Assembly (NCBI GenBank): GCA_018606785.1
Contig: JAGYWH010000099.1
Span: forward strand, 1-30,811
Direction: 5' to 3'
DNA: 30,811 bases
Source: Candidatus Magnetobacterium cryptolimnobacter
GTDB lineage: Bacteria > Nitrospirota > Thermodesulfovibrionia > Thermodesulfovibrionales > Magnetobacteriaceae
Part shown: positions 1 to 30,811 of the stretch, piece after piece
Position numbering within the stretch: position 1 is the first letter of the stretch
Layout of the letters: the number at the start of each line of letters is the position of its first letter
Made by a program: the position numbers and the translations under genes
The notes under the pieces: model-generated
The model's input: the letters and a program-made list of their open reading frames with translations, nothing else
The model's database searches: none
Told to the model about the DNA's origin: nothing

Positions 1-54
1 CTGATAAGGTCTCAGACCCGTCTTAAAGTTGTAGATACACGCCATTTTTTTCAT
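1..54 (-). CDS. 5' end (first ~18 codons, MKKMACIYNFKTGLRPYQ...) of a minus-strand gene that runs out of the window; product unknown
   Basis: ATG at 52-54 on the minus strand, preceded by AGGGA Shine-Dalgarno. The open frame continues to the window edge. Too short to classify. Confidence 0.3.
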   Translation of the reverse strand, partial: MKKMACIYNFKTGLRPYQ

Positions 55-261
55 ATCCCTGGAAACACGCATCCATATTGGCTTTTTTCCTGATGCTGTA
101 TCTACCCACCCAAAACCCAAGTCTGGCAGGATGGCTCAAACGGTGACGTCTACATGTGGTTCATGGACGGTAACACGATCAGCTCCGGGGGCTACGTGGA
201 TCAGGGCGTGCCAAGTGAGTGGAGCATCTACTAACGCGGATAGAGAGCAGGGGGCGTATTG

Positions 262-308
262 TGGCCGGAGCGGATCGCACCCGCAACCCCCTTCTCTCTT
301 TTCTTTTT
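262..308 (+). repeat. Degenerate or partial copy (tail module only) of the GC-rich intergenic repeat family
   Basis: ...gcacccgcaacccccttctctcttttctttttt resembles the GCCGCCCC-TTTCTTTCTT tail of full copies. It lies immediately 3' of thiC. Confidence 0.25.
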
Positions 309-1591
309 TAGCCGTAGAGGGCACGCTGCACGGTCTTGATGGCACATAAATCCGCACACATACTGCATACCTCCGATTGTGCAGGCGGCATGTGAGAGCG
401 CATGGCTCGAACCTTGTCGGGGTTAAAGGACAGCGATATCTGCCCCTCCCAATCGAGTTTCTTCCTGTAGCGCGCCATCTGCCTGTCCCTGTCTATGGCT
501 GACTGTATGCCCTTGGAAATGTCCGCTGCATGGGCCGCTATCTTGGACGCTATAACACCCTCGATAACGTCGTCGATATCCGGGAGCCGGACGTGCTCCG
601 ATGGAGTAACGTAACAAAGGAAATCCGCCCCTGCTGCCCCGGCTATGGCCCCTCCGATGGCCGAAGTTATGTGGTCGTAACCAACGCCAACGTCCGTCAC
701 CAACGGCCCCAGGACGTAAAACGGCGCCCCGCTGCACAACGACTTCTGCAGCTTGATGTTCATCTCCACCTGATGCAACGGAACGTGCCCGGGCCCCTCG
801 ATGATGCTCTGAACCCCGTGCTCCAACGCCGTCTTTTGCAATTTGCCAAGCGTGATAAGCTCCTGCACCTGTGCCCTGTCCGTGGCGTCGGCCAGACAGC
901 CCGGACGCAGGCCATCACCAAGGCTCAGGGTGAGGTCGTAGCGTTTGGCAAGCTCAAGAAGGCGGTCGTACTGCTCATAGAGCGGATTTTCTTTGTTGTT
1001 GTAGACCATCCACTCAAGCAGGAGCGACCCGCCGCGACTTACGATATCCAGCTCACGTCTCTGTGCCTTGAGGTGTTCTATGGCGCTGAGTGTCAGCCCA
1101 CAGTGGACGGTGACAAAGTCCACGCCCTCCTTCGCCTGCAACTCTATGACGTCAAAGAGGTCATCGGCGGTCATCTTAAAGATGTTGCCATGTCGCTCGA
1201 TAGTGGCAACGGCGGCCTCGTATATAGGCACCGTGCCAATGGAGACTGGGGATTTTTCGGTGAGACTGCGGCGCAGCTCCCTGATCGGGCCGCCGGTTGA
1301 GAGGTCCATCACCGCATCCGAGCCGTACTTTACCAGCATGGCGAGTTTGCCCAGCTCTTCCTCCACCGATACGTGGTCCTTGGACGTGCCAATGTTGGCG
1401 TTTATCTTTGTAGTCATCCCCTTGCCAATCCCCAGCGGCTTGATGTTGCGTAGCGTGTTTCTTGATACCACGGTGTAACCATTGGCTATATCGGCTGAGA
1501 CTGTCTCTGGTGATAGTCCTTCGGCAATTGCTACCTGTCTGACCTCTTCTGTTATTATACCCTTGCGGGCCTCATCTATTCTCGTAATCAT
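308..1591 (-). CDS. thiC: Phosphomethylpyrimidine synthase ThiC (HMP-P synthase, radical SAM)
   Basis: 427 aa with ThiC-typical motifs (GVDFVTVHCGL; C-terminal CSMCADLCA cluster). ATG preceded by GGAG. The start overlaps the thiE stop (ATGA). Confidence 0.93.
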   Translation of the reverse strand: MITRIDEARKGIITEEVRQVAIAEGLSPETVSADIANGYTVVSRNTLRNIKPLGIGKGMTTKINANIGTSKDHVSVEEELGKLAMLVKYGSDAVMDLSTGGPIRELRRSLTEKSPVSIGTVPIYEAAVATIERHGNIFKMTADDLFDVIELQAKEGVDFVTVHCGLTLSAIEHLKAQRRELDIVSRGGSLLLEWMVYNNKENPLYEQYDRLLELAKRYDLTLSLGDGLRPGCLADATDRAQVQELITLGKLQKTALEHGVQSIIEGPGHVPLHQVEMNIKLQKSLCSGAPFYVLGPLVTDVGVGYDHITSAIGGAIAGAAGADFLCYVTPSEHVRLPDIDDVIEGVIASKIAAHAADISKGIQSAIDRDRQMARYRKKLDWEGQISLSFNPDKVRAMRSHMPPAQSEVCSMCADLCAIKTVQRALYG

Positions 1592-2205
1592 AGTGACTCC
1601 AAATATTTTTTTGTCGCATCAAAGACACTATCACCTGACAGTATCCCAGAAATGACGGCAATGCCGTCAGCCCCGCTCCCCATAACATCCCCAACGTTGT
1701 CCACCTTGATCCCTCCGATGGCAAACACGGGGACCTTAACCTTTTTCCTGACCTTCTGAAGCGTCTCTATTGCCACGGGGGCGCCGTACATCAGCTTGGA
1801 GGGCGTTTCATAGACCGGCCCCAGCGTTATAAAATCGGCCCCCTTTTTGGCCGCATCCGTTGCCTCATCCAGGCCGTGGGTTGACTGACCGATCAACATC
1901 TTATCCCCCACCACCCCACGCACCACCGGGATAGGCATGCTGCTCTGCCCCAGATGAACGCCATCGGCCCCCACCAGGAGCGCCACGTCAACCCTGTCGT
2001 TGATAAACAACCTGGCACCATACCTGGCTGACAGTTCCCTGAGTTTCGTTGCAAGGGCCAACAGCTCCCTGCCGGTCATGTCCTTTTCCCGCAGTTGTAC
2101 GGCCTTAAGCCCCGCCCTGAACGCCTCCTCAACGGCCTCTTCAAGCGGGACTTTGGTGGCCTTCCTGTCCGTGATCAGGCACAGTCTGAAGTCAATCGTC
2201 TGCAT
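1588..2205 (-). CDS. thiE: Thiamine-phosphate synthase ThiE
   Basis: 205 aa, TMP-synthase fold signature (LCLITD...VQLREK...FINDRVDVAL..GADGVHLGQ). Its stop TGA overlaps the thiC ATG. Confidence 0.9.
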   Translation of the reverse strand: MQTIDFRLCLITDRKATKVPLEEAVEEAFRAGLKAVQLREKDMTGRELLALATKLRELSARYGARLFINDRVDVALLVGADGVHLGQSSMPIPVVRGVVGDKMLIGQSTHGLDEATDAAKKGADFITLGPVYETPSKLMYGAPVAIETLQKVRKKVKVPVFAIGGIKVDNVGDVMGSGADGIAVISGILSGDSVFDATKKYLESL

Positions 2206-2214
2206 GGTTTATAG

Positions 2215-2988
2215 TTACAGCAACATGCCGTCAAGTGGACTGCTTGCCGTTGCGTAGAGCTTCTTTGCAATCCGCCCGGCCTTGTGTGCGTATCGTCCGG
2301 CGATGACGGCGTGTTTCATGGCCCCGGCCATGGCGATGGGGTCCTTTGCCCCCGCAATGCCGGTGTTTATGAGCACGGCGTCGCACCCAAGCTCCATGGC
2401 AATGGCCGCATCCGAGGCCGTCCCCACACCGGCGTCAACGACAATCGGAAGGTCTACCGTTTCGATGATTATCTTGATATTGTACGGGTTTCGTATCCCC
2501 AGCCCCGACCCAATGGGTGCTCCCAGCGGCATCACGGCGGCTGCCCCGGCATCGGCCAGGCGTTTTGCCGTTATGGGGTCGTCGCTGGTATAGGGCAGGA
2601 CTATAAAACCCTCCTTGGCAAGCACCTCCGTCGCCTTTAAGAGCGCACACACGTCTGGAAACAGTGTTCTATCGTCGCCGATGACCTCCAGTTTCACGAG
2701 GTCCGTCTCACATGCCTCGCGGCCCAGTCTGGCGTATCTGAGGGCGTCCTCGATCGTGTAGCACCCTGCCGTGTTAGGCAGTATCTTGTACTTTTTGGGG
2801 TCAATGAAGTCAAACAGGGCCGGCTGACTCCTGTCCGTGAGGTTGACCCTGCGTATGGCAACGGTGACAACGTCCGCACCGGATGCCTCTATGGCCCTGG
2901 CTGTTTCCTCGAAGTCCTTGTACTTGCCGGTTCCTACCCACAGCCTTGAACTAAATTCTATGCCTCTGATGACGAGTCTGTCTTGCAT
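2215..2988 (-). CDS. thiG: Thiazole synthase ThiG
   Basis: 257 aa, ThiG signature ([19 protein letters not shown]; TIM barrel; LPYTSDDP). Located 9 bp upstream of thiE on the same strand. Confidence 0.92.
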
Positions 2989-3058
2989 CGCGTCTCCTTC
3001 TTATTGCCCATCAACATAATTTGATATTATGATACGAAAATCTCTCAACTCACGGTCT

Positions 3059-3088
3059 ATTATCTGAGATTACACACCGAAATGTCAA
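3059..3088 (-). promoter_or_regulatory. Putative sigma70-type promoter of the thiG-thiE-thiC operon
   Basis: On the minus strand: TTGACA, then 18 nt, then GATAAT, about 75 nt upstream of the thiG ATG. The leader is too short for a TPP riboswitch. Confidence 0.3.
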
Positions 3089-3114
3089 GCAGAAAAGGCA
3101 GAAAAAGAAAAGAC

Positions 3115-3209
3115 AAACAAAGAAGGGGGCGGTTCCGCTTCTTTGTCGCTCCAGGACGCCTGGCCCCCCTCAGACCCCCACGCAAGGGGTCACGGACCCC
3201 TTGACCCCT
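3115..3209 (-). repeat. GC-rich bipartite palindromic intergenic repeat, long form (copy R1)
   Basis: Reverse complement reads GGGGTCAAGGGGTCCGTGACCCCTTGCG...GGGGGCCAGGCGTCCTGGAGCGACAAAGAAGCGGAACCGCCCCCTTCTT. It shares the long-form insert with the copy at 4968-5084. Confidence 0.85.
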
Positions 3210-3316
3210 TTATAACCTCATTTCAGCGGTACTCAGAACAGGGGGAGGTTTAGGTATGCGCTCCATTATTTATGCATAGTAACCTTGTAAATTATATTGA
3301 ACACTAATCACAGCCA

Positions 3317-3703
3317 TCATGGGATGTTTTTTTTAACGGTTACAATGTAGGGCGTAGATGTTGAGTCTGGAAATTTAATATATGGATATTGGCCAATCCT
3401 GTCGGCTTTTTCGAAATACTTATGTAACATATCTGAATTTTCTTTATTAAAAGTTGCAACTGCTATCTCAAACTCTTCACCAATGTTACGTGGAATACCA
3501 ACAGTTGCAATTGCTTGCCAGTTATTTCCTTTTACTGTCGCTATTGGTTGTGGCCACCATCGCCCTTTTAGGGTTTTTACATGCAAAAAAATCCATATAT
3601 CATCGTTATTATTAGCAGTATAATTGACAGTTCCTATCACTTTCAGCGCACACCCAACGGAGTTACCTTCTTCAGGTGATGTAATTTTAACGTATCCTCT
3701 CAA
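3317..3703 (-). CDS. Hypothetical protein (128 aa) in an AT-rich islet
   Basis: Long ORF in a roughly 35-40% GC segment (3.3-4.9 kb) contrasting with about 55% GC neighbours. No motif recognised. Confidence 0.5.
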   Translation of the reverse strand: MRGYVKITSPEEGNSVGCALKVIGTVNYTANNNDDIWIFLHVKTLKGRWWPQPIATVKGNNWQAIATVGIPRNIGEEFEIAVATFNKENSDMLHKYFEKADRIGQYPYIKFPDSTSTPYIVTVKKNIP

Positions 3704-3740
3704 AAAAGCAGGGTAATTTTTATTTCACGTTTAAAAGGCA

Positions 3741-3816
3741 TGGATTCCTGCTTTCGCAGGAATGACAATTACAGCCGTTTTCTAAGTGTGTCATTTCTTG
3801 CTTGACCAGGAATCCA
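3741..3816. repeat. MITE-like repeat, family 2 (copy M1): TIR TGGATTCC...GGAATCCA with nested hairpins
   Basis: tggattcctgctttcgcaggaatgaca...gtcatttcttgcttgaccaggaatcca. Closely similar to 21398-21476, with the same TIRs, ATTCCTGC/GCAGGAAT hairpin and internal GTCATT. Confidence 0.7.
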
Positions 3817-3834
3817 GTATACGTAAAAGTATAG

Positions 3835-4488
3835 TTACCATGAAATATAAAGAAGATACATTTTAACTTTATTGTAAGATTCTTCAAATAGCTCACTTGC
3901 TTTCTTTGGATTTGTTTCTATCTTGTCTTCAGCATCTTTCAACTTAGGTTGGTTGGGGAATCCTTCTCCGTGTACCTGAATAAGAGCAAGCTTATAGTAA
4001 AACGCTGAACTTGAATAGTGCTTATCGTTATAAGATTTCTCTGCCGCTTTAAGTAAACTTTGATTTAATTCAGCTGATCGTGGGTCTTGGAATCCTTCGC
4101 TCATACCATTCATATAACATGGTTGAATATACTTATTACGTATAAATTGCTTGTATGCATCATCATTTTTTATATATTTTTCCATAGCTCTTTCTGCAAT
4201 AGTTATAATATCCAAATCGAAACTGCCTGTTTTGCAATTTATTTCTTTATCCTTTAGTAAACTCAAGATACTGTTCACGGATACTATTGAAGATAAATCT
4301 GAATTTAACGTGTCTTGTTTTTTTTGATATTCATAAATTTCTATGGCTATTATAATGCTCAAGACGGTAAGCAAAACACCAAGTATGCCTATCATTATCT
4401 CGCTAAATGGGGCAAGATACAAAGCCTTTTTTCTTAACCGATTCCAAAAACCTATCTCTTCAGTTTCCATTGCCATAATGTCCTCCAA
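3835..4488 (-). CDS. Hypothetical single-pass membrane protein (217 aa) in the AT-rich islet
   Basis: One predicted TM helix (IMIGILGVLLTVLSIIIAIEIY) followed by a roughly 160-aa soluble domain. No recognised motifs. Low GC. Confidence 0.5.
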   Translation of the reverse strand: MEDIMAMETEEIGFWNRLRKKALYLAPFSEIMIGILGVLLTVLSIIIAIEIYEYQKKQDTLNSDLSSIVSVNSILSLLKDKEINCKTGSFDLDIITIAERAMEKYIKNDDAYKQFIRNKYIQPCYMNGMSEGFQDPRSAELNQSLLKAAEKSYNDKHYSSSAFYYKLALIQVHGEGFPNQPKLKDAEDKIETNPKKASELFEESYNKVKMYLLYISW

Positions 4489-4587
4489 CTCCTTATAACT
4501 AATAATATATGCAGATTATACCTGCTGATGCTCACACCGATAGCTATGAACACCAATTTAATGATAGACTACTTAAAACAAAAAAAT

Positions 4588-4722
4588 CCAGTGAATTTTA
4601 CTTCACATGTTTTATGACACTGCCATATGAGCACCCTGACGTAAAACGTTGTAAAATGCGGTGTAAGATGTATTCTTAGAGGTCCGGGCAGGTATCTAAT
4701 GTGTGAAGTTTACTTCACTGGA
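4588..4722. promoter_or_regulatory. Pair of 16-bp palindromic operator-like sites (GTGAA-N6-TTCAC) about 110 bp apart, upstream of the 3835-4488 gene
   Basis: Site 1 at 4591-4606 is gtgaattttacttcac. Site 2 at 4703-4718 is gtgaagtttacttcac (7/8 dyad). Both sit within flanking ccagtgaa...ttcacatg context in inverted orientation. Confidence 0.3.
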
Positions 4723-4967
4723 ACTTATCCGACTATTAAATTTAAGATAATCTGACACTGGAGTACTCGTAACCTGGCTGCTTAACGGCGCAGGCTTTCC
4801 CTCTGGCAAAATCGTTGCAACCGTGCCGGAACGGTGGGATATCAGATGAAAACAGCAATTATGGTTTAACGGACTAAATCAATGCCTGAACCACGAGTTG
4901 ACGGATTAAGTGATTATACTGAAATGACACAGGTTTTTTCAGGCATGATATTTGAGCGTGAAATAAT

Positions 4968-5084
4968 GGGGTCAAGGGGACTTCTTCGTGGCCGGGGCGC
5001 CTCGCCCCTCCCCTTGCGGGGGGTTCTGAAGGGGGCCAGGTGCGACCTGGAGCGACAAGAAGCGGAGCCGCCCCTTTCTTTCTT
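4968..5084 (+). repeat. GC-rich bipartite palindromic intergenic repeat, long form (copy R2)
   Basis: GGGGTCAAGGGGAC[ttcttcgtggccggggcgcctcgcccctc]CCCTTGCGGGGGGTTCTGAAGGGGGCCAGGTGCGACCTGGAGCGACAAGAAGCGGAGCCGCCCCTTTCTTTCTT. Lies between the islet gene and the waaA 3' end. Confidence 0.9.
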
Positions 5085-5176
5085 GTATGCAAGCAATTTT
5101 GATACCCGAAAAAACCCGAATCCGAATCAGTATATAAAGTGATTACTCCTGGTTCAGACAATCTCCATCGAAGGGT

Positions 5177-6427
5177 TCACCCTGCCGCCAGCACCTGCGC
5201 TATCTCCTTTACGCACCGTGCCAGGGCGCCGGAGTTCCTTGTGTACAAGTCCCTGGCCACAGTCCCCATGCGTTGACGCAATGCGCTATCAGCAAGCAAC
5301 ATTGCCAGAGTGTCACGGAGGCTGTCGGCAGTCACGCTAATGGCGGCGCCCTGCTGGATGAATTCCCCTGTCATGGGGAAGTTGTCCATGTGCGGGCCGC
5401 AGACGATCGGCACCCCCCACGAGGCCGGTTCCAGGAGATTGTGTCCGCCCTTTGGCACAAAACTGCCACCCATGACGGCGACCTGCCCTGCCCCGTAGAC
5501 CGCAGCCAACTCCCCGACGCTATCTAGCAGTATCACGTCCGATTGAGGCAACTCACCAGTAAACATGCTTCGCCGCAAACAGCGCAGCCCAGCACGTTTA
5601 ATCAACCGCTCCGCCTCGTCAAAACGCTGCGGGTGTCGCGGGGCAAGTATCAACACCACCCCTGCAAACTGCTCCCTGAGACGCTTAAAGGCCGCCAGTA
5701 CGATTTCCTCCTCGCCCTCGTGCGTGGAGCCGGCCACAATCACCGGCCCTGACAACTGCCCTGCCCACGCAGGGACAACCGTCGGTGGTTCGATGTCGTA
5801 CTTGAGGTTGCCAACGACCTTTACACGACTCTCATCGGCGCCAATATCTATGATTCGTTGGGCGTAGACCTCGTTCTGCATTCCAAAGAGGGTCACCATA
5901 GACAGAACGTTTTTCATGAAGAACCTTATCTTTCGGTACCCATTGTACGAGTTGGAGGAGATGCGGCCATTGAGAACTACCACAGGCGTGTTGTGTGCGT
6001 GCATGGTATGAAAGACCCCCGGCCACAGCTCGGTCTCCATCGCAATAAAGATATCCGGCCTGAGACTCTTAACGGCCCCTCTGGCCGTGTACGGCAGATC
6101 AAAGGGGATGTAGATGAGCCTCACGCTGTCTTGAAGGCGCTGTTTGGCCACGGCCTGACCGGTATCGGTGACCGTTGAGACAACAACGTTTGGGGTGAGT
6201 TCATGCAATATCTTATTGACAAGCGGCACGGCGGATATGACCTCACCCACTGACACGGCGTGCAGCCAAACCACAGGGGCACCCTTGGACTTCCAGCCCT
6301 CGGATGGCTGATTGCCGCACCGCTGCGACAGCCACCGCTTTCTGAGCGATTCAGGTCGCTTGAGATACTCAAAGGGAAGCAACAGAGACAACGCCCCCGT
6401 ATACAAGGCATTATACAAAAACATCAT
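5177..6427 (-). CDS. waaA: 3-deoxy-D-manno-octulosonic acid (Kdo) transferase WaaA/KdtA
   Basis: 416 aa, collinear with E. coli WaaA (N-terminal membrane anchor, RKRW...GE motif, HAVSVGE, METELWP, GGHNxLEPA). Confidence 0.9.
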   Translation of the reverse strand: MMFLYNALYTGALSLLLPFEYLKRPESLRKRWLSQRCGNQPSEGWKSKGAPVVWLHAVSVGEVISAVPLVNKILHELTPNVVVSTVTDTGQAVAKQRLQDSVRLIYIPFDLPYTARGAVKSLRPDIFIAMETELWPGVFHTMHAHNTPVVVLNGRISSNSYNGYRKIRFFMKNVLSMVTLFGMQNEVYAQRIIDIGADESRVKVVGNLKYDIEPPTVVPAWAGQLSGPVIVAGSTHEGEEEIVLAAFKRLREQFAGVVLILAPRHPQRFDEAERLIKRAGLRCLRRSMFTGELPQSDVILLDSVGELAAVYGAGQVAVMGGSFVPKGGHNLLEPASWGVPIVCGPHMDNFPMTGEFIQQGAAISVTADSLRDTLAMLLADSALRQRMGTVARDLYTRNSGALARCVKEIAQVLAAG

Positions 6428-6582
6428 CGCTCAGGCAACAAGGTCATTTAGTTTGGACATTGCTTTCCTTTCGCATATTTTATAGCTTCCTGTAAACAGT
6501 TACAATCAATGTTAGGGTTTATTGATAAGAATTTAGCTGCTTTAATTCTAACATAGCCGGATGATATAGTCAAGGATTTTTT

Positions 6583-6613
6583 TTAGCAGTTTTTCGCCAT
6601 CGTATAGTATAAT
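6583..6613 (+). promoter_or_regulatory. Putative promoter of the Rpn-like gene (TATAAT 6 nt upstream of ATG, implying a leaderless transcript)
   Basis: TATAAT at 6608-6613, weak -35 TTAGCA 19 nt upstream, ATG at 6620. Confidence 0.25.
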
Positions 6614-6619
6614 AAGACT

Positions 6620-7573
6620 ATGGATACACCAACAGGGTCAGGGATTTACGACAAGATCATCAAGGAGTTGCTTGAGGATATAGAGCAACCCCTGATAGAA
6701 AAGGTCTTGGGGATCAAGGCCGATAAGATAAGCAAGCTCAACGTCATAACGCAACTAACAGACGAGCGTGAGGCGGATTTCGTCATCAAGGTGGAAAACC
6801 GTGATGAACCGTTCTTTATCGCACATGCTGAGATTCAGAGTACCAATGATCCAAAGATGTTAAAGAGGATGCTGCGGTACTTTGTCCATCTCTATTCGGT
6901 ACACGAGGTCATAATAAAGCAGTACGTTGTTTTCATAGGCAAGGACAAGATGGCAATGAACAACGCCCTGGACATGCCAGGCGTTCATTACGAATACAAT
7001 TTGATCGATATCAGAAATATCCCCTGCGAGCGGTTTTTATACTCAGGGGTGCCTAAGGAGATAGTTCTTTCCGTATTGTGTAATAGAGGGGATCGTGATG
7101 AGCGGTCATTTGCGAGGGAGATATTAAAGGAGTTAGTGGTAAACGTCATCGGAGGACTAGACCTGTCGATGTATATAAAGGAAGTAGAGGTCTTTTCAAA
7201 GTTGAGAGACATGCAAAAAATCATAATAGAGGAGGTGGATAAAATGCCAATAGTATACGACCTGGAAACGGATATAAGGTTCATGCAAGGAGTGCAGAAG
7301 GGCATAGAGAATGGCCGCTTGGAAGGTTTGACAGAAGGTCAGGTGAAAGGCCGCTTGGAAGGCCGCCTGGAAGGCTTGACAGAAGGTCAGGTGAAAGGCC
7401 GGTTAGAAGCTATGCACAGCATGATCGAGGTTTTGTTGAGGCGAAAATTTGGCGCAAGAGGTTTATCCCTTATGCCTAAGATCAGAATGAAAGATGATGA
7501 GTCGAGGCTCTATGCAATAACGGATGCGTTGATAACGGCAAATGACATCATGGAGATTGAAGACTTGCTCTGA
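6620..7573 (+). CDS. Rpn-family recombination-promoting nuclease / putative transposase (YhgA-like, PF04754) with a DUF4351-like C-terminus
   Basis: AEIQSTNDPKMLKRMLRY matches the IEHQSSPDKHMPLRMLRY core of E. coli RpnA. The C-terminus has (G-x-L/Q-E-G) repeats followed by LLRRKFG...L...IMEIEDL. The gene is about 46% GC and on the opposite strand, between lpxB and waaA. Confidence 0.75.
   Translation: MDTPTGSGIYDKIIKELLEDIEQPLIEKVLGIKADKISKLNVITQLTDEREADFVIKVENRDEPFFIAHAEIQSTNDPKMLKRMLRYFVHLYSVHEVIIKQYVVFIGKDKMAMNNALDMPGVHYEYNLIDIRNIPCERFLYSGVPKEIVLSVLCNRGDRDERSFAREILKELVVNVIGGLDLSMYIKEVEVFSKLRDMQKIIIEEVDKMPIVYDLETDIRFMQGVQKGIENGRLEGLTEGQVKGRLEGRLEGLTEGQVKGRLEAMHSMIEVLLRRKFGARGLSLMPKIRMKDDESRLYAITDALITANDIMEIEDLL
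7313..7408 (+). repeat. In-frame tandem repeat inside the Rpn-like gene (48 bp x2; 12-bp GGCCGCYTGGAA subunit x4), encoding GRLEGLTEGQVKGRLE twice
   Basis: ggccgcttggaaggtttgacagaaggtcaggtgaaaggccgcttggaa then ggccgcctggaaggcttgacagaaggtcaggtgaaaggccggttagaa. Seen directly in the sequence. Confidence 0.85.
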
Positions 7574-7695
7574 GATTGCCACCGTAATTTTAACTTAGTT
7601 GGTAGCTTCTTATTGCATGACAATCCTCCCCCCCTCTGTTAAGAAATGTCGGGGTAGCGATTACTTTGGTAAAGAACCAACACATGGCCATGTAC

Positions 7696-8832
7696 TTACT
7701 CCCTCACCATTTCGGTTATCATTTCGACGACCCGTTTGGTGGGGTCCTTGTGCTCATACATGGCCCTCAGACGGCCAAAGACGTTGAGCATCCTTGCGCG
7801 TACCTCATCGTCCCGATACAACCGCTCTACCTCGGTGGCAATCATCTCCGGGGTGGCCTCATCCTGGATCAACTCTCTGACTATTTCGGCATCGTGGATC
7901 AGGTTTACGAGGTTGATGTAGTTGACCCGTATGAGCATCCGCCCCGCATAGTAGGTAAAGGCCGACAACCGATAGATCACCACCATCGGCACCCCAATAA
8001 TGGCCGCCTGAAATGCCGCCGTCCCCGAGGCTACCACCGCCAGCGTGCTCACGGCAAGGACGTCAAGCGCCCGGTCGGCAACAATGACCACACCGAGGGA
8101 CTCCAACTCGGCCAGACTACCGGCATATCGGTTACGCTCCAGATGTGACACCAGCGGCATCAGATACTGAAACTCCGGATGTCTTGCCTTCAACAACCTC
8201 ACAGACTCAACCATCACTGGCAGATGCCTGTCCACCTCACTGTGCCTGCTCCCGGGCAGGAGCGCCACAACAGGCGCCTGCGGATTGAGCGAAAAACCCG
8301 CCAACAACGCATCCCTGTCAATGGGATGTCCCGTTATCTCCTCAATTACCGGATGGCCCACGAACTCACACTCTATGCCATGCTGTGCGTACACCGCCGG
8401 TTCAAAGGGCAACAGCACGGCTATCCTGTCCGTCAGACGTCCGATGGTCTTGATCCGCCCGCGCCTCCACGCCCATACTTGCGGGCTTACGTAGTACAAC
8501 ACCTTTATCCCGTGTTTTTTGGCGCTCCTGGCCACCCTGAGATTGAAGTCCGGAAAATCGATCAACACCAGCACATCCACCCTCAGCGTCTTAAACAGGC
8601 CGGTGATCTTTTTATACATGCGCCTCAGTGCCACAAGTGTCGATGCCGCCTCGATAAGCCCAAATGCCCCCGTTATGTAACCTACAAGCTCAACCCCGGC
8701 CTCCTCCATACCCTTGCCGCCTATGCCTATGAGGTTGACATTCGGCCATCGCTGCTTCAATTGCCTCGCAAGCAGCGTACCGTACAGTTCGCCGGATGCC
8801 TCCCCGGCGATTATCATTATCCTCGTCGGCAT
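7696..8832 (-). CDS. lpxB: Lipid-A-disaccharide synthase LpxB
   Basis: LpxB family (MPTRIMIIAGEASGELYG...). The ORF-track entry 7696-8955 is over-extended 5' through the repeat (GSAPPLPPCKGASPLDP is repeat-encoded). The first ATG after the repeat is at 8830-8832, preceded by TATAAT. Confidence 0.85.
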   Translation of the reverse strand: MPTRIMIIAGEASGELYGTLLARQLKQRWPNVNLIGIGGKGMEEAGVELVGYITGAFGLIEAASTLVALRRMYKKITGLFKTLRVDVLVLIDFPDFNLRVARSAKKHGIKVLYYVSPQVWAWRRGRIKTIGRLTDRIAVLLPFEPAVYAQHGIECEFVGHPVIEEITGHPIDRDALLAGFSLNPQAPVVALLPGSRHSEVDRHLPVMVESVRLLKARHPEFQYLMPLVSHLERNRYAGSLAELESLGVVIVADRALDVLAVSTLAVVASGTAAFQAAIIGVPMVVIYRLSAFTYYAGRMLIRVNYINLVNLIHDAEIVRELIQDEATPEMIATEVERLYRDDEVRARMLNVFGRLRAMYEHKDPTKRVVEMITEMVRE

Positions 8833-8850
8833 TACCCTTGTTGCATTATA

Positions 8851-8953
8851 AGAAAAGAAGAAAAGAATGGGGACTCCGTCCCCTGACCCCCTGAAAGGTG
8901 GCGGCTCTGCCCCCCCTTTACCCCCCTGCAAGGGAGCCAGCCCCCTTGACCCC
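8851..8953 (-). repeat. GC-rich bipartite palindromic intergenic repeat (copy R3, variant)
   Basis: The minus strand reads GGGGTCAAGGGGGCTGGCTCCCTTGCAGGGGGGTAAAGGGGGGCAGAGCCGCCACCTTTCAGGGGGTCAGGGGACGGAGTCCCCATTCTTTTCTTC. Lies between the aminotransferase stop and the lpxB start. Confidence 0.85.
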
Positions 8954-8968
8954 ATCTTAGCTCACATC

Positions 8969-10060
8969 CTACAGACACCCCAGGATTACCTCACATACCC
9001 TGTGTATGTCTTCCTCCGGCATCCCGGGATACACGGGCAGAGACAACACCTCTTGGCACGCCCGTTCCGCTATGGGGAAGTCCCCCTGTTTGTAGCCGTA
9101 CTTTTCGGTCGCCCGCTGAAGGTGCATCGGGATGGGATAGTACACCACCGACGATATGTCCTCCTGCTGGAGCTTGGCCCTTATCTTATCCCTCTGTGGG
9201 CTGCGTATCGTGTACTGATGGTAGTTGCTGACGTATCCTTGGGGGACATGTGGGCAGCAAAGATGACCCGCAAGCAGCGAATTATAAATCTGTGCGTTCT
9301 GTCGTCTCAATTGGTTTTGTTGCTCGACCTTCTTTAACTTAATCAGCAGGATGCCGGCCTGTATTTCGTCAAGCCTGCTGTTAAAGCCCAGACACTCGTG
9401 TACGTAGTTGCCATGTGAACCGTGGTTTCTCAGCGCAAGTATTTGCTGATACATCTGGTGATCGTTTGTTGTAACTGCCCCGCCATCACCATAGCAGCCG
9501 AGGTTCTTGCTCGGATAAAAGCTAAAACACCCGGCATCTCCAAAACTCCCCGTCAACTGACCATTGATCGAAGAGCCAAAAGACTGCGCACAGTCCTCCA
9601 CAATGCCAAGATTGTACTGCCTGGCAAGGGACATTATCCCCTCCATGTCACAGGGCACTCCAAATATGTGCACCGGCAGGATAGCCTTTGTCTTTTTCGT
9701 TATCTTTTTCTCAATCTTATTAACATCGATGTTGAGCGTATTGTCATCAATGTCCACAAATACAGGTTTTGCACCGTTATAGATAATGCTCTCAATTGTG
9801 GCAAAAAACGTAAAAGGTGTCGTTATGACCTCATCGCCCTTGCCGACAGAGAGACATGCAAGGCTCAAAAACAACGCCCCCGTACCCGAACCCACCCCGG
9901 CGGCATAGCTCACACCATGGTAGGCCGACAACTGCCTCTCAAACTCCTCAACGTGCGGACCCAGGATGTAGCGACTGCTGCCCAGTATGTCAACAACGCT
10001 CTGTATCACCTCTTGTTCGATATCAAGAAATTCCTTGCGTAAATCCAACATTGGTATCAT
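8969..10060 (-). CDS. DegT/DnrJ/EryC1/StrS-family PLP-dependent sugar aminotransferase (GnnB-like, UDP-3-keto-GlcNAc transaminase candidate)
   Basis: 363 aa, DegT fold signature (YILGPHVEEFE...AAGVGSGTGAL...ITTPFTFFAT). Its start overlaps the stop of the upstream oxidoreductase (ATGA). Sits next to lpxB. Confidence 0.8.
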   Translation of the reverse strand: MIPMLDLRKEFLDIEQEVIQSVVDILGSSRYILGPHVEEFERQLSAYHGVSYAAGVGSGTGALFLSLACLSVGKGDEVITTPFTFFATIESIIYNGAKPVFVDIDDNTLNIDVNKIEKKITKKTKAILPVHIFGVPCDMEGIMSLARQYNLGIVEDCAQSFGSSINGQLTGSFGDAGCFSFYPSKNLGCYGDGGAVTTNDHQMYQQILALRNHGSHGNYVHECLGFNSRLDEIQAGILLIKLKKVEQQNQLRRQNAQIYNSLLAGHLCCPHVPQGYVSNYHQYTIRSPQRDKIRAKLQQEDISSVVYYPIPMHLQRATEKYGYKQGDFPIAERACQEVLSLPVYPGMPEEDIHRVCEVILGCL

Positions 10061-11043
10061 ATCATCAGACTCTCGTATGCCTTGTTCTCCTTTATAATAT
10101 TATCGATCAACAGTGTCAGTTCCAACGCATAACGCGCCTGCCCTGCAGTGACAGGAGGTTGTCTGTTGTCTCTGATGCAGTTGACAAAGTCCATCAACTC
10201 CCTCTGCAGCGGCTCAGACCTTTCAACGGCGATGTCCTCGGTCGCTATTGATGTGCCGTCCTTGAAGTACCTTGTAAGTGTTATATTGTGCAGGTCCACA
10301 GACAGGGAATTCTCTCTCTGAAAGACCTTCAGGGTACGTTTCTTGTGCGGATAAAGTCTGCCGGTTGTCAGCACGGCATTGAGGCCGCTGTCAAACTCGA
10401 TCCATGCCCGTGCCATGTCCGTCTTCTGCGTCAGGACACGTGCACCCACCGCCTTTACCGACCTTGCCTTTGAACGTGCTATGGACAGCACAATGTCTAT
10501 GTCGTGGATCATCAAATCCAAGGTCACGTCGATGTTAAACGCCCTTTCTATCAGCGGTGAACACCTCTCCGTTTCGATACACAACGCAACATCAATCAAC
10601 GACTGTGCTCTCAGAAACGCCGGGTTGTATCTCTCCACGTGTCCCACCTGCGTGATGAGTCCCCTGCTGTGCGCCTCTTGTATGATGGCGTCTGCTTCCT
10701 GTAGTGTAGAGGAGATAGGTTTTTCTATGAAGACGTGCTTTCCGGCCCTCAGACATTCCAACGCTATGGGACAGTGCGTGGCGGTTGGTGTGGCGATCAC
10801 TACGGCATCCACCAAGGGCAGTATCTGACGGTAATCCGTGTTTGTGCTCAGAGGTGAGTGGTCACCGGCATGGTTGCGCAGGGCGTCTTCCAGTGCCTGC
10901 CGGTTCGTATCGGAGATGGCACTGAGCACAACGCCATCCAGCCCGGCTAAAATACGGCAGTGGTGACGTCCAAAATACCCCACCCCGATCACCCCTGCAC
11001 GCAATGCAGATGTCCTACGCTCTGTGGACAATGCCGATTCCAA
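10057..11043 (-). CDS. Gfo/Idh/MocA-family NAD-dependent oxidoreductase (GnnA-like, UDP-GlcNAc 3-dehydrogenase candidate)
   Basis: 328 aa. Rossmann GVIGVGYFGRHH, then ...VVIATPTATH...EKP. The ORF-track start is a TTG; the real start may be an internal TTG/GTG just before the GxGxxG motif. Confidence 0.75.
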   Translation of the reverse strand: MESALSTERRTSALRAGVIGVGYFGRHHCRILAGLDGVVLSAISDTNRQALEDALRNHAGDHSPLSTNTDYRQILPLVDAVVIATPTATHCPIALECLRAGKHVFIEKPISSTLQEADAIIQEAHSRGLITQVGHVERYNPAFLRAQSLIDVALCIETERCSPLIERAFNIDVTLDLMIHDIDIVLSIARSKARSVKAVGARVLTQKTDMARAWIEFDSGLNAVLTTGRLYPHKKRTLKVFQRENSLSVDLHNITLTRYFKDGTSIATEDIAVERSEPLQRELMDFVNCIRDNRQPPVTAGQARYALELTLLIDNIIKENKAYESLMI

Positions 11044-11084
11044 TCTCCCTCACCTTGTGGGCGGGAATAAAAGGGTGAGGGCCA

Positions 11085-12095
11085 CTACAGGGCATTGCTG
11101 ACCTTTTGTATCTCCTGTAGTTTTTTCATTGCACGGCCTGACTCTATGCACTCCTGCACCATGTCAACGGCAGCCTCGATGCCAATCCCCAGGTCTGAGA
11201 CCATCAGTCCGGCTGCGGCGTTGATCACAACGATATTGCGTTTGGTTCCCATGTATCCGCTTAGGACATCGAGAGTGTGGCGTGCGTTGTCGTCCTTGTC
11301 TGCGCCGGCTATGTCCTCGAGACGCCCGCGCTTAAAGCCAAAGTCCTCTGGGCAGAGGTACATGTTTTCTACCTTACCGTCGCGATATCTGGTGATCTTG
11401 GTGCCATCGGTGATGGTTATCTCATCGAGGCCGTCCTGTCCGTGACAGACCATGGCATCCTCCGCCCCCAGATTGCCCAGGACCATGGCCAACGGTTCGG
11501 TCAGCGCAGGCGAAAACACACCCAGTATTTGACGCCTTGCTCCGGCTGGATTGGTCAGTGGACCGAGGATGTTAAATATCGTCCGTACCCCGATCTCACG
11601 GCGTGGATTTACGGCATAACGCATGGCAGGATGAAACATGGGCGCAAACAAAAACCCAAATCCCGTCTCAAACAAACATCGCTCAACCTTGTCGGCAGGC
11701 AGGTCTATCTTTATGCCCAATGCCTCAAGGACATCGGCACTACCAGAGCGGCTGGACACCGAACGATTGCCGTGCTTGGCTATTGGCACCCCGCAGGCGG
11801 CAAGCACAATGGCCGCAGTTGTCGATATATTAAACGTGTGTGCCAGGTCCCCGCCCGTGCCACAGGTGTCAAGGACGTTTTCCGGGGCTTTGATACGCAC
11901 CGCCTTTAGTCTCATCACGGCGGCAGCGGCGGTTATCTCATCCACGCTTTCGCCCTTCAGACGCAACGCCGTCAAAAATGACCCGATCTGCGCATCCGTG
12001 GCCTTGCCCTCCATTATCTCCGTCATACACTCGGTCATTTCATCGGTGGAGAGGTTCAGCCCCTGCACCAGCATCCCTATGGCCTCACGAATCAC
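11085..12095 (-). CDS. trpD: Anthranilate phosphoribosyltransferase TrpD
   Basis: 336 aa, TrpD motifs (DTCGTGGD, HGNRSVSSRSGSADVLEALG). GGAGG Shine-Dalgarno 6 nt upstream of the ATG. Confidence 0.92.
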   Translation of the reverse strand: MIREAIGMLVQGLNLSTDEMTECMTEIMEGKATDAQIGSFLTALRLKGESVDEITAAAAVMRLKAVRIKAPENVLDTCGTGGDLAHTFNISTTAAIVLAACGVPIAKHGNRSVSSRSGSADVLEALGIKIDLPADKVERCLFETGFGFLFAPMFHPAMRYAVNPRREIGVRTIFNILGPLTNPAGARRQILGVFSPALTEPLAMVLGNLGAEDAMVCHGQDGLDEITITDGTKITRYRDGKVENMYLCPEDFGFKRGRLEDIAGADKDDNARHTLDVLSGYMGTKRNIVVINAAAGLMVSDLGIGIEAAVDMVQECIESGRAMKKLQEIQKVSNAL

Positions 12096-12140
12096 AGACT
12101 ACCTCCTCTATGCACCTCTGAAGACATTGCCGTCTCGTTA

Positions 12141-12190
12141 CCATCGCAAATCTCTGAATATATCATCTAAGTCTACCTCTAAACCAAAAA
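12141..12190 (-). pseudogene. Orphan 3'-terminal fragment of a Uma2-family gene (encodes ...[14 protein letters not shown]), 60 bp downstream of hepT
   Basis: About 47/52 nt identical to the 3' end of the intact Uma2 gene at 12959-13008 ([13 protein letters not shown]), with stop TGA changed to TGG. Seen directly in the sequence. Confidence 0.7.
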
Positions 12191-12252
12191 ATATTTATGA
12201 TAACACTTCGGATATTTTACCATATTTCTACTATGTTTTTGCGTAACATGAG

Positions 12253-12585
12253 TTATAAGTGTGGTTTTGAAAAAGATTCTTTAATCTTAGGTAACTGTAA
12301 CCTGATAACCTTCCAAACTATCTCATAATCAACACCAAAATAGAAATGGATAAGTTTATCCCTCATCCTTGCCATATCGCTCCAGGGGACATTCTCATGT
12401 TGATGTCTCATGTCTGACGGTATGTTTTTAGATGCCTCTCCAATTATTTCAAGTTGCCTTATTACTGCACTTGATGTTTTTATGTCAGATGCAAACTCAT
12501 CATAACTCATTTCGGCAATAAAGTCTTCAATATTTTGTATGCAATTAAGTATGTCTTTTATATAAAGGCTGGAGTCTCTATTCAT
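12253..12585 (-). CDS. hepT: HepT-like (DUF86) toxin of a type VII HepT/MNT toxin-antitoxin pair
   Basis: 110 aa with Rx4HxY motif (RDKLIHFY). ATG overlaps the stop of upstream mnt (ATGA). Confidence 0.85.
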   Translation of the reverse strand: MNRDSSLYIKDILNCIQNIEDFIAEMSYDEFASDIKTSSAVIRQLEIIGEASKNIPSDMRHQHENVPWSDMARMRDKLIHFYFGVDYEIVWKVIRLQLPKIKESFSKPHL

Positions 12586-12875
12586 ATTATCACCGTTTCA
12601 TTAAGTATACGTTCTCTTAACTCAGGCCGTACAGCGCTTTTCCTGACAAGATCAACCTTTTTCCTTAGAATTTTCTGAAGGTATCGTTCAATCTCTATAA
12701 ACTTTAGCAGATCAGGCACTTCGTCAAACTCAACAAGGATATCAATGTCACTTCTCCTTGTTTGTTCTGCCCTTGCATAAGAGCCAAATATTCCTATCTC
12801 TCTCACCTTGTATTTATTGACAAGTTCTTCCTTATGTAGTCTGATAGTGCTTTTTATCTCTTCTAAGTTTTTCAT
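12582..12875 (-). CDS. mnt: MNT nucleotidyltransferase antitoxin (minimal nucleotidyltransferase)
   Basis: GIFGSYARAEQTRRSDIDILVEF (GSxxRGx...DxDxLV). The ORF-track start at 12896 is a GTG inside duplicated Uma2-5' sequence. The most likely start is the ATG at 12873-12875 (MKNLEEIK...). Confidence 0.82.
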   Translation of the reverse strand: MKNLEEIKSTIRLHKEELVNKYKVREIGIFGSYARAEQTRRSDIDILVEFDEVPDLLKFIEIERYLQKILRKKVDLVRKSAVRPELRERILNETVII

Positions 12876-12958
12876 TACACTCTGCAAGCATAACACTTAT
12901 TTTGCCGTTACAACCCGGGGCAGTTCGAGGAAGTTCTTTAGATTGGTTAGTCCAATTA
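12865..12958 (-). repeat. Roughly 80-bp duplicate of the trpG-3'/Uma2-5' junction (13487-13567) lying at the 5' end of mnt
   Basis: Y (12865-12947) and X (13487-13567) align at about 80% identity, including ...ttacactctg[c/t]aagcata[a/g]cac... and gaggaagttcttta. A single G-to-T difference (taaggaaaaa to taatgaaaaa) creates the mnt ATG. Confidence 0.7.
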
Positions 12959-13522
12959 TCATCGCAAATCTCTGAATATATCATCCACGTCTACCTCTAA
13001 CCCCTTTAGCTCTCTTGAACTGACCACATTGCCACCCCGACAATGACAGACAAGCTCACCATCCTCGCTTAATGCCAACACCTCAACATATCTGCTGAAG
13101 GGATCGACTATCCAGTACTCCATGACCTTGTGACGCTGGTATAGTTGTCGCTTTTGATGCACGTCCCTGTACTGTGACGATGCCGAAAGAATCTCTACAA
13201 TCACATCAGGAGGACCAAAGACACCGCTGTATTGTACTCTGTGCAGGTTCAACCGCGATATAAACAATATATCAGGCTCAACAATGTCCTCATCACTGAG
13301 CACAACGTCTACGGGGGCATATAACACCATCCCCAGGGCATTGTCCTCAACAAAACGATTCAACCGGATAAACAATCTCTTTGATATAACCTGATGGTTG
13401 ATACTTGGAGCTGGAGACATCGACAGTATTGCTCCTATTAACTCATACCTGTGGTCATCGTCCAGGAGCAGGTAGTCGTCATAAGACAGTTTTTCCTTAC
13501 ACTCTGTAAGCATAGCACTCAT
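12959..13522 (-). CDS. Uma2-family endonuclease (DUF820, PD-(D/E)XK-like), embedded in the trp operon
   Basis: 187 aa with the Uma2 pattern ([18 protein letters not shown]...PDILFIS...EILSASS...K...Y...V.EYWIVDP). Its ATG overlaps the trpG stop (ATGA). Confidence 0.8.
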
Positions 13523-14103
13523 GTTGCCTTTACAACTGTGAACAGGTCGAGGAAGTTCTTTAATATCCGTTTGCCCTCGGTGGTTAAGATCGACTCCGGG
13601 TGAAACTGCACGCCCTCAACTATATGACTCTTATGGCGGATGGCCATTATTTCGCCATCATCCGTCCACGCAGAGTGGACAAAGTCAGCGGGGAGGGTAT
13701 CAGGGCGTATCACCAGGGAATGATACCTCGTGGCGATAAATGGATTGGACACTCCACTGAAGATGCCAACGCCATCGTGATGGACCATGGACGTCTTGCC
13801 GTGCATGAGTCTGTCGGCCCTGACGATAAGACCGCCATATGCCGCCCCGATGGCCTGATGCCCAAGACAGACGCCAAGTATCGGTACCCTGCCGGCAAAG
13901 TGTCTGATAACATCAATCGATATGCCGGCCTCATTGGGGGTGCATGGTCCGGGCGATATCACTATGTATTGCGGCTGCATCGCTTCAATCTCCGTCACGC
14001 TGACACTGTCGTTGCGACAGACCTTAATCTCCTGACCAAGCTCACCGAGATATTGTACCAGGTTATATGTAAAGGAATCATAGTTGTCGATCATCAAAAG
14101 CAT
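13519..14103 (-). CDS. trpG: Anthranilate synthase component II / glutamine amidotransferase TrpG (possibly bifunctional PabA)
   Basis: Class-I GATase triad context (GVCLGHQ...H.E). Start trimmed to the ATG at 14101-14103 (MLLMIDNYD), with GGAG 8 nt upstream and 5 bp after the trpE stop. The ORF-track start at 14172 overlaps trpE. Confidence 0.88.
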
Positions 14104-14108
14104 ATCCG

Positions 14109-15593
14109 TTACTCCAAACCGTTCTTGGCCATTATCACTGCCTTGAACATTCCCATTGCCTTGTTCACGCACTCATTGTGTTCCATCTCCGGCACCGAGT
14201 CGGCAACGATGCCGGCCCCCGCCTGCACGTATATCTTACCATCTATGGCCAATATCGTCCTGATGGTGATGCACATATCCATATCCCCGGTGAAGCTGAA
14301 GTACCCCACCGATCCGGCATACAGCCCCCGTGCCACCGGCTCAAGCTCGTCTATGATCTCCATTGCCCTGACCTTTGGGGCACCTGAGACCGTACCGGCA
14401 GGAAAACACGCCCGCAGGACATCAAAAGCGTCATGGTCATCCTTTAAGACGCCCTCGACGTTGGATACGATGTGCATGACATGACTGTAACGTTCAATGG
14501 TCATCAACTTAGTCACCTCCACGGAACCGGTACGGGCTACCCTGCCGACGTCGTTTCGGCCAAGATCAACGAGCATGATGTGTTCGGCTCGTTCCTTGGG
14601 GTCGGCCAGCAGTTCCTTCTCAAGGGCGATGTCTTCGGCGTCGGTTGAGCCTCGTTTTCTGGTCCCGGCAATGGGGCGGAGAATGATACGGTCTGACTCC
14701 AGTTTGACCAATATCTCCGGAGAAGAGCCGACAACCTTACAGCCGTCCAGATTCATATAGAACATGTAGGGGGAGGGGTTTATCACCCTGAGTTTCCGGT
14801 ATATCGTAAAGGGGTCAACAGCGGCGGAGGTCTCAAATCGCTGGGAGAGTACGATCTGGAAGGCATCTCCGGCCCTGATATACTCCTTGGCCCTGTCAAC
14901 AACATCCATGAAGTCTTCCGGTTTATTGAATGAAGACGTATAGTGAGTCGTGGAATTGTCTTTGCCTACGTCAAGGCTGTCGTCTTTACGTGGTTTTTTC
15001 AACAGACTGATCATGGACTCTATCTTTGCCACTGCATCGGCGTAGGCCTCTTCGGCAGTCGTGTTGTCATCTATGAAGGCGTTGGCAACAACCTTGATGA
15101 CATGCTTGAGGTGATCAAAGATCAGCAGCGTCTCCATTTTCATCATGTACATATCCGGCAGTCCGAGCGAAGGTTTGTCGGTGGGCGTGACCTTCTCAAA
15201 GAATCTAACGCTTTCGTAACCGATATATCCCACCAGTCCACCAAAGAAGCGTGGTAGACCCGGAACCTCAACGACCTTGTATGGAGCCATCTCTTGTTTG
15301 AGGACATTCAGCGGGTCATCGACCCTCATATGCACCGGAGGCTGTTGGTGTCGGGTGATTTCCATATCGTTGCCCCAGCCCTTGATGACCTTCATGGGCA
15401 CCCCAGCTATGAAAGAATACCGTGCCCATTTCTCACCGCCCTCAACGCTCTCAAACAGGAACGAGTCCCGTCCGTTTATCTTCATGTACGCAGATACCGG
15501 CGTCTCCATATCGGCCAGTATCTCCTTGTACACCGGTATCAGGTTACCTCTGCCTGAGAGTTCCTTAAATTGTTCCAGTTCCGGATAATACAT
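14109..15593 (-). CDS. trpE: Anthranilate synthase component I TrpE
   Basis: Chorismate-binding enzyme (PIAGTRKRG...[25 protein letters not shown]...[11 protein letters not shown]). The ORF-track start at 15620 is a TTG; the first ATG (MYYPELEQF) at 15591-15593 is more likely. Confidence 0.9.
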
Positions 15594-15739
15594 TGTGACA
15601 AACACTCTCTCTTTTCTCAAGAATATGTTTCATATAAATTATACTGTGTATATCATAACAGTTTGGTCAAAGAAAGTTCCAATAGTACTCAGAGTTATGC
15701 TCTCTTGCTTATGACCGTCATGCTCCATGGATAGCTCAA

Positions 15740-16453
15740 TCATCCATTTTGAAACAACGCAGGAGTCAGTGTCTCCAGAAATGAAATCGTATAAGTCCAT
15801 GCCGCCTTTGCCGCATAATGTTGCCACTTATCATCTTTTTTGGAGTCTGCCTTGTCACTGACGCCTTTAATCATAATAAAACCCGGCTTTGAAAAATTTT
15901 GACTGATAGCCTTGCAAACACCGGCAGATTCCATTTCGATGGCCACAAGCTTGTTCCAGACGCCGAGGAACTCGGTTACCTTTTTCTCATCAGCCACGAC
16001 CTTGTTACCGGATAATACGACTCCAAATAACACTTTAGGGACAAAGTTGTCAGATATTAAAGTCAACTTCCACTCGCTGCTTCTGTATCCCCTCAGACGG
16101 TTCAAAAGAAATGCATCTACGTCATATCCCTTCCAGTGTGCAGATGTACCATCAGTGGTTATCTTCCCCAGCTCGTAGTCCACCACTTGATCGGAAACTA
16201 CAACATCCCCGATGTTGACATCTTTTCCTGCCCCTCCGGCTATTCCGATGAGCAGTATCTTTTTGGGTTGCCACTGGTATAGTATATCCGCTGTTACCAA
16301 TGCTGCATCCACATGCCCCATTCCAATGGCACAGGTAGCTATTATGTTGAGACCGTTTTTGGTTCGGTATTGGTAATATGTGCGAATTGAATTAAAGATG
16401 CTTTCTACGGGTTGCCATCCCTCCGTTTTTTCCAGGATAGCGTTAAGCTCCAA
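15740..16453 (-). CDS. PNP/UDP-phosphorylase-family nucleosidase (MTA/SAH-nucleosidase/futalosine-hydrolase-like), 5' end uncertain
   Basis: IIATCAIGMG...LLIGIAGGAG...AIEMESAG motifs. The conserved N-terminal strand (RVDVAIITALPLELNAILEK) is in frame upstream of the first canonical start (a TTG at 16451-16453) with no ATG/GTG/TTG, so there may be a frameshift or non-canonical start. About 40% GC. Confidence 0.7.
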   Translation of the reverse strand: MELNAILEKTEGWQPVESIFNSIRTYYQYRTKNGLNIIATCAIGMGHVDAALVTADILYQWQPKKILLIGIAGGAGKDVNIGDVVVSDQVVDYELGKITTDGTSAHWKGYDVDAFLLNRLRGYRSSEWKLTLISDNFVPKVLFGVVLSGNKVVADEKKVTEFLGVWNKLVAIEMESAGVCKAISQNFSKPGFIMIKGVSDKADSKKDDKWQHYAAKAAWTYTISFLETLTPALFQNG

Positions 16454-16467
16454 CGGAAGTGCCGTGA

Positions 16468-16848
16468 TTATCGCAACATCGACTCTTTGAGGCGCAGGTT
16501 GCTCCTGTTTGATATTTTTTTCTTTTCGGCTTGGCTTTTTCTATCCTGCCCCTCATAAACTGTCGCTGTTGCATGTTTCCCAGCAGCCAAGGCTTCAGCT
16601 TGTATACTTCCTCCCTGTACAAAGATTCCACTGTTTACTATGACAGTGGATTTATCTTTATTGTTTGAAGCATTAACATTACCGGAACTATCAGTATCTG
16701 TCACGTCCGGAGACAGAATCCTTTCTATGTAGCTAATGCGCTCTTTATACACCATGATCTTGTCGTGGTCCGGATTAATCTTTATCTCTTCGCTACGTAA
16801 TAAATCCCTGTAAGAATCAAGTCGATTTATATAATCCCTTTTTTCCAT
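16468..16848 (-). CDS. Small hypothetical protein (126 aa), paralog of the 16975-17199 product; shared motif IVN(N/S)GIFVQGG(N/S)IQA.A.A.G
   Basis: AGGGAGG Shine-Dalgarno 10 nt upstream of the ATG. The conserved 25-aa C-terminal block is shared with the neighbouring 74-aa ORF. AT-rich. Confidence 0.55.
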   Translation of the reverse strand: MEKRDYINRLDSYRDLLRSEEIKINPDHDKIMVYKERISYIERILSPDVTDTDSSGNVNASNNKDKSTVIVNSGIFVQGGSIQAEALAAGKHATATVYEGQDRKSQAEKKKISNRSNLRLKESMLR

Positions 16849-16974
16849 TTCTCGTAAGCCTCCCTATATTTCAGTAACACCATACAAAAACGTAACATAC
16901 TTAATTTTTATTGTTGTCAAGCGACTTGACTGAGTATACCATACGATGTTAATGGATGTTTTATAGTTTTCTTT

Positions 16975-17199
16975 TTATTTCTCCTTTTTATTAGTTTCTG
17001 CTTTAGCTTTAGCTTTAGCTCCAACTGCAATGGCATTAGCCTGTATATTTCCTCCTTGCACGAATATTCCGTTGTTTACTATAGCTGTGGCTTTGTCTTT
17101 AAAATCCGAAGTATCAATATTATGTTTATCCAAGAAATCTGCTATAGAATCAATAATTTCTCTTTCCAATACTTTTACATACATTTCCTTATCCAGCAT
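16975..17199 (-). CDS. Small hypothetical protein (74 aa), paralog of the 16468-16848 product
   Basis: ...KDKATAIVNNGIFVQGGNIQANAIAVGAKAKAKAE, matching ...KDKSTVIVNSGIFVQGGSIQAEALAAGKHATA in its neighbour. Confidence 0.5.
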   Translation of the reverse strand: MLDKEMYVKVLEREIIDSIADFLDKHNIDTSDFKDKATAIVNNGIFVQGGNIQANAIAVGAKAKAKAETNKKEK

Positions 17200-17328
17200 T
17201 TGAAAATACCTGTAAAACAGGTCACGACTATAATCTTGCCTGATACTCTTTGTAGCCCCATAGTTGAAAAGAGGGTTTTCCTTTATCTCTCTTTTTTGTT
17301 TATCTTCAATAAATTTTAAATGTATCCT

Positions 17329-17961
17329 CTAAGAAAAGCATGGTAAGATGGGGTCAAGGGGGCTGGCCCCCTTGCAGGGGAGGTCTGAGGAGGGGGCGGA
17401 GCCGCCCTCCTTCTTTCTTTTACCATGCAATATAAAGAGGATACGAAAATACTCTAAAATTATCAGCAGCATAGAAACAAATATAGAAAAGAATGCGAGA
17501 GCATGCTTGTTGTCATAGTTGTCAGCGAATTTACTCATCTTTACTATTAATGATATATCTATGCCTGGCTCAGGAGGATCGGCAAGATGCTTTTCTCTGT
17601 CACATTTTAGTATCTCATTTCTTAAATTGCTATCCGATAACACACTAGCGGCAATATATCTTGTTGCTTCACTTTTCCTGAAATCCATCATTGCTCCTCC
17701 ACTTACACTTATTGAACGAAAATTATCATACCTATCTCTACTGTTAAGACTCCAATTAACCAGCTCATAACCTTTATCATCCGCAAATCTTCCTGTAATA
17801 ATTAACACTAAATCATAAAAAACCCATAAACCAAAACCACCTCCAGTAAAAAGCATCAGCATCCCCGTCCATGCTTTCCTCACATAAAAGCGATGTACAC
17901 CAGCCCATCCAAAAACAAAACACAGCACCAAAGCTACCATCCTGTTTTTCTCAGAAACCAT
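17329..17961 (-). CDS. TM2-domain (PF05154) membrane protein with a second C-terminal TM helix; the last ~28 codons are encoded by repeat copy R4
   Basis: The N-terminus ALVLCFVFGWAGVHRFYVRKAWTGMLMLFTGGGFGLWVFYDLVLIITG matches the TM2 consensus. The ORF runs through the GC-rich repeat (KEGGSAPSSDLPCKGASPLDPIL) with no earlier stop. Confidence 0.7.
   Translation of the reverse strand: MVSEKNRMVALVLCFVFGWAGVHRFYVRKAWTGMLMLFTGGGFGLWVFYDLVLIITGRFADDKGYELVNWSLNSRDRYDNFRSISVSGGAMMDFRKSEATRYIAASVLSDSNLRNEILKCDREKHLADPPEPGIDISLIVKMSKFADNYDNKHALAFFSIFVSMLLIILEYFRILFILHGKRKKEGGSAPSSDLPCKGASPLDPILPCFS
17349..17420 (+). repeat. GC-rich bipartite palindromic repeat (copy R4, short canonical form)
   Basis: GGGGTCAAGGGGGCTGGCCCCCTTGCAGGGGAGGTCTGAGGAGGGGGCGGAGCCGCCCTCCTTCTTTCTTTT. 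Confidence 0.9.
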
Positions 17962-18152
17962 AATGAATAACCATTCTGCTTTGATAAAAGCGCATTTTAT
18001 CTGATAACATCACACCTCTCAACTTTGTATAACTTGTACACAAATAAGCTTACGTCTCAAATTTTTGTCCTCGCGCCCCAGACAATAGTTATGCTATCAC
18101 AGATATCAGAGTTTGTCAAGTCTTTTTTATGCGTGTAAATCCAAGCTCCATC

Positions 18153-18204
18153 TGAGGGGAGGGCAGAACCGCTCCCCTTCTTTCTTTTCTTATTCTTCTT
18201 TTAC
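18153..18204 (+). repeat. Partial copy (B-module plus tail) of the GC-rich repeat (R5)
   Basis: GGGGAGGGCAGAACCGCTCCCCTTCTTTCTTTTCTT overlapping the 3' end of the CPBP protease gene. Confidence 0.5.
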
Positions 18205-18750
18205 GTAATATTTCAGGTATACGATGGCGCCAAGGTCGTAGAGGAAGTGGATGAGGATCGGGACAAACAGGCTGTTGTACAGCGTAAAGACCCATCCAAT
18301 GTACAGTCCCATTGCCGTGGCAAAAACAAAGTACGCCGGCGATACGAAATGCAGAAGGCCAAAGATAACACTCCCCCAGATGATCCCAAACTTGACCTGA
18401 ACGATCCCCCGAAAGAGGGCCTCCTCTCCGACACCGGCCAGTATGCAGATAAACACGACGTCTACGAAGGTTGTGTTGATAAACATGGCCCTGATGTGGT
18501 TGATAACAAACTGCCGCATTGTGCGCATAAATGACAGCGACATGGCCATCTCAGACAGCGATATGACAAACACTGCCACCGGTGGAAGCGTCCATGCCAG
18601 CGCCACCAGACAATCGCGCAACGGACGCTCACTGCCAAAGACCAGCCCTATGTGCAACCTCCCCGATAAGACCGCCGCCAACAGCAACAATCCCCCCTCC
18701 ACCGCAACGGCAAGGACAACAACCCGCCTTCTCTCAATTGCCGGTGTCAT
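18190..18750 (-). CDS. CPBP-family intramembrane glutamic endopeptidase (CAAX protease / Abi family)
   Basis: Multi-TM protein with EExxxR (GEEALFRG), FxxxH (LLHF) and HxxxD/N (HFLYD) motifs. Confidence 0.8.
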   Translation of the reverse strand: MTPAIERRRVVVLAVAVEGGLLLLAAVLSGRLHIGLVFGSERPLRDCLVALAWTLPPVAVFVISLSEMAMSLSFMRTMRQFVINHIRAMFINTTFVDVVFICILAGVGEEALFRGIVQVKFGIIWGSVIFGLLHFVSPAYFVFATAMGLYIGWVFTLYNSLFVPILIHFLYDLGAIVYLKYYVKEE

Positions 18751-18763
18751 ACCGTTGTCCCGC

Positions 18764-19633
18764 TCACATGCGCATCGGCACGCCCCTCTTGGCCAGATAC
18801 TGCTTGGCCTCGGAGATGGAGTGCTGCCTGAAGTGAAATATGGAAGCGGCTAATACGGCATCGGCCTTACCCTGGTCTAGGGCCTCAAAGAGGTGCTCCA
18901 ACTCCCCGGCCCCCCCGGAAGCAATCACCGGTATCGACACCGCCTCCGACACCGCCCTGGTAAGCTCGATGTCGTAACCGACCTTGGTGCCGTCCTTGTC
19001 CATGCTGGTCAACAGGATTTCACCGGCACCGATGGCCTCCATGTAGATGGCCCAGGCAACGGCATCAATGGCAACCGGTCTCCTGCCTCCGTGCGTGTGG
19101 ACCTCCCACCTCTGCGGTATATCAGCCGTCCCCGGTTCCATAAACAGGCGCCTGAAATCGTTGCCGGGGGCAGTGGTGAGCGCATCACTGAGCCATTGGG
19201 GGGGTCTCCGCTCTGCCGTCGATGAAACCGTGTATCGCTTGGCGTCTATGGCCACCACTATGCACTGACTGCCAAAACGTTCCGAGGCCTTGCGTATAAA
19301 ATCTGGGTTGTTGACGGCAGCCGTGTTGATCGACACCTTGTCGCAGCCGGCATTTAACAACGCCCTGATGTCATCGAGACTGCCGATGCCACCACCAACC
19401 GTCAGCGGGATAAACACCTCCGCCGCAGTGCGCTCCACCACGTCAAGTATGATCTTGCGCTTTTCGTGCGATGCCGTAATGTCAAGGTAGGTCAGCTCAT
19501 CGGCGCCCTCGCTGTCATAGAATATGGCATTTTCAACGGGGTCTCCGGCATCGCGGATGTTTACAAAATTTACGCCCTTGACTACTCGTCCATCCCGCAC
19601 ATCCAGACACGGGATGATCCTCTTTGCAAGCAT
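18764..19633 (-). CDS. hisF: Imidazole glycerol phosphate synthase cyclase subunit HisF, with a ~38-aa insertion after the AIDAKR strand
   Basis: [20 protein letters not shown]...VSINTAAV...VVAIDAKR...[15 protein letters not shown]...ASGGAG is collinear with canonical HisF. It is 289 aa versus about 253 typical; the extra segment is [39 protein letters not shown]. Confidence 0.88.
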
Positions 19634-19867
19634 GTCAGTCTCCTTAATGGTTCAAGTCAATCTCTGTAATAGGTAAGACCTCTCTCAGTCTCATGTCATC
19701 AACTGATTTAATTTTACGCCCCCGTGCAAAGTTTTTGCAAATACCCGCTCACGGTCTACGTCTGACTGTAGGTAGCCATCAATGGTCCGTCGTGTGATAT
19801 GGCAGAAGTCGGAGGCGACCCCATTTCTTTTCTTGTTTTATCGCGCGTTTCGATCGCGTGCAATACA

Positions 19868-19935
19868 AAGAACAAGGAGGGCGGCTCCGCCCCCTCCTTG
19901 ACCTCCCCCGCAAGGGAACCAGTCCCCTTGACCCC
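19868..19935 (-). repeat. GC-rich bipartite palindromic repeat (copy R6) in the hisF/pseI divergent intergenic region
   Basis: The minus strand reads GGGGTCAAGGGGACTGGTTCCCTTGCGGGGGAGGTCAAGGAGGGGGCGGAGCCGCCCTCCTTGTTCTTT. Confidence 0.9.
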
Positions 19936-20054
19936 ATAAAAATACCACATATCTTGTATTTAATCCAATCGAAATCTGCTATATTATATCTTTTGTTTAC
20001 AGACTAAAATATGTTACCATGTAAGGAGTAAAAGGACATAACGATAGCGATTAC

Positions 20055-21161
20055 ATGGAGGTTATTGTTGATATGCCAGGAGGTTCTTTATCTGACACCC
20101 TGACGATCCAAGGCAGAAAAATTGGAGCAGGAGAGCCTGTTTTTATCGTGGCCGAGGTGTCGGCCAACCACCGGCAAAGTCTTGACGTTGCCCTCAGGAC
20201 AATCGAGGCGGCTAAGGAGGCCGGTGCGGATGCTGTTAAGTTTCAGACCTACACGCCCGACACCATCACCATTGACTCGCAACAGGAACACTTCCGGATA
20301 CGCCACGGTACCATCTGGGATGGCAAGACCCTCTATCAGCTCTACGAGGAGGCCTTTACGCCCTGGCAGTGGTACGGGCAACTCAGGGCCAGGGCACAGG
20401 ACGTTGGACTGGTCTGTTTTTCATCGCCATTTGACAAGACGGCGGTAGACTTCCTGGAGGAAATGCAGACCCCGGCCTATAAGGTGGCCTCCTTTGAGAT
20501 AACCGACATACCGCTGATCCGGTACATGGCGTCAAAGGGCAGACCCGTGATAATATCAACCGGCATTGCAGAGCCGTCAGATATCGAGGAGGCCATTGAC
20601 ACCTGCAAGGGCGTAGGCAACCAGGACATCGCCCTTTTGAAGTGTTCAAGCATCTACCCGACGCCCTTTGAGGAGGTCAACCTCAGAGGGATTACGTGGC
20701 TACGGGAGCGATTTGGGGTGATCGTTGGTCTGTCTGACCACTCAACAAGCATAGCTATCCCGGTGGCATCGGTGGTACTGGGGGCGTGCATCGTGGAGAA
20801 GCACTTTACGCTGGGACGCCACCTGGGAGGGCCGGACAGCGGGTTTTCGCTGGAACCGCATGAATTTAAGCAGATGGCGCTGGCCATCAGGCAGGTTGAG
20901 GCAGCCCTGGGAGACGGCAGTTATCGCACCAGTGACAAGGTGCGACGCAACAGGATACATGCCCGTTCGCTCTTTGTGGTGGCCGACATACAGGCCGGAC
21001 AACCATTCACGGAGGACAACGTCAGGTCTATACGGCCAGGCAACGGGCTGCATCCCAGGCACCTCAAAGACGTATTAGGCAAGCCGGCCACAACGTTCAT
21101 CGCCAGAGGCACCCCCTTGAGTTGGCAACTCGTTGAAGGAGGCGGAGATGGCTCGTGCTAA
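20055..21161 (+). CDS. pseI: NeuB-family nonulosonic acid synthase, closest in pattern to pseudaminic acid synthase PseI (C-terminal SAF domain)
   Basis: VFIVAEVSANHRQSL...KFQTYTPDTITI...LLKCSSIYPT...NRIHARSLF...IRPGNGLHP is collinear with PseI/NeuB. The start could alternatively be the ATG at 20073 (MPGGSL). No other pse/neu genes lie in the window. Confidence 0.78.
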   Translation: MEVIVDMPGGSLSDTLTIQGRKIGAGEPVFIVAEVSANHRQSLDVALRTIEAAKEAGADAVKFQTYTPDTITIDSQQEHFRIRHGTIWDGKTLYQLYEEAFTPWQWYGQLRARAQDVGLVCFSSPFDKTAVDFLEEMQTPAYKVASFEITDIPLIRYMASKGRPVIISTGIAEPSDIEEAIDTCKGVGNQDIALLKCSSIYPTPFEEVNLRGITWLRERFGVIVGLSDHSTSIAIPVASVVLGACIVEKHFTLGRHLGGPDSGFSLEPHEFKQMALAIRQVEAALGDGSYRTSDKVRRNRIHARSLFVVADIQAGQPFTEDNVRSIRPGNGLHPRHLKDVLGKPATTFIARGTPLSWQLVEGGGDGSC

Positions 21162-21397
21162 CCTCCGGGGCATCACAAGGACGGTTATTGAACGCCGCAA
21201 CAACGTCTATAGTTCCTGCTGTACTTTACTCATATCCCTTCAGAAGTAACTCTATTGTCTCAATATCTTCGCCAGTAAGCAACTTTAGATAGCCTGTTAA
21301 TGCTACCAAGTTTGAATATTTGATTTAGGATATCATCAATAATAATTGCTTCTGGTTTTTGTGGAAGCATTTTTAATCTCTATGGTTTCGCACTTTC

Positions 21398-21476
21398 TGG
21401 ATTCCTGCTTACGCAGGAATGACACAGATGGGCGCAAAATACCATTTCTTGTCATTCCCGTGAAAACGGGAATCCA
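21398..21476. repeat. MITE-like repeat, family 2 (copy M2)
   Basis: tggattcctgcttacgcaggaatgacacag...gtcattcccgtgaaaacgggaatcca. Same TIRs and hairpins as 3741-3816. ORF-track ORFs 21346-21630 and 21409-21732 merely span it. Confidence 0.7.
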
Positions 21477-21941
21477 TTTTCAAAAACAGCATAAAAAGCC
21501 AGTTAATAAAAAAGTGCAAAAGTATAGTTACAGTAGAAGAGACTATAAATGCAGAGGCTACAATAAGATTATTAATGGGTTTGACCAGTTGGCAATCACA
21601 AGGCTCAAACAGGAAAAGAACGTCGTCTAAAGTCTGGGATATGACCACCGGCAGGCTCATTTGGACAACAAATCCACGCCTTTTCTGTAAAGGAGCCTGG
21701 ATTGACGGAGTCAGGGAACTATCGGAGAGCAACCGACGCTTACTTTTGCAGAGGGGAGAGATTGGCAGCTAATACATGGTACATTCAGGGTGGAATTACC
21801 AATATCCAGTCCGCAGACATATCTCGGTATGCCCTGGAGGGCGGCCGGATTAATTAGGAACAGCGTCTCTGGCATTTTGGTAACTGTGCCATAGTAACTG
21901 TGCTATAATAAGGCATCGTCGTGTTACTGTCTCGTTGAGGC

Positions 21942-23927
21942 ATGGACGATGTTGGAGACATTCTATGGGAGGTATCTATGTTGTTTGAAGTGTTTGTGAT
22001 CAGTGTTTTTGTGTTAGCAGTGGTAATAATTATTCTCTCCATAAGCATTGTTGGTCCTACGGAGGTGGGATTGGTGATGAAGCGATTTTCGCTGAAGAGT
22101 TTGTCTGAGGACAATCCGGTTGCGTTTTCGGGGGAGGCCGGGTATCAGTCTGAGCTTTTGATGCCTGGGTGGCGTTTTAAGCTCTGGATTCTCTACAGGG
22201 TTACCAGACATCCGTGGGTGCAGGTTCCGGCGGGTGAGATAGGCGTGGTCATAGCGCAGGTGGGCAAGCCCCTGCCCGTGGGCGCCAAGTCGGCCATCTA
22301 CAAGGATGTCTTTGGCAACTTTGGCAACCTTGACGACTTTGTAAACAATGGCGGTCAAAAGGGCGTACAACGCCATGTCCTCTCTCCGGGGACGCTTGCC
22401 CCCATACATCCTGCCGGCTTTCTGGTGATAACCAAAAAGCTCGTCTACGGTGTCCCCGTTGCCCCTGAGATGCAGCGGATGATGCCCCTTACCCCGGACA
22501 AGTTCGGACTGAGACCCGATCAACTAAACGTCGTGCGCATAGAGCCGCTGATGCACGACGACAGGATCACGGACACCATTGGCATCGTGACCACGTATGA
22601 GGGTGACCCCCTGCCCTCAGGCGATATCGCAGGCAGGATAGGCGGTTTCTCCGACATAACGAACCTTGAATCTGCCGAAACCTCAGACCCCGAACTCATG
22701 GAAACCATCCTGGCCAGCAAGAACAACATACACAACAATTATCAGAACTTTCAGGCATTCCTCGATAGCGGTGGCAAAATAGGTCTGCAACACGATCCGC
22801 TCCTGTATGGCGCCTATAACCTCAACCCCTTCCTGGTGAGCACGGAAATGGTGCCCATGCTTGTGGTTGAGCAGGGGCAGGTGGCGGTTGTGAAATCCTA
22901 TGTGGGGTTGCCGTCGGTGGACATCTCAGGGGATGCCTTTAAGTTTGGCTCCATTGTGCGTCCCGGGCACAGAGGAATCTGGCGGGAACCCATGCGCACC
23001 GGCAAGTATCCCCTCAACCCGTACTGCTATAAGCCCGAAATCGTTACCACGTCTATATTGAACCTCAACTGGGCCGAGGCCACCTCTGTCGCACACAAAC
23101 TCGATGAAAACCTCCAGTCTATCATTGCCAAGAGCAAGGAGGGGTTTATTTTCAAGATAGACCTTCAGGTGCAGATACACATCCCGGACTCTCAGGCGCC
23201 CAAGGTCATAAGCATGGTTGGCAGCGAAAATAATCTCGTCAACGAGGTGTTGCAGGCGGCCGTGGGCAATCACTTTAGGGACACGCTGCAGGCCCTCTCT
23301 GCGGTGAGCTTCATAGAGAAAAGGAACACGATACAGGTTCAGGCCACTCAGTACATAGAGGAGAAGCTGCGCGAGTACAACGTCGAAACCAGAGGGGTCT
23401 ACATCCAGGACGTCGAACTGCCCAAGGACCTTGTGGTGGTGCTGACCCAGCGCGAAATAGCCAACCAGGAGATCGAAACCTACAAAAAGCAGCAGGCAGC
23501 CCAAACCCAGCGCGTAGACACGGAAAAGGCTAAAGGCACGGCCGATATGCAGGCCGAATTGGCCAAGGCACAGGTGGGCGTGGATATCGAAACCAACCGC
23601 GCCAGGCAGGTGACCATCCAAGCCGATGCCGCCAAGTACAAAAAGACTGCCGAGGGCGATGGCGAATCCTACTACATCGAAAAGACCGGCACGGCCAAAG
23701 GCGCCGAAATCAGGGCGGTCGGTATGGCAAGGGCAGAGGCCGCACAACAGCTCAAGAACTCAGTCGGTCAATCCGGCACCACCCTGGTCAACGTCATAGA
23801 CGCCCTGATGAAGGGTGACAAGAAGATAGTGCCCGATACCATGGTCGTAGGTGGCAACCTGGGGTCAATTGATGGCCTGGCCGCTTCTCTGATAAAGTTC
23901 CTGGGAGAAAAGAACCTGAAAGTTTAA
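21942..23927 (+). CDS. Flotillin-like SPFH/band-7 family membrane protein (YqiK-like), 661 aa
   Basis: N-terminal TM (VFVISVFVLAVVIIILSI), SPFH domain, and a C-terminal coiled-coil/flotillin region rich in A/E/K/Q (REIANQEIETYKKQQAAQTQRVDTEKAKG...). Extended -10 TGcTATAAT about 33 nt upstream. Confidence 0.8.
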   Translation: MDDVGDILWEVSMLFEVFVISVFVLAVVIIILSISIVGPTEVGLVMKRFSLKSLSEDNPVAFSGEAGYQSELLMPGWRFKLWILYRVTRHPWVQVPAGEIGVVIAQVGKPLPVGAKSAIYKDVFGNFGNLDDFVNNGGQKGVQRHVLSPGTLAPIHPAGFLVITKKLVYGVPVAPEMQRMMPLTPDKFGLRPDQLNVVRIEPLMHDDRITDTIGIVTTYEGDPLPSGDIAGRIGGFSDITNLESAETSDPELMETILASKNNIHNNYQNFQAFLDSGGKIGLQHDPLLYGAYNLNPFLVSTEMVPMLVVEQGQVAVVKSYVGLPSVDISGDAFKFGSIVRPGHRGIWREPMRTGKYPLNPYCYKPEIVTTSILNLNWAEATSVAHKLDENLQSIIAKSKEGFIFKIDLQVQIHIPDSQAPKVISMVGSENNLVNEVLQAAVGNHFRDTLQALSAVSFIEKRNTIQVQATQYIEEKLREYNVETRGVYIQDVELPKDLVVVLTQREIANQEIETYKKQQAAQTQRVDTEKAKGTADMQAELAKAQVGVDIETNRARQVTIQADAAKYKKTAEGDGESYYIEKTGTAKGAEIRAVGMARAEAAQQLKNSVGQSGTTLVNVIDALMKGDKKIVPDTMVVGGNLGSIDGLAASLIKFLGEKNLKV

Positions 23928-23942
23928 AACTCAAGCGTGTGC

Positions 23943-24009
23943 AAGAAGGGGCCAAGGGGGTTAGCAACCCCCCGATATAAAAGGGGGACTGGTCCCCTGC
24001 AATGCCCCA
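23943..24009 (-). repeat. Divergent copy (R7) of the GC-rich palindromic repeat between convergent flotillin and MCP genes
   Basis: GGGGCCAAGGGGGTTAGCAACCCCCC...AAGGGGGACTGGTCCCCTGCAATGCCCC. Contains the AAGGGGGAC-TG-GTCCCC hairpin and a second GGGGGTT-AGC-AACCCCC hairpin. Likely a bidirectional terminator. Confidence 0.65.
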
Positions 24010-24039
24010 TCGAAGTGCCGCATAGTTTATAGCGCAGTC

Positions 24040-25656
24040 CTACTCTAACAGCTTTGAAGTGTGGTTGCGGCCAACACTGAACTGACTGACGATATCCCGC
24101 AGACGCTTTGAGAGCGTCACCAGATGCGAGGATGCCTGTGACACAACATCCGTACACACGGTGGTATCCCTTGAACTCGTTGCTATTGTTTCTATATCCC
24201 TTGTGACGTTGTCCGCAACCGAAGTCATCTCATCCGTGGCAGAGGCAATGCTTGACAACACCTCCTGGAGCCTGGTAACACTGGATAAGATATCCTCCAG
24301 CGATTTACCAGCTTGCATGGAGTATGAGACACCGTTACTGACCCTCTGGAGACTACCCTGCATGGAGGTAATGACCTTGATAGTCTCCCCCTGCATTGTG
24401 GTTATCATGGCGCTTATTTCGGTTGTAGCCTTTGAGGTTTTTTCGGCGAGCTTTCTTACTTCGTCTGCAACAACGGCAAACCCTCTGCCCTGTTCCCCTG
24501 CCCTGGCCGCCTCTATGGCCGCATTTAAGGCCAGGAGGTTGGTCTGATCCGCTATGTCATTGATGACCTTGACGATGTCACCTATCTGGTTTGAGCGGTT
24601 GCCAAGGGACCCCACTAAAGAGGCCGATTCCCTGACCGTTTCATCTATCATCTTTACTTCATCTACAGTTTGTCCTACCACCTTTGAGCCTTTGCGTGCT
24701 ATTTCGACGGTTTTGCTTGCCGACAACGCTATATCTGATATGTTCTTTGCTATGTCTGAGACCGTCTGGGACATCTCCTCTATGGAAGTGGCTATCTGGG
24801 TGGTGCGTTCTGCCTGGTTGACTACGTCGGTTGACATCTTGCCGGAGCTGCTTTTAAGGCTGCCGCTGGCATCTGACATGGCATCGGCGGCATCCTTGAC
24901 CTCGCTTATAATGTCCTTGAGGCTTGTCACCATATGGTTAAGCCCTTGCGATAGCTTTCCTACCTCGTCCTGGGTATCGTATTTAAAACGAACCTTCAGA
25001 TCTCCCGATGCGATCAACTCCAGGTCCCTTGCCAGATCAACAAGAGGCTGGTGGGTAAACTTAAACGTAAACGTGAATATAAATATTACACTTACCAGTC
25101 CAAGCGCTCCCAGGGCTATAAAGATGTACTCTATTCTCTTAAGGCTTCCCAGCGTCCTTGCCATTGAAATAGTGATGCTGACAGCCCCCAACACCTCTCC
25201 CTCTCGGACATTGTGACATCCCAGGCAGTTCTTCCCCATGAAGCTCTTACTTGCAACGTAGGGATAAACGCCACGTATGTTCTCGCCCTCTATCACAACC
25301 TTCTCCGAGCCGGTAGATATCACATCTCGTTCAACGGGGTCTGCGGCATACTCATCGGCGTTTCCCTTGCCGTAGTCCTTGTCAAGGGCGTCGGTTCTGA
25401 GCAGTTTTATCTTGACTATGTTGTTCATCTGCTCGATAAACGGCCCTTTACTTTCCTTGATGTTACCTGCCAGCATCATCGTGGTGAGGGCATTTAACAC
25501 GGTATCCTTGTATCCTCTGATGGCGCCGTCTCGAATCTCGTTTATCACGAGGTGCTTTGACAGCTTCACCGTGACGACCACCGTCGCAATGATGCCGATA
25601 AATGTTATTAATACGATTGGCACTAAGGTCTTTGTTCCTATGGATACGTTCTTCAT
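24040..25656 (-). CDS. Methyl-accepting chemotaxis protein with a periplasmic sensor domain carrying a CxxCH c-type heme-binding motif
   Basis: Two TM helices bracket a ~145-aa periplasmic domain containing [14 protein letters not shown] region and a canonical MCP signalling domain follow ([32 protein letters not shown]). Confidence 0.85.
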
Positions 25657-25912
25657 AACAATACTCCTTAATAAAGGTTGTCTAATGTTACACCAATAAG
25701 AGGTTTATAATCCTTGTCTGTCCTAATAAACTACTGCTATATAATATCACGATTTTCTTAATTGTGCAAACACGGCGTTTGGTTCCCTGAATTTGACCAT
25801 TGACAACATCATGGGCTTTATGATAGATTGAAACGTAAGATTTTATCAAAACTGACAGAGGACAACAGGGTAAGTAGTCGAGCATAAACATGTATAACAT
25901 CACCAGCCTTAT

Positions 25913-25994
25913 GGGGTCAAGTGGACTGGTCCCCTTAGCAGGGGGGATCTGAAGGGGGGGCAGCGCCGCCCCATTCTTTTTCTTTATTCTTCTT
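25913..25994 (+). repeat. GC-rich bipartite palindromic repeat (copy R8) immediately upstream of the 25998 start codon
   Basis: GGGGTCAAGTGGACTGGTCCCCTTAGCAGGGGGGATCTGAAGGGGGGGCAGCGCCGCCCCATTCTTTTTCTTTATTCTTC, then tgaaATG. Confidence 0.9.
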
Positions 25995-25997
25995 GAA

Positions 25998-27530
25998 ATG
26001 AAGGCCATATATCCAGACAAGGGCGGGTTCCTGGCTGCCGTGGCGGATGGCTCTATCCCTGCCCTTTACAGGGAACTGACCTACAGACGGCCATCACTGT
26101 ACTACTCTGTCCTGAGACAGAAGAACTCCTTTATCCTTGAGAGCGTGCGCGGGTCAGTCAACACAGCCAGGTACTCCTTCATCGGCTTTGAACCTTACAT
26201 GACGGTCAAGGCAAATGGCTCTTTTGTTGAGGTACAAAAGGACGGCAAGAGGAGTCTGTCGTCAAAGGACCCGTTGACCAAACTCAGGGAGCTTATCGGC
26301 GGCTACAAGCAACGCATCTCAGGCAACCTGCCACCGTTTCAGGGTGGTGCAGTGGGGCTGTTGAGCTACGACCTGGTGCGCAGCATCGAGGACATCCCCA
26401 ACACGGCAATAAACGATCTGGACATCCCCCTGTTGCACTTCTTCATGATAGACAGGCTCATAGCGGTAGACCACGTCAGGGAGGTGGCGTGGTTGATTGT
26501 CTGCCCCGGCATCAGGCAAGACGGCCCCGTCTTTAATGCAGCCAAGATCAACTGGAGCCGCCAGTATGATGAAACGGCAGACTTTATCAATAACATGGCG
26601 TCCTTTTTGGAGGACAAGCTATCCGGTGTTGCCCCCACTGACATCATAAAACCTGCCCCTGAGCGCCATAGAACAATTGAGATCGTTCACGAAACAACAA
26701 AAGAACGCTACATGGGTATGGTCGGAAGGACACTGCAATACATAGGAGCCGGAGACATCTTTCAGGCCAATCTTTCGCAGAGGCTCTCGGCACGCATCGG
26801 GGATACGGACCCCTGGCAGATATACACCCTGCTGTCAACGGTGAATCCGTCGCCGTTTGCGTGTTTCCTGGATTTTGGTGACTATCAGATCGTCAGTTCT
26901 TCGCCGGAGAGGCTGGTCAGGGTCATGGCTAAACCCGACGGCTCATTGGTTGTCGATACGCGGCCCATTGCCGGGACGAGACCACGTGGCAAGGACGTTG
27001 GTGAGGATGATGCGTTACGCAGCGATCTCCTGCTCAACGAAAAGGAGTGTGCCGAACACATCATGCTCATTGATCTGGAGCGCAACGACCTGGGAAGGGT
27101 ATGCAGGTATGGCACGGTCGGCGTGGATGAGTTGATGATCACGGAGGACTACTCGCACGTCATCCACATCGTATCCAACGTCAGGGGCGTCCTCAACAGT
27201 GGTAAGGATTGCATAGACGTGATCAGGGCCGTCTTTCCCGGGGGGACTATCACGGGTGTACCCAAGGTGCGCTGTATGCAGATAATTGACGAGCTCGAAC
27301 CGGTTGCACGCGGCCCATACACGGGATCGGTGGGATATATCGGTTTTGCTCAAAATATGGATATCAATATAATCATACGCAGCTTTGTTGTCAAGGACGG
27401 TTACGCTTACGTTCAGGCAGGGGCCGGGATCGTAGCAGACTCAGACCCCGAAAGAGAGTACTACGAAACACTTAGCAAGGCAGAAGCCTTAATAAAAACA
27501 TTAAAGATTCTCTATGGAGGTAGCCTATGA
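25998..27530 (+). CDS. Chorismate-utilising enzyme of the TrpE/PabB family (second copy in window; aminodeoxychorismate synthase component I or a related ADC/isochorismate-type synthase)
   Basis: 510 aa. PIAGTRPRG, ...EKECAEHIMLIDLERNDLGRV...GVPKVRCMQIIDELE, collinear with TrpE at 14109-15593 but clearly paralogous. No glutaminase subunit adjacent. Confidence 0.8.
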   Translation: MKAIYPDKGGFLAAVADGSIPALYRELTYRRPSLYYSVLRQKNSFILESVRGSVNTARYSFIGFEPYMTVKANGSFVEVQKDGKRSLSSKDPLTKLRELIGGYKQRISGNLPPFQGGAVGLLSYDLVRSIEDIPNTAINDLDIPLLHFFMIDRLIAVDHVREVAWLIVCPGIRQDGPVFNAAKINWSRQYDETADFINNMASFLEDKLSGVAPTDIIKPAPERHRTIEIVHETTKERYMGMVGRTLQYIGAGDIFQANLSQRLSARIGDTDPWQIYTLLSTVNPSPFACFLDFGDYQIVSSSPERLVRVMAKPDGSLVVDTRPIAGTRPRGKDVGEDDALRSDLLLNEKECAEHIMLIDLERNDLGRVCRYGTVGVDELMITEDYSHVIHIVSNVRGVLNSGKDCIDVIRAVFPGGTITGVPKVRCMQIIDELEPVARGPYTGSVGYIGFAQNMDINIIIRSFVVKDGYAYVQAGAGIVADSDPEREYYETLSKAEALIKTLKILYGGSL

Positions 27531-27901
27531 GTGACAGGATACTATTGTCAACCGCAGATGTGAAACTAAAGGCAGAATTGAACAACAGCAAAACGGCGGA
27601 TACCTTCCGCCTGCTCTTGCCGCTGGAGGTGAGGATGGAGCGCTGGGGCGATGAGTACTACGGCGATTGTGGCATCAACGTCGATATCGCAGGGGATGCA
27701 AAGGAGGTCATGGAGGTGGGCGAGCTTGCGGTCTGGCCAATTGGCAATGCGCTCTGCATCTTTTTTGGCCCCACCCCGGTAAGCATAGGCGATGAACCAC
27801 GCGCCGCATCCAAGGTCAACCCCATCGGAAAACTGATCGACACCCCGGAACCACTTAAAAAACTCGCCGGCACCATCAGCGTTAAGATATCAGCCATATA
27901 A
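27527..27901 (+). CDS. Small cyclophilin-like-fold protein (DUF3830-like), translationally coupled (ATGA overlap) to the TrpE/PabB paralog
   Basis: 124 aa. ...AELNNSKTADTFRLLLPLEV...W..GDEYYG......GELAVWPIGNALCIFFGPTP matches my recollection of the cyclophilin-like DUF3830 family. Assigned from memory of that family; not searched. Confidence 0.5.
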   Translation: MSDRILLSTADVKLKAELNNSKTADTFRLLLPLEVRMERWGDEYYGDCGINVDIAGDAKEVMEVGELAVWPIGNALCIFFGPTPVSIGDEPRAASKVNPIGKLIDTPEPLKKLAGTISVKISAI

Positions 27902-27984
27902 CGAGTCTGGCTCATTTTGTTAGCCGTAAAAAATTTATGCACTCGGGCAATTGGGTGCATAAACTTTTGGTGGGTAAGATAAAC

Positions 27985-28083
27985 GGGGTCAAGGGGACTG
28001 GTCCCCTTGCAGGGGAGGTCAAGGAGGGGGCGGAGCCGCCCTTCTTGTAGGGGGTAGGGGGCGAAGCCCCCATTCTTTCTTTG
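27985..28083 (+). repeat. GC-rich bipartite palindromic repeat (copy R9) with a duplicated B-module; probable terminator of the upstream two-gene unit
   Basis: GGGGTCAAGGGGACTGGTCCCCTTGCAGGGGAGGTCAAGGAGGGGGCGGAGCCGCCCTTCTTGTAGGGGGTAGGGGGCGAAGCCCCCATTCTTTCTTTG. Confidence 0.9.
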
Positions 28084-28128
28084 ACGAAGCCACCAACTAC
28101 TTTCTTATGCACCCGGGCAATTCGGTCT

Positions 28129-28163
28129 CTTGACAAATCAACGCCATAAGTTTTACTATCCTG
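28129..28163 (+). promoter_or_regulatory. Putative sigma70 promoter for the substrate-binding protein gene
   Basis: TTGACA (28129-28134), then 18 nt, then TACTAT. GAGAGG Shine-Dalgarno directly before the ATG at 28169. Confidence 0.3.
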
Positions 28164-28168
28164 AGAGG

Positions 28169-29341
28169 ATGAAAAGAATTCCGATAATACTCTTTATGCT
28201 TATAGCCTTGCAGTTGGCAAGCTGTGCCAAGAAGGACAATCAAGTGCAGCCGGATGTTATCAAGGTAGGCGTGGTGGCAGAGCTGACGGGAGACATTCCT
28301 GCGGTGGGTGCATCGTGCAAGAGTGCGGCAGAGATGGCGGTTGCAGCGGTCAATGACGCCGGCGGGATATCCGTTGGTGGTAAAAAGTACAAGGTGCAGA
28401 TGTTTATCGAGGACAACGCCGGCAGGGCCGAGCAGTCTGCATCAGCCGTGCAAAAGCTCATCACGCAGCGCGGTGTTGTGGCCATCATAGGGCCTAATTC
28501 AAGCACCGGGGCAATACCGGCAGCCGAAATAGCCGAGGCCTCAAAGGTCACACTCATCACCCCGTGGTCAACCAACCCAAAGACGACCCTTGATTCCAGG
28601 ACCGGCAAACACAAGCAATACGTCTTTCGGGCCTGCTACCTCGACACGTTCCAGGGACAGGTGCTTGCCTCCTTTGCACGTGATGGCCTCAAGGCAAAGA
28701 CGGCAGCCGTGCTCTTTGACGTGGCGGCAGAGGCACTCAAGGGACAGGCCGAGGTCTTTAAGGGAACGTTTGAGCAAAAAGGTGGCAAAATCACTGCCTA
28801 TGAGACATACTCAACCGGAGACAGGGACTTTTCGGCACAACTGACCAAAATCAAACAGGACGCCCCGGATGTGTTGTTTCTGCCTGCATATTATAGCGAT
28901 GTCCCGTTGGTGGTGCAACAGGCACACAGATTGGGATTGTCGATGCCGTTTCTGGGAAGCGATGCCTGGGCAAGCTCCGAACTTACAAAGCTGTGCGCGG
29001 CAGACTGCGATGGCTACTTCTTTAGCAGTCATTACCTGTCGGAGTCAACGTCTGATATTTCCCAGCGGTTTGTCAAGGCATACAACGCTCTCTACAAGCA
29101 GGCCCCCGATGACGTGGCTGCCCTGACATACGATGCCTTTGGTGTCCTCTTCCAGGCGCTGGGCAAGCTCCAGAGGGTCGATACCGAGTCGGTCAGAAAC
29201 GCCTTGGCCTCTACGACTCAGTACGCGGGGGTCACCGGTAACATCAGGTACGTTGAAGGCTCGGGCGACCCTATTAAGGGTGCTGTCATGTTACAGATAA
29301 AAGACGGTAAATTCCAGTGGCACTCGCAGGCAAATCCGTAG
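28169..29341 (+). CDS. ABC transporter periplasmic substrate-binding lipoprotein, LivK/branched-chain amino acid-binding (Peripla_BP_6) family
   Basis: Lipoprotein signal MKRIPIILFMLIALQLASC (lipobox LASC). VIKVGVVAELTGDIPAVG...AIIGPNSS...ITPWSTNP is typical of Leu/Ile/Val-binding-protein-family SBPs. The ORF-track start at 28130 is an upstream TTG. Confidence 0.8.
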   Translation: MKRIPIILFMLIALQLASCAKKDNQVQPDVIKVGVVAELTGDIPAVGASCKSAAEMAVAAVNDAGGISVGGKKYKVQMFIEDNAGRAEQSASAVQKLITQRGVVAIIGPNSSTGAIPAAEIAEASKVTLITPWSTNPKTTLDSRTGKHKQYVFRACYLDTFQGQVLASFARDGLKAKTAAVLFDVAAEALKGQAEVFKGTFEQKGGKITAYETYSTGDRDFSAQLTKIKQDAPDVLFLPAYYSDVPLVVQQAHRLGLSMPFLGSDAWASSELTKLCAADCDGYFFSSHYLSESTSDISQRFVKAYNALYKQAPDDVAALTYDAFGVLFQALGKLQRVDTESVRNALASTTQYAGVTGNIRYVEGSGDPIKGAVMLQIKDGKFQWHSQANP

Positions 29342-29393
29342 GCAATGATAACATACTTCGATTGGATTAAATACAAGACATAGGCATTTTTAT

Positions 29394-29462
29394 GGGGTCA
29401 AGGGGACTGGTCCCCTTGCGGGGGGTTCTGAAGGGGGGCGGAGCCGCCCCTTTCTTTTTTTT
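29394..29462 (+). repeat. GC-rich bipartite palindromic repeat (copy R10); its B-module plus T-run forms a textbook intrinsic terminator for the SBP gene
   Basis: GGGGTCAAGGGGACTGGTCCCCTTGCGGGGGGTTCTGAAGGGGGGCGGAGCCGCCCCTTTCTTTTTTTT. Confidence 0.9.
29438..29462 (+). terminator. Rho-independent terminator (GGGGGGCGGAGCCGCCCC hairpin + T8) downstream of the SBP gene
   Basis: Perfect GC stem GGGGCGG/CCGCCCC with a 2-nt loop, followed by TTTCTTTTTTTT. Confidence 0.55.
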
Positions 29463-29469
29463 ATGTTGA

Positions 29470-30666
29470 ATGTATGACAATTGCAACGGGCCATTTTCCA
29501 TGAAGGTAGCCGTGTACGGTTCGCTGGGGATTGCGCGGCACGTCCTGGATGCTGCCAGGGTGCGTGGCGTTGAGGTTGCCGCTGTCGTGGATGCCGACCG
29601 GCAGCGACACGGACAGACGCTCTGCGATTACACGGTTGCACCGGTGAGCAGGCTCAGGGAGGTCAGCTTTGACGGCATCGTACTTGCCACGTTTGATTGG
29701 CAGGCGGCCAGGGATGCCATCTCAGGCGTCGCCGGATACACACATGAAGCGCTGTATGACGACGTATTCTGGGAGCCGTTCTTCATCCAGGCAGAGCCGA
29801 CGACAAAATGCACCTACTCCTGCCCCTCATGCAGCAGGGACACCCTGCCCGATGGCAGGAGAAACCGAAACATGTCCTTTGACGACTTTGAACGACTGCT
29901 CACCCGCTTTCCAACCGTAAAGCGCCTGCAACTCCAGGGACTTGGCGAACCCACCCTCAACCCCGCACTCATCGAAATGCTCAGGTTGAGCAAGGACAGG
30001 GGAATCAACACATCGATAACAACCAACGCCTCTGCCCTGCGCCGTAACATCGAAGGAGGTCTCCTGAAACACCTCGACAAACTGATCGTCTCCATAGACA
30101 CGCAGGGACAACGAGACATCAGGCAGCGGTATCTCACGGAGATCGCACCAGCGTTCAGCGCCCGGACGGCGGGAGCCCCCAGGGTGGTCTTTAACTTTGT
30201 AGTCGTTGGTGACAACGTTGATGAGCTTGCGTTGCTGTACGACTTTGTGACCGAGGCCTCACCCGATCAACTGCACATTCAGTTTGTAGAGAACTGGTAC
30301 ATAGAAGGGCAGGAGGGGTTTGAATCGATGTCCGCCTTTGTGGGCAAATCTTTAGAGGTCGAAAGTGAGATCACAGCGCAGGTAAGGGCATACAGCGCCA
30401 GGCTTGCCAAGTCCGGGATAGCGGTTACGTATGGCGGACCACAGCGCAGACGAGGGGTGTGTTGGTGGCCGTTTTTTGGATGCTTTATCTCCTGCGATGG
30501 CTTCCTCACACCATGCTGCATACGGATGCACCCGGAGGTCTTCAACATGGGCAATGCCCTGGAAGAAGACATTGGAGGTATCTGGTATGGCCCGGCATAT
30601 GCCGAACTTCGTCGCAGCATGTTCTCAACCAACAACAGCATCCTCTGTGGCACCTGCCCGCAGTGA
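29470..30666 (+). CDS. Radical SAM / SPASM-domain protein with an N-terminal Rossmann-like (Gfo/Idh/MocA-type) half-domain
   Basis: N-terminus MKVAVYGSLGIARHVLDA...GVEVAAVVDADRQRHG...FDGIVLATF resembles a GFO_IDH_MocA NAD-binding half. CTYSCPSC (Cx3Cx2C) forms the radical SAM cluster motif. The C-terminal Cys-rich region CWWPFFGCFISCDG...PCC...ILCGTCP is SPASM/twitch-like. An alternative start is the ATG at 29500. Confidence 0.7.
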   Translation: MYDNCNGPFSMKVAVYGSLGIARHVLDAARVRGVEVAAVVDADRQRHGQTLCDYTVAPVSRLREVSFDGIVLATFDWQAARDAISGVAGYTHEALYDDVFWEPFFIQAEPTTKCTYSCPSCSRDTLPDGRRNRNMSFDDFERLLTRFPTVKRLQLQGLGEPTLNPALIEMLRLSKDRGINTSITTNASALRRNIEGGLLKHLDKLIVSIDTQGQRDIRQRYLTEIAPAFSARTAGAPRVVFNFVVVGDNVDELALLYDFVTEASPDQLHIQFVENWYIEGQEGFESMSAFVGKSLEVESEITAQVRAYSARLAKSGIAVTYGGPQRRRGVCWWPFFGCFISCDGFLTPCCIRMHPEVFNMGNALEEDIGGIWYGPAYAELRRSMFSTNNSILCGTCPQ

Positions 30667-30710
30667 AGGAAAAAACGGATAACTATGATCGTAATAGTTC
30701 ACCCCCCTAA

Positions 30711-30782
30711 GAAGAAGGAAAGAAAGGGGCGGCTCCGCCCCCCTTCAGAACCCCCTGCAAGGGGGCCAGCCCCCTTGACCCC
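30711..30782 (-). repeat. GC-rich bipartite palindromic repeat (copy R11) downstream of the radical SAM gene
   Basis: The minus strand reads GGGGTCAAGGGGGCTGGCCCCCTTGCAGGGGGTTCTGAAGGGGGGCGGAGCCGCCCCTTTCTTTCCTTCTTC. Confidence 0.9.
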
Positions 30783-30811
30783 TTCTTACCTTGTTGACAT
30801 TGGGTTGATTA

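Follow-up and report, generated by a model that had tools for sequence, protein, structure and literature searches.

The repeat family in the window

The stretch of DNA analysed here (the window, 30,811 nucleotides) belongs to Candidatus Magnetobacterium, of the casense/LHC-1 lineage, and its long intergenic regions at operon borders are where copies of a short repeat sit, in both orientations. The window holds nine clear copies, one half copy, one copy of a sister type and one doubtful trace. The repeat is 65–120 nt long and strand-asymmetric, each unit running AT-GGGGT, hairpin A, C-RGGGG, a linker, hairpin B around the invariant GCGGAGCCGC, and a pyrimidine tail. The hairpins are paired head-to-tail within each unit, some units having a third; an unpaired GGGG(T) tag stands 5' of each hairpin, and the tail, present on one strand only, closes the unit. 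The sequence-constant parts are the tags and the loops (CTGG and GCGGAGCCGC). Chance is excluded: the window has 11 matches to GGGGTCAAGGGG with at most one mismatch, where 0.17 would be expected from shuffling, and 10 to GGGGCRGMGCCGCC (at seven sites, some of them palindromic double hits), where the expectation is 0.04. A covariance model of both hairpins, scanned unfiltered over the whole window, gave no full copies beyond those described here.

At the left end, the doubtful trace (262–308, + strand) consists of a pyrimidine tail together with some sequence similar to the insert in the hairpin-A loop described below, and its match is not significant (E 2.4). Two long forms carry an insert of about 26 nt within module B. 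The one at 3115–3209 (− strand; covariance match 3110–3210, 55 bits) lies in sense orientation between hyp128 and thiG and has a short hairpin A, of a GGGGTC..GACCCC variant, and a CCAGG..CCTGG insert in module B; that at 4968–5084 (+ strand; 4966–5090, 51 bits), antisense to kdtA, has two inserts, a 24-nt hairpin in the hairpin-A loop and one of 26 nt in module B. The flanks of this second copy (some 55 nt to its left and 50 nt to its right) recur round a short-form copy in nMYbin3 (locus L086) and make up an imperfect inverted repeat. A third hairpin accompanies hairpins A and B in two sense copies: GGGGACGGAGTCCCC at 8851–8953 (− strand; 8892–8955, 59 bits), between degT and lpxB, and GGGGGCGAAGCCCCC at 27985–28083 (+ strand; 27983–28049, 77 bits), between a cyclophilin-like and a solute-binding-protein gene.

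The best covariance match in the window (17348–17424, 99 bits) is the canonical copy at 17349–17420 (+ strand), which lies in antisense where the TM2 ORF ends. Its core is enclosed by an outer inverted repeat, with the left arm (GTATCCTCT..GCATGGTA) at 17322–17345 and the right arm (TACCATGC..AGAGGATAC) at 17421–17444, both given on the + strand; in MYR-1, these same arms enclose TGTC-tagged REPs instead. The half copy at 18153–18204 (+ strand; 18129–18191, 26 bits, E 3e-6), made of module B and tail only, abuts the 3' end of a CAAX protease gene in antisense, and the orthologous gene end in MYR-1 is without this hairpin. Between the divergent hisF and neuB, the feature at 19868–19982 (− strand) comprises a canonical copy (19868–19935; 19862–19937, 89 bits) and a 45-nt head-side extension, which is common to nMYbin3 loci and to the feature at 29348–29462 (+ strand; extension 29348–29393, canonical copy 29394–29462; 29392–29466, 94 bits). 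The latter lies in sense, with the solute-binding-protein gene on one side and a radical SAM/SPASM gene on the other. The canonical copy at 30711–30782 (− strand; 30710–30784, 93 bits), antisense to both neighbours, is 95% complementary to copy 29394, and the radical SAM gene is thus bracketed by inverted repeats. A canonical copy with a CAGCG loop variant (25913–25994, + strand; 25911–25988, 77 bits) lies between divergent genes, its tail stopping 3 nt before the start of a second trpE-like gene.

The sister-subfamily element (23943–24009, strand ambiguous, E 0.45) is found between convergent SPFH and MCP genes. It has the hairpins GGGGAC-CA-GTCCCC and GGGGGTTGCTAACCCCC, enclosed by GGGGC..GCCCC; M. 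casense, at locus L068, has this subfamily too. The window also contains a true TGTC-tagged REP family, clearly distinct from the GGGG-tagged repeat.

The first-pass annotation had thus located repeat copies correctly, with the elements at 262 and 23943 being weaker than claimed, and its account of modular variation (module-B inserts, loop insert, third hairpins) agrees with the copies described above. The gene maps of the window and the relatives also bear out that copies are always intergenic and occur in either orientation. It rightly held that ORFs reading through them are artefacts: lpxB had been falsely extended 5', its true start lying at 8832, as judged from the length of 378 aa in three relatives, and the 17349 copy accounts for the final ~30 codons of the TM2 ORF.

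Conservation of the hairpins

Both hairpins showed compensatory changes among 56 copies from five Magnetobacterium genomes. The alignments were fitted to the structure model, which favours pairing in the figures that follow: 96.4% of the cells were paired, against 48–77% when the partners were slid, 11 of 17 pairs had changed on both sides, and with other phyla included the paired cells amounted to 97.2%. For instance, pair 102/184 was AU in 26 copies and GC in 24, and pair 15/74 was AU in 29, GC in 13 and UA in 4. Moreover, the A:T pair of stem B changes its position in step on the two arms (GGAGGG/CCCTCC, GGGAGG/CCTCCC, AAGGGG/CCCCTT). The base pairing of the hairpins is under selection.

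The module B hairpin, of about −16 kcal/mol, is followed by a T-rich run. In the stems G:T outnumbered A:C (22 vs 7), and most of this excess comes from the outermost pair, next to the T-rich tail. Together with the one-strand pyrimidine tail, the excess points to a strand-specific, possibly RNA-level constraint, of which a pure DNA parasite has no need.

Copies in related genomes

Copies were found on many contigs of five related Magnetobacterium genomes: as the first-pass annotation had proposed, the family is dispersed, being neither confined to the locus of the window nor CRISPR-like nor coding. Six loci in related assemblies (L118, L119, L120, L121, L166 and L167) have contig ends inside or beside copies, as expected of a high-copy repeat. 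At unrelated loci the same long-form modules turn up again, one third of the cores lie within longer inverted flanks, and a prophage region of one genome holds two copies, so that the family also occurs in acquired DNA.

The site upstream of lpxB, occupied in the window by copy 8851, carries a different module set in each of four genomes: that of the window, nMYbin3, M. bavaricum and MYR-1. The site upstream of trpE2 is filled in three (that of the window, nDJH13bin1 and MYR-1), where hairpin A is either short or long (long in MYR-1) and the flanks cannot be aligned. At both sites the flanking DNA has diverged and the species differ in hairpin length or in the absence of hairpin A; the elements are more conserved than the intergenic DNA around them. 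Close strains gave no sign of insertions present in one and absent from another, assemblies 99.3–99.9% identical showing neither insertion polymorphism nor indels of elements, and no clean pair of filled and empty sites was found across the compared genomes.

Gene order was compared with MYR-1. Elements lay at seven of the 10 junctions that had changed and at none of the seven conserved ones (hypergeometric p ~0.006, computed by hand), an association that is partly trivial because the conserved junctions are operon-internal gaps of 0–41 nt, too small for an element. The cassettes gained or lost at element junctions include an RM system, the solute-binding-protein gene and a TM2-PNP block.

Nature of the elements

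On balance, and with slightly better than even confidence, we read the family as REP/BIME-like dispersed repeats with a new tag, that is, short, non-coding, non-autonomous mosaic elements of the Candidatus Magnetobacterium chromosome. The label REP/MITE-like, given at first, holds in its REP part, the copies being dispersed, palindromic, non-coding and intergenic. The MITE part is not supported: the core has no terminal inverted repeats, a check for target-site duplication on the core gave none, and no difference in insertions was seen between strains.

The family could instead consist primarily of cis-acting RNA signals, namely intrinsic terminators or 3'-end stabilisers that set operon boundaries, which we consider unlikely. 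Hairpin B with TTCTTTCTT after it has the form of a terminator, six of the eight best terminator-like sites in 17–30.8 kb are these elements, and the tail on one strand only, the prevalence of G:T over A:C in the stems and the conservation above neighbouring intergenic DNA would also suit such a role. In the window, four of 11 copies follow a gene in sense, 13–106 nt past the stop codon; however, another four are antisense, two lie between divergent genes and one between convergent genes, and the relatives gave 13 sense, 8 antisense, 8 convergent and 8 divergent. Orientation with respect to gene ends is unbiased, therefore the copies are not dedicated terminators, and the earlier claim that the family probably shapes transcription termination is not supported. 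Moreover, the reverse strand has no U tract past its last hairpin, several copies finish 3–20 nt ahead of a start codon, and a terminator needs neither the constant 5' tag nor the constant loop nor a second hairpin upstream.

It is quite improbable that the copies are structural or protein-binding motifs of the chromosome (sites of nucleoid-protein, gyrase or IHF type, or G-quadruplex/triplex tracts), selected by the host and not transposed. One strand has four G4-6 runs (in the first tag, stem A, the second tag and stem B); these runs, a purine/pyrimidine mirror tract and the long persistence of sites are consistent with such motifs, and an orientation-independent function would fit the unbiased orientation. 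On the other hand, the compensatory changes show that pairing is conserved and not the number of G runs, for which hairpins and quadruplex compete, and the prophage copies and the swapping of modules better suit a spreading sequence.

We regard as very doubtful that the copies are recombination sites of a gene-cassette system, similar to integron attC, between which a site-specific recombinase inserts and excises genes. In fact, attC sites are folded single-strand hairpins with constant unpaired bases, two different RM systems adjoin the lpxB-upstream element in MYR-1 and M. bavaricum, and the solute-binding-protein gene lies between the direct copies 27985 and 29394, where MYR-1 has one element and no gene. 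However, this lone element differs in module type from both window copies and is thus not their simple recombination product; the M. bavaricum solute-binding-protein gene has no flanking elements, most copies flank core housekeeping genes, the cassettes are not in co-oriented arrays, and no integrase or recombinase gene was found in the window or in the syntenic loci.

Finally, a tiny gene for a small RNA of ~60 nt, with a -10-like box before the head, two hairpins and a terminator, is hardly credible: the 6 nt upstream of GGGG do have the consensus T-A-T-W-A-T (A at -2 in 36 of 39 copies), with a discriminator-like GGG run after the box and a terminator-like hairpin and T tract at the end of the unit, but such hexamers are common in the AT-rich intergenic background, neither a conserved -35 nor a TG extension is present, the AT before GGGG also occurs in GC-rich phyla and looks part of the tag, and Rfam has no match.

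If the elements are REP-like, as we favour, the hairpins may act as single-stranded DNA, a protein recognising the constant tag and loops as Y1/HUH enzymes do in REPs, and the putative mobility of the family would follow this route. Filled sites do outlast speciation, and the module content at one site shifts between species. Gene conversion or recombination between copies could keep the family homogeneous and would also make the elements hot spots of rearrangement. Sense copies that follow a gene probably also end the transcript or make it more stable, by means of hairpin B and the U-rich tail, and this is probably a side effect rather than the reason for the existence of the family.

Comparison with known systems

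The same repeat grammar was found in Firmicutes, Alphaproteobacteria, Desulfovibrionaceae, Synergistaceae, Chloroflexi and phage contigs. Rfam gave no match to the repeat, nor was it found in the searchable literature; look-alikes span many bacterial phyla and the type is uncatalogued. No Y1, RAYT or TIRYT transposase gene was present in 1.28 Mb of sampled element-bearing DNA, the probes used detecting three control RAYT genes.

Like intrinsic (Rho-independent) terminators, the repeat has a T-rich run after a GC-rich hairpin (module B), and simple terminator scans find copies; it differs from them in the additional upstream hairpin and tags, in its conserved primary sequence, and in a position and orientation independent of gene ends. 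With MITEs (for example Correia, RUP and Nezha) it shares small size, lack of coding, multiple copies and intergenic location, some copies lying between longer imperfect inverted repeats. Unlike MITEs, the core has neither target-site duplication nor terminal inverted repeats, a full-length IS related to it is not known, and close strains show no presence/absence polymorphism.

The inverted repeats that flank TIRYT genes (TnpA-Y1 subclass 2.1) have the motif GGGG[AT][CG]A[CG] (PMC3733652, PMC6006769), to which the element head, GGGGTCAA or in some copies GGGGTCAG, fits at 7–8 of 8 positions and the stem GGGGACTG at 7 of 8. Some of these flanking repeats are palindromic and multi-copy, and subclass 2.1.2 is patchy across phyla (PMC3733652, PMC6006769). 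The TIRs of two TIRYT loci, ACGGGGACACCATACTTAA in Geobacter pickeringii and a 50-nt palindrome beginning AAAAGGGGACAGGCTAC in Citrifermentans bemidjiense, have only GGGGAC in common with module A and gave no covariance-model match; no TIRYT gene lies near the sampled copies.

The GTAG and CGTC REP superfamilies (Di Nocera et al. 2013, PMC3733652) follow the same plan of tag, 8–9 bp stem, short loop, stem and short tail, as lineage-specific variants of a cross-phylum scheme, and CGTC REPs are likewise without a known transposase; Nitrospirota and Firmicutes are unmentioned in the text of that paper. The window repeat has neither tag, and head-to-tail dimers, 'negligible' in those families (PMC3733652), are its rule. 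The lack of the catalogued GTAG/CGTC tag and the rarity of head-to-tail units in known REP families count against the REP reading, as do the lack of a transposase gene in the 1.28 Mb sampled and of a clean pair of filled and empty sites in the compared genomes.

REP/BIME elements of enterobacteria and pseudomonads (REPINs, mobilised by RAYT/TnpA-REP) carry the tag GT[AG]G and form inverted doublets, whereas the window repeat has (AT)GGGGT, a pyrimidine tail and an obligate head-to-tail pair of unlike hairpins. REPs favour convergent or co-directional gaps, while the window repeat is equally frequent between divergent genes, and the sampled element-bearing DNA has no RAYT. The two have in common short imperfect palindromes in either orientation, a tag at the hairpin's foot that is constant and unpaired, an expected number of hundreds of extragenic copies, long vertical persistence at the same sites and the formation of mosaics with other motifs.

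Identification of the repeat family

The window, 30,811 nt, is a whole contig from Candidatus Magnetobacterium (Nitrospirota). Its genes are ordinary chromosomal ones (thiC-thiE-thiG, kdtA, lpxB, degT, trpD-G-E, hisF, neuB, MCP, a second trpE-like gene, and the genes of a solute-binding protein and a radical SAM/SPASM protein), their products are identical or near-identical to database entries of Ca. Magnetobacterium casense and Ca. Magnetobacterium sp. LHC-1, and a tRNA/tmRNA scan detected no gene of either kind. The first-pass annotation had placed GC-rich palindromic repeats at 3115-3209, 4968-5084, 8851-8953, 17349-17420, 19868-19935, 23943-24009, 25913-25994, 27985-28083, 29394-29462 and 30711-30782, with partial copies at 262-308 and 18153-18204, and repeat finding together with direct inspection recovered one at each of these positions. 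The head 12-mer of the element, with at most one mismatch, occurs 11 times in the window versus 0.17 expected, and the core of the second module (module B) 10 times versus 0.04. A covariance model of the family, as had been proposed, was built from 6 window copies and 8 from related genomes, the two-hairpin structure being taken from their alignment. The unfiltered scan of the whole window with this model returned 9 bipartite copies scoring 51-99 bits and no further full copy, together with module B alone at 18129-18191 (E 3e-6). The repeats at 23943 and 262 were weaker in the model. The former is indeed a repeat element, but only a distant relative of the main family (E 0.45), with modules common to the elements of M. 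casense (L068); the latter, claimed as a partial copy, is not significant (E 2.4). The density of the family amounts to 10-12 copies in the 30.8 kb of the window, and to about one copy per 3-10 kb in those loci of relatives that were not picked for repeats.

Repeats of other kinds are also present in the window. Tandem 12/36-nt coding repeats (GGCCGCTTGGAAGG...) at 7277-7408 lie inside the ORF 6620-7573 (+), whose 317-aa product has no Pfam match. The segments 16580-16681 and 17021-17122 form a direct repeat, 74% identical, that points to a paralogue of the 126-aa ORF having decayed within the AT-rich gap 16849-17320, and a 71% inverted match between 14443-14615 and 27024-27196 corresponds to two anthranilate-synthase-I-like paralogues.

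Anatomy of the element and evidence for the hairpins

The element opens with an AT-rich pentamer and GGGGT, with A at position -2 in 36 of 39 copies. Hairpin A (module A) has the stems CAAGGGG-N and N'-CCCCTTG with CTGG between them, and is joined by a linker, made of C, then RGGGG, then TCTGA, TCAAG or TTCTGA, to hairpin B, which consists of a 7-bp outer stem, a two-G bulge and the invariant GCGGAGCCGC; a pyrimidine run of varying length (TTCTTTCTT...) forms the tail. Each hairpin is preceded by a tag, (A)TGGGGT for hairpin A and RGGGG for hairpin B. As had been noticed, variation among window copies is modular: a hairpin of 24-28 nt is inserted into the loop of hairpin A in copy 4968, a CCAGG..CCTGG hairpin plus AGCGACAAGAA into hairpin B in copies 3115 and 4968, and a third tagged hairpin stands ahead of the tail in copies 8851 and 27985. 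Because the same variants recur at unrelated loci of other genomes, they represent subfamilies and not one-off mutations. A locus of the genome nMYbin3 (L086) was considered as the orthologue of the 4968 locus and rejected, its flanking genes being different; since they differ, the 50-nt flanks shared by the two loci are part of a longer repeat unit.

In alignments fitted to the covariance model, and therefore biased towards pairing, standard pairs occupied 96.4% of cells across 56 copies from the window and five Magnetobacterium genomes, versus 88.8% when the 3' letters were shuffled and 48-77% when the partners were slid by 1-3 columns; in these 56 copies 11 of 17 pairs had changed on both sides, and the addition of copies from other phyla brought the paired cells to 97.2%. 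The signal nevertheless shows in a plain MAFFT alignment too, where an A:T pair in stem B changes its place on the two arms together and stem A is closed by A:T, G:C or T:A. Minimum-free-energy folds of single copies were uninformative (z-scores -0.1 to -2.2), because the runs of G and C permit many folds.

Genomic position and possible effects on transcripts

All the window copies are intergenic and, as originally described, they occur in either orientation: four lie in sense behind a gene (3115, 8851, 27985, 29394), four are antisense (4968, 17349, 18153, 30711), two are located between divergent genes (19868, 25913) and one between convergent genes (23943). In the loci of relatives, on heuristic ORF calls, 13 sense, 8 antisense, 8 convergent and 8 divergent placements were counted. 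Hairpin B with its tail passes a simple terminator scan, and sense copies may well end or stabilise transcripts, so that roles at the RNA level are plausible for them. The proposal that the family shapes transcription termination was not supported, with only 4 of 11 window copies in sense behind a gene and the relatives likewise unbiased; the family as a whole is unlike a terminator set.

The ORFs that read through copies proved to be artefacts, as suspected for lpxB and the TM2 gene. LpxB is 378 aa long in MYR-1 and M. bavaricum, with a conserved start (MPTRIMIIAGE) that corresponds to window position 8832, and the final ~30 residues of the TM2 ORF are encoded by the element. In the 99.9% identical assembly L118 the annotated TM2 gene is 332 aa long and runs through the element and beyond, whereas the window ORF (17329-17961) encodes 210 aa; a frame difference in a G run and a different start call are the candidate causes.

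Persistence of sites and turnover of modules

A comparison of strains for presence or absence of insertions had been suggested. Three other assemblies of the same species, aligned to the window at 99.3-99.9% identity, showed zero gaps over 10-13 kb, and no insertion or deletion distinguishes these close strains; SNPs among them were too few to compare their density in the elements and in the rest of the sequence. In the stretch 17527-30811, compared with L117 and L119, mismatches reached ~0.7-0.8% in coding DNA but 0.06-0.09% in intergenic DNA outside the elements, opposite to what is usual; the excess in coding DNA may come from recombination tracts clustered in genes.

Contigs of related assemblies end in or beside copies: L118 and L119 stop inside the 27985 copy, L120 has a copy at either end, and each of the three M. 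bavaricum contigs examined ends in a copy. A family abundant throughout the genome would be expected to give such ends. Copies break the assemblies of uncultured magnetotactic Nitrospirota, besides falsely extending ORFs, and a model of the family improves both assembly and annotation.

Four genomes carry an element immediately upstream of lpxB, each in its own configuration. The window has A, B and a third hairpin, nMYbin3 has the same set with different stems, M. bavaricum has A with a different loop insert and a long B, and MYR-1 has a long B, hairpin A being absent. Similarly, upstream of the second trpE-like gene a short A is present in the window, a short A with different stems in nDJH13bin1 and a long A in MYR-1, and the intergenic DNA around this element is barely alignable between genomes. 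Occupied sites are kept with differing sets of modules; thus, the sites persist while the modules turn over. Gene conversion or recombination among members, or insertion and deletion of modules, agrees with this better than repeated independent insertion does.

About one third of the cores are enclosed by longer inverted flanks. The arms GTATCCTCT..GCATGGTA and TACCATGC..AGAGGATAC surround the 17349 core in the window and TGTC-tagged REPs in MYR-1; the same outer arms with different core repeats indicate BIME-like mosaics. Moreover, the prophage region of a Magnetobacterium genome (L137) carries two copies, hence the family is able to enter recently acquired DNA.

Rearranged junctions and gene cassettes

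The window was aligned to MYR-1 contig 3 (~90-95% nucleotide identity) and gene junctions were scored as changed or conserved. Elements were found at, or within 180 nt of, 7 of 10 changed junctions and at 0 of 7 conserved ones (p ~0.006), a count to be read considering that the conserved junctions are operon-internal gaps, too short for an element. In the degT-lpxB interval of MYR-1 an MmeI-like restriction-modification (RM) gene lies between A-type and B-type elements (L162 11246-13780), and in M. bavaricum the same spot, upstream of the lpxB-associated element, contains a different RM system, an N6_N4 methylase and ResIII (L167 3341-7941); the window has no RM system there. The spot looks like an insertion hot spot for defence genes. 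In the window, the solute-binding-protein gene is located between two direct copies; in MYR-1 the gene is missing and one element is left. The TM2-hyp126-PNP block also sits between elements in the window and is missing in MYR-1. For REP biology, the family offers a case of long site occupation with module turnover, co-located with cassette acquisition and loss.

Two further differences in gene content were observed. Direct repeats (12138-12185 / 12956-13003 and 12866-12940 / 13488-13562, 92% and 84% identical, respectively) flank a HepT/MNT toxin-antitoxin pair (12253-12896) and duplicate the neighbouring Uma2 gene at its 3' and 5' ends; the pair seems to lie inside a gutted second copy of Uma2. 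This cassette is missing in MYR-1, in which the blocks meet and overlap by 41 nt. MYR-1 carries bAvd and a reverse transcriptase, diversity-generating-retroelement-like, ~1 kb downstream of the radical SAM orthologue (L164 12295-14437), which are not in the window.

Related repeats in other phyla

Species-representative genomes were scanned for GGGGTCAAGGGG-N4-9-CCCCTTGC, which gave at least 116 loci. Among 116 matches listed, 19 were of the Magnetobacterium type, and the others came from Ruminococcaceae/Oscillospiraceae, other Clostridia, Acetobacteraceae, other Alphaproteobacteria, Desulfovibrionaceae, Synergistaceae, Ktedonobacteraceae/Anaerolineae, Magnetococcales, Myxococcota and a few others. 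In most non-Magnetobacterium loci among these, C-GGGGT comes after the hairpin and leads to a second one, nn-GGGGC-NNN-GCCCC-n'n', which the search pattern did not demand; a pyrimidine-rich or GGTCTTA tail is often next. The covariance model added unseeded copies in these loci (E 1e-5 to 1e-7), some of them in head-to-head pairs, and the copies likewise had no orientation bias relative to ORFs. The pattern was present in 16 viral contigs, and a BLAST search with a canonical copy gave no match in plasmid and phage collections. The exact 26-nt hairpin A of Magnetobacterium was found in 22 metagenome contigs of 42-69% G+C, none of which had a Magnetobacterium-type module B, and thus occurs in unrelated organisms; given the large size of the class, such matches need not imply horizontal transfer. 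The likeness across phyla could stem from shared ancestry or from convergence towards one and the same partner.

A longer conserved unit, ttgacaatg-GGGGTCAAGGGGC..GCCCCTTGC-gttctcttggggg..aaagggggccattctctcacgtgagagaatggccccc, was observed in gut Firmicutes and phage contigs (L011, L023, L039, L047, L088, L098, L122, L124, L125, L129-L131 and L136), and resembles either a promoter with a structured RNA or a mobile element's end. In the 3262-nt metagenome contig L150, a ~130-nt hairpin-bearing sequence lies at both ends on the same strand (75-100, 3208-3233), as would be expected of a small circular replicon, and near-identical units are found in L140, L142, L147 and L156.

Search for a partner enzyme

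In an all-against-all ORF BLAST of the 116 loci, the only genes recurrently linked to copies were ubiquitous ones, namely histidine kinases, ABC transporters and aminotransferases. No Y1/HUH gene was found in the 1.28 Mb of sampled loci by a scan for the HUH..W..Y motif and by tblastn with IS200 TnpA, E. coli RayT and seven sequences of TIRYT genes taken from PMC3733652 (supplement); the RayT probe is 99% identical to database entries, and three control RAYT loci were detected with the same Y1 probes. An apparent Y1 match in L105 was rejected, as it is HisB.

It has been reported that TIRYT genes (RAYT-like, TnpA-Y1 subclass 2.1), present in 14.9% of strains, are flanked by inverted repeats with GGGG[AT][CG]A[CG] and have no known REP partner (PMC3733652, PMC6006769). 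The element head, GGGGTCAA/G, agrees with this motif at 7-8 of 8 positions. The repeats that flank two real TIRYT genes have GGGGAC alone in common with module A and give no covariance-model match; the link to TIRYT is therefore a resemblance at the level of the motif. In a broader scenario, which we consider rather unlikely, the repeats of Magnetobacterium would locally represent a third superfamily of tagged hairpin repeats that extends across phyla, distinct from GTAG and CGTC and not in Rfam. Its units would have an (AT)GGGGT tag ahead of every hairpin, at least two hairpins in head-to-tail tandem and a 3' tail rich in pyrimidines; an as yet unpaired enzyme would propagate the superfamily on single-stranded DNA, and it would also act as a hot spot for the entry of defence and accessory cassettes. 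TnpA-Y1 subclass 2.1/TIRYT enzymes are one candidate, because of the GGGGWSAS motif shared by their flanking repeats. If the class is real, it provides a concrete DNA candidate for orphan Y1/HUH enzymes.

Comparison with known repeat systems

Rfam gave no match in the window at E up to 1 and, at gathering score, no family in 18 loci from other phyla, save an unrelated THF riboswitch; full-text literature searches returned nothing relevant for the element sequences or for repeats in Magnetobacterium. REP-like elements had no prior description in the phylum Nitrospirota.

A CRISPR array is excluded by spacings of 0.8-8.4 kb, copies in both orientations and genes between them. Of the REP/MITE-like assignment first given, the REP part stands; in the strict sense the family is not a MITE, since the core has neither TIR nor TSD and the close strains show no indels. 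Like classical REPs, the family has palindromic hairpins of 20-40 nt kept by compensatory change (96-97% paired). It differs from them in the tag, (A)TGGGGT / RGGGG instead of a 5' GT[AG]G at the hairpin foot, and in arrangement: REPs mostly form inverted doublets (REPINs; HH or TT), whereas here A and B form a head-to-tail tandem, and head-to-head pairs of whole units in relatives are few (L006, L086). Classical REPs also go with a single-copy RAYT gene set between the repeats (REPtron), and the 1.28 Mb sampled contained no Y1 gene. The catalogued REP superfamilies are GTAG and CGTC, and head-to-tail units are rare among them (PMC3733652). The CGTC superfamily is defined by a CGTC/TGTC tag, an AT-starting stem and a CCA tail, a definition that the main family does not fit.

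A second, unrelated hairpin repeat of the window, TGTC-ATTCCTGC-GAAA-GCAGGAAT-CCA, occurs in head-to-head pairs at 3744-3767 (-) with ~3786-3815 (+, degenerate) and at 21401-21424 (-) with 21450-21473 (+), as well as in MYR-1 between CAAX and trpE (L160 ~10620-10760). Its TGTC variant tag, AT-starting stem and CCA tail agree with the description of the CGTC superfamily (PMC3733652).

The main family does agree with BIMEs, recurring mixes of palindromic units and other motifs: its modules may be short or long, a third hairpin is optional, and these parts are variously combined with shared head extensions and with outer inverted arms. The family works like REP/BIME elements and has their architecture, without the tag of either catalogued superfamily; if the cross-phylum class is real, it would add a third tag class beside the known two.

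Follow-up and report, generated by a model that had tools for sequence, protein, structure and literature searches.

In type VII toxin-antitoxin (TA) modules such as SO_3165/SO_3166 of Shewanella oneidensis, HepT is a toxic RNase that is neutralized by AMPylation catalyzed by MntA (PMC7641770). The Uma2 family (DUF820; PF05685) consists of putative PD-(D/E)XK-like endonucleases that have been encountered between mamK and man2 in some Nitrospirae magnetosome clusters (PMC8353452), in a cyanobactin cluster (PMC6162287), and in a CRISPR-Cas locus (PMC5647855). A function for any member of this family was not found in the literature, and the structures of relatives of the gene considered here (6OKH, 9Y1L, and 1WDJ) were all deposited as uncharacterized. 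With respect to how foreign genes may enter a chromosome, microhomology-mediated and homology-facilitated illegitimate recombination are documented (PMC3240628), and a study of type VI secretion systems is reported to invoke the homology-facilitated route for the sequential effector displacement that leads to retained immunity-gene arrays (PMC5361080).

We analyzed a locus in which members of both families lie within a tryptophan biosynthesis operon. "The window" denotes the whole stretch of DNA examined, 30,811 nucleotides of contig JAGYWH010000099.1 from Candidatus Magnetobacterium cryptolimnobacter. The mnt-hepT pair in the window resembles type VII modules in the overlap of its two small genes, the first of which is mnt, in carrying both Pfam domains above the gathering scores, and in its HepT Rx4HxY and MNT GSX10DXD motifs. 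It differs in that both proteins fall below the NCBIfam equivalog cutoffs, in its atypical HepT C-terminal tail, and in that the cassette starts at an ATG, with no upstream region of its own, inside a biosynthetic operon. Like the TA modules of integron gene cassettes, the pair is small, promoter-less, and presumably read from upstream; it lacks an attC-like inverted repeat, an integrase, and a cassette array and is not a member of that group. The Uma2 gene is a full-length match to its family and likewise an interloper in an otherwise conserved cluster, but differs in having been inherited stably in the trp operon, under purifying selection, in at least four sequenced lineages. At a probability of about 0.7, we regard the locus as an evolutionary scar rather than a device: Uma2 would have been acquired, its unit duplicated, and the interior of the downstream copy replaced by a foreign TA pair that became a passenger of the operon.

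The trp locus in the window and in related genomes

The order on the minus strand was trpE, trpG, intact Uma2, A', mnt, hepT, B', and trpD, where A' and B' are copies of segments (A and B) at the two ends of the intact Uma2 unit. This order, proposed in a preliminary description of the DNA, was borne out by open reading frames, Pfam matches, and four other assemblies. The features are as follows:

14109..15620, minus strand: trpE, anthranilate synthase component I, first gene of the unit (Pfam Chorismate_bind, 3e-95; Anth_synt_I_N, 1.8e-31)
13519..14172, minus strand: trpG, glutamine amidotransferase (Pfam GATase, 5.3e-61)
13488..13562, minus strand: repeat A, native trpG 3' end (~40 nt) plus Uma2 5' end (~35 nt) (repeat search; aligns with the junctions of L006 to L008)
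12959..13522, minus strand: intact Uma2, PD-(D/E)XK-like (Pfam Uma2, 3.7e-28, 98.6 bits)
12941..12958, minus strand: 18-nt stretch past the Uma2 stop, probably left from the Uma2-trpD spacer, closing duplication unit 1 (alignments, weak similarity)
12866..12940, minus strand: repeat A', degenerate copy of the trpG-3'/Uma2-5' junction (84% to A)
12582..12875, minus strand: mnt, MntA-like nucleotidyltransferase antitoxin, 97 aa (Pfam NTP_transf_2, 3.7e-17)
12253..12585, minus strand: hepT, HEPN RNase toxin, 110 aa (Pfam HepT-like, 1.8e-28; alignment with five homologues)
12186..12252, minus strand: AT-rich 3' untranslated tail of the cassette, 67 nt (GC, 33 to 37%)
12138..12185, minus strand: repeat B', orphan Uma2 3' end in native position (92% to B, 12956-13003)
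12096..12137, minus strand: ancestral Uma2-trpD spacer with the trpD GGAGG ribosome-binding site (base-for-base alignment with the Ca. M. casense spacer)
11085..12095, minus strand: trpD, anthranilate phosphoribosyltransferase (Pfam Glycos_transf_3, 5.5e-89)

The same arrangement was present at ~99.9% identity in GCA_002753685.1, GCA_015233985.1, GCA_040325905.1, and the Logan assembly of SRR30797584. Because these four independent assemblies of one population (Ca. Magnetobacterium sp. LHC-1) agreed, the arrangement is no assembly artifact. The text of the LHC-1 paper contains nothing on tryptophan, toxins, or Uma2. The trpG start as annotated in sister assemblies gives a product of 194 aa. 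The start codon of trpD is GTG, and the strong GGAGG site reported earlier was indeed found, 8 nt upstream. Translational coupling of Uma2 to trpG had also been proposed. The underlying ATGA overlap exists in the window, but coupling is only one possible reading of it; two orthologues do not have that first ATG, and translation of Uma2 probably starts at the conserved ATG 9 nt downstream (13513), which would give 184 aa.

A total of 44 orthologous or related trpD loci were recovered. The two genes trpG and trpD are neighbors in most Nitrospirota; among 36 related loci that have both in the same orientation, the gap was 40 nt or less in 23. In three loci, those of Ca. M. casense MYR-1, nDJH13bin1, and MYbinv3, trpG and trpD were separated by a single Uma2 gene, and in a further lineage of the Ca. 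Magnetobacterium clade a contig reads trpE-trpG-Uma2 and ends inside Uma2. The comparison with orthologous operons that had been suggested as a check thus recovered the predicted ancestral states, trpG-trpD contiguous and trpG-Uma2-trpD. The duplication and the TA pair were found at this position in none of the 36 related loci and are confined to the lineage of the window. In a distant relative (L016), a different TA-like pair, TumE/HVO_A0114, occupies the trpG-trpD junction, with no Uma2 there. Neither conceivable intermediate, a tandem Uma2-Uma2 without TA genes or a single Uma2 gene interrupted by the pair, was found in any database searched. A scan of metagenome DNA with a Uma2 3'-end pattern (GARGTAGACNTNGATGATATATT) gave four matches, which were dismissed as chance; none encodes any of the seven locus query proteins (TrpE to GFO).

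The intact Uma2 protein scored 98.6 bits against a gathering score of 27, covered profile positions 2 to 171 of 172, and matched 6OKH at 2.5e-31. Its orthologues between trpG and trpD were 91, 76, and 70% identical (L006, L007, and L008, respectively), and a homologue search found identities of at least 70% in three clusters only, all from the same clade, with the next best at no more than 53% and no additional states of the locus. Uma2 is under purifying selection, since dN/dS was 0.14 to 0.22; its dS tracks that of trpD and trpG (0.28 for Uma2, 0.32 for trpD, and 0.21 for trpG versus Ca. M. casense).

Duplicated flanks and the junctions of the cassette

A' was identical to A at 63 of 75 positions (84%; self-BLAST E = 1.5e-16), and B' was identical to B at 44 of 48 (92%; E = 9e-13). 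The preliminary description had given these as a junction duplicate of about 80 bp (12865-12947, ~80% identity) and a 48-bp orphan Uma2 3' end (~90%) with its TGA stop changed to TGG; the self-alignment that it proposed confirmed both, the former as 75 nt, in that both flanking segments align significantly to the intact Uma2 unit. A' carries 40 nt of the trpG 3' end, the first Uma2 ATG reads ATA in it, and its last 8 to 11 nt overlap the mnt start. B and B' share 26 identical nucleotides, and tblastn with Uma2 residues 174 to 187 matched B' at 93%. The core patterns of each repeat occurred exactly twice in the window, compared to 0.00 to 0.02 times expected in shuffled sequence. These alignments show that the sequence on either side of the TA pair is genuinely left over from a second Uma2 unit.

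As in a tandem segmental duplication, A/A' and B/B' are direct repeats and the distal copy abuts the original downstream flank. The segment that follows B' (12096..12137) aligned with the Uma2-trpD spacer of Ca. M. casense, GGCAATGTCTTCAGAGGTGCAT.AGGAGGTAGTCTGTG, and is its orthologue. Since A, for its part, is continuous with trpG, the two copies stand in tandem register. The start-to-start spacing was 622 nt for A-A' and 818 nt for B-B', and the difference of 196 nt equals a 680-nt insert minus 484 nt of lost Uma2 interior. The interior of the second Uma2 copy is absent and has been replaced. From the 622-nt period, we place the junction between the two units at 12941/12940; the segment 12941..12958 weakly resembles the spacer that follows B' (TAA..GAC..CAAT). 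The earlier proposal, in which a TA module took the place of the interior of the downstream copy in a tandem Uma2 unit, fits the A' and B' remnants, the B'-trpD spacer, and the ancestral states in relatives.

The replacing DNA comprises mnt and hepT, which are co-oriented, with mnt first and a 4-nt overlap, followed by the tail. Both proteins exceeded the Pfam gathering scores (NTP_transf_2, 62.9 bits versus 21; HepT-like, 99.1 bits versus 23.5), and the NCBIfam equivalogs MntA_antitoxin and HepT_toxin gave 51.6 and 42.2 bits, below the 60-bit cutoff, which places the pair in the broad MNT/HepT family and outside the curated equivalog. The MNT motif GSX10DXD is intact (G31 S32 ... D43 I D45) and invariant among 22 sequences, as is the HepT motif Rx4HxY (R75-DKLI-H80-F-Y82) among six homologues. 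In the alignment with five homologues, HepT differs from the family consensus in its C-terminal tail, and toxin integrity is uncertain for this reason; no frameshift exists that would restore the consensus C terminus. A PDB sequence search with HepT gave no match at 1e-3. MNT had 982 homologues, of which the best outside this population was 72% identical, and the named matches span several phyla. A foreign origin of the cassette is indicated by this distance and phyletic spread, together with a GC content of 33 to 37% compared to 52 to 58% in the trp genes. No match to the 3' tail region (12186-12285) was found in the window or in all fetched loci. The repeat search found no inverted repeats flanking the cassette, and no integrase or transposase was among the gene calls within ~10 kb; with neither inverted repeats nor a nearby recombinase, the cassette does not qualify as an integron cassette or a transposable element.

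The mnt ATG had been thought to arise from a single G-to-T change within the copied Uma2 5' sequence. Homologous proteins contradict this: 17 of 21 aligned MNTs are 97 aa long and begin MK/MQ/MR-x-[LIV]-x-E-[IM] at this exact position, and homologous MNTs natively start MK[S/T/N]LEEI, one of them (P0033) with MKNLEEIK. The DNA at the start of P0033 (locus L068) is ATGAAAAATTTAGAAGAAATAAAAA, compared to ATGAAAAACTTAGAAGAGATAAAAA in the window. As the protein N termini and this start DNA show, the ATG is native to the cassette. On this comparison, AA(G/T)GAAAAACT is a junction microhomology, and the mnt ATG and the codons after it belong to the cassette. The microhomology GAAAAACT, which covers 10 of 11 nt if AA is included, pairs Uma2 codons 9 to 12 with mnt codons 1 to 3. 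A GTG also lies upstream of the mnt ATG, at 12896. The 3' junction has no identifiable microhomology.

Proposed history and competing explanations

The preferred history has three steps. As the comparison of loci shows, an ancestor of the Ca. Magnetobacterium clade gained Uma2 between trpG and trpD, after which the gene was inherited vertically under purifying selection. A unit of ~622 nt, starting 42 nt ahead of the trpG stop and ending ~18 nt beyond that of Uma2, would then have been tandemly duplicated in the lineage of the window. Finally, as the junctions suggest, illegitimate recombination would have deleted ~484 nt inside the downstream copy, which was redundant, and substituted ~680 to 690 nt of foreign AT-rich DNA that begins essentially at the mnt ATG and comprises mnt, hepT, and the 67-nt tail, the 5' crossover having probably used the microhomology GAAAAACT. 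The pair, with its catalytic motifs intact, would have arrived without a promoter of its own. The event resembles the routes documented in PMC3240628 in that foreign DNA was joined at a microhomology of 8 to 11 nt with no recombinase or terminal repeats, and it resembles effector displacement, as reported in PMC5361080, in that the array keeps a remnant of the displaced gene and part of the conserved gene upstream occurs twice. It differs from these illegitimate-recombination routes in being assignable either to in situ duplication plus replacement or to one-sided homology, neither with certainty.

The order of events is left ambiguous by the divergence of the repeats. A and A' are 83 to 84% identical, about the same as A versus Ca. 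M. casense (84%), and polarization with outgroups, on an alignment read by eye, gave approximately equal numbers of changes on the intact copy and the remnant, a result ambiguous for dating or for a choice of scenario. Equal changes on both copies would not be expected had a recent in situ duplication been followed by neutral decay confined to the remnant. An unlikely competitor dispenses with in situ duplication: the TA pair would first have replaced the interior of a single-copy Uma2, in this lineage or a close relative, and the two alleles would later have been joined by homology-facilitated illegitimate recombination, one end anchored in trpG or trpD homology and the other joined illegitimately at spacer +18/trpG -42. 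Either an intact Uma2 would have been reacquired upstream of the disrupted one or the disrupted allele would have been imported downstream of an intact one. Such joining would account for a divergence within the window (83%) equal to that between species (84%) and for derived changes on both copies, purifying selection on Uma2 could favor the restoration of an intact gene, and the mechanism is documented (PMC3240628). It requires, however, two events and a second lineage, although a single lineage is enough; a single-copy disrupted allele was not found in the loci and databases searched, the dS values of trpG, Uma2, and trpD form no clear mosaic, and rapid evolution of the trpG C-terminal tail within A, seen in every species, is enough on its own to account for the divergence of A and A'.

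Far less probable is that the mnt-hepT cassette or the machinery that moves it specifically targets Uma2, so that the fragments are a recurrent target signature, an idea also raised in the preliminary description. The window is the single instance in its favor, to which may be added that genomes of the same kinds are rich in both Uma2 and MNT/HepT genes. No annotated Uma2 was near related pairs (61 to 72% MNT identity) in five sampled contexts, namely MTase-linked operons (L066 and L068) and the neighborhoods of rlmH (L050), hsdM (L058), and gyrA (L067), and an explicit tblastn for Uma2 fragments in L050-L060 (the first two contexts) found nothing. Moreover, the cassette has no terminal inverted repeats or recombinase, and the unrelated TumE/HVO_A0114 pair sits at the same junction in L016 without Uma2. 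No link between Uma2 and HepT was found in the literature, where co-occurrences were incidental. A negligible probability attaches to chance similarity or an assembly chimera as the source of the repeats. Only the generic risk of metagenome-assembled genomes speaks for it, against which stand the E values and shuffles given above, the agreement of four independent assemblies, and the alignment of the remnants with orthologous junctions of other species.

Expression of the pair and meaning of the locus

Rfam gave no matches in the operon region at E of 1 or less or in the whole window at gathering thresholds, and the fold of the hepT-trpD spacer was unremarkable (z = -0.03). Two terminator-like matches were found over 11900-15900, compared to 2.5 expected in shuffles, and the only one between trpG and trpD was weak and inside hepT. 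Since the cassette has no promoter of its own and no terminator is predicted between trpG and trpD, a trpE-trpG-Uma2-mnt-hepT-trpD message most likely includes the pair, and trpD would be translated from it by means of its own GGAGG. Upstream of A', a weak sigma-70-like site (9/12) lies at 12984-12955, at the 3' end of Uma2; it was not relied on, with 13 promoter-like matches found versus 6.9 ± 2.9 expected. By analogy, the pair presumably acts in the manner of other type VII modules, with MntA keeping the HepT RNase inactive through AMPylation. It may persist as a selfish passenger whose loss through B x B' recombination would be counterselected.

The locus consists of known parts assembled by an ordinary mechanism and neatly preserved, and it is no new type of system. 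It is an unusually legible case of TA entry into a chromosome without mobile-element machinery, in which one can still read the ancestral arrangement and the duplication of the target along with the microhomology at the junction and the remnants, and it could serve as a worked example. It also corrects the tempting misreading of a start codon made by mutation. The window pair, the independently inserted TumE/HVO_A0114 pair at the same junction, and the operon-embedded relatives of the former suggest that small TA modules commonly ride promoter-less in host operons, which bears on how TA expression is read. A broader reading, which we consider doubtful and put forward tentatively, is that the trpG-trpD boundary of Nitrospirota is a recurrent landing site for promoter-less selfish modules (Uma2, MNT/HepT, and TumE/HVO_A0114) that exploit an indispensable operon, with HepT/MntA dosage following trp expression in the window lineage and Uma2 domesticated for an operon-linked function, the last being possible because the gene is conserved under purifying selection. 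If this were true, HepT/MntA dosage in the window lineage would follow tryptophan status.

Gene order and flanking repeats in the trp region

The trp genes and the genes lodged among them, each with a strong Pfam score, are listed here with the two direct repeats, A' and B', that bracket the mnt-hepT pair.

Features of the trp region
15620-14109, minus strand: trpE
14172-13519, minus strand: trpG
13522-12959, minus strand: intact Uma2-family gene
12866-12940, minus strand: A', matching A (13488-13562) over 75 nt at 84% identity
12875-12582, minus strand: mnt, nucleotidyltransferase gene
12585-12253, minus strand: hepT, HEPN gene, overlapping mnt by 4 nt
12138-12185, minus strand: B', matching B, the 3' end of Uma2 (12956-13003), over 48 nt at 92% identity
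12095-11085, minus strand: trpD

The preliminary description had placed the cassette between Uma2-derived duplications, and this was borne out by the repeat identities, by self-BLAST (E values of 1.5e-16 for A/A' and 9e-13 for B/B') and by shuffling, since the repeat core patterns each occurred exactly twice, compared to approximately zero expected. A covers ~40 nt at the end of trpG and ~35 nt at the beginning of Uma2. The start-to-start spacings, 622 nt for A/A' and 818 nt for B/B', differ by 196 nt, which is the present A'-B' gap (680 nt) minus the Uma2 interior, or A-B gap (484 nt). The change of TGA to TGG in B' and the GGAGG ahead of trpD were also as claimed. The window was ~99.9% identical to contigs from four assemblies, three in NCBI and one from Logan, and the proteins in matching assemblies carry the names Ca. 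Magnetobacterium sp. LHC-1 or Ca. M. casensis. The same arrangement of genes and repeats was present in all four, and therefore it is not an assembly artefact.

At window position 17444/17445, sister assemblies (GCA_002753685.1 and/or GCA_015233985.1; loci of 20,333 and 20,564 nt) carry ~1.2 kb extra, part of which is 86% similar to window 3688-3859; the difference is a strain-level indel amid small paralogous ORFs (16468-16848 and 16975-17199) with the common motif IVN(N/S)GIFVQGG(N/S)IQA. A dispersed GC-rich repeat of ~65 to 80 nt (consensus ATGGGGTCAAGGGGACTGGTCCCCTTGCAGGGGGG..AAGGGGGGGCGGAGCCGCCCC.TTT) occurs in both orientations at 80 to 95% identity (8890-8965, 17335-17425, 19860-19942, 25905-25990, 27970-28052, 29388-29468 and 30710-30797; also 3116-3189 and 5010-5084). 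It contains two palindromes able to form hairpins, and several copies also have a T-rich tail; its look is that of a REP element or a terminator, and it reached the gathering score of no Rfam family. The trpE-trpD interval is free of copies; one sits directly past the DegT-like gene downstream of trpD.

The trpG-trpD junction in relatives and the order of events

A genome scan with TrpD yielded 44 loci, 36 of which had trpG and trpD on one strand; the gap between them was at most 40 nt in 23 of the 36 and 41 to 160 nt in 8. A single intact Uma2 gene, and nothing else, occupied the gap in three close relatives, Ca. M. casense MYR-1 (TrpD 94% identical), nDJH13bin1 (91%) and MYbinv3 (81%), and MAG GCA_015233455.1 reads trpE-trpG-Uma2 up to its contig end. 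Uma2 orthologues had dN/dS values of 0.14 to 0.22, and their dS values (0.28, 0.56 and 1.15, versus 0.32, 0.72 and 1.67 for trpD) ran broadly parallel to those of trpD and trpG. By these values, Uma2 is an old, vertically inherited, selected resident of the trp operon in this clade. Beyond the clade orthologues, a protein search for Uma2 relatives found none above 53% identity. The family is a known interloper in conserved clusters (PMC8353452, PMC6162287, PMC5647855). Compared with these relatives, the duplication and the toxin-antitoxin (TA) pair are derived and confined to the window lineage.

Downstream of trpD, on the same strand, are a GFO_IDH_MocA oxidoreductase, a DegT-type aminotransferase and LpxB (window 8969-11043), with no trpC, trpF, trpB or trpA; a GFO-type gene also lies 3' of trpD in the three Uma2-bearing relatives. 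A second chorismate-binding-type gene (25998-27530, plus strand, 510 amino acids), ~67% identical in nucleotides to the 3' part of trpE (14197-14597) over 400 nt, is probably a paralogue such as pabB or menF.

The stretch from B' to trpD matched the Uma2-trpD spacer of Ca. M. casense almost base for base (GGCAATGTCTTCAGAGGTGCAT.AGGAGGTAGTCTGTG), which identifies B' as the 3' end of a Uma2 gene that has kept its original place. A joins trpG without a break, and A' starts 42 nt ahead of the former trpG stop, so the template for the second unit was this locus or an orthologous one. The 18 nt past the intact Uma2 stop are only weakly similar to the first bases of the ancestral spacer. The remnants, in tandem register, describe a unit of ~622 nt whose second copy lost its interior. 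We favor, at a probability of about 70%, the tandem Uma2 with a hollowed-out downstream copy already proposed for this locus: the Uma2 unit would first have been duplicated in situ, and the TA pair would then have replaced the interior of the second copy.

It is less likely that a Uma2::TA allele was instead joined to an intact allele by homology-facilitated illegitimate recombination, a mechanism described in PMC3240628 and PMC5361080. A and A' were as far apart (83% identity) as A and Ca. M. casense (84%); B and B' were 91.5% identical, and both were farther from Ca. M. casense than from each other. Changes polarized by eye on an alignment of trpG-Uma2 junctions fell on both A and A', and the trpG tail inside A is fast-evolving in all species, so A/A' divergence does not discriminate between the two scenarios. 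The Uma2 protein search and a metagenome DNA scan found no intermediates between the single-Uma2 and window states. In-situ duplication followed by replacement remains the favored order.

Origin and junctions of the cassette

The cassette belongs to the very abundant HEPN/MNT family. Its GC content is 33 to 37%, versus 52 to 58% for the trp genes and 44 to 48% for Uma2. Outside this population, the top MNT homologue was 72% identical, with hundreds more at 60 to 70%; those named come from several phyla. No integrase or transposase was found among neighboring genes and no inverted repeats around the cassette. The catalytic motifs are intact (MNT GSX10DXD and HepT Rx4HxY), and the pair scores under the NCBIfam equivalog cutoffs for MntA and HepT. 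HepT ends in SFSKPHL (residues 104 to 110; window 12253-12275), versus the conserved IKPxIxxILxELE ending of the family, and no frameshift or alternative frame restored the latter; hepT may have lost its end at the 3' recombination junction.

At the 5' junction, the proposal that a G-to-T change in Uma2-derived sequence created the mnt ATG was contradicted, since homologues start at the same position: 17 of 21 aligned MNT homologues have 97 amino acids, the same start and MK/MQ/MR-x-[LIV]-x-E-[IM]. The homologue P0033 begins MKNLEEIK, and its DNA there reads ATGAAAAATTTAGAAGAAATAAAAA, versus ATGAAAAACTTAGAAGAGATAAAAA in the window. This protein and DNA comparison indicated that the ATG and the bases downstream are native to the cassette, which thus came without its own 5' region. 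The seeming continuation of A/A' homology over GAAAAACT is a microhomology of 8 nt, or 10 of 11 nt once the flanking AA is counted, joining Uma2 codons 9 to 12 to mnt codons 1 to 3, the likely crossover site. In L066, locus of the closest mnt-hepT relative (72%), and L068, the P0033 locus (70%), mnt also lacks its own upstream region, its ATG overlapping the upstream gene's stop (666-669 and 195-198, respectively); the upstream gene in L068 resembles a DNA methyltransferase. This suggests that the subfamily is often operon embedded.

That the cassette targets Uma2 genes was unsupported by the sampled contexts of related pairs, which adjoin rlmH (L050-L057), hsdM (L058) or gyrA (L067) or lie in methyltransferase-linked operons with an ATGA overlap with the upstream gene (L066 and L068): none had an annotated Uma2 nearby, and tblastn for Uma2 fragments gave no match in L050-L060. 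A different TA-like pair, TumE (apparently frameshifted) plus HVO_A0114, occupies the trpG-trpD gap of a distant Nitrospirota MAG (locus L016, 5296-5998; contig CALGPO010000063.1), where Uma2 is absent. TumE matched PF20126 (2.2e-16) after two reading frames were joined by hand across the apparent frameshift near 5495-5510, HVO_A0114 matched PF25212 (1.2e-26), and the 8-nt direct repeat ATTTCATT flanks the pair at 5296 and 5975. The recurrent theme would be small selfish modules inserted at the trpG-trpD junction rather than Uma2 targeting.

In L066, the gene 3' of hepT begins MALPSWWQATTPHKDIREGKL (1303-1392). A ~90-nt fragment (29-amino-acid ORF) like its N terminus lies 3' of hepT in the unrelated contexts of L050-L057 (L050:4640-4729), as does a similar fragment with looser DNA similarity in L058 (~4640-4700); a moving cassette may have dragged along a piece of its former downstream neighbor.

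Expression and meaning

The operon region contained no Rfam elements, and the hepT-trpD spacer showed no unusual fold. The sole terminator-like match in the interval was weak, inside hepT and within chance expectation, and one weak promoter-like site at the Uma2 3' end was given no weight. On the simplest reading, mnt-hepT would be cotranscribed with the trp genes, and the conserved GGAGG site would serve translation of trpD. The HepT RNase would presumably be neutralized by MntA-catalyzed polyadenylylation, as described in PMC7641770. The arrangement is real and neatly interpretable in terms of known parts and processes: a HEPN/MNT member, a Uma2 gene of an interloper family and illegitimate recombination at microhomology.

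What the first reader, a model, noticed from the sequence alone, without database searches (positions are those of the whole stretch)
15640..18190. AT-rich accessory islet between trpE and the CPBP protease: TM2-domain membrane protein, two paralogous small proteins and a PNP-family nucleosidase. Candidate undescribed (defence-like?) module
A roughly 2.5-kb segment of about 40% GC (versus about 55% in flanking core genes) carries four co-directional minus-strand genes:
- 17329-17961: a 210-aa protein with an N-terminal TM2 domain (GWAGVHRFYVRKAWTG...TGGGFGLWVFYDLVLII) plus a second C-terminal helix.
- 16975-17199 and 16468-16848: two small paralogs (74 and 126 aa) sharing a strictly conserved C-terminal block IVN(N/S)GIFVQGG(N/S)IQA(N/E)A(I/L)A.G, with no family I can recognise.
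- 15740-16453: a Pfs/PNP-UDP-type nucleosidase.

Nucleosidase/phosphorylase domains are established effector modules in several antiphage systems (nucleotide-depleting effectors), and small duplicated proteins plus a membrane protein in a low-GC islet fit a defence-island signature. None of the four matches a system I can name. A GC-rich repeat (R4) is embedded at the 3' end of the TM2 gene and a partial copy bounds the islet at 18153.
Basis: partly seen in the sequence, partly recalled or inferred. Interest (0 to 1): 0.75.

Follow-up and report, generated by a model that had tools for sequence, protein, structure and literature searches.

The report
Decayed membrane-receptor plus nucleosidase defence pair
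The four small "genes" are the wreckage of two genes, a membrane receptor and a cell-killing nucleosidase, that carry the same ~25-residue sticky tag; this points to a widespread, apparently undescribed bacterial defence-type system that probably signals by amyloid-like templating.

Summary
The ORFs, the low GC, the shared block and the repeat are all real, but the gene model is wrong. The window comes from Ca. Magnetobacterium sp. LHC-1.

**Gene structure**
- The 126-aa ORF and the PNP ORF are one 369-aa gene, split here by an A8-to-A7 indel. Three sister assemblies carry it intact.
- The "TM2 gene" and the 74-aa ORF are fragments of one 636-aa membrane-protein gene. A third fragment of 283 aa is deleted in this window.
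- That gene was broken by two MITE insertions, and in this window also by a 1,231-bp deletion.

**The receptor family**
- The membrane protein belongs to a family with no Pfam, NCBIfam or PADLOC model. It has 774 clusters at 50% identity.
- Its C-terminus ends in the motif (T/S)ILNxG(I/V)IV(S/T)GGxIxAxx(L/I)AVGxxA.
- In at least 28 of 33 genomic loci, an adjacent gene starts with the same motif. That gene continues into a DUF5955-like helical protein, a TIR domain or a CHAT domain. In Magnetobacterium alone it continues into PNP.

**The motif**
- AlphaFold2 leaves it disordered in both proteins.
- It is rich in N, G, I and V and contains no proline, like known amyloid-signalling motifs.

**Best reading:** a decayed two-gene receptor/effector conflict system that couples through templated β-assembly, with a new receptor class and reversed motif polarity. 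The mechanism is inferred, not shown.

The parts
17445..17961 (-). 5' fragment of the receptor gene. It encodes residues 1-172: the TM2 domain, the cytosolic 'SEATRYIAAS...' region and the start of the first TM hairpin. The annotated 210-aa ORF (17329-17961) runs on into the MITE.
   Evidence: Pfam TM2, E = 8.8e-18. Identical to L002 and L003 up to the deletion junction. Matches the family HMM.
17444..17445 (.). Junction of a 1,231-bp deletion relative to the sister assemblies (L003 8525-9755). The deletion removes the rest of the TM region, MITE#1 and the central domain (the '283-aa gene'). Its right edge is exactly the left terminal inverted repeat of MITE#2.
   Evidence: Alignment. blastn and coordinates.
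17322..17444 (-). MITE#2, 123 bp. It has 9-bp terminal inverted repeats GTATCCTCT/AGAGGATAC and carries the GC-rich 'R4' core. It is inserted in the receptor ORF. One copy of its 8-bp target-site duplication, ATTTAAAA, remains at 17314-17321.
   Evidence: In L003, excising the MITE plus one duplication copy restores the reading frame.
16975..17321 (-). 3' fragment of the receptor gene, a stop-to-stop ORF at 16978-17328. It encodes the conserved tail '...NPLFNYGATKSIR...YRYFQMLDKEMYVKVLEREIIDSIADFLDKHNIDTSDFKDKATAIVNNGIFVQGGNIQANAIAVG...'. The annotated 74-aa ORF (16975-17199) is only its last part.
   Evidence: hmmsearch with A5: 146.7 bits, and the match extends upstream of the ATG. P0056 and 774 family clusters carry this module at the C-terminus of 450-780-aa proteins.
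17011..17085 (-). Receptor-side coupling motif: AIVNNGIFVQGGNIQANAIAVGAKA.
   Evidence: The equivalent tail in family member P0057 is disordered in AlphaFold2, pLDDT about 32.
15740..16848 (-). Effector gene, 369 aa when intact. Layout: N-terminal helical hairpin (residues 1-45), disordered segment carrying the motif, then the PNP nucleosidase domain. In this window it is split into the 126-aa and 237-aa ORFs.
   Evidence: An intact 369-aa gene is present in L002, L003 and L004. AlphaFold2 model: pLDDT 81, residues 49-102 below 50, PNP domain above 90.
16515..16521 (-). A7 homopolymer. The three sister assemblies have A8. The missing A causes the frameshift that splits the effector gene.
   Evidence: Alignment A7. 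Frame analysis of the sequence.
16570..16644 (-). Effector-side coupling motif: VIVNSGIFVQGGSIQAEALAAGKHA.
   Evidence: It is 15/22 identical to the receptor motif and is that receptor's best match among the 15 partner motifs compared.
15740..16486 (-). PNP_UDP_1 nucleosidase domain, starting at 'RVDVAIITALP'. The catalytic-type motifs 'AIEMESAG' and 'VSDKAD' are present.
   Evidence: Pfam. PDB alignment to MTAN. Foldseek TM-score about 0.8 to MTANs. PADLOC PDC-M60C E = 4e-34 and CBASS PN effector E = 3.5e-28.
17994..18119 (-). Two sigma-70-like promoter matches upstream of the receptor start codon. These are consensus matches only.

Best explanation
The islet is a decayed copy of a two-gene receptor/effector conflict system, probably an abortive-infection system.

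**Gene 1, the receptor.** It encodes a multi-pass membrane protein, 636 aa when reconstructed. In order it has:
- an N-terminal TM2 domain;
- TM hairpins;
- a cytosolic alpha/beta domain of unknown function;
- two helices;
- a disordered ~25-residue C-terminal motif.

**Gene 2, the effector.** It encodes a helical hairpin, then the same motif in a disordered segment, then a PNP-family nucleosidase.

**Proposed mechanism (inferred).**
1. A trigger such as phage infection or membrane perturbation makes the receptor cluster.
2. The C-terminal motifs come together and adopt a cooperative cross-beta, beta-arch fold.
3. That fold templates the identical motif on the effector.
4. The PNP domains are brought together and activated. 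By analogy with Cap17 and DtcC, they would cleave ATP/dATP or another purine nucleotide and kill or arrest the cell.

**State in this genome.** The system is non-functional or nearly so. The receptor is split by MITEs and has lost 1.2 kb. The effector carries a homopolymer frameshift, which may instead be a sequencing error.

**Shown:** the gene structure, the family, the motif pairing and the effector repertoire.

**Inferred:** the trigger, amyloid-type templating, the substrate and the immune role.

**My sub-confidences:**
- gene model: 0.95
- receptor/effector pair coupled by the shared motif: 0.8
- immune or conflict role: 0.65
- amyloid-like templating: 0.5
- ATP as substrate: 0.4
For: **Gene model**
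- The window shows A7 where three sister assemblies show A8, and those assemblies carry an intact 369-aa gene.
- Excising two MITEs from L003 gives one 636-aa ORF with no stop. Each MITE has 9-bp terminal inverted repeats and an 8-bp target-site duplication.
- The reconstructed ORF matches the family HMM end to end: 527 bits, E = 2e-162.
- P0056 carries the central domain and the 74-aa-like tail in one polypeptide.

**Receptor family**
- The profile search found 774 representative clusters. Nearly all carry the module at the C-terminus of 450-780-aa proteins.
- No Pfam, NCBIfam, PADLOC or PHROGs family matches.

**Motif pairing**
- In at least 28 of 33 genome loci the neighbouring gene begins with the motif. 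The same holds in 45 of 80 metagenome loci, many of them short contigs.
- No third conserved gene was found.
- The effectors are death or immune domains: TIR, CHAT, DUF5955 helical proteins (12 of 14) and PNP here.

**Motif properties**
- It is terminal and about 25 aa long, with N4, G6, G12 and G22 invariant and G11 in 32 of 33 motifs.
- N is enriched 3.0-fold, G 2.9-fold, I 1.7-fold and V 1.6-fold. K and L are depleted and P is absent. This matches the published bias of bacterial amyloid-signalling (BASS) motifs.
- AlphaFold2 leaves it disordered in both receptor and effector while the flanking domains are confident.
- Cognate motif pairs are slightly more alike than non-cognate pairs: 11.5 versus 10.5 of 22, permutation p = 0.002.

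**The PNP domain**
- It is effector-type and its catalytic motifs are conserved.

**Precedent**
- The E. coli Bab/Agp system is an amyloid-signalling antiphage system with a non-NLR receptor (bioRxiv 10.1101/2024.11.07.622273).
- Immune PNP domains act as ATP nucleosidases (bioRxiv 10.1101/2023.01.24.525353).
Against: - There is no experimental evidence here for fibril formation, templating, nucleosidase substrate or phage defence.
- The motif matches no known amyloid-motif Pfam family. It lacks the G-phi-Q-phi-G core shared by RHIM, PP and BASS3.
- Polarity is reversed relative to all described pairs: here the receptor carries the motif at its C-terminus and the effector at its N-terminus.
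- The co-variation signal between cognate motifs is weak and may be confounded by phylogeny.
- AlphaFold2 disorder is compatible with any induced-fit interaction, not only amyloid.
- In every available Magnetobacterium assembly that covers the region (L002 and L003), the receptor is already MITE-disrupted. The locus studied is therefore not a working example.
- Defence-island context was not evaluated. The flanking genes are housekeeping (trpE/G, hisF).
Confidence: 0.6

Rival explanations
1. The gene model is the same, but coupling is static. The shared motif forms an ordinary hetero-oligomeric beta-sheet or beta-zipper that tethers the effector to the receptor all the time. Regulation then works by sequestration and release, as in a toxin-antitoxin or anchoring arrangement, with no self-propagating amyloid fold.
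For: The motif is highly conserved across all loci. Any receptor/partner pair is about 48% identical. That fits a generic docking interface at least as well as a lineage-specific templating code. AlphaFold2 disorder is also typical of segments that fold on binding. Two metagenomic effectors (L096, and this PNP) carry extra helical N-terminal modules that could add binding surface.
Against: The composition, the invariant N and G positions, the ~25-aa length, the terminal position and the TIR, CHAT and PNP effector repertoire all parallel validated amyloid-signalling motifs. TIR and PNP enzymes are generally activated by higher-order assembly; that is my own knowledge of TIR and PNP enzymology and was not tested here.
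Confidence: 0.22
2. The two-gene architecture holds, but the role is not antiviral. It could be programmed cell death, kin discrimination or an envelope-stress response in multicellular or filamentous bacteria.
For: The family is concentrated in filamentous cyanobacteria, actinomycetes, Acidobacteriota and Ktedonobacterales. Conflict and apoptosis-like systems have been described in these same lineages (PMC7159879, PMC8195603). No relative was found in 2.9 million viral contigs, and flanking genes are often housekeeping.
Against: TIR, CHAT and PNP effectors coupled to sensors are established antiphage effectors. The low-GC islet sits about 3 kb from a HepT/MNT toxin-antitoxin pair and a Uma2 endonuclease.
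Confidence: 0.12
3. One reading: four independent genes forming a novel module, namely a TM2 membrane protein, two small paralogous proteins and a nucleosidase.
For: All four ORFs exist and are annotated separately in GenBank records.
Against: MITE excision restores one 636-aa ORF. Homologues are single polypeptides. An intact 369-aa effector is present in three sister assemblies. The PNP ORF lacks strand beta-1 and any start codon in its own frame.
Confidence: 0.03
4. The nucleosidase is the housekeeping MtnN or MqnB enzyme, and the rest is unrelated membrane-protein debris.
For: The fold and catalytic motifs are those of MTA/SAH nucleosidases. The best NCBIfam hit is the MtnN model, E = 3e-25.
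Against: The score of 89 bits falls well short of the 169-bit cut-off, and all other housekeeping models also fall below cut-off. The nearest relatives, at 45-52% identity, are EAD7-fused conflict-system PNPs. The enzyme is fused to the receptor's own motif. The locus is low in GC.
Confidence: 0.03

Closest known systems
Bab/Agp (BASS11) amyloid-signalling abortive-infection system of E. coli (Ibarlosa et al., bioRxiv 10.1101/2024.11.07.622273)
   Same: Two adjacent genes share a motif of about 20-25 residues at protein termini. The receptor is not an NLR. The motif family is also found with TIR, CHAT and EAD7-type partners. The proposed logic is that the receptor nucleates a fold that templates the effector and leads to cell death.
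   Different: [quoted passage not shown] Here the receptor is a multi-pass membrane protein with the motif at its C-terminus, and the effectors carry it at their N-terminus.
NLR/Bell BASS1-10 gene pairs of filamentous bacteria, and fungal NWD2/HET-S, sigma and PP pairs (Dyrka et al. 2020, bioRxiv 10.1101/2020.01.06.895854)
   Same: The motif is about 25 aa, rich in N, G, V and I, and poor in K, P and L. It is shared by adjacent genes. Alternative effectors include TIR and CHAT in bacteria and PNP_UDP in fungi. The taxonomic bias towards multicellular bacteria is the same.
   Different: There is no NB-ARC or NACHT receptor. Polarity is reversed. No Pfam RHIM, HET-s, sigma or PP family matches. 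The dominant effector is DUF5955-like, not Bell.
EAD-coupled NTP-dependent conflict systems; EAD7-PNP proteins (Kaur, Burroughs, Iyer, Aravind: PMC7159879, PMC8195603)
   Same: The PNP domain is 45-52% identical to EAD7-fused PNPs. The 'EAD principle' also applies: the same adaptor appears on sensor and effector.
   Different: The Magnetobacterium protein has no EAD7. Its adaptor is the short disordered beta-motif rather than a helical Death-like domain. The partner is a membrane protein, not a STAND or other NTPase.
Cap17 (CBASS) and DtcC (Detocs) PNP effectors, which are ATP nucleosidases (Rousset et al., bioRxiv 10.1101/2023.01.24.525353)
   Same: It is a PNP_UDP_1 effector domain with conserved catalytic motifs. 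It hits the PADLOC CBASS 'PN-superfamily' effector model at E = 3.5e-28.
   Different: Cap17 is activated by a cyclic nucleotide through SAVED, and DtcC by phosphotransfer. Here activation would come through a shared terminal motif. The substrate is untested.

Membership tests
Amyloid-signalling motif (ASM/BASS) gene pairs | A short motif of about 20-25 aa is shared between the products of adjacent genes and lies at protein termini. | tested here: met
   The receptor C-terminus and the neighbour's N-terminus share the motif in at least 28 of 33 genome loci and 45 of 80 metagenome loci. In the window the motifs lie at 17011-17085 and 16570-16644.
Amyloid-signalling motif (ASM/BASS) gene pairs | Composition bias: enriched in N, G, Q, V and I; depleted in K, P and L; conserved G and N positions. 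| tested here: met
   Enrichment: N 3.0-fold, G 2.9-fold, I 1.7-fold, V 1.6-fold, Q 1.4-fold. Depletion: K 0.36-fold, L 0.34-fold, P absent. N4, G6, G12 and G22 are invariant and G11 is present in 32 of 33 motifs.
Amyloid-signalling motif (ASM/BASS) gene pairs | The receptor is an NLR (NB-ARC or NACHT plus repeats) with the motif at its N-terminus, and the effector carries it at its C-terminus. | tested here: not met
   The receptor is a multi-TM protein with no NTPase or repeat Pfam hit. Polarity is reversed. A non-NLR receptor does have a precedent in Agp.
Amyloid-signalling motif (ASM/BASS) gene pairs | Sequence membership of a described motif family (RHIM, PP, BASS3, HET-s, sigma). | tested here: not met
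   No Pfam hit for the 74-aa or 126-aa ORFs at E up to 1, or for seven full-length receptors at E up to 0.01. The G-phi-Q-phi-G core is absent.
Amyloid-signalling motif (ASM/BASS) gene pairs | Identity with BASS11 of Bab/Agp. | tested here: inconclusive
   Only residue numbers are given in the text, and no sequence or supplement is held. The reported key residues do not fit the present consensus by inspection.
Amyloid-signalling motif (ASM/BASS) gene pairs | The motif forms fibrils, behaves as a prion-forming domain and cross-seeds between partners. | not testable with these tools
   This needs peptides, ThT, electron microscopy, solid-state NMR or in vivo foci assays. The only indirect evidence is AlphaFold2 monomer disorder.
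Immune PNP effectors (Cap17/DtcC-like ATP nucleosidases) | PNP_UDP_1 fold with intact catalytic motifs. | tested here: met
   Pfam E = 1e-22 on the intact protein. 'EME' and 'SDxAD' align with MTAN. AlphaFold2 pLDDT is above 90 and Foldseek TM-score is about 0.8.
Immune PNP effectors (Cap17/DtcC-like ATP nucleosidases) | Closer to defence-associated than to housekeeping PNP models, and fused to immune adaptors. | tested here: met
   PADLOC PDC-M60C E = 4e-34 and CBASS PN effector E = 3.5e-28. All NCBIfam housekeeping models are below cut-off. The nearest homologues carry EAD7, EAD5, HNH or REC domains. No phylogeny was made.
Immune PNP effectors (Cap17/DtcC-like ATP nucleosidases) | Cleaves ATP/dATP to adenine plus ribose-5'-triphosphate. 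| not testable with these tools
   A biochemical assay is required.
Housekeeping MtnN / futalosine hydrolase (MqnB) | Scores above the NCBIfam equivalog cut-off. | tested here: not met
   NF004079: 89 bits against a cut-off of 169. TIGR01704: 59.1 against 73.8. TIGR03664: 56.6 against 124.7.
EAD7-PNP conflict-system proteins (Kaur et al. 2020) | C-terminal EAD7 (PF19960) adaptor. | tested here: not met
   The intact 369-aa protein has no EAD7 hit, and it ends about 10 residues after the PNP domain. Its homologues do have EAD7.
TM2 domain proteins (PF05154) | Pfam TM2 domain above the gathering score. | tested here: met
   64.7 bits against a cut-off of 27.9, at residues 4-52. It is a lineage-specific N-terminal addition: none of the ten other family members scanned has it.
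Known or candidate antiphage systems in PADLOC-DB v2.0.0 | The receptor or the small ORFs match a PADLOC model. | tested here: not met
   There are no hits for the TM2, 74-aa or 126-aa ORFs. Seven full-length receptors give only noise, with E of 0.014 or higher.

The most novel reading that the evidence does not exclude
The Magnetobacterium relic reveals a previously undescribed, widespread class of membrane-embedded immune receptors. The class has about 770 clusters at 50% identity and occurs in cyanobacteria, Acidobacteriota, actinomycetes, Chloroflexota, Proteobacteria and Nitrospirota. These receptors would signal through a new amyloid-signalling motif family of reversed polarity to interchangeable death effectors: DUF5955 helical proteins, TIR, CHAT and PNP. 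It would be the first case of amyloid-type signalling that starts from a membrane receptor in prokaryotes.
Probability: 0.4. Interest if true: 0.85.

Novelty: new variant of a known kind. Interest (0 to 1): 0.7.

Why it matters
If the inference holds, amyloid or prion-like signal transduction in bacterial immunity extends beyond cytosolic NLR and TPR sensors to a large family of membrane receptors. It would also connect to four effector chemistries: membrane-active helical proteins, NADase-type TIR, CHAT proteases and PNP nucleosidases.

That would give a compact, portable two-gene system for testing how a ~25-residue tag transmits an activation signal. It would also assign a function to DUF5955 and to a sizeable unannotated membrane-protein family.

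For genome annotation, the locus is a clear example of how MITE insertions and homopolymer indels create spurious "small paralogous proteins".

Tried and rejected
- **Housekeeping MtnN/MqnB reading.** Rejected on NCBIfam cut-offs and on the nearest homologues.
- **Known defence systems.** PADLOC, PHROGs and NCBIfam gave nothing for the receptor or the small ORFs.
- **RHIM, PP or BASS3 membership.** There is no Pfam hit, and the G-phi-Q-phi-G core is absent.
- **Word-based homologue search with the 74-aa ORF.** It found only itself and one relative, which wrongly suggested an orphan. The exhaustive profile search corrected this.
- **L001 downstream gene.** The 557-aa permease-like protein next to the 70-aa homologue (no Pfam hit) is not a partner. 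The motif-bearing CHAT-like ORF lies further downstream.
- **The search for related loci with the full-length alignment A4.** It failed for lack of a conserved stretch. The C-terminal alignment A5 worked.
- **Viral contigs.** No relatives were found.
- **A third conserved gene.** Neighbour clustering found none; the other clusters are shadow ORFs or scattered housekeeping genes.
- **afdb50 fold search.** Not available.
- **Programmed -1 frameshift at the A-run.** Considered and rejected, because three near-identical assemblies simply have one more A.
- **Recombination between the two MITEs as the cause of the deletion.** Rejected, because the left breakpoint lies 438 bp upstream of MITE#1. An element-end-mediated adjacent deletion is possible but untested.

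Full report
**Source and observation**

The PNP ORF is identical to a protein of Candidatus Magnetobacterium sp. LHC-1, a member of the Nitrospirota. All four minus-strand ORFs exist at the stated coordinates. GC falls to 0.32-0.47 across about 15600-18200, against 0.50-0.61 in the trpE/trpG and hisF flanks.

- The 210-aa ORF has a Pfam TM2 domain, E = 8.8e-18. The 237-aa ORF is PNP_UDP_1, E = 2.2e-20.
- The 74-aa and 126-aa ORFs have no Pfam, NCBIfam or PADLOC family.
- The two small ORFs are clearly paralogous: BLASTP E = 3e-16, 46% identity over 65 residues.
- The motif occurs nowhere else in the six frames of the window.

**The effector is one gene, not two**

Reading the sequence, the PNP frame is open upstream of the annotated TTG as far as 16541. 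It contains no start codon there. It encodes 'RVDVAIITALP', the first beta-strand with which all homologous PNP domains begin.

A one-base shift in the A-run at 16515-16521 joins this frame to the 126-aa ORF. Three near-identical assemblies carry exactly that 369-aa gene:
- L002 (GCA_002753685.1)
- L003 (GCA_015233985.1)
- L004 (a Logan assembly)

Those assemblies have A8 where the window has A7. This is the only small indel in 19 kb of 99.7-99.9% identity. It may be a real mutation or a homopolymer sequencing error.

AlphaFold2 on the reconstructed protein gives three regions:

| Residues | Prediction | pLDDT |
|---|---|---|
| 1-45 | helical hairpin | 66-83 |
| 49-102, includes the motif | disordered | 30-39 |
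| from about 123 | PNP domain | mostly above 90 |

The PNP domain superposes on MTA/SAH nucleosidases with a TM-score of about 0.8. The 'EME' and 'SDxAD' catalytic motifs are conserved.

**The nucleosidase is of the effector type**

- It falls below the curated cut-offs of all housekeeping MtnN, futalosine-hydrolase and DeoD models, for example 89 bits against 169.
- Its best scores are against the PADLOC models PDC-M60C (E = 4e-34) and the CBASS 'PN-superfamily' effector (E = 3.5e-28).
- Its closest relatives, at 45-52% identity, are PNP proteins with a C-terminal EAD7 adaptor and variable N-terminal domains. These belong to the NTP-dependent conflict systems of Kaur et al. (PMC7159879, PMC8195603).
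- The Magnetobacterium protein has no EAD7.
- Immune PNP domains such as Cap17 and DtcC have been shown to be ATP nucleosidases (bioRxiv 10.1101/2023.01.24.525353). The substrate here is untested.

**The 'TM2 gene' and the 74-aa ORF are fragments of one receptor gene**

In L002 and L003 the TM2 ORF is 332 aa, and a further 283-aa ORF lies between it and the 74-aa ORF. The window lacks 1,231 bp here.

Homologues of the 283-aa ORF are fused proteins:
- P0056 carries that domain followed by a 74-aa-like tail.
- P0055 carries an N-terminal region resembling the TM2 ORF's middle part, followed by the same domain.

The breaks between the three L003 ORFs coincide with two miniature inverted-repeat elements:

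| Element | Size | Terminal inverted repeats | Target-site duplication |
|---|---|---|---|
| MITE#1 | 168 bp | GTATCCTCT / AGAGGATAC | CACTAATC |
| MITE#2 | 123 bp | GTATCCTCT / AGAGGATAC | ATTTAAAA |

Removing each element with one duplication copy yields a single 636-aa ORF with no internal stop. That ORF aligns end to end with the family profile: 527 bits, E = 2e-162.

In the window, MITE#2 lies at 17322-17444. The 1,231-bp deletion ends exactly at its left terminal repeat.

**The receptor family**

A profile of the 74-aa ORF, its one close relative and the effector's N-terminus was searched against 1.84 billion representatives.
- It found 774 clusters at E of 1e-3 or better, and 403 at 1e-10 or better.
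- Nearly all carry the module at the extreme C-terminus of 450-780-aa proteins.

These proteins share:
- a 'TRYLxAS...APExGxD' region;
- a TM hairpin;
- a conserved domain of about 200 aa ('NLxVYSGFxPFVGAG..GGWSF..D ... RHYKWI..DW..ELVVSYFLR ... FLLTPL');
- a weaker hydrophobic segment;
- the tail 'NPxFxYGA..S(L/I)R...YFQKLDKEMYxK..ER..LD.I..FLD.HNIDTSDLKERQTxILNxG(I/V)IV(S/Q)GGx(I/V)xAxx(L/M)AVG..A'.

No Pfam, NCBIfam, PADLOC or PHROGs model covers them. The literature library returned no paper on this family, and none at all on DUF5955.

AlphaFold2 on member P0057 is confident overall: pLDDT 84.7, pTM 0.80. The last 28 residues, which hold the motif, have pLDDT of about 32 and follow two confident helices.

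Hydropathy shows an even number of strong TM segments before the central domain in all four proteins examined. I infer from this that the central domain and the tail are cytoplasmic. This was not tested.

**A conserved two-gene architecture**

I ran one scan of representative genomes and one scan of metagenome contigs.
- The genome scan gave 33 loci, in filamentous cyanobacteria, Acidobacteriota, actinomycetes, Ktedonobacterales, Cytophagales, Alpha- and Gammaproteobacteria, and Thermodesulfobacteriota.
- In at least 28 of the 33, the gene next to the receptor begins, within its first ~10 residues, with the same motif: 'M..N(E/Q)G(I/V)(I/V)(V/I)SGG(T/S)(I/F)xAxx(I/V)AVGxxA'. This gene is usually immediately downstream.
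- The metagenome scan gave 80 further loci. In 45 of these, many on short contigs, the pattern repeats.
- No third gene is conserved.
- No relative was found in 2.9 million viral contigs.

After the motif, the partners continue into:
- most often, a helical protein of about 100 aa with a hydrophobic C-terminal helix, matching DUF5955 in 12 of 14 cases;
- TIR domains in 5 loci (Pfam TIR_2 E = 3.8e-20 in L030);
- CHAT domains in 3 loci;
- three minor helical families.

PNP occurs only in Magnetobacterium.

In Magnetobacterium the similarity to the receptor tail extends beyond the motif, covering HMM positions 48-106 and the BLASTP match. The effector's adaptor therefore looks like a duplicate of its own receptor's C-terminus, fused to a PNP domain of the EAD7-PNP lineage. 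L096 shows a comparable helical N-terminal extension.

**Nature of the motif**

The 22-25-residue core has N4, G6, G12 and G22 invariant, and G11 in 32 of 33 motifs. Its composition is biased:

| Residue | Ratio to background |
|---|---|
| N | 3.0 |
| G | 2.9 |
| I | 1.7 |
| V | 1.6 |
| Q | 1.4 |
| K | 0.36 |
| L | 0.34 |
| P | absent |

This is the bias reported for bacterial and fungal amyloid-signalling motifs. The motif shares four further properties with the NLR/Bell BASS pairs (bioRxiv 10.1101/2020.01.06.895854) and with the experimentally validated Bab/Agp system of E. coli (bioRxiv 10.1101/2024.11.07.622273):
- it is terminal;
- it is disordered in monomer models;
- it is shared by adjacent genes;
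- it is attached to the same effector vocabulary.

In Bab/Agp, a non-NLR receptor templates a pore-forming effector through the BASS11 motif.

There are also real differences:
- The receptor is a membrane protein.
- Polarity is reversed: the receptor carries the motif at its C-terminus and the effector at its N-terminus.
- No Pfam RHIM, HET-s, sigma or PP family matches.
- The G-phi-Q-phi-G core is absent.
- The residues reported as critical in BASS11 do not fit the consensus by inspection.

Cognate receptor/effector motifs are only slightly more alike than non-cognate ones: 11.5 versus 10.5 identities of 22, permutation p = 0.002, or 0.009 without Magnetobacterium. Co-evolution support is therefore weak.

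**Mechanism proposed**

The following points are shown:
- There are two genes.
- The receptor family exists and is large.
- The motif is paired at the termini of neighbouring gene products.
- The effectors are of the death or immune type.

The following steps are inferred:
- A trigger clusters the receptor.
- The C-terminal motifs nucleate a cooperative beta-arch or cross-beta fold.
- The fold recruits and converts the effector's N-terminal motif.
- The PNP domains are concentrated and activated, depleting a purine nucleotide (ATP or dATP by analogy) and aborting infection.

The main rival keeps the architecture but replaces templating with a static beta-sheet tether. A non-antiviral programmed-death or stress role cannot be excluded.

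**State of the locus**

In the window the system is degraded. The receptor is split by MITE#2 and has lost its TM region and central domain. The effector is frameshifted. Both sister assemblies that cover the region (L002 and L003) also have the receptor disrupted by both MITEs. The species therefore carries a relic, although its effector gene is intact in three of four assemblies.

**Novelty**

The kind of system is known: a terminal motif shared by an adjacent receptor and effector, with interchangeable death effectors. The following appear undescribed, judged against the libraries and literature available here:
- the receptor class;
- the motif family;
- the reversed polarity;
- the DUF5955 link;
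- the PNP fusion.

I therefore rate it a new variant of a known kind. It is of high interest for the family it reveals, tempered by the lack of any functional evidence and by the decayed state of this particular copy.

Noticed in passing
window 17322-17444 and 3692-3859; L003 8963-9130 and 9756-9878: A MITE family with 9-bp terminal inverted repeats GTATCCTCT/AGAGGATAC and 8-bp target-site duplications. It comes in two size classes, 168 bp and 123 bp. The 123-bp form carries the GC-rich core. Both insertions in the receptor gene are clean and can be excised in frame.
   Followed up: yes
It occurs at seven or more sites in 31 kb, mostly intergenic, and forms a terminator-like hairpin.
   Followed up: partly
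window 17444/17445: The 1,231-bp deletion relative to the sister assemblies ends exactly at the MITE#2 terminal repeat, and its other end lies inside the receptor ORF. This looks like an element-end-mediated adjacent deletion, or a population variant. An assembly artefact is not excluded.
   Followed up: partly
window 12253-12585 and 12581-12874 (minus strand); 12959-13522: A HepT-like toxin and MNT (NTP_transf_2) antitoxin pair, plus a Uma2-family putative endonuclease, lie in a second low-GC patch (0.34-0.43) about 3 kb from the islet, just beyond trpG.
   Followed up: no
reconstructed receptor (L003 8008-10225 minus the MITEs), residues about 135-290: An internal duplication of the 'D(I/M)xL(I/L)VKMxKxA(D/E)xYxNK + two TM helices' module. 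Other family members have one copy.
   Followed up: partly
P0174 (429 aa, representative library): One ORF contains the receptor tail motif and, about 40 residues later, a second motif that looks like the partner's N-terminus ('TYTRNEGVVVSGGNFTATNVATG...'). This is either a receptor-effector read-through fusion or a merged gene call.
   Followed up: no
L041 6585-8444 (Streptomyces sp. AC2023): A divergent receptor whose C-terminus replaces the usual motif with a different tail rich in G, N and Q ('VNNQTYNFTGPVTGQNIFGDHGINAIGQGGG...' followed by poly-Gly). This may be a motif swap. No matching neighbour was recognised.
   Followed up: partly
L016, L024, L033: Receptor genes with a normal motif but no motif-bearing neighbour within 1.5 kb. 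They are orphan receptors, or their partners are encoded elsewhere.
   Followed up: partly
L096 1986-2648: This effector has a helical N-terminal extension of about 80 aa before the motif ('...ELKRLIDRHWQRLQLLKERQALYGASVDPQVVIEIEEIEAEV...'). It resembles the helical hairpin at the N-terminus of the Magnetobacterium PNP effector.
   Followed up: no
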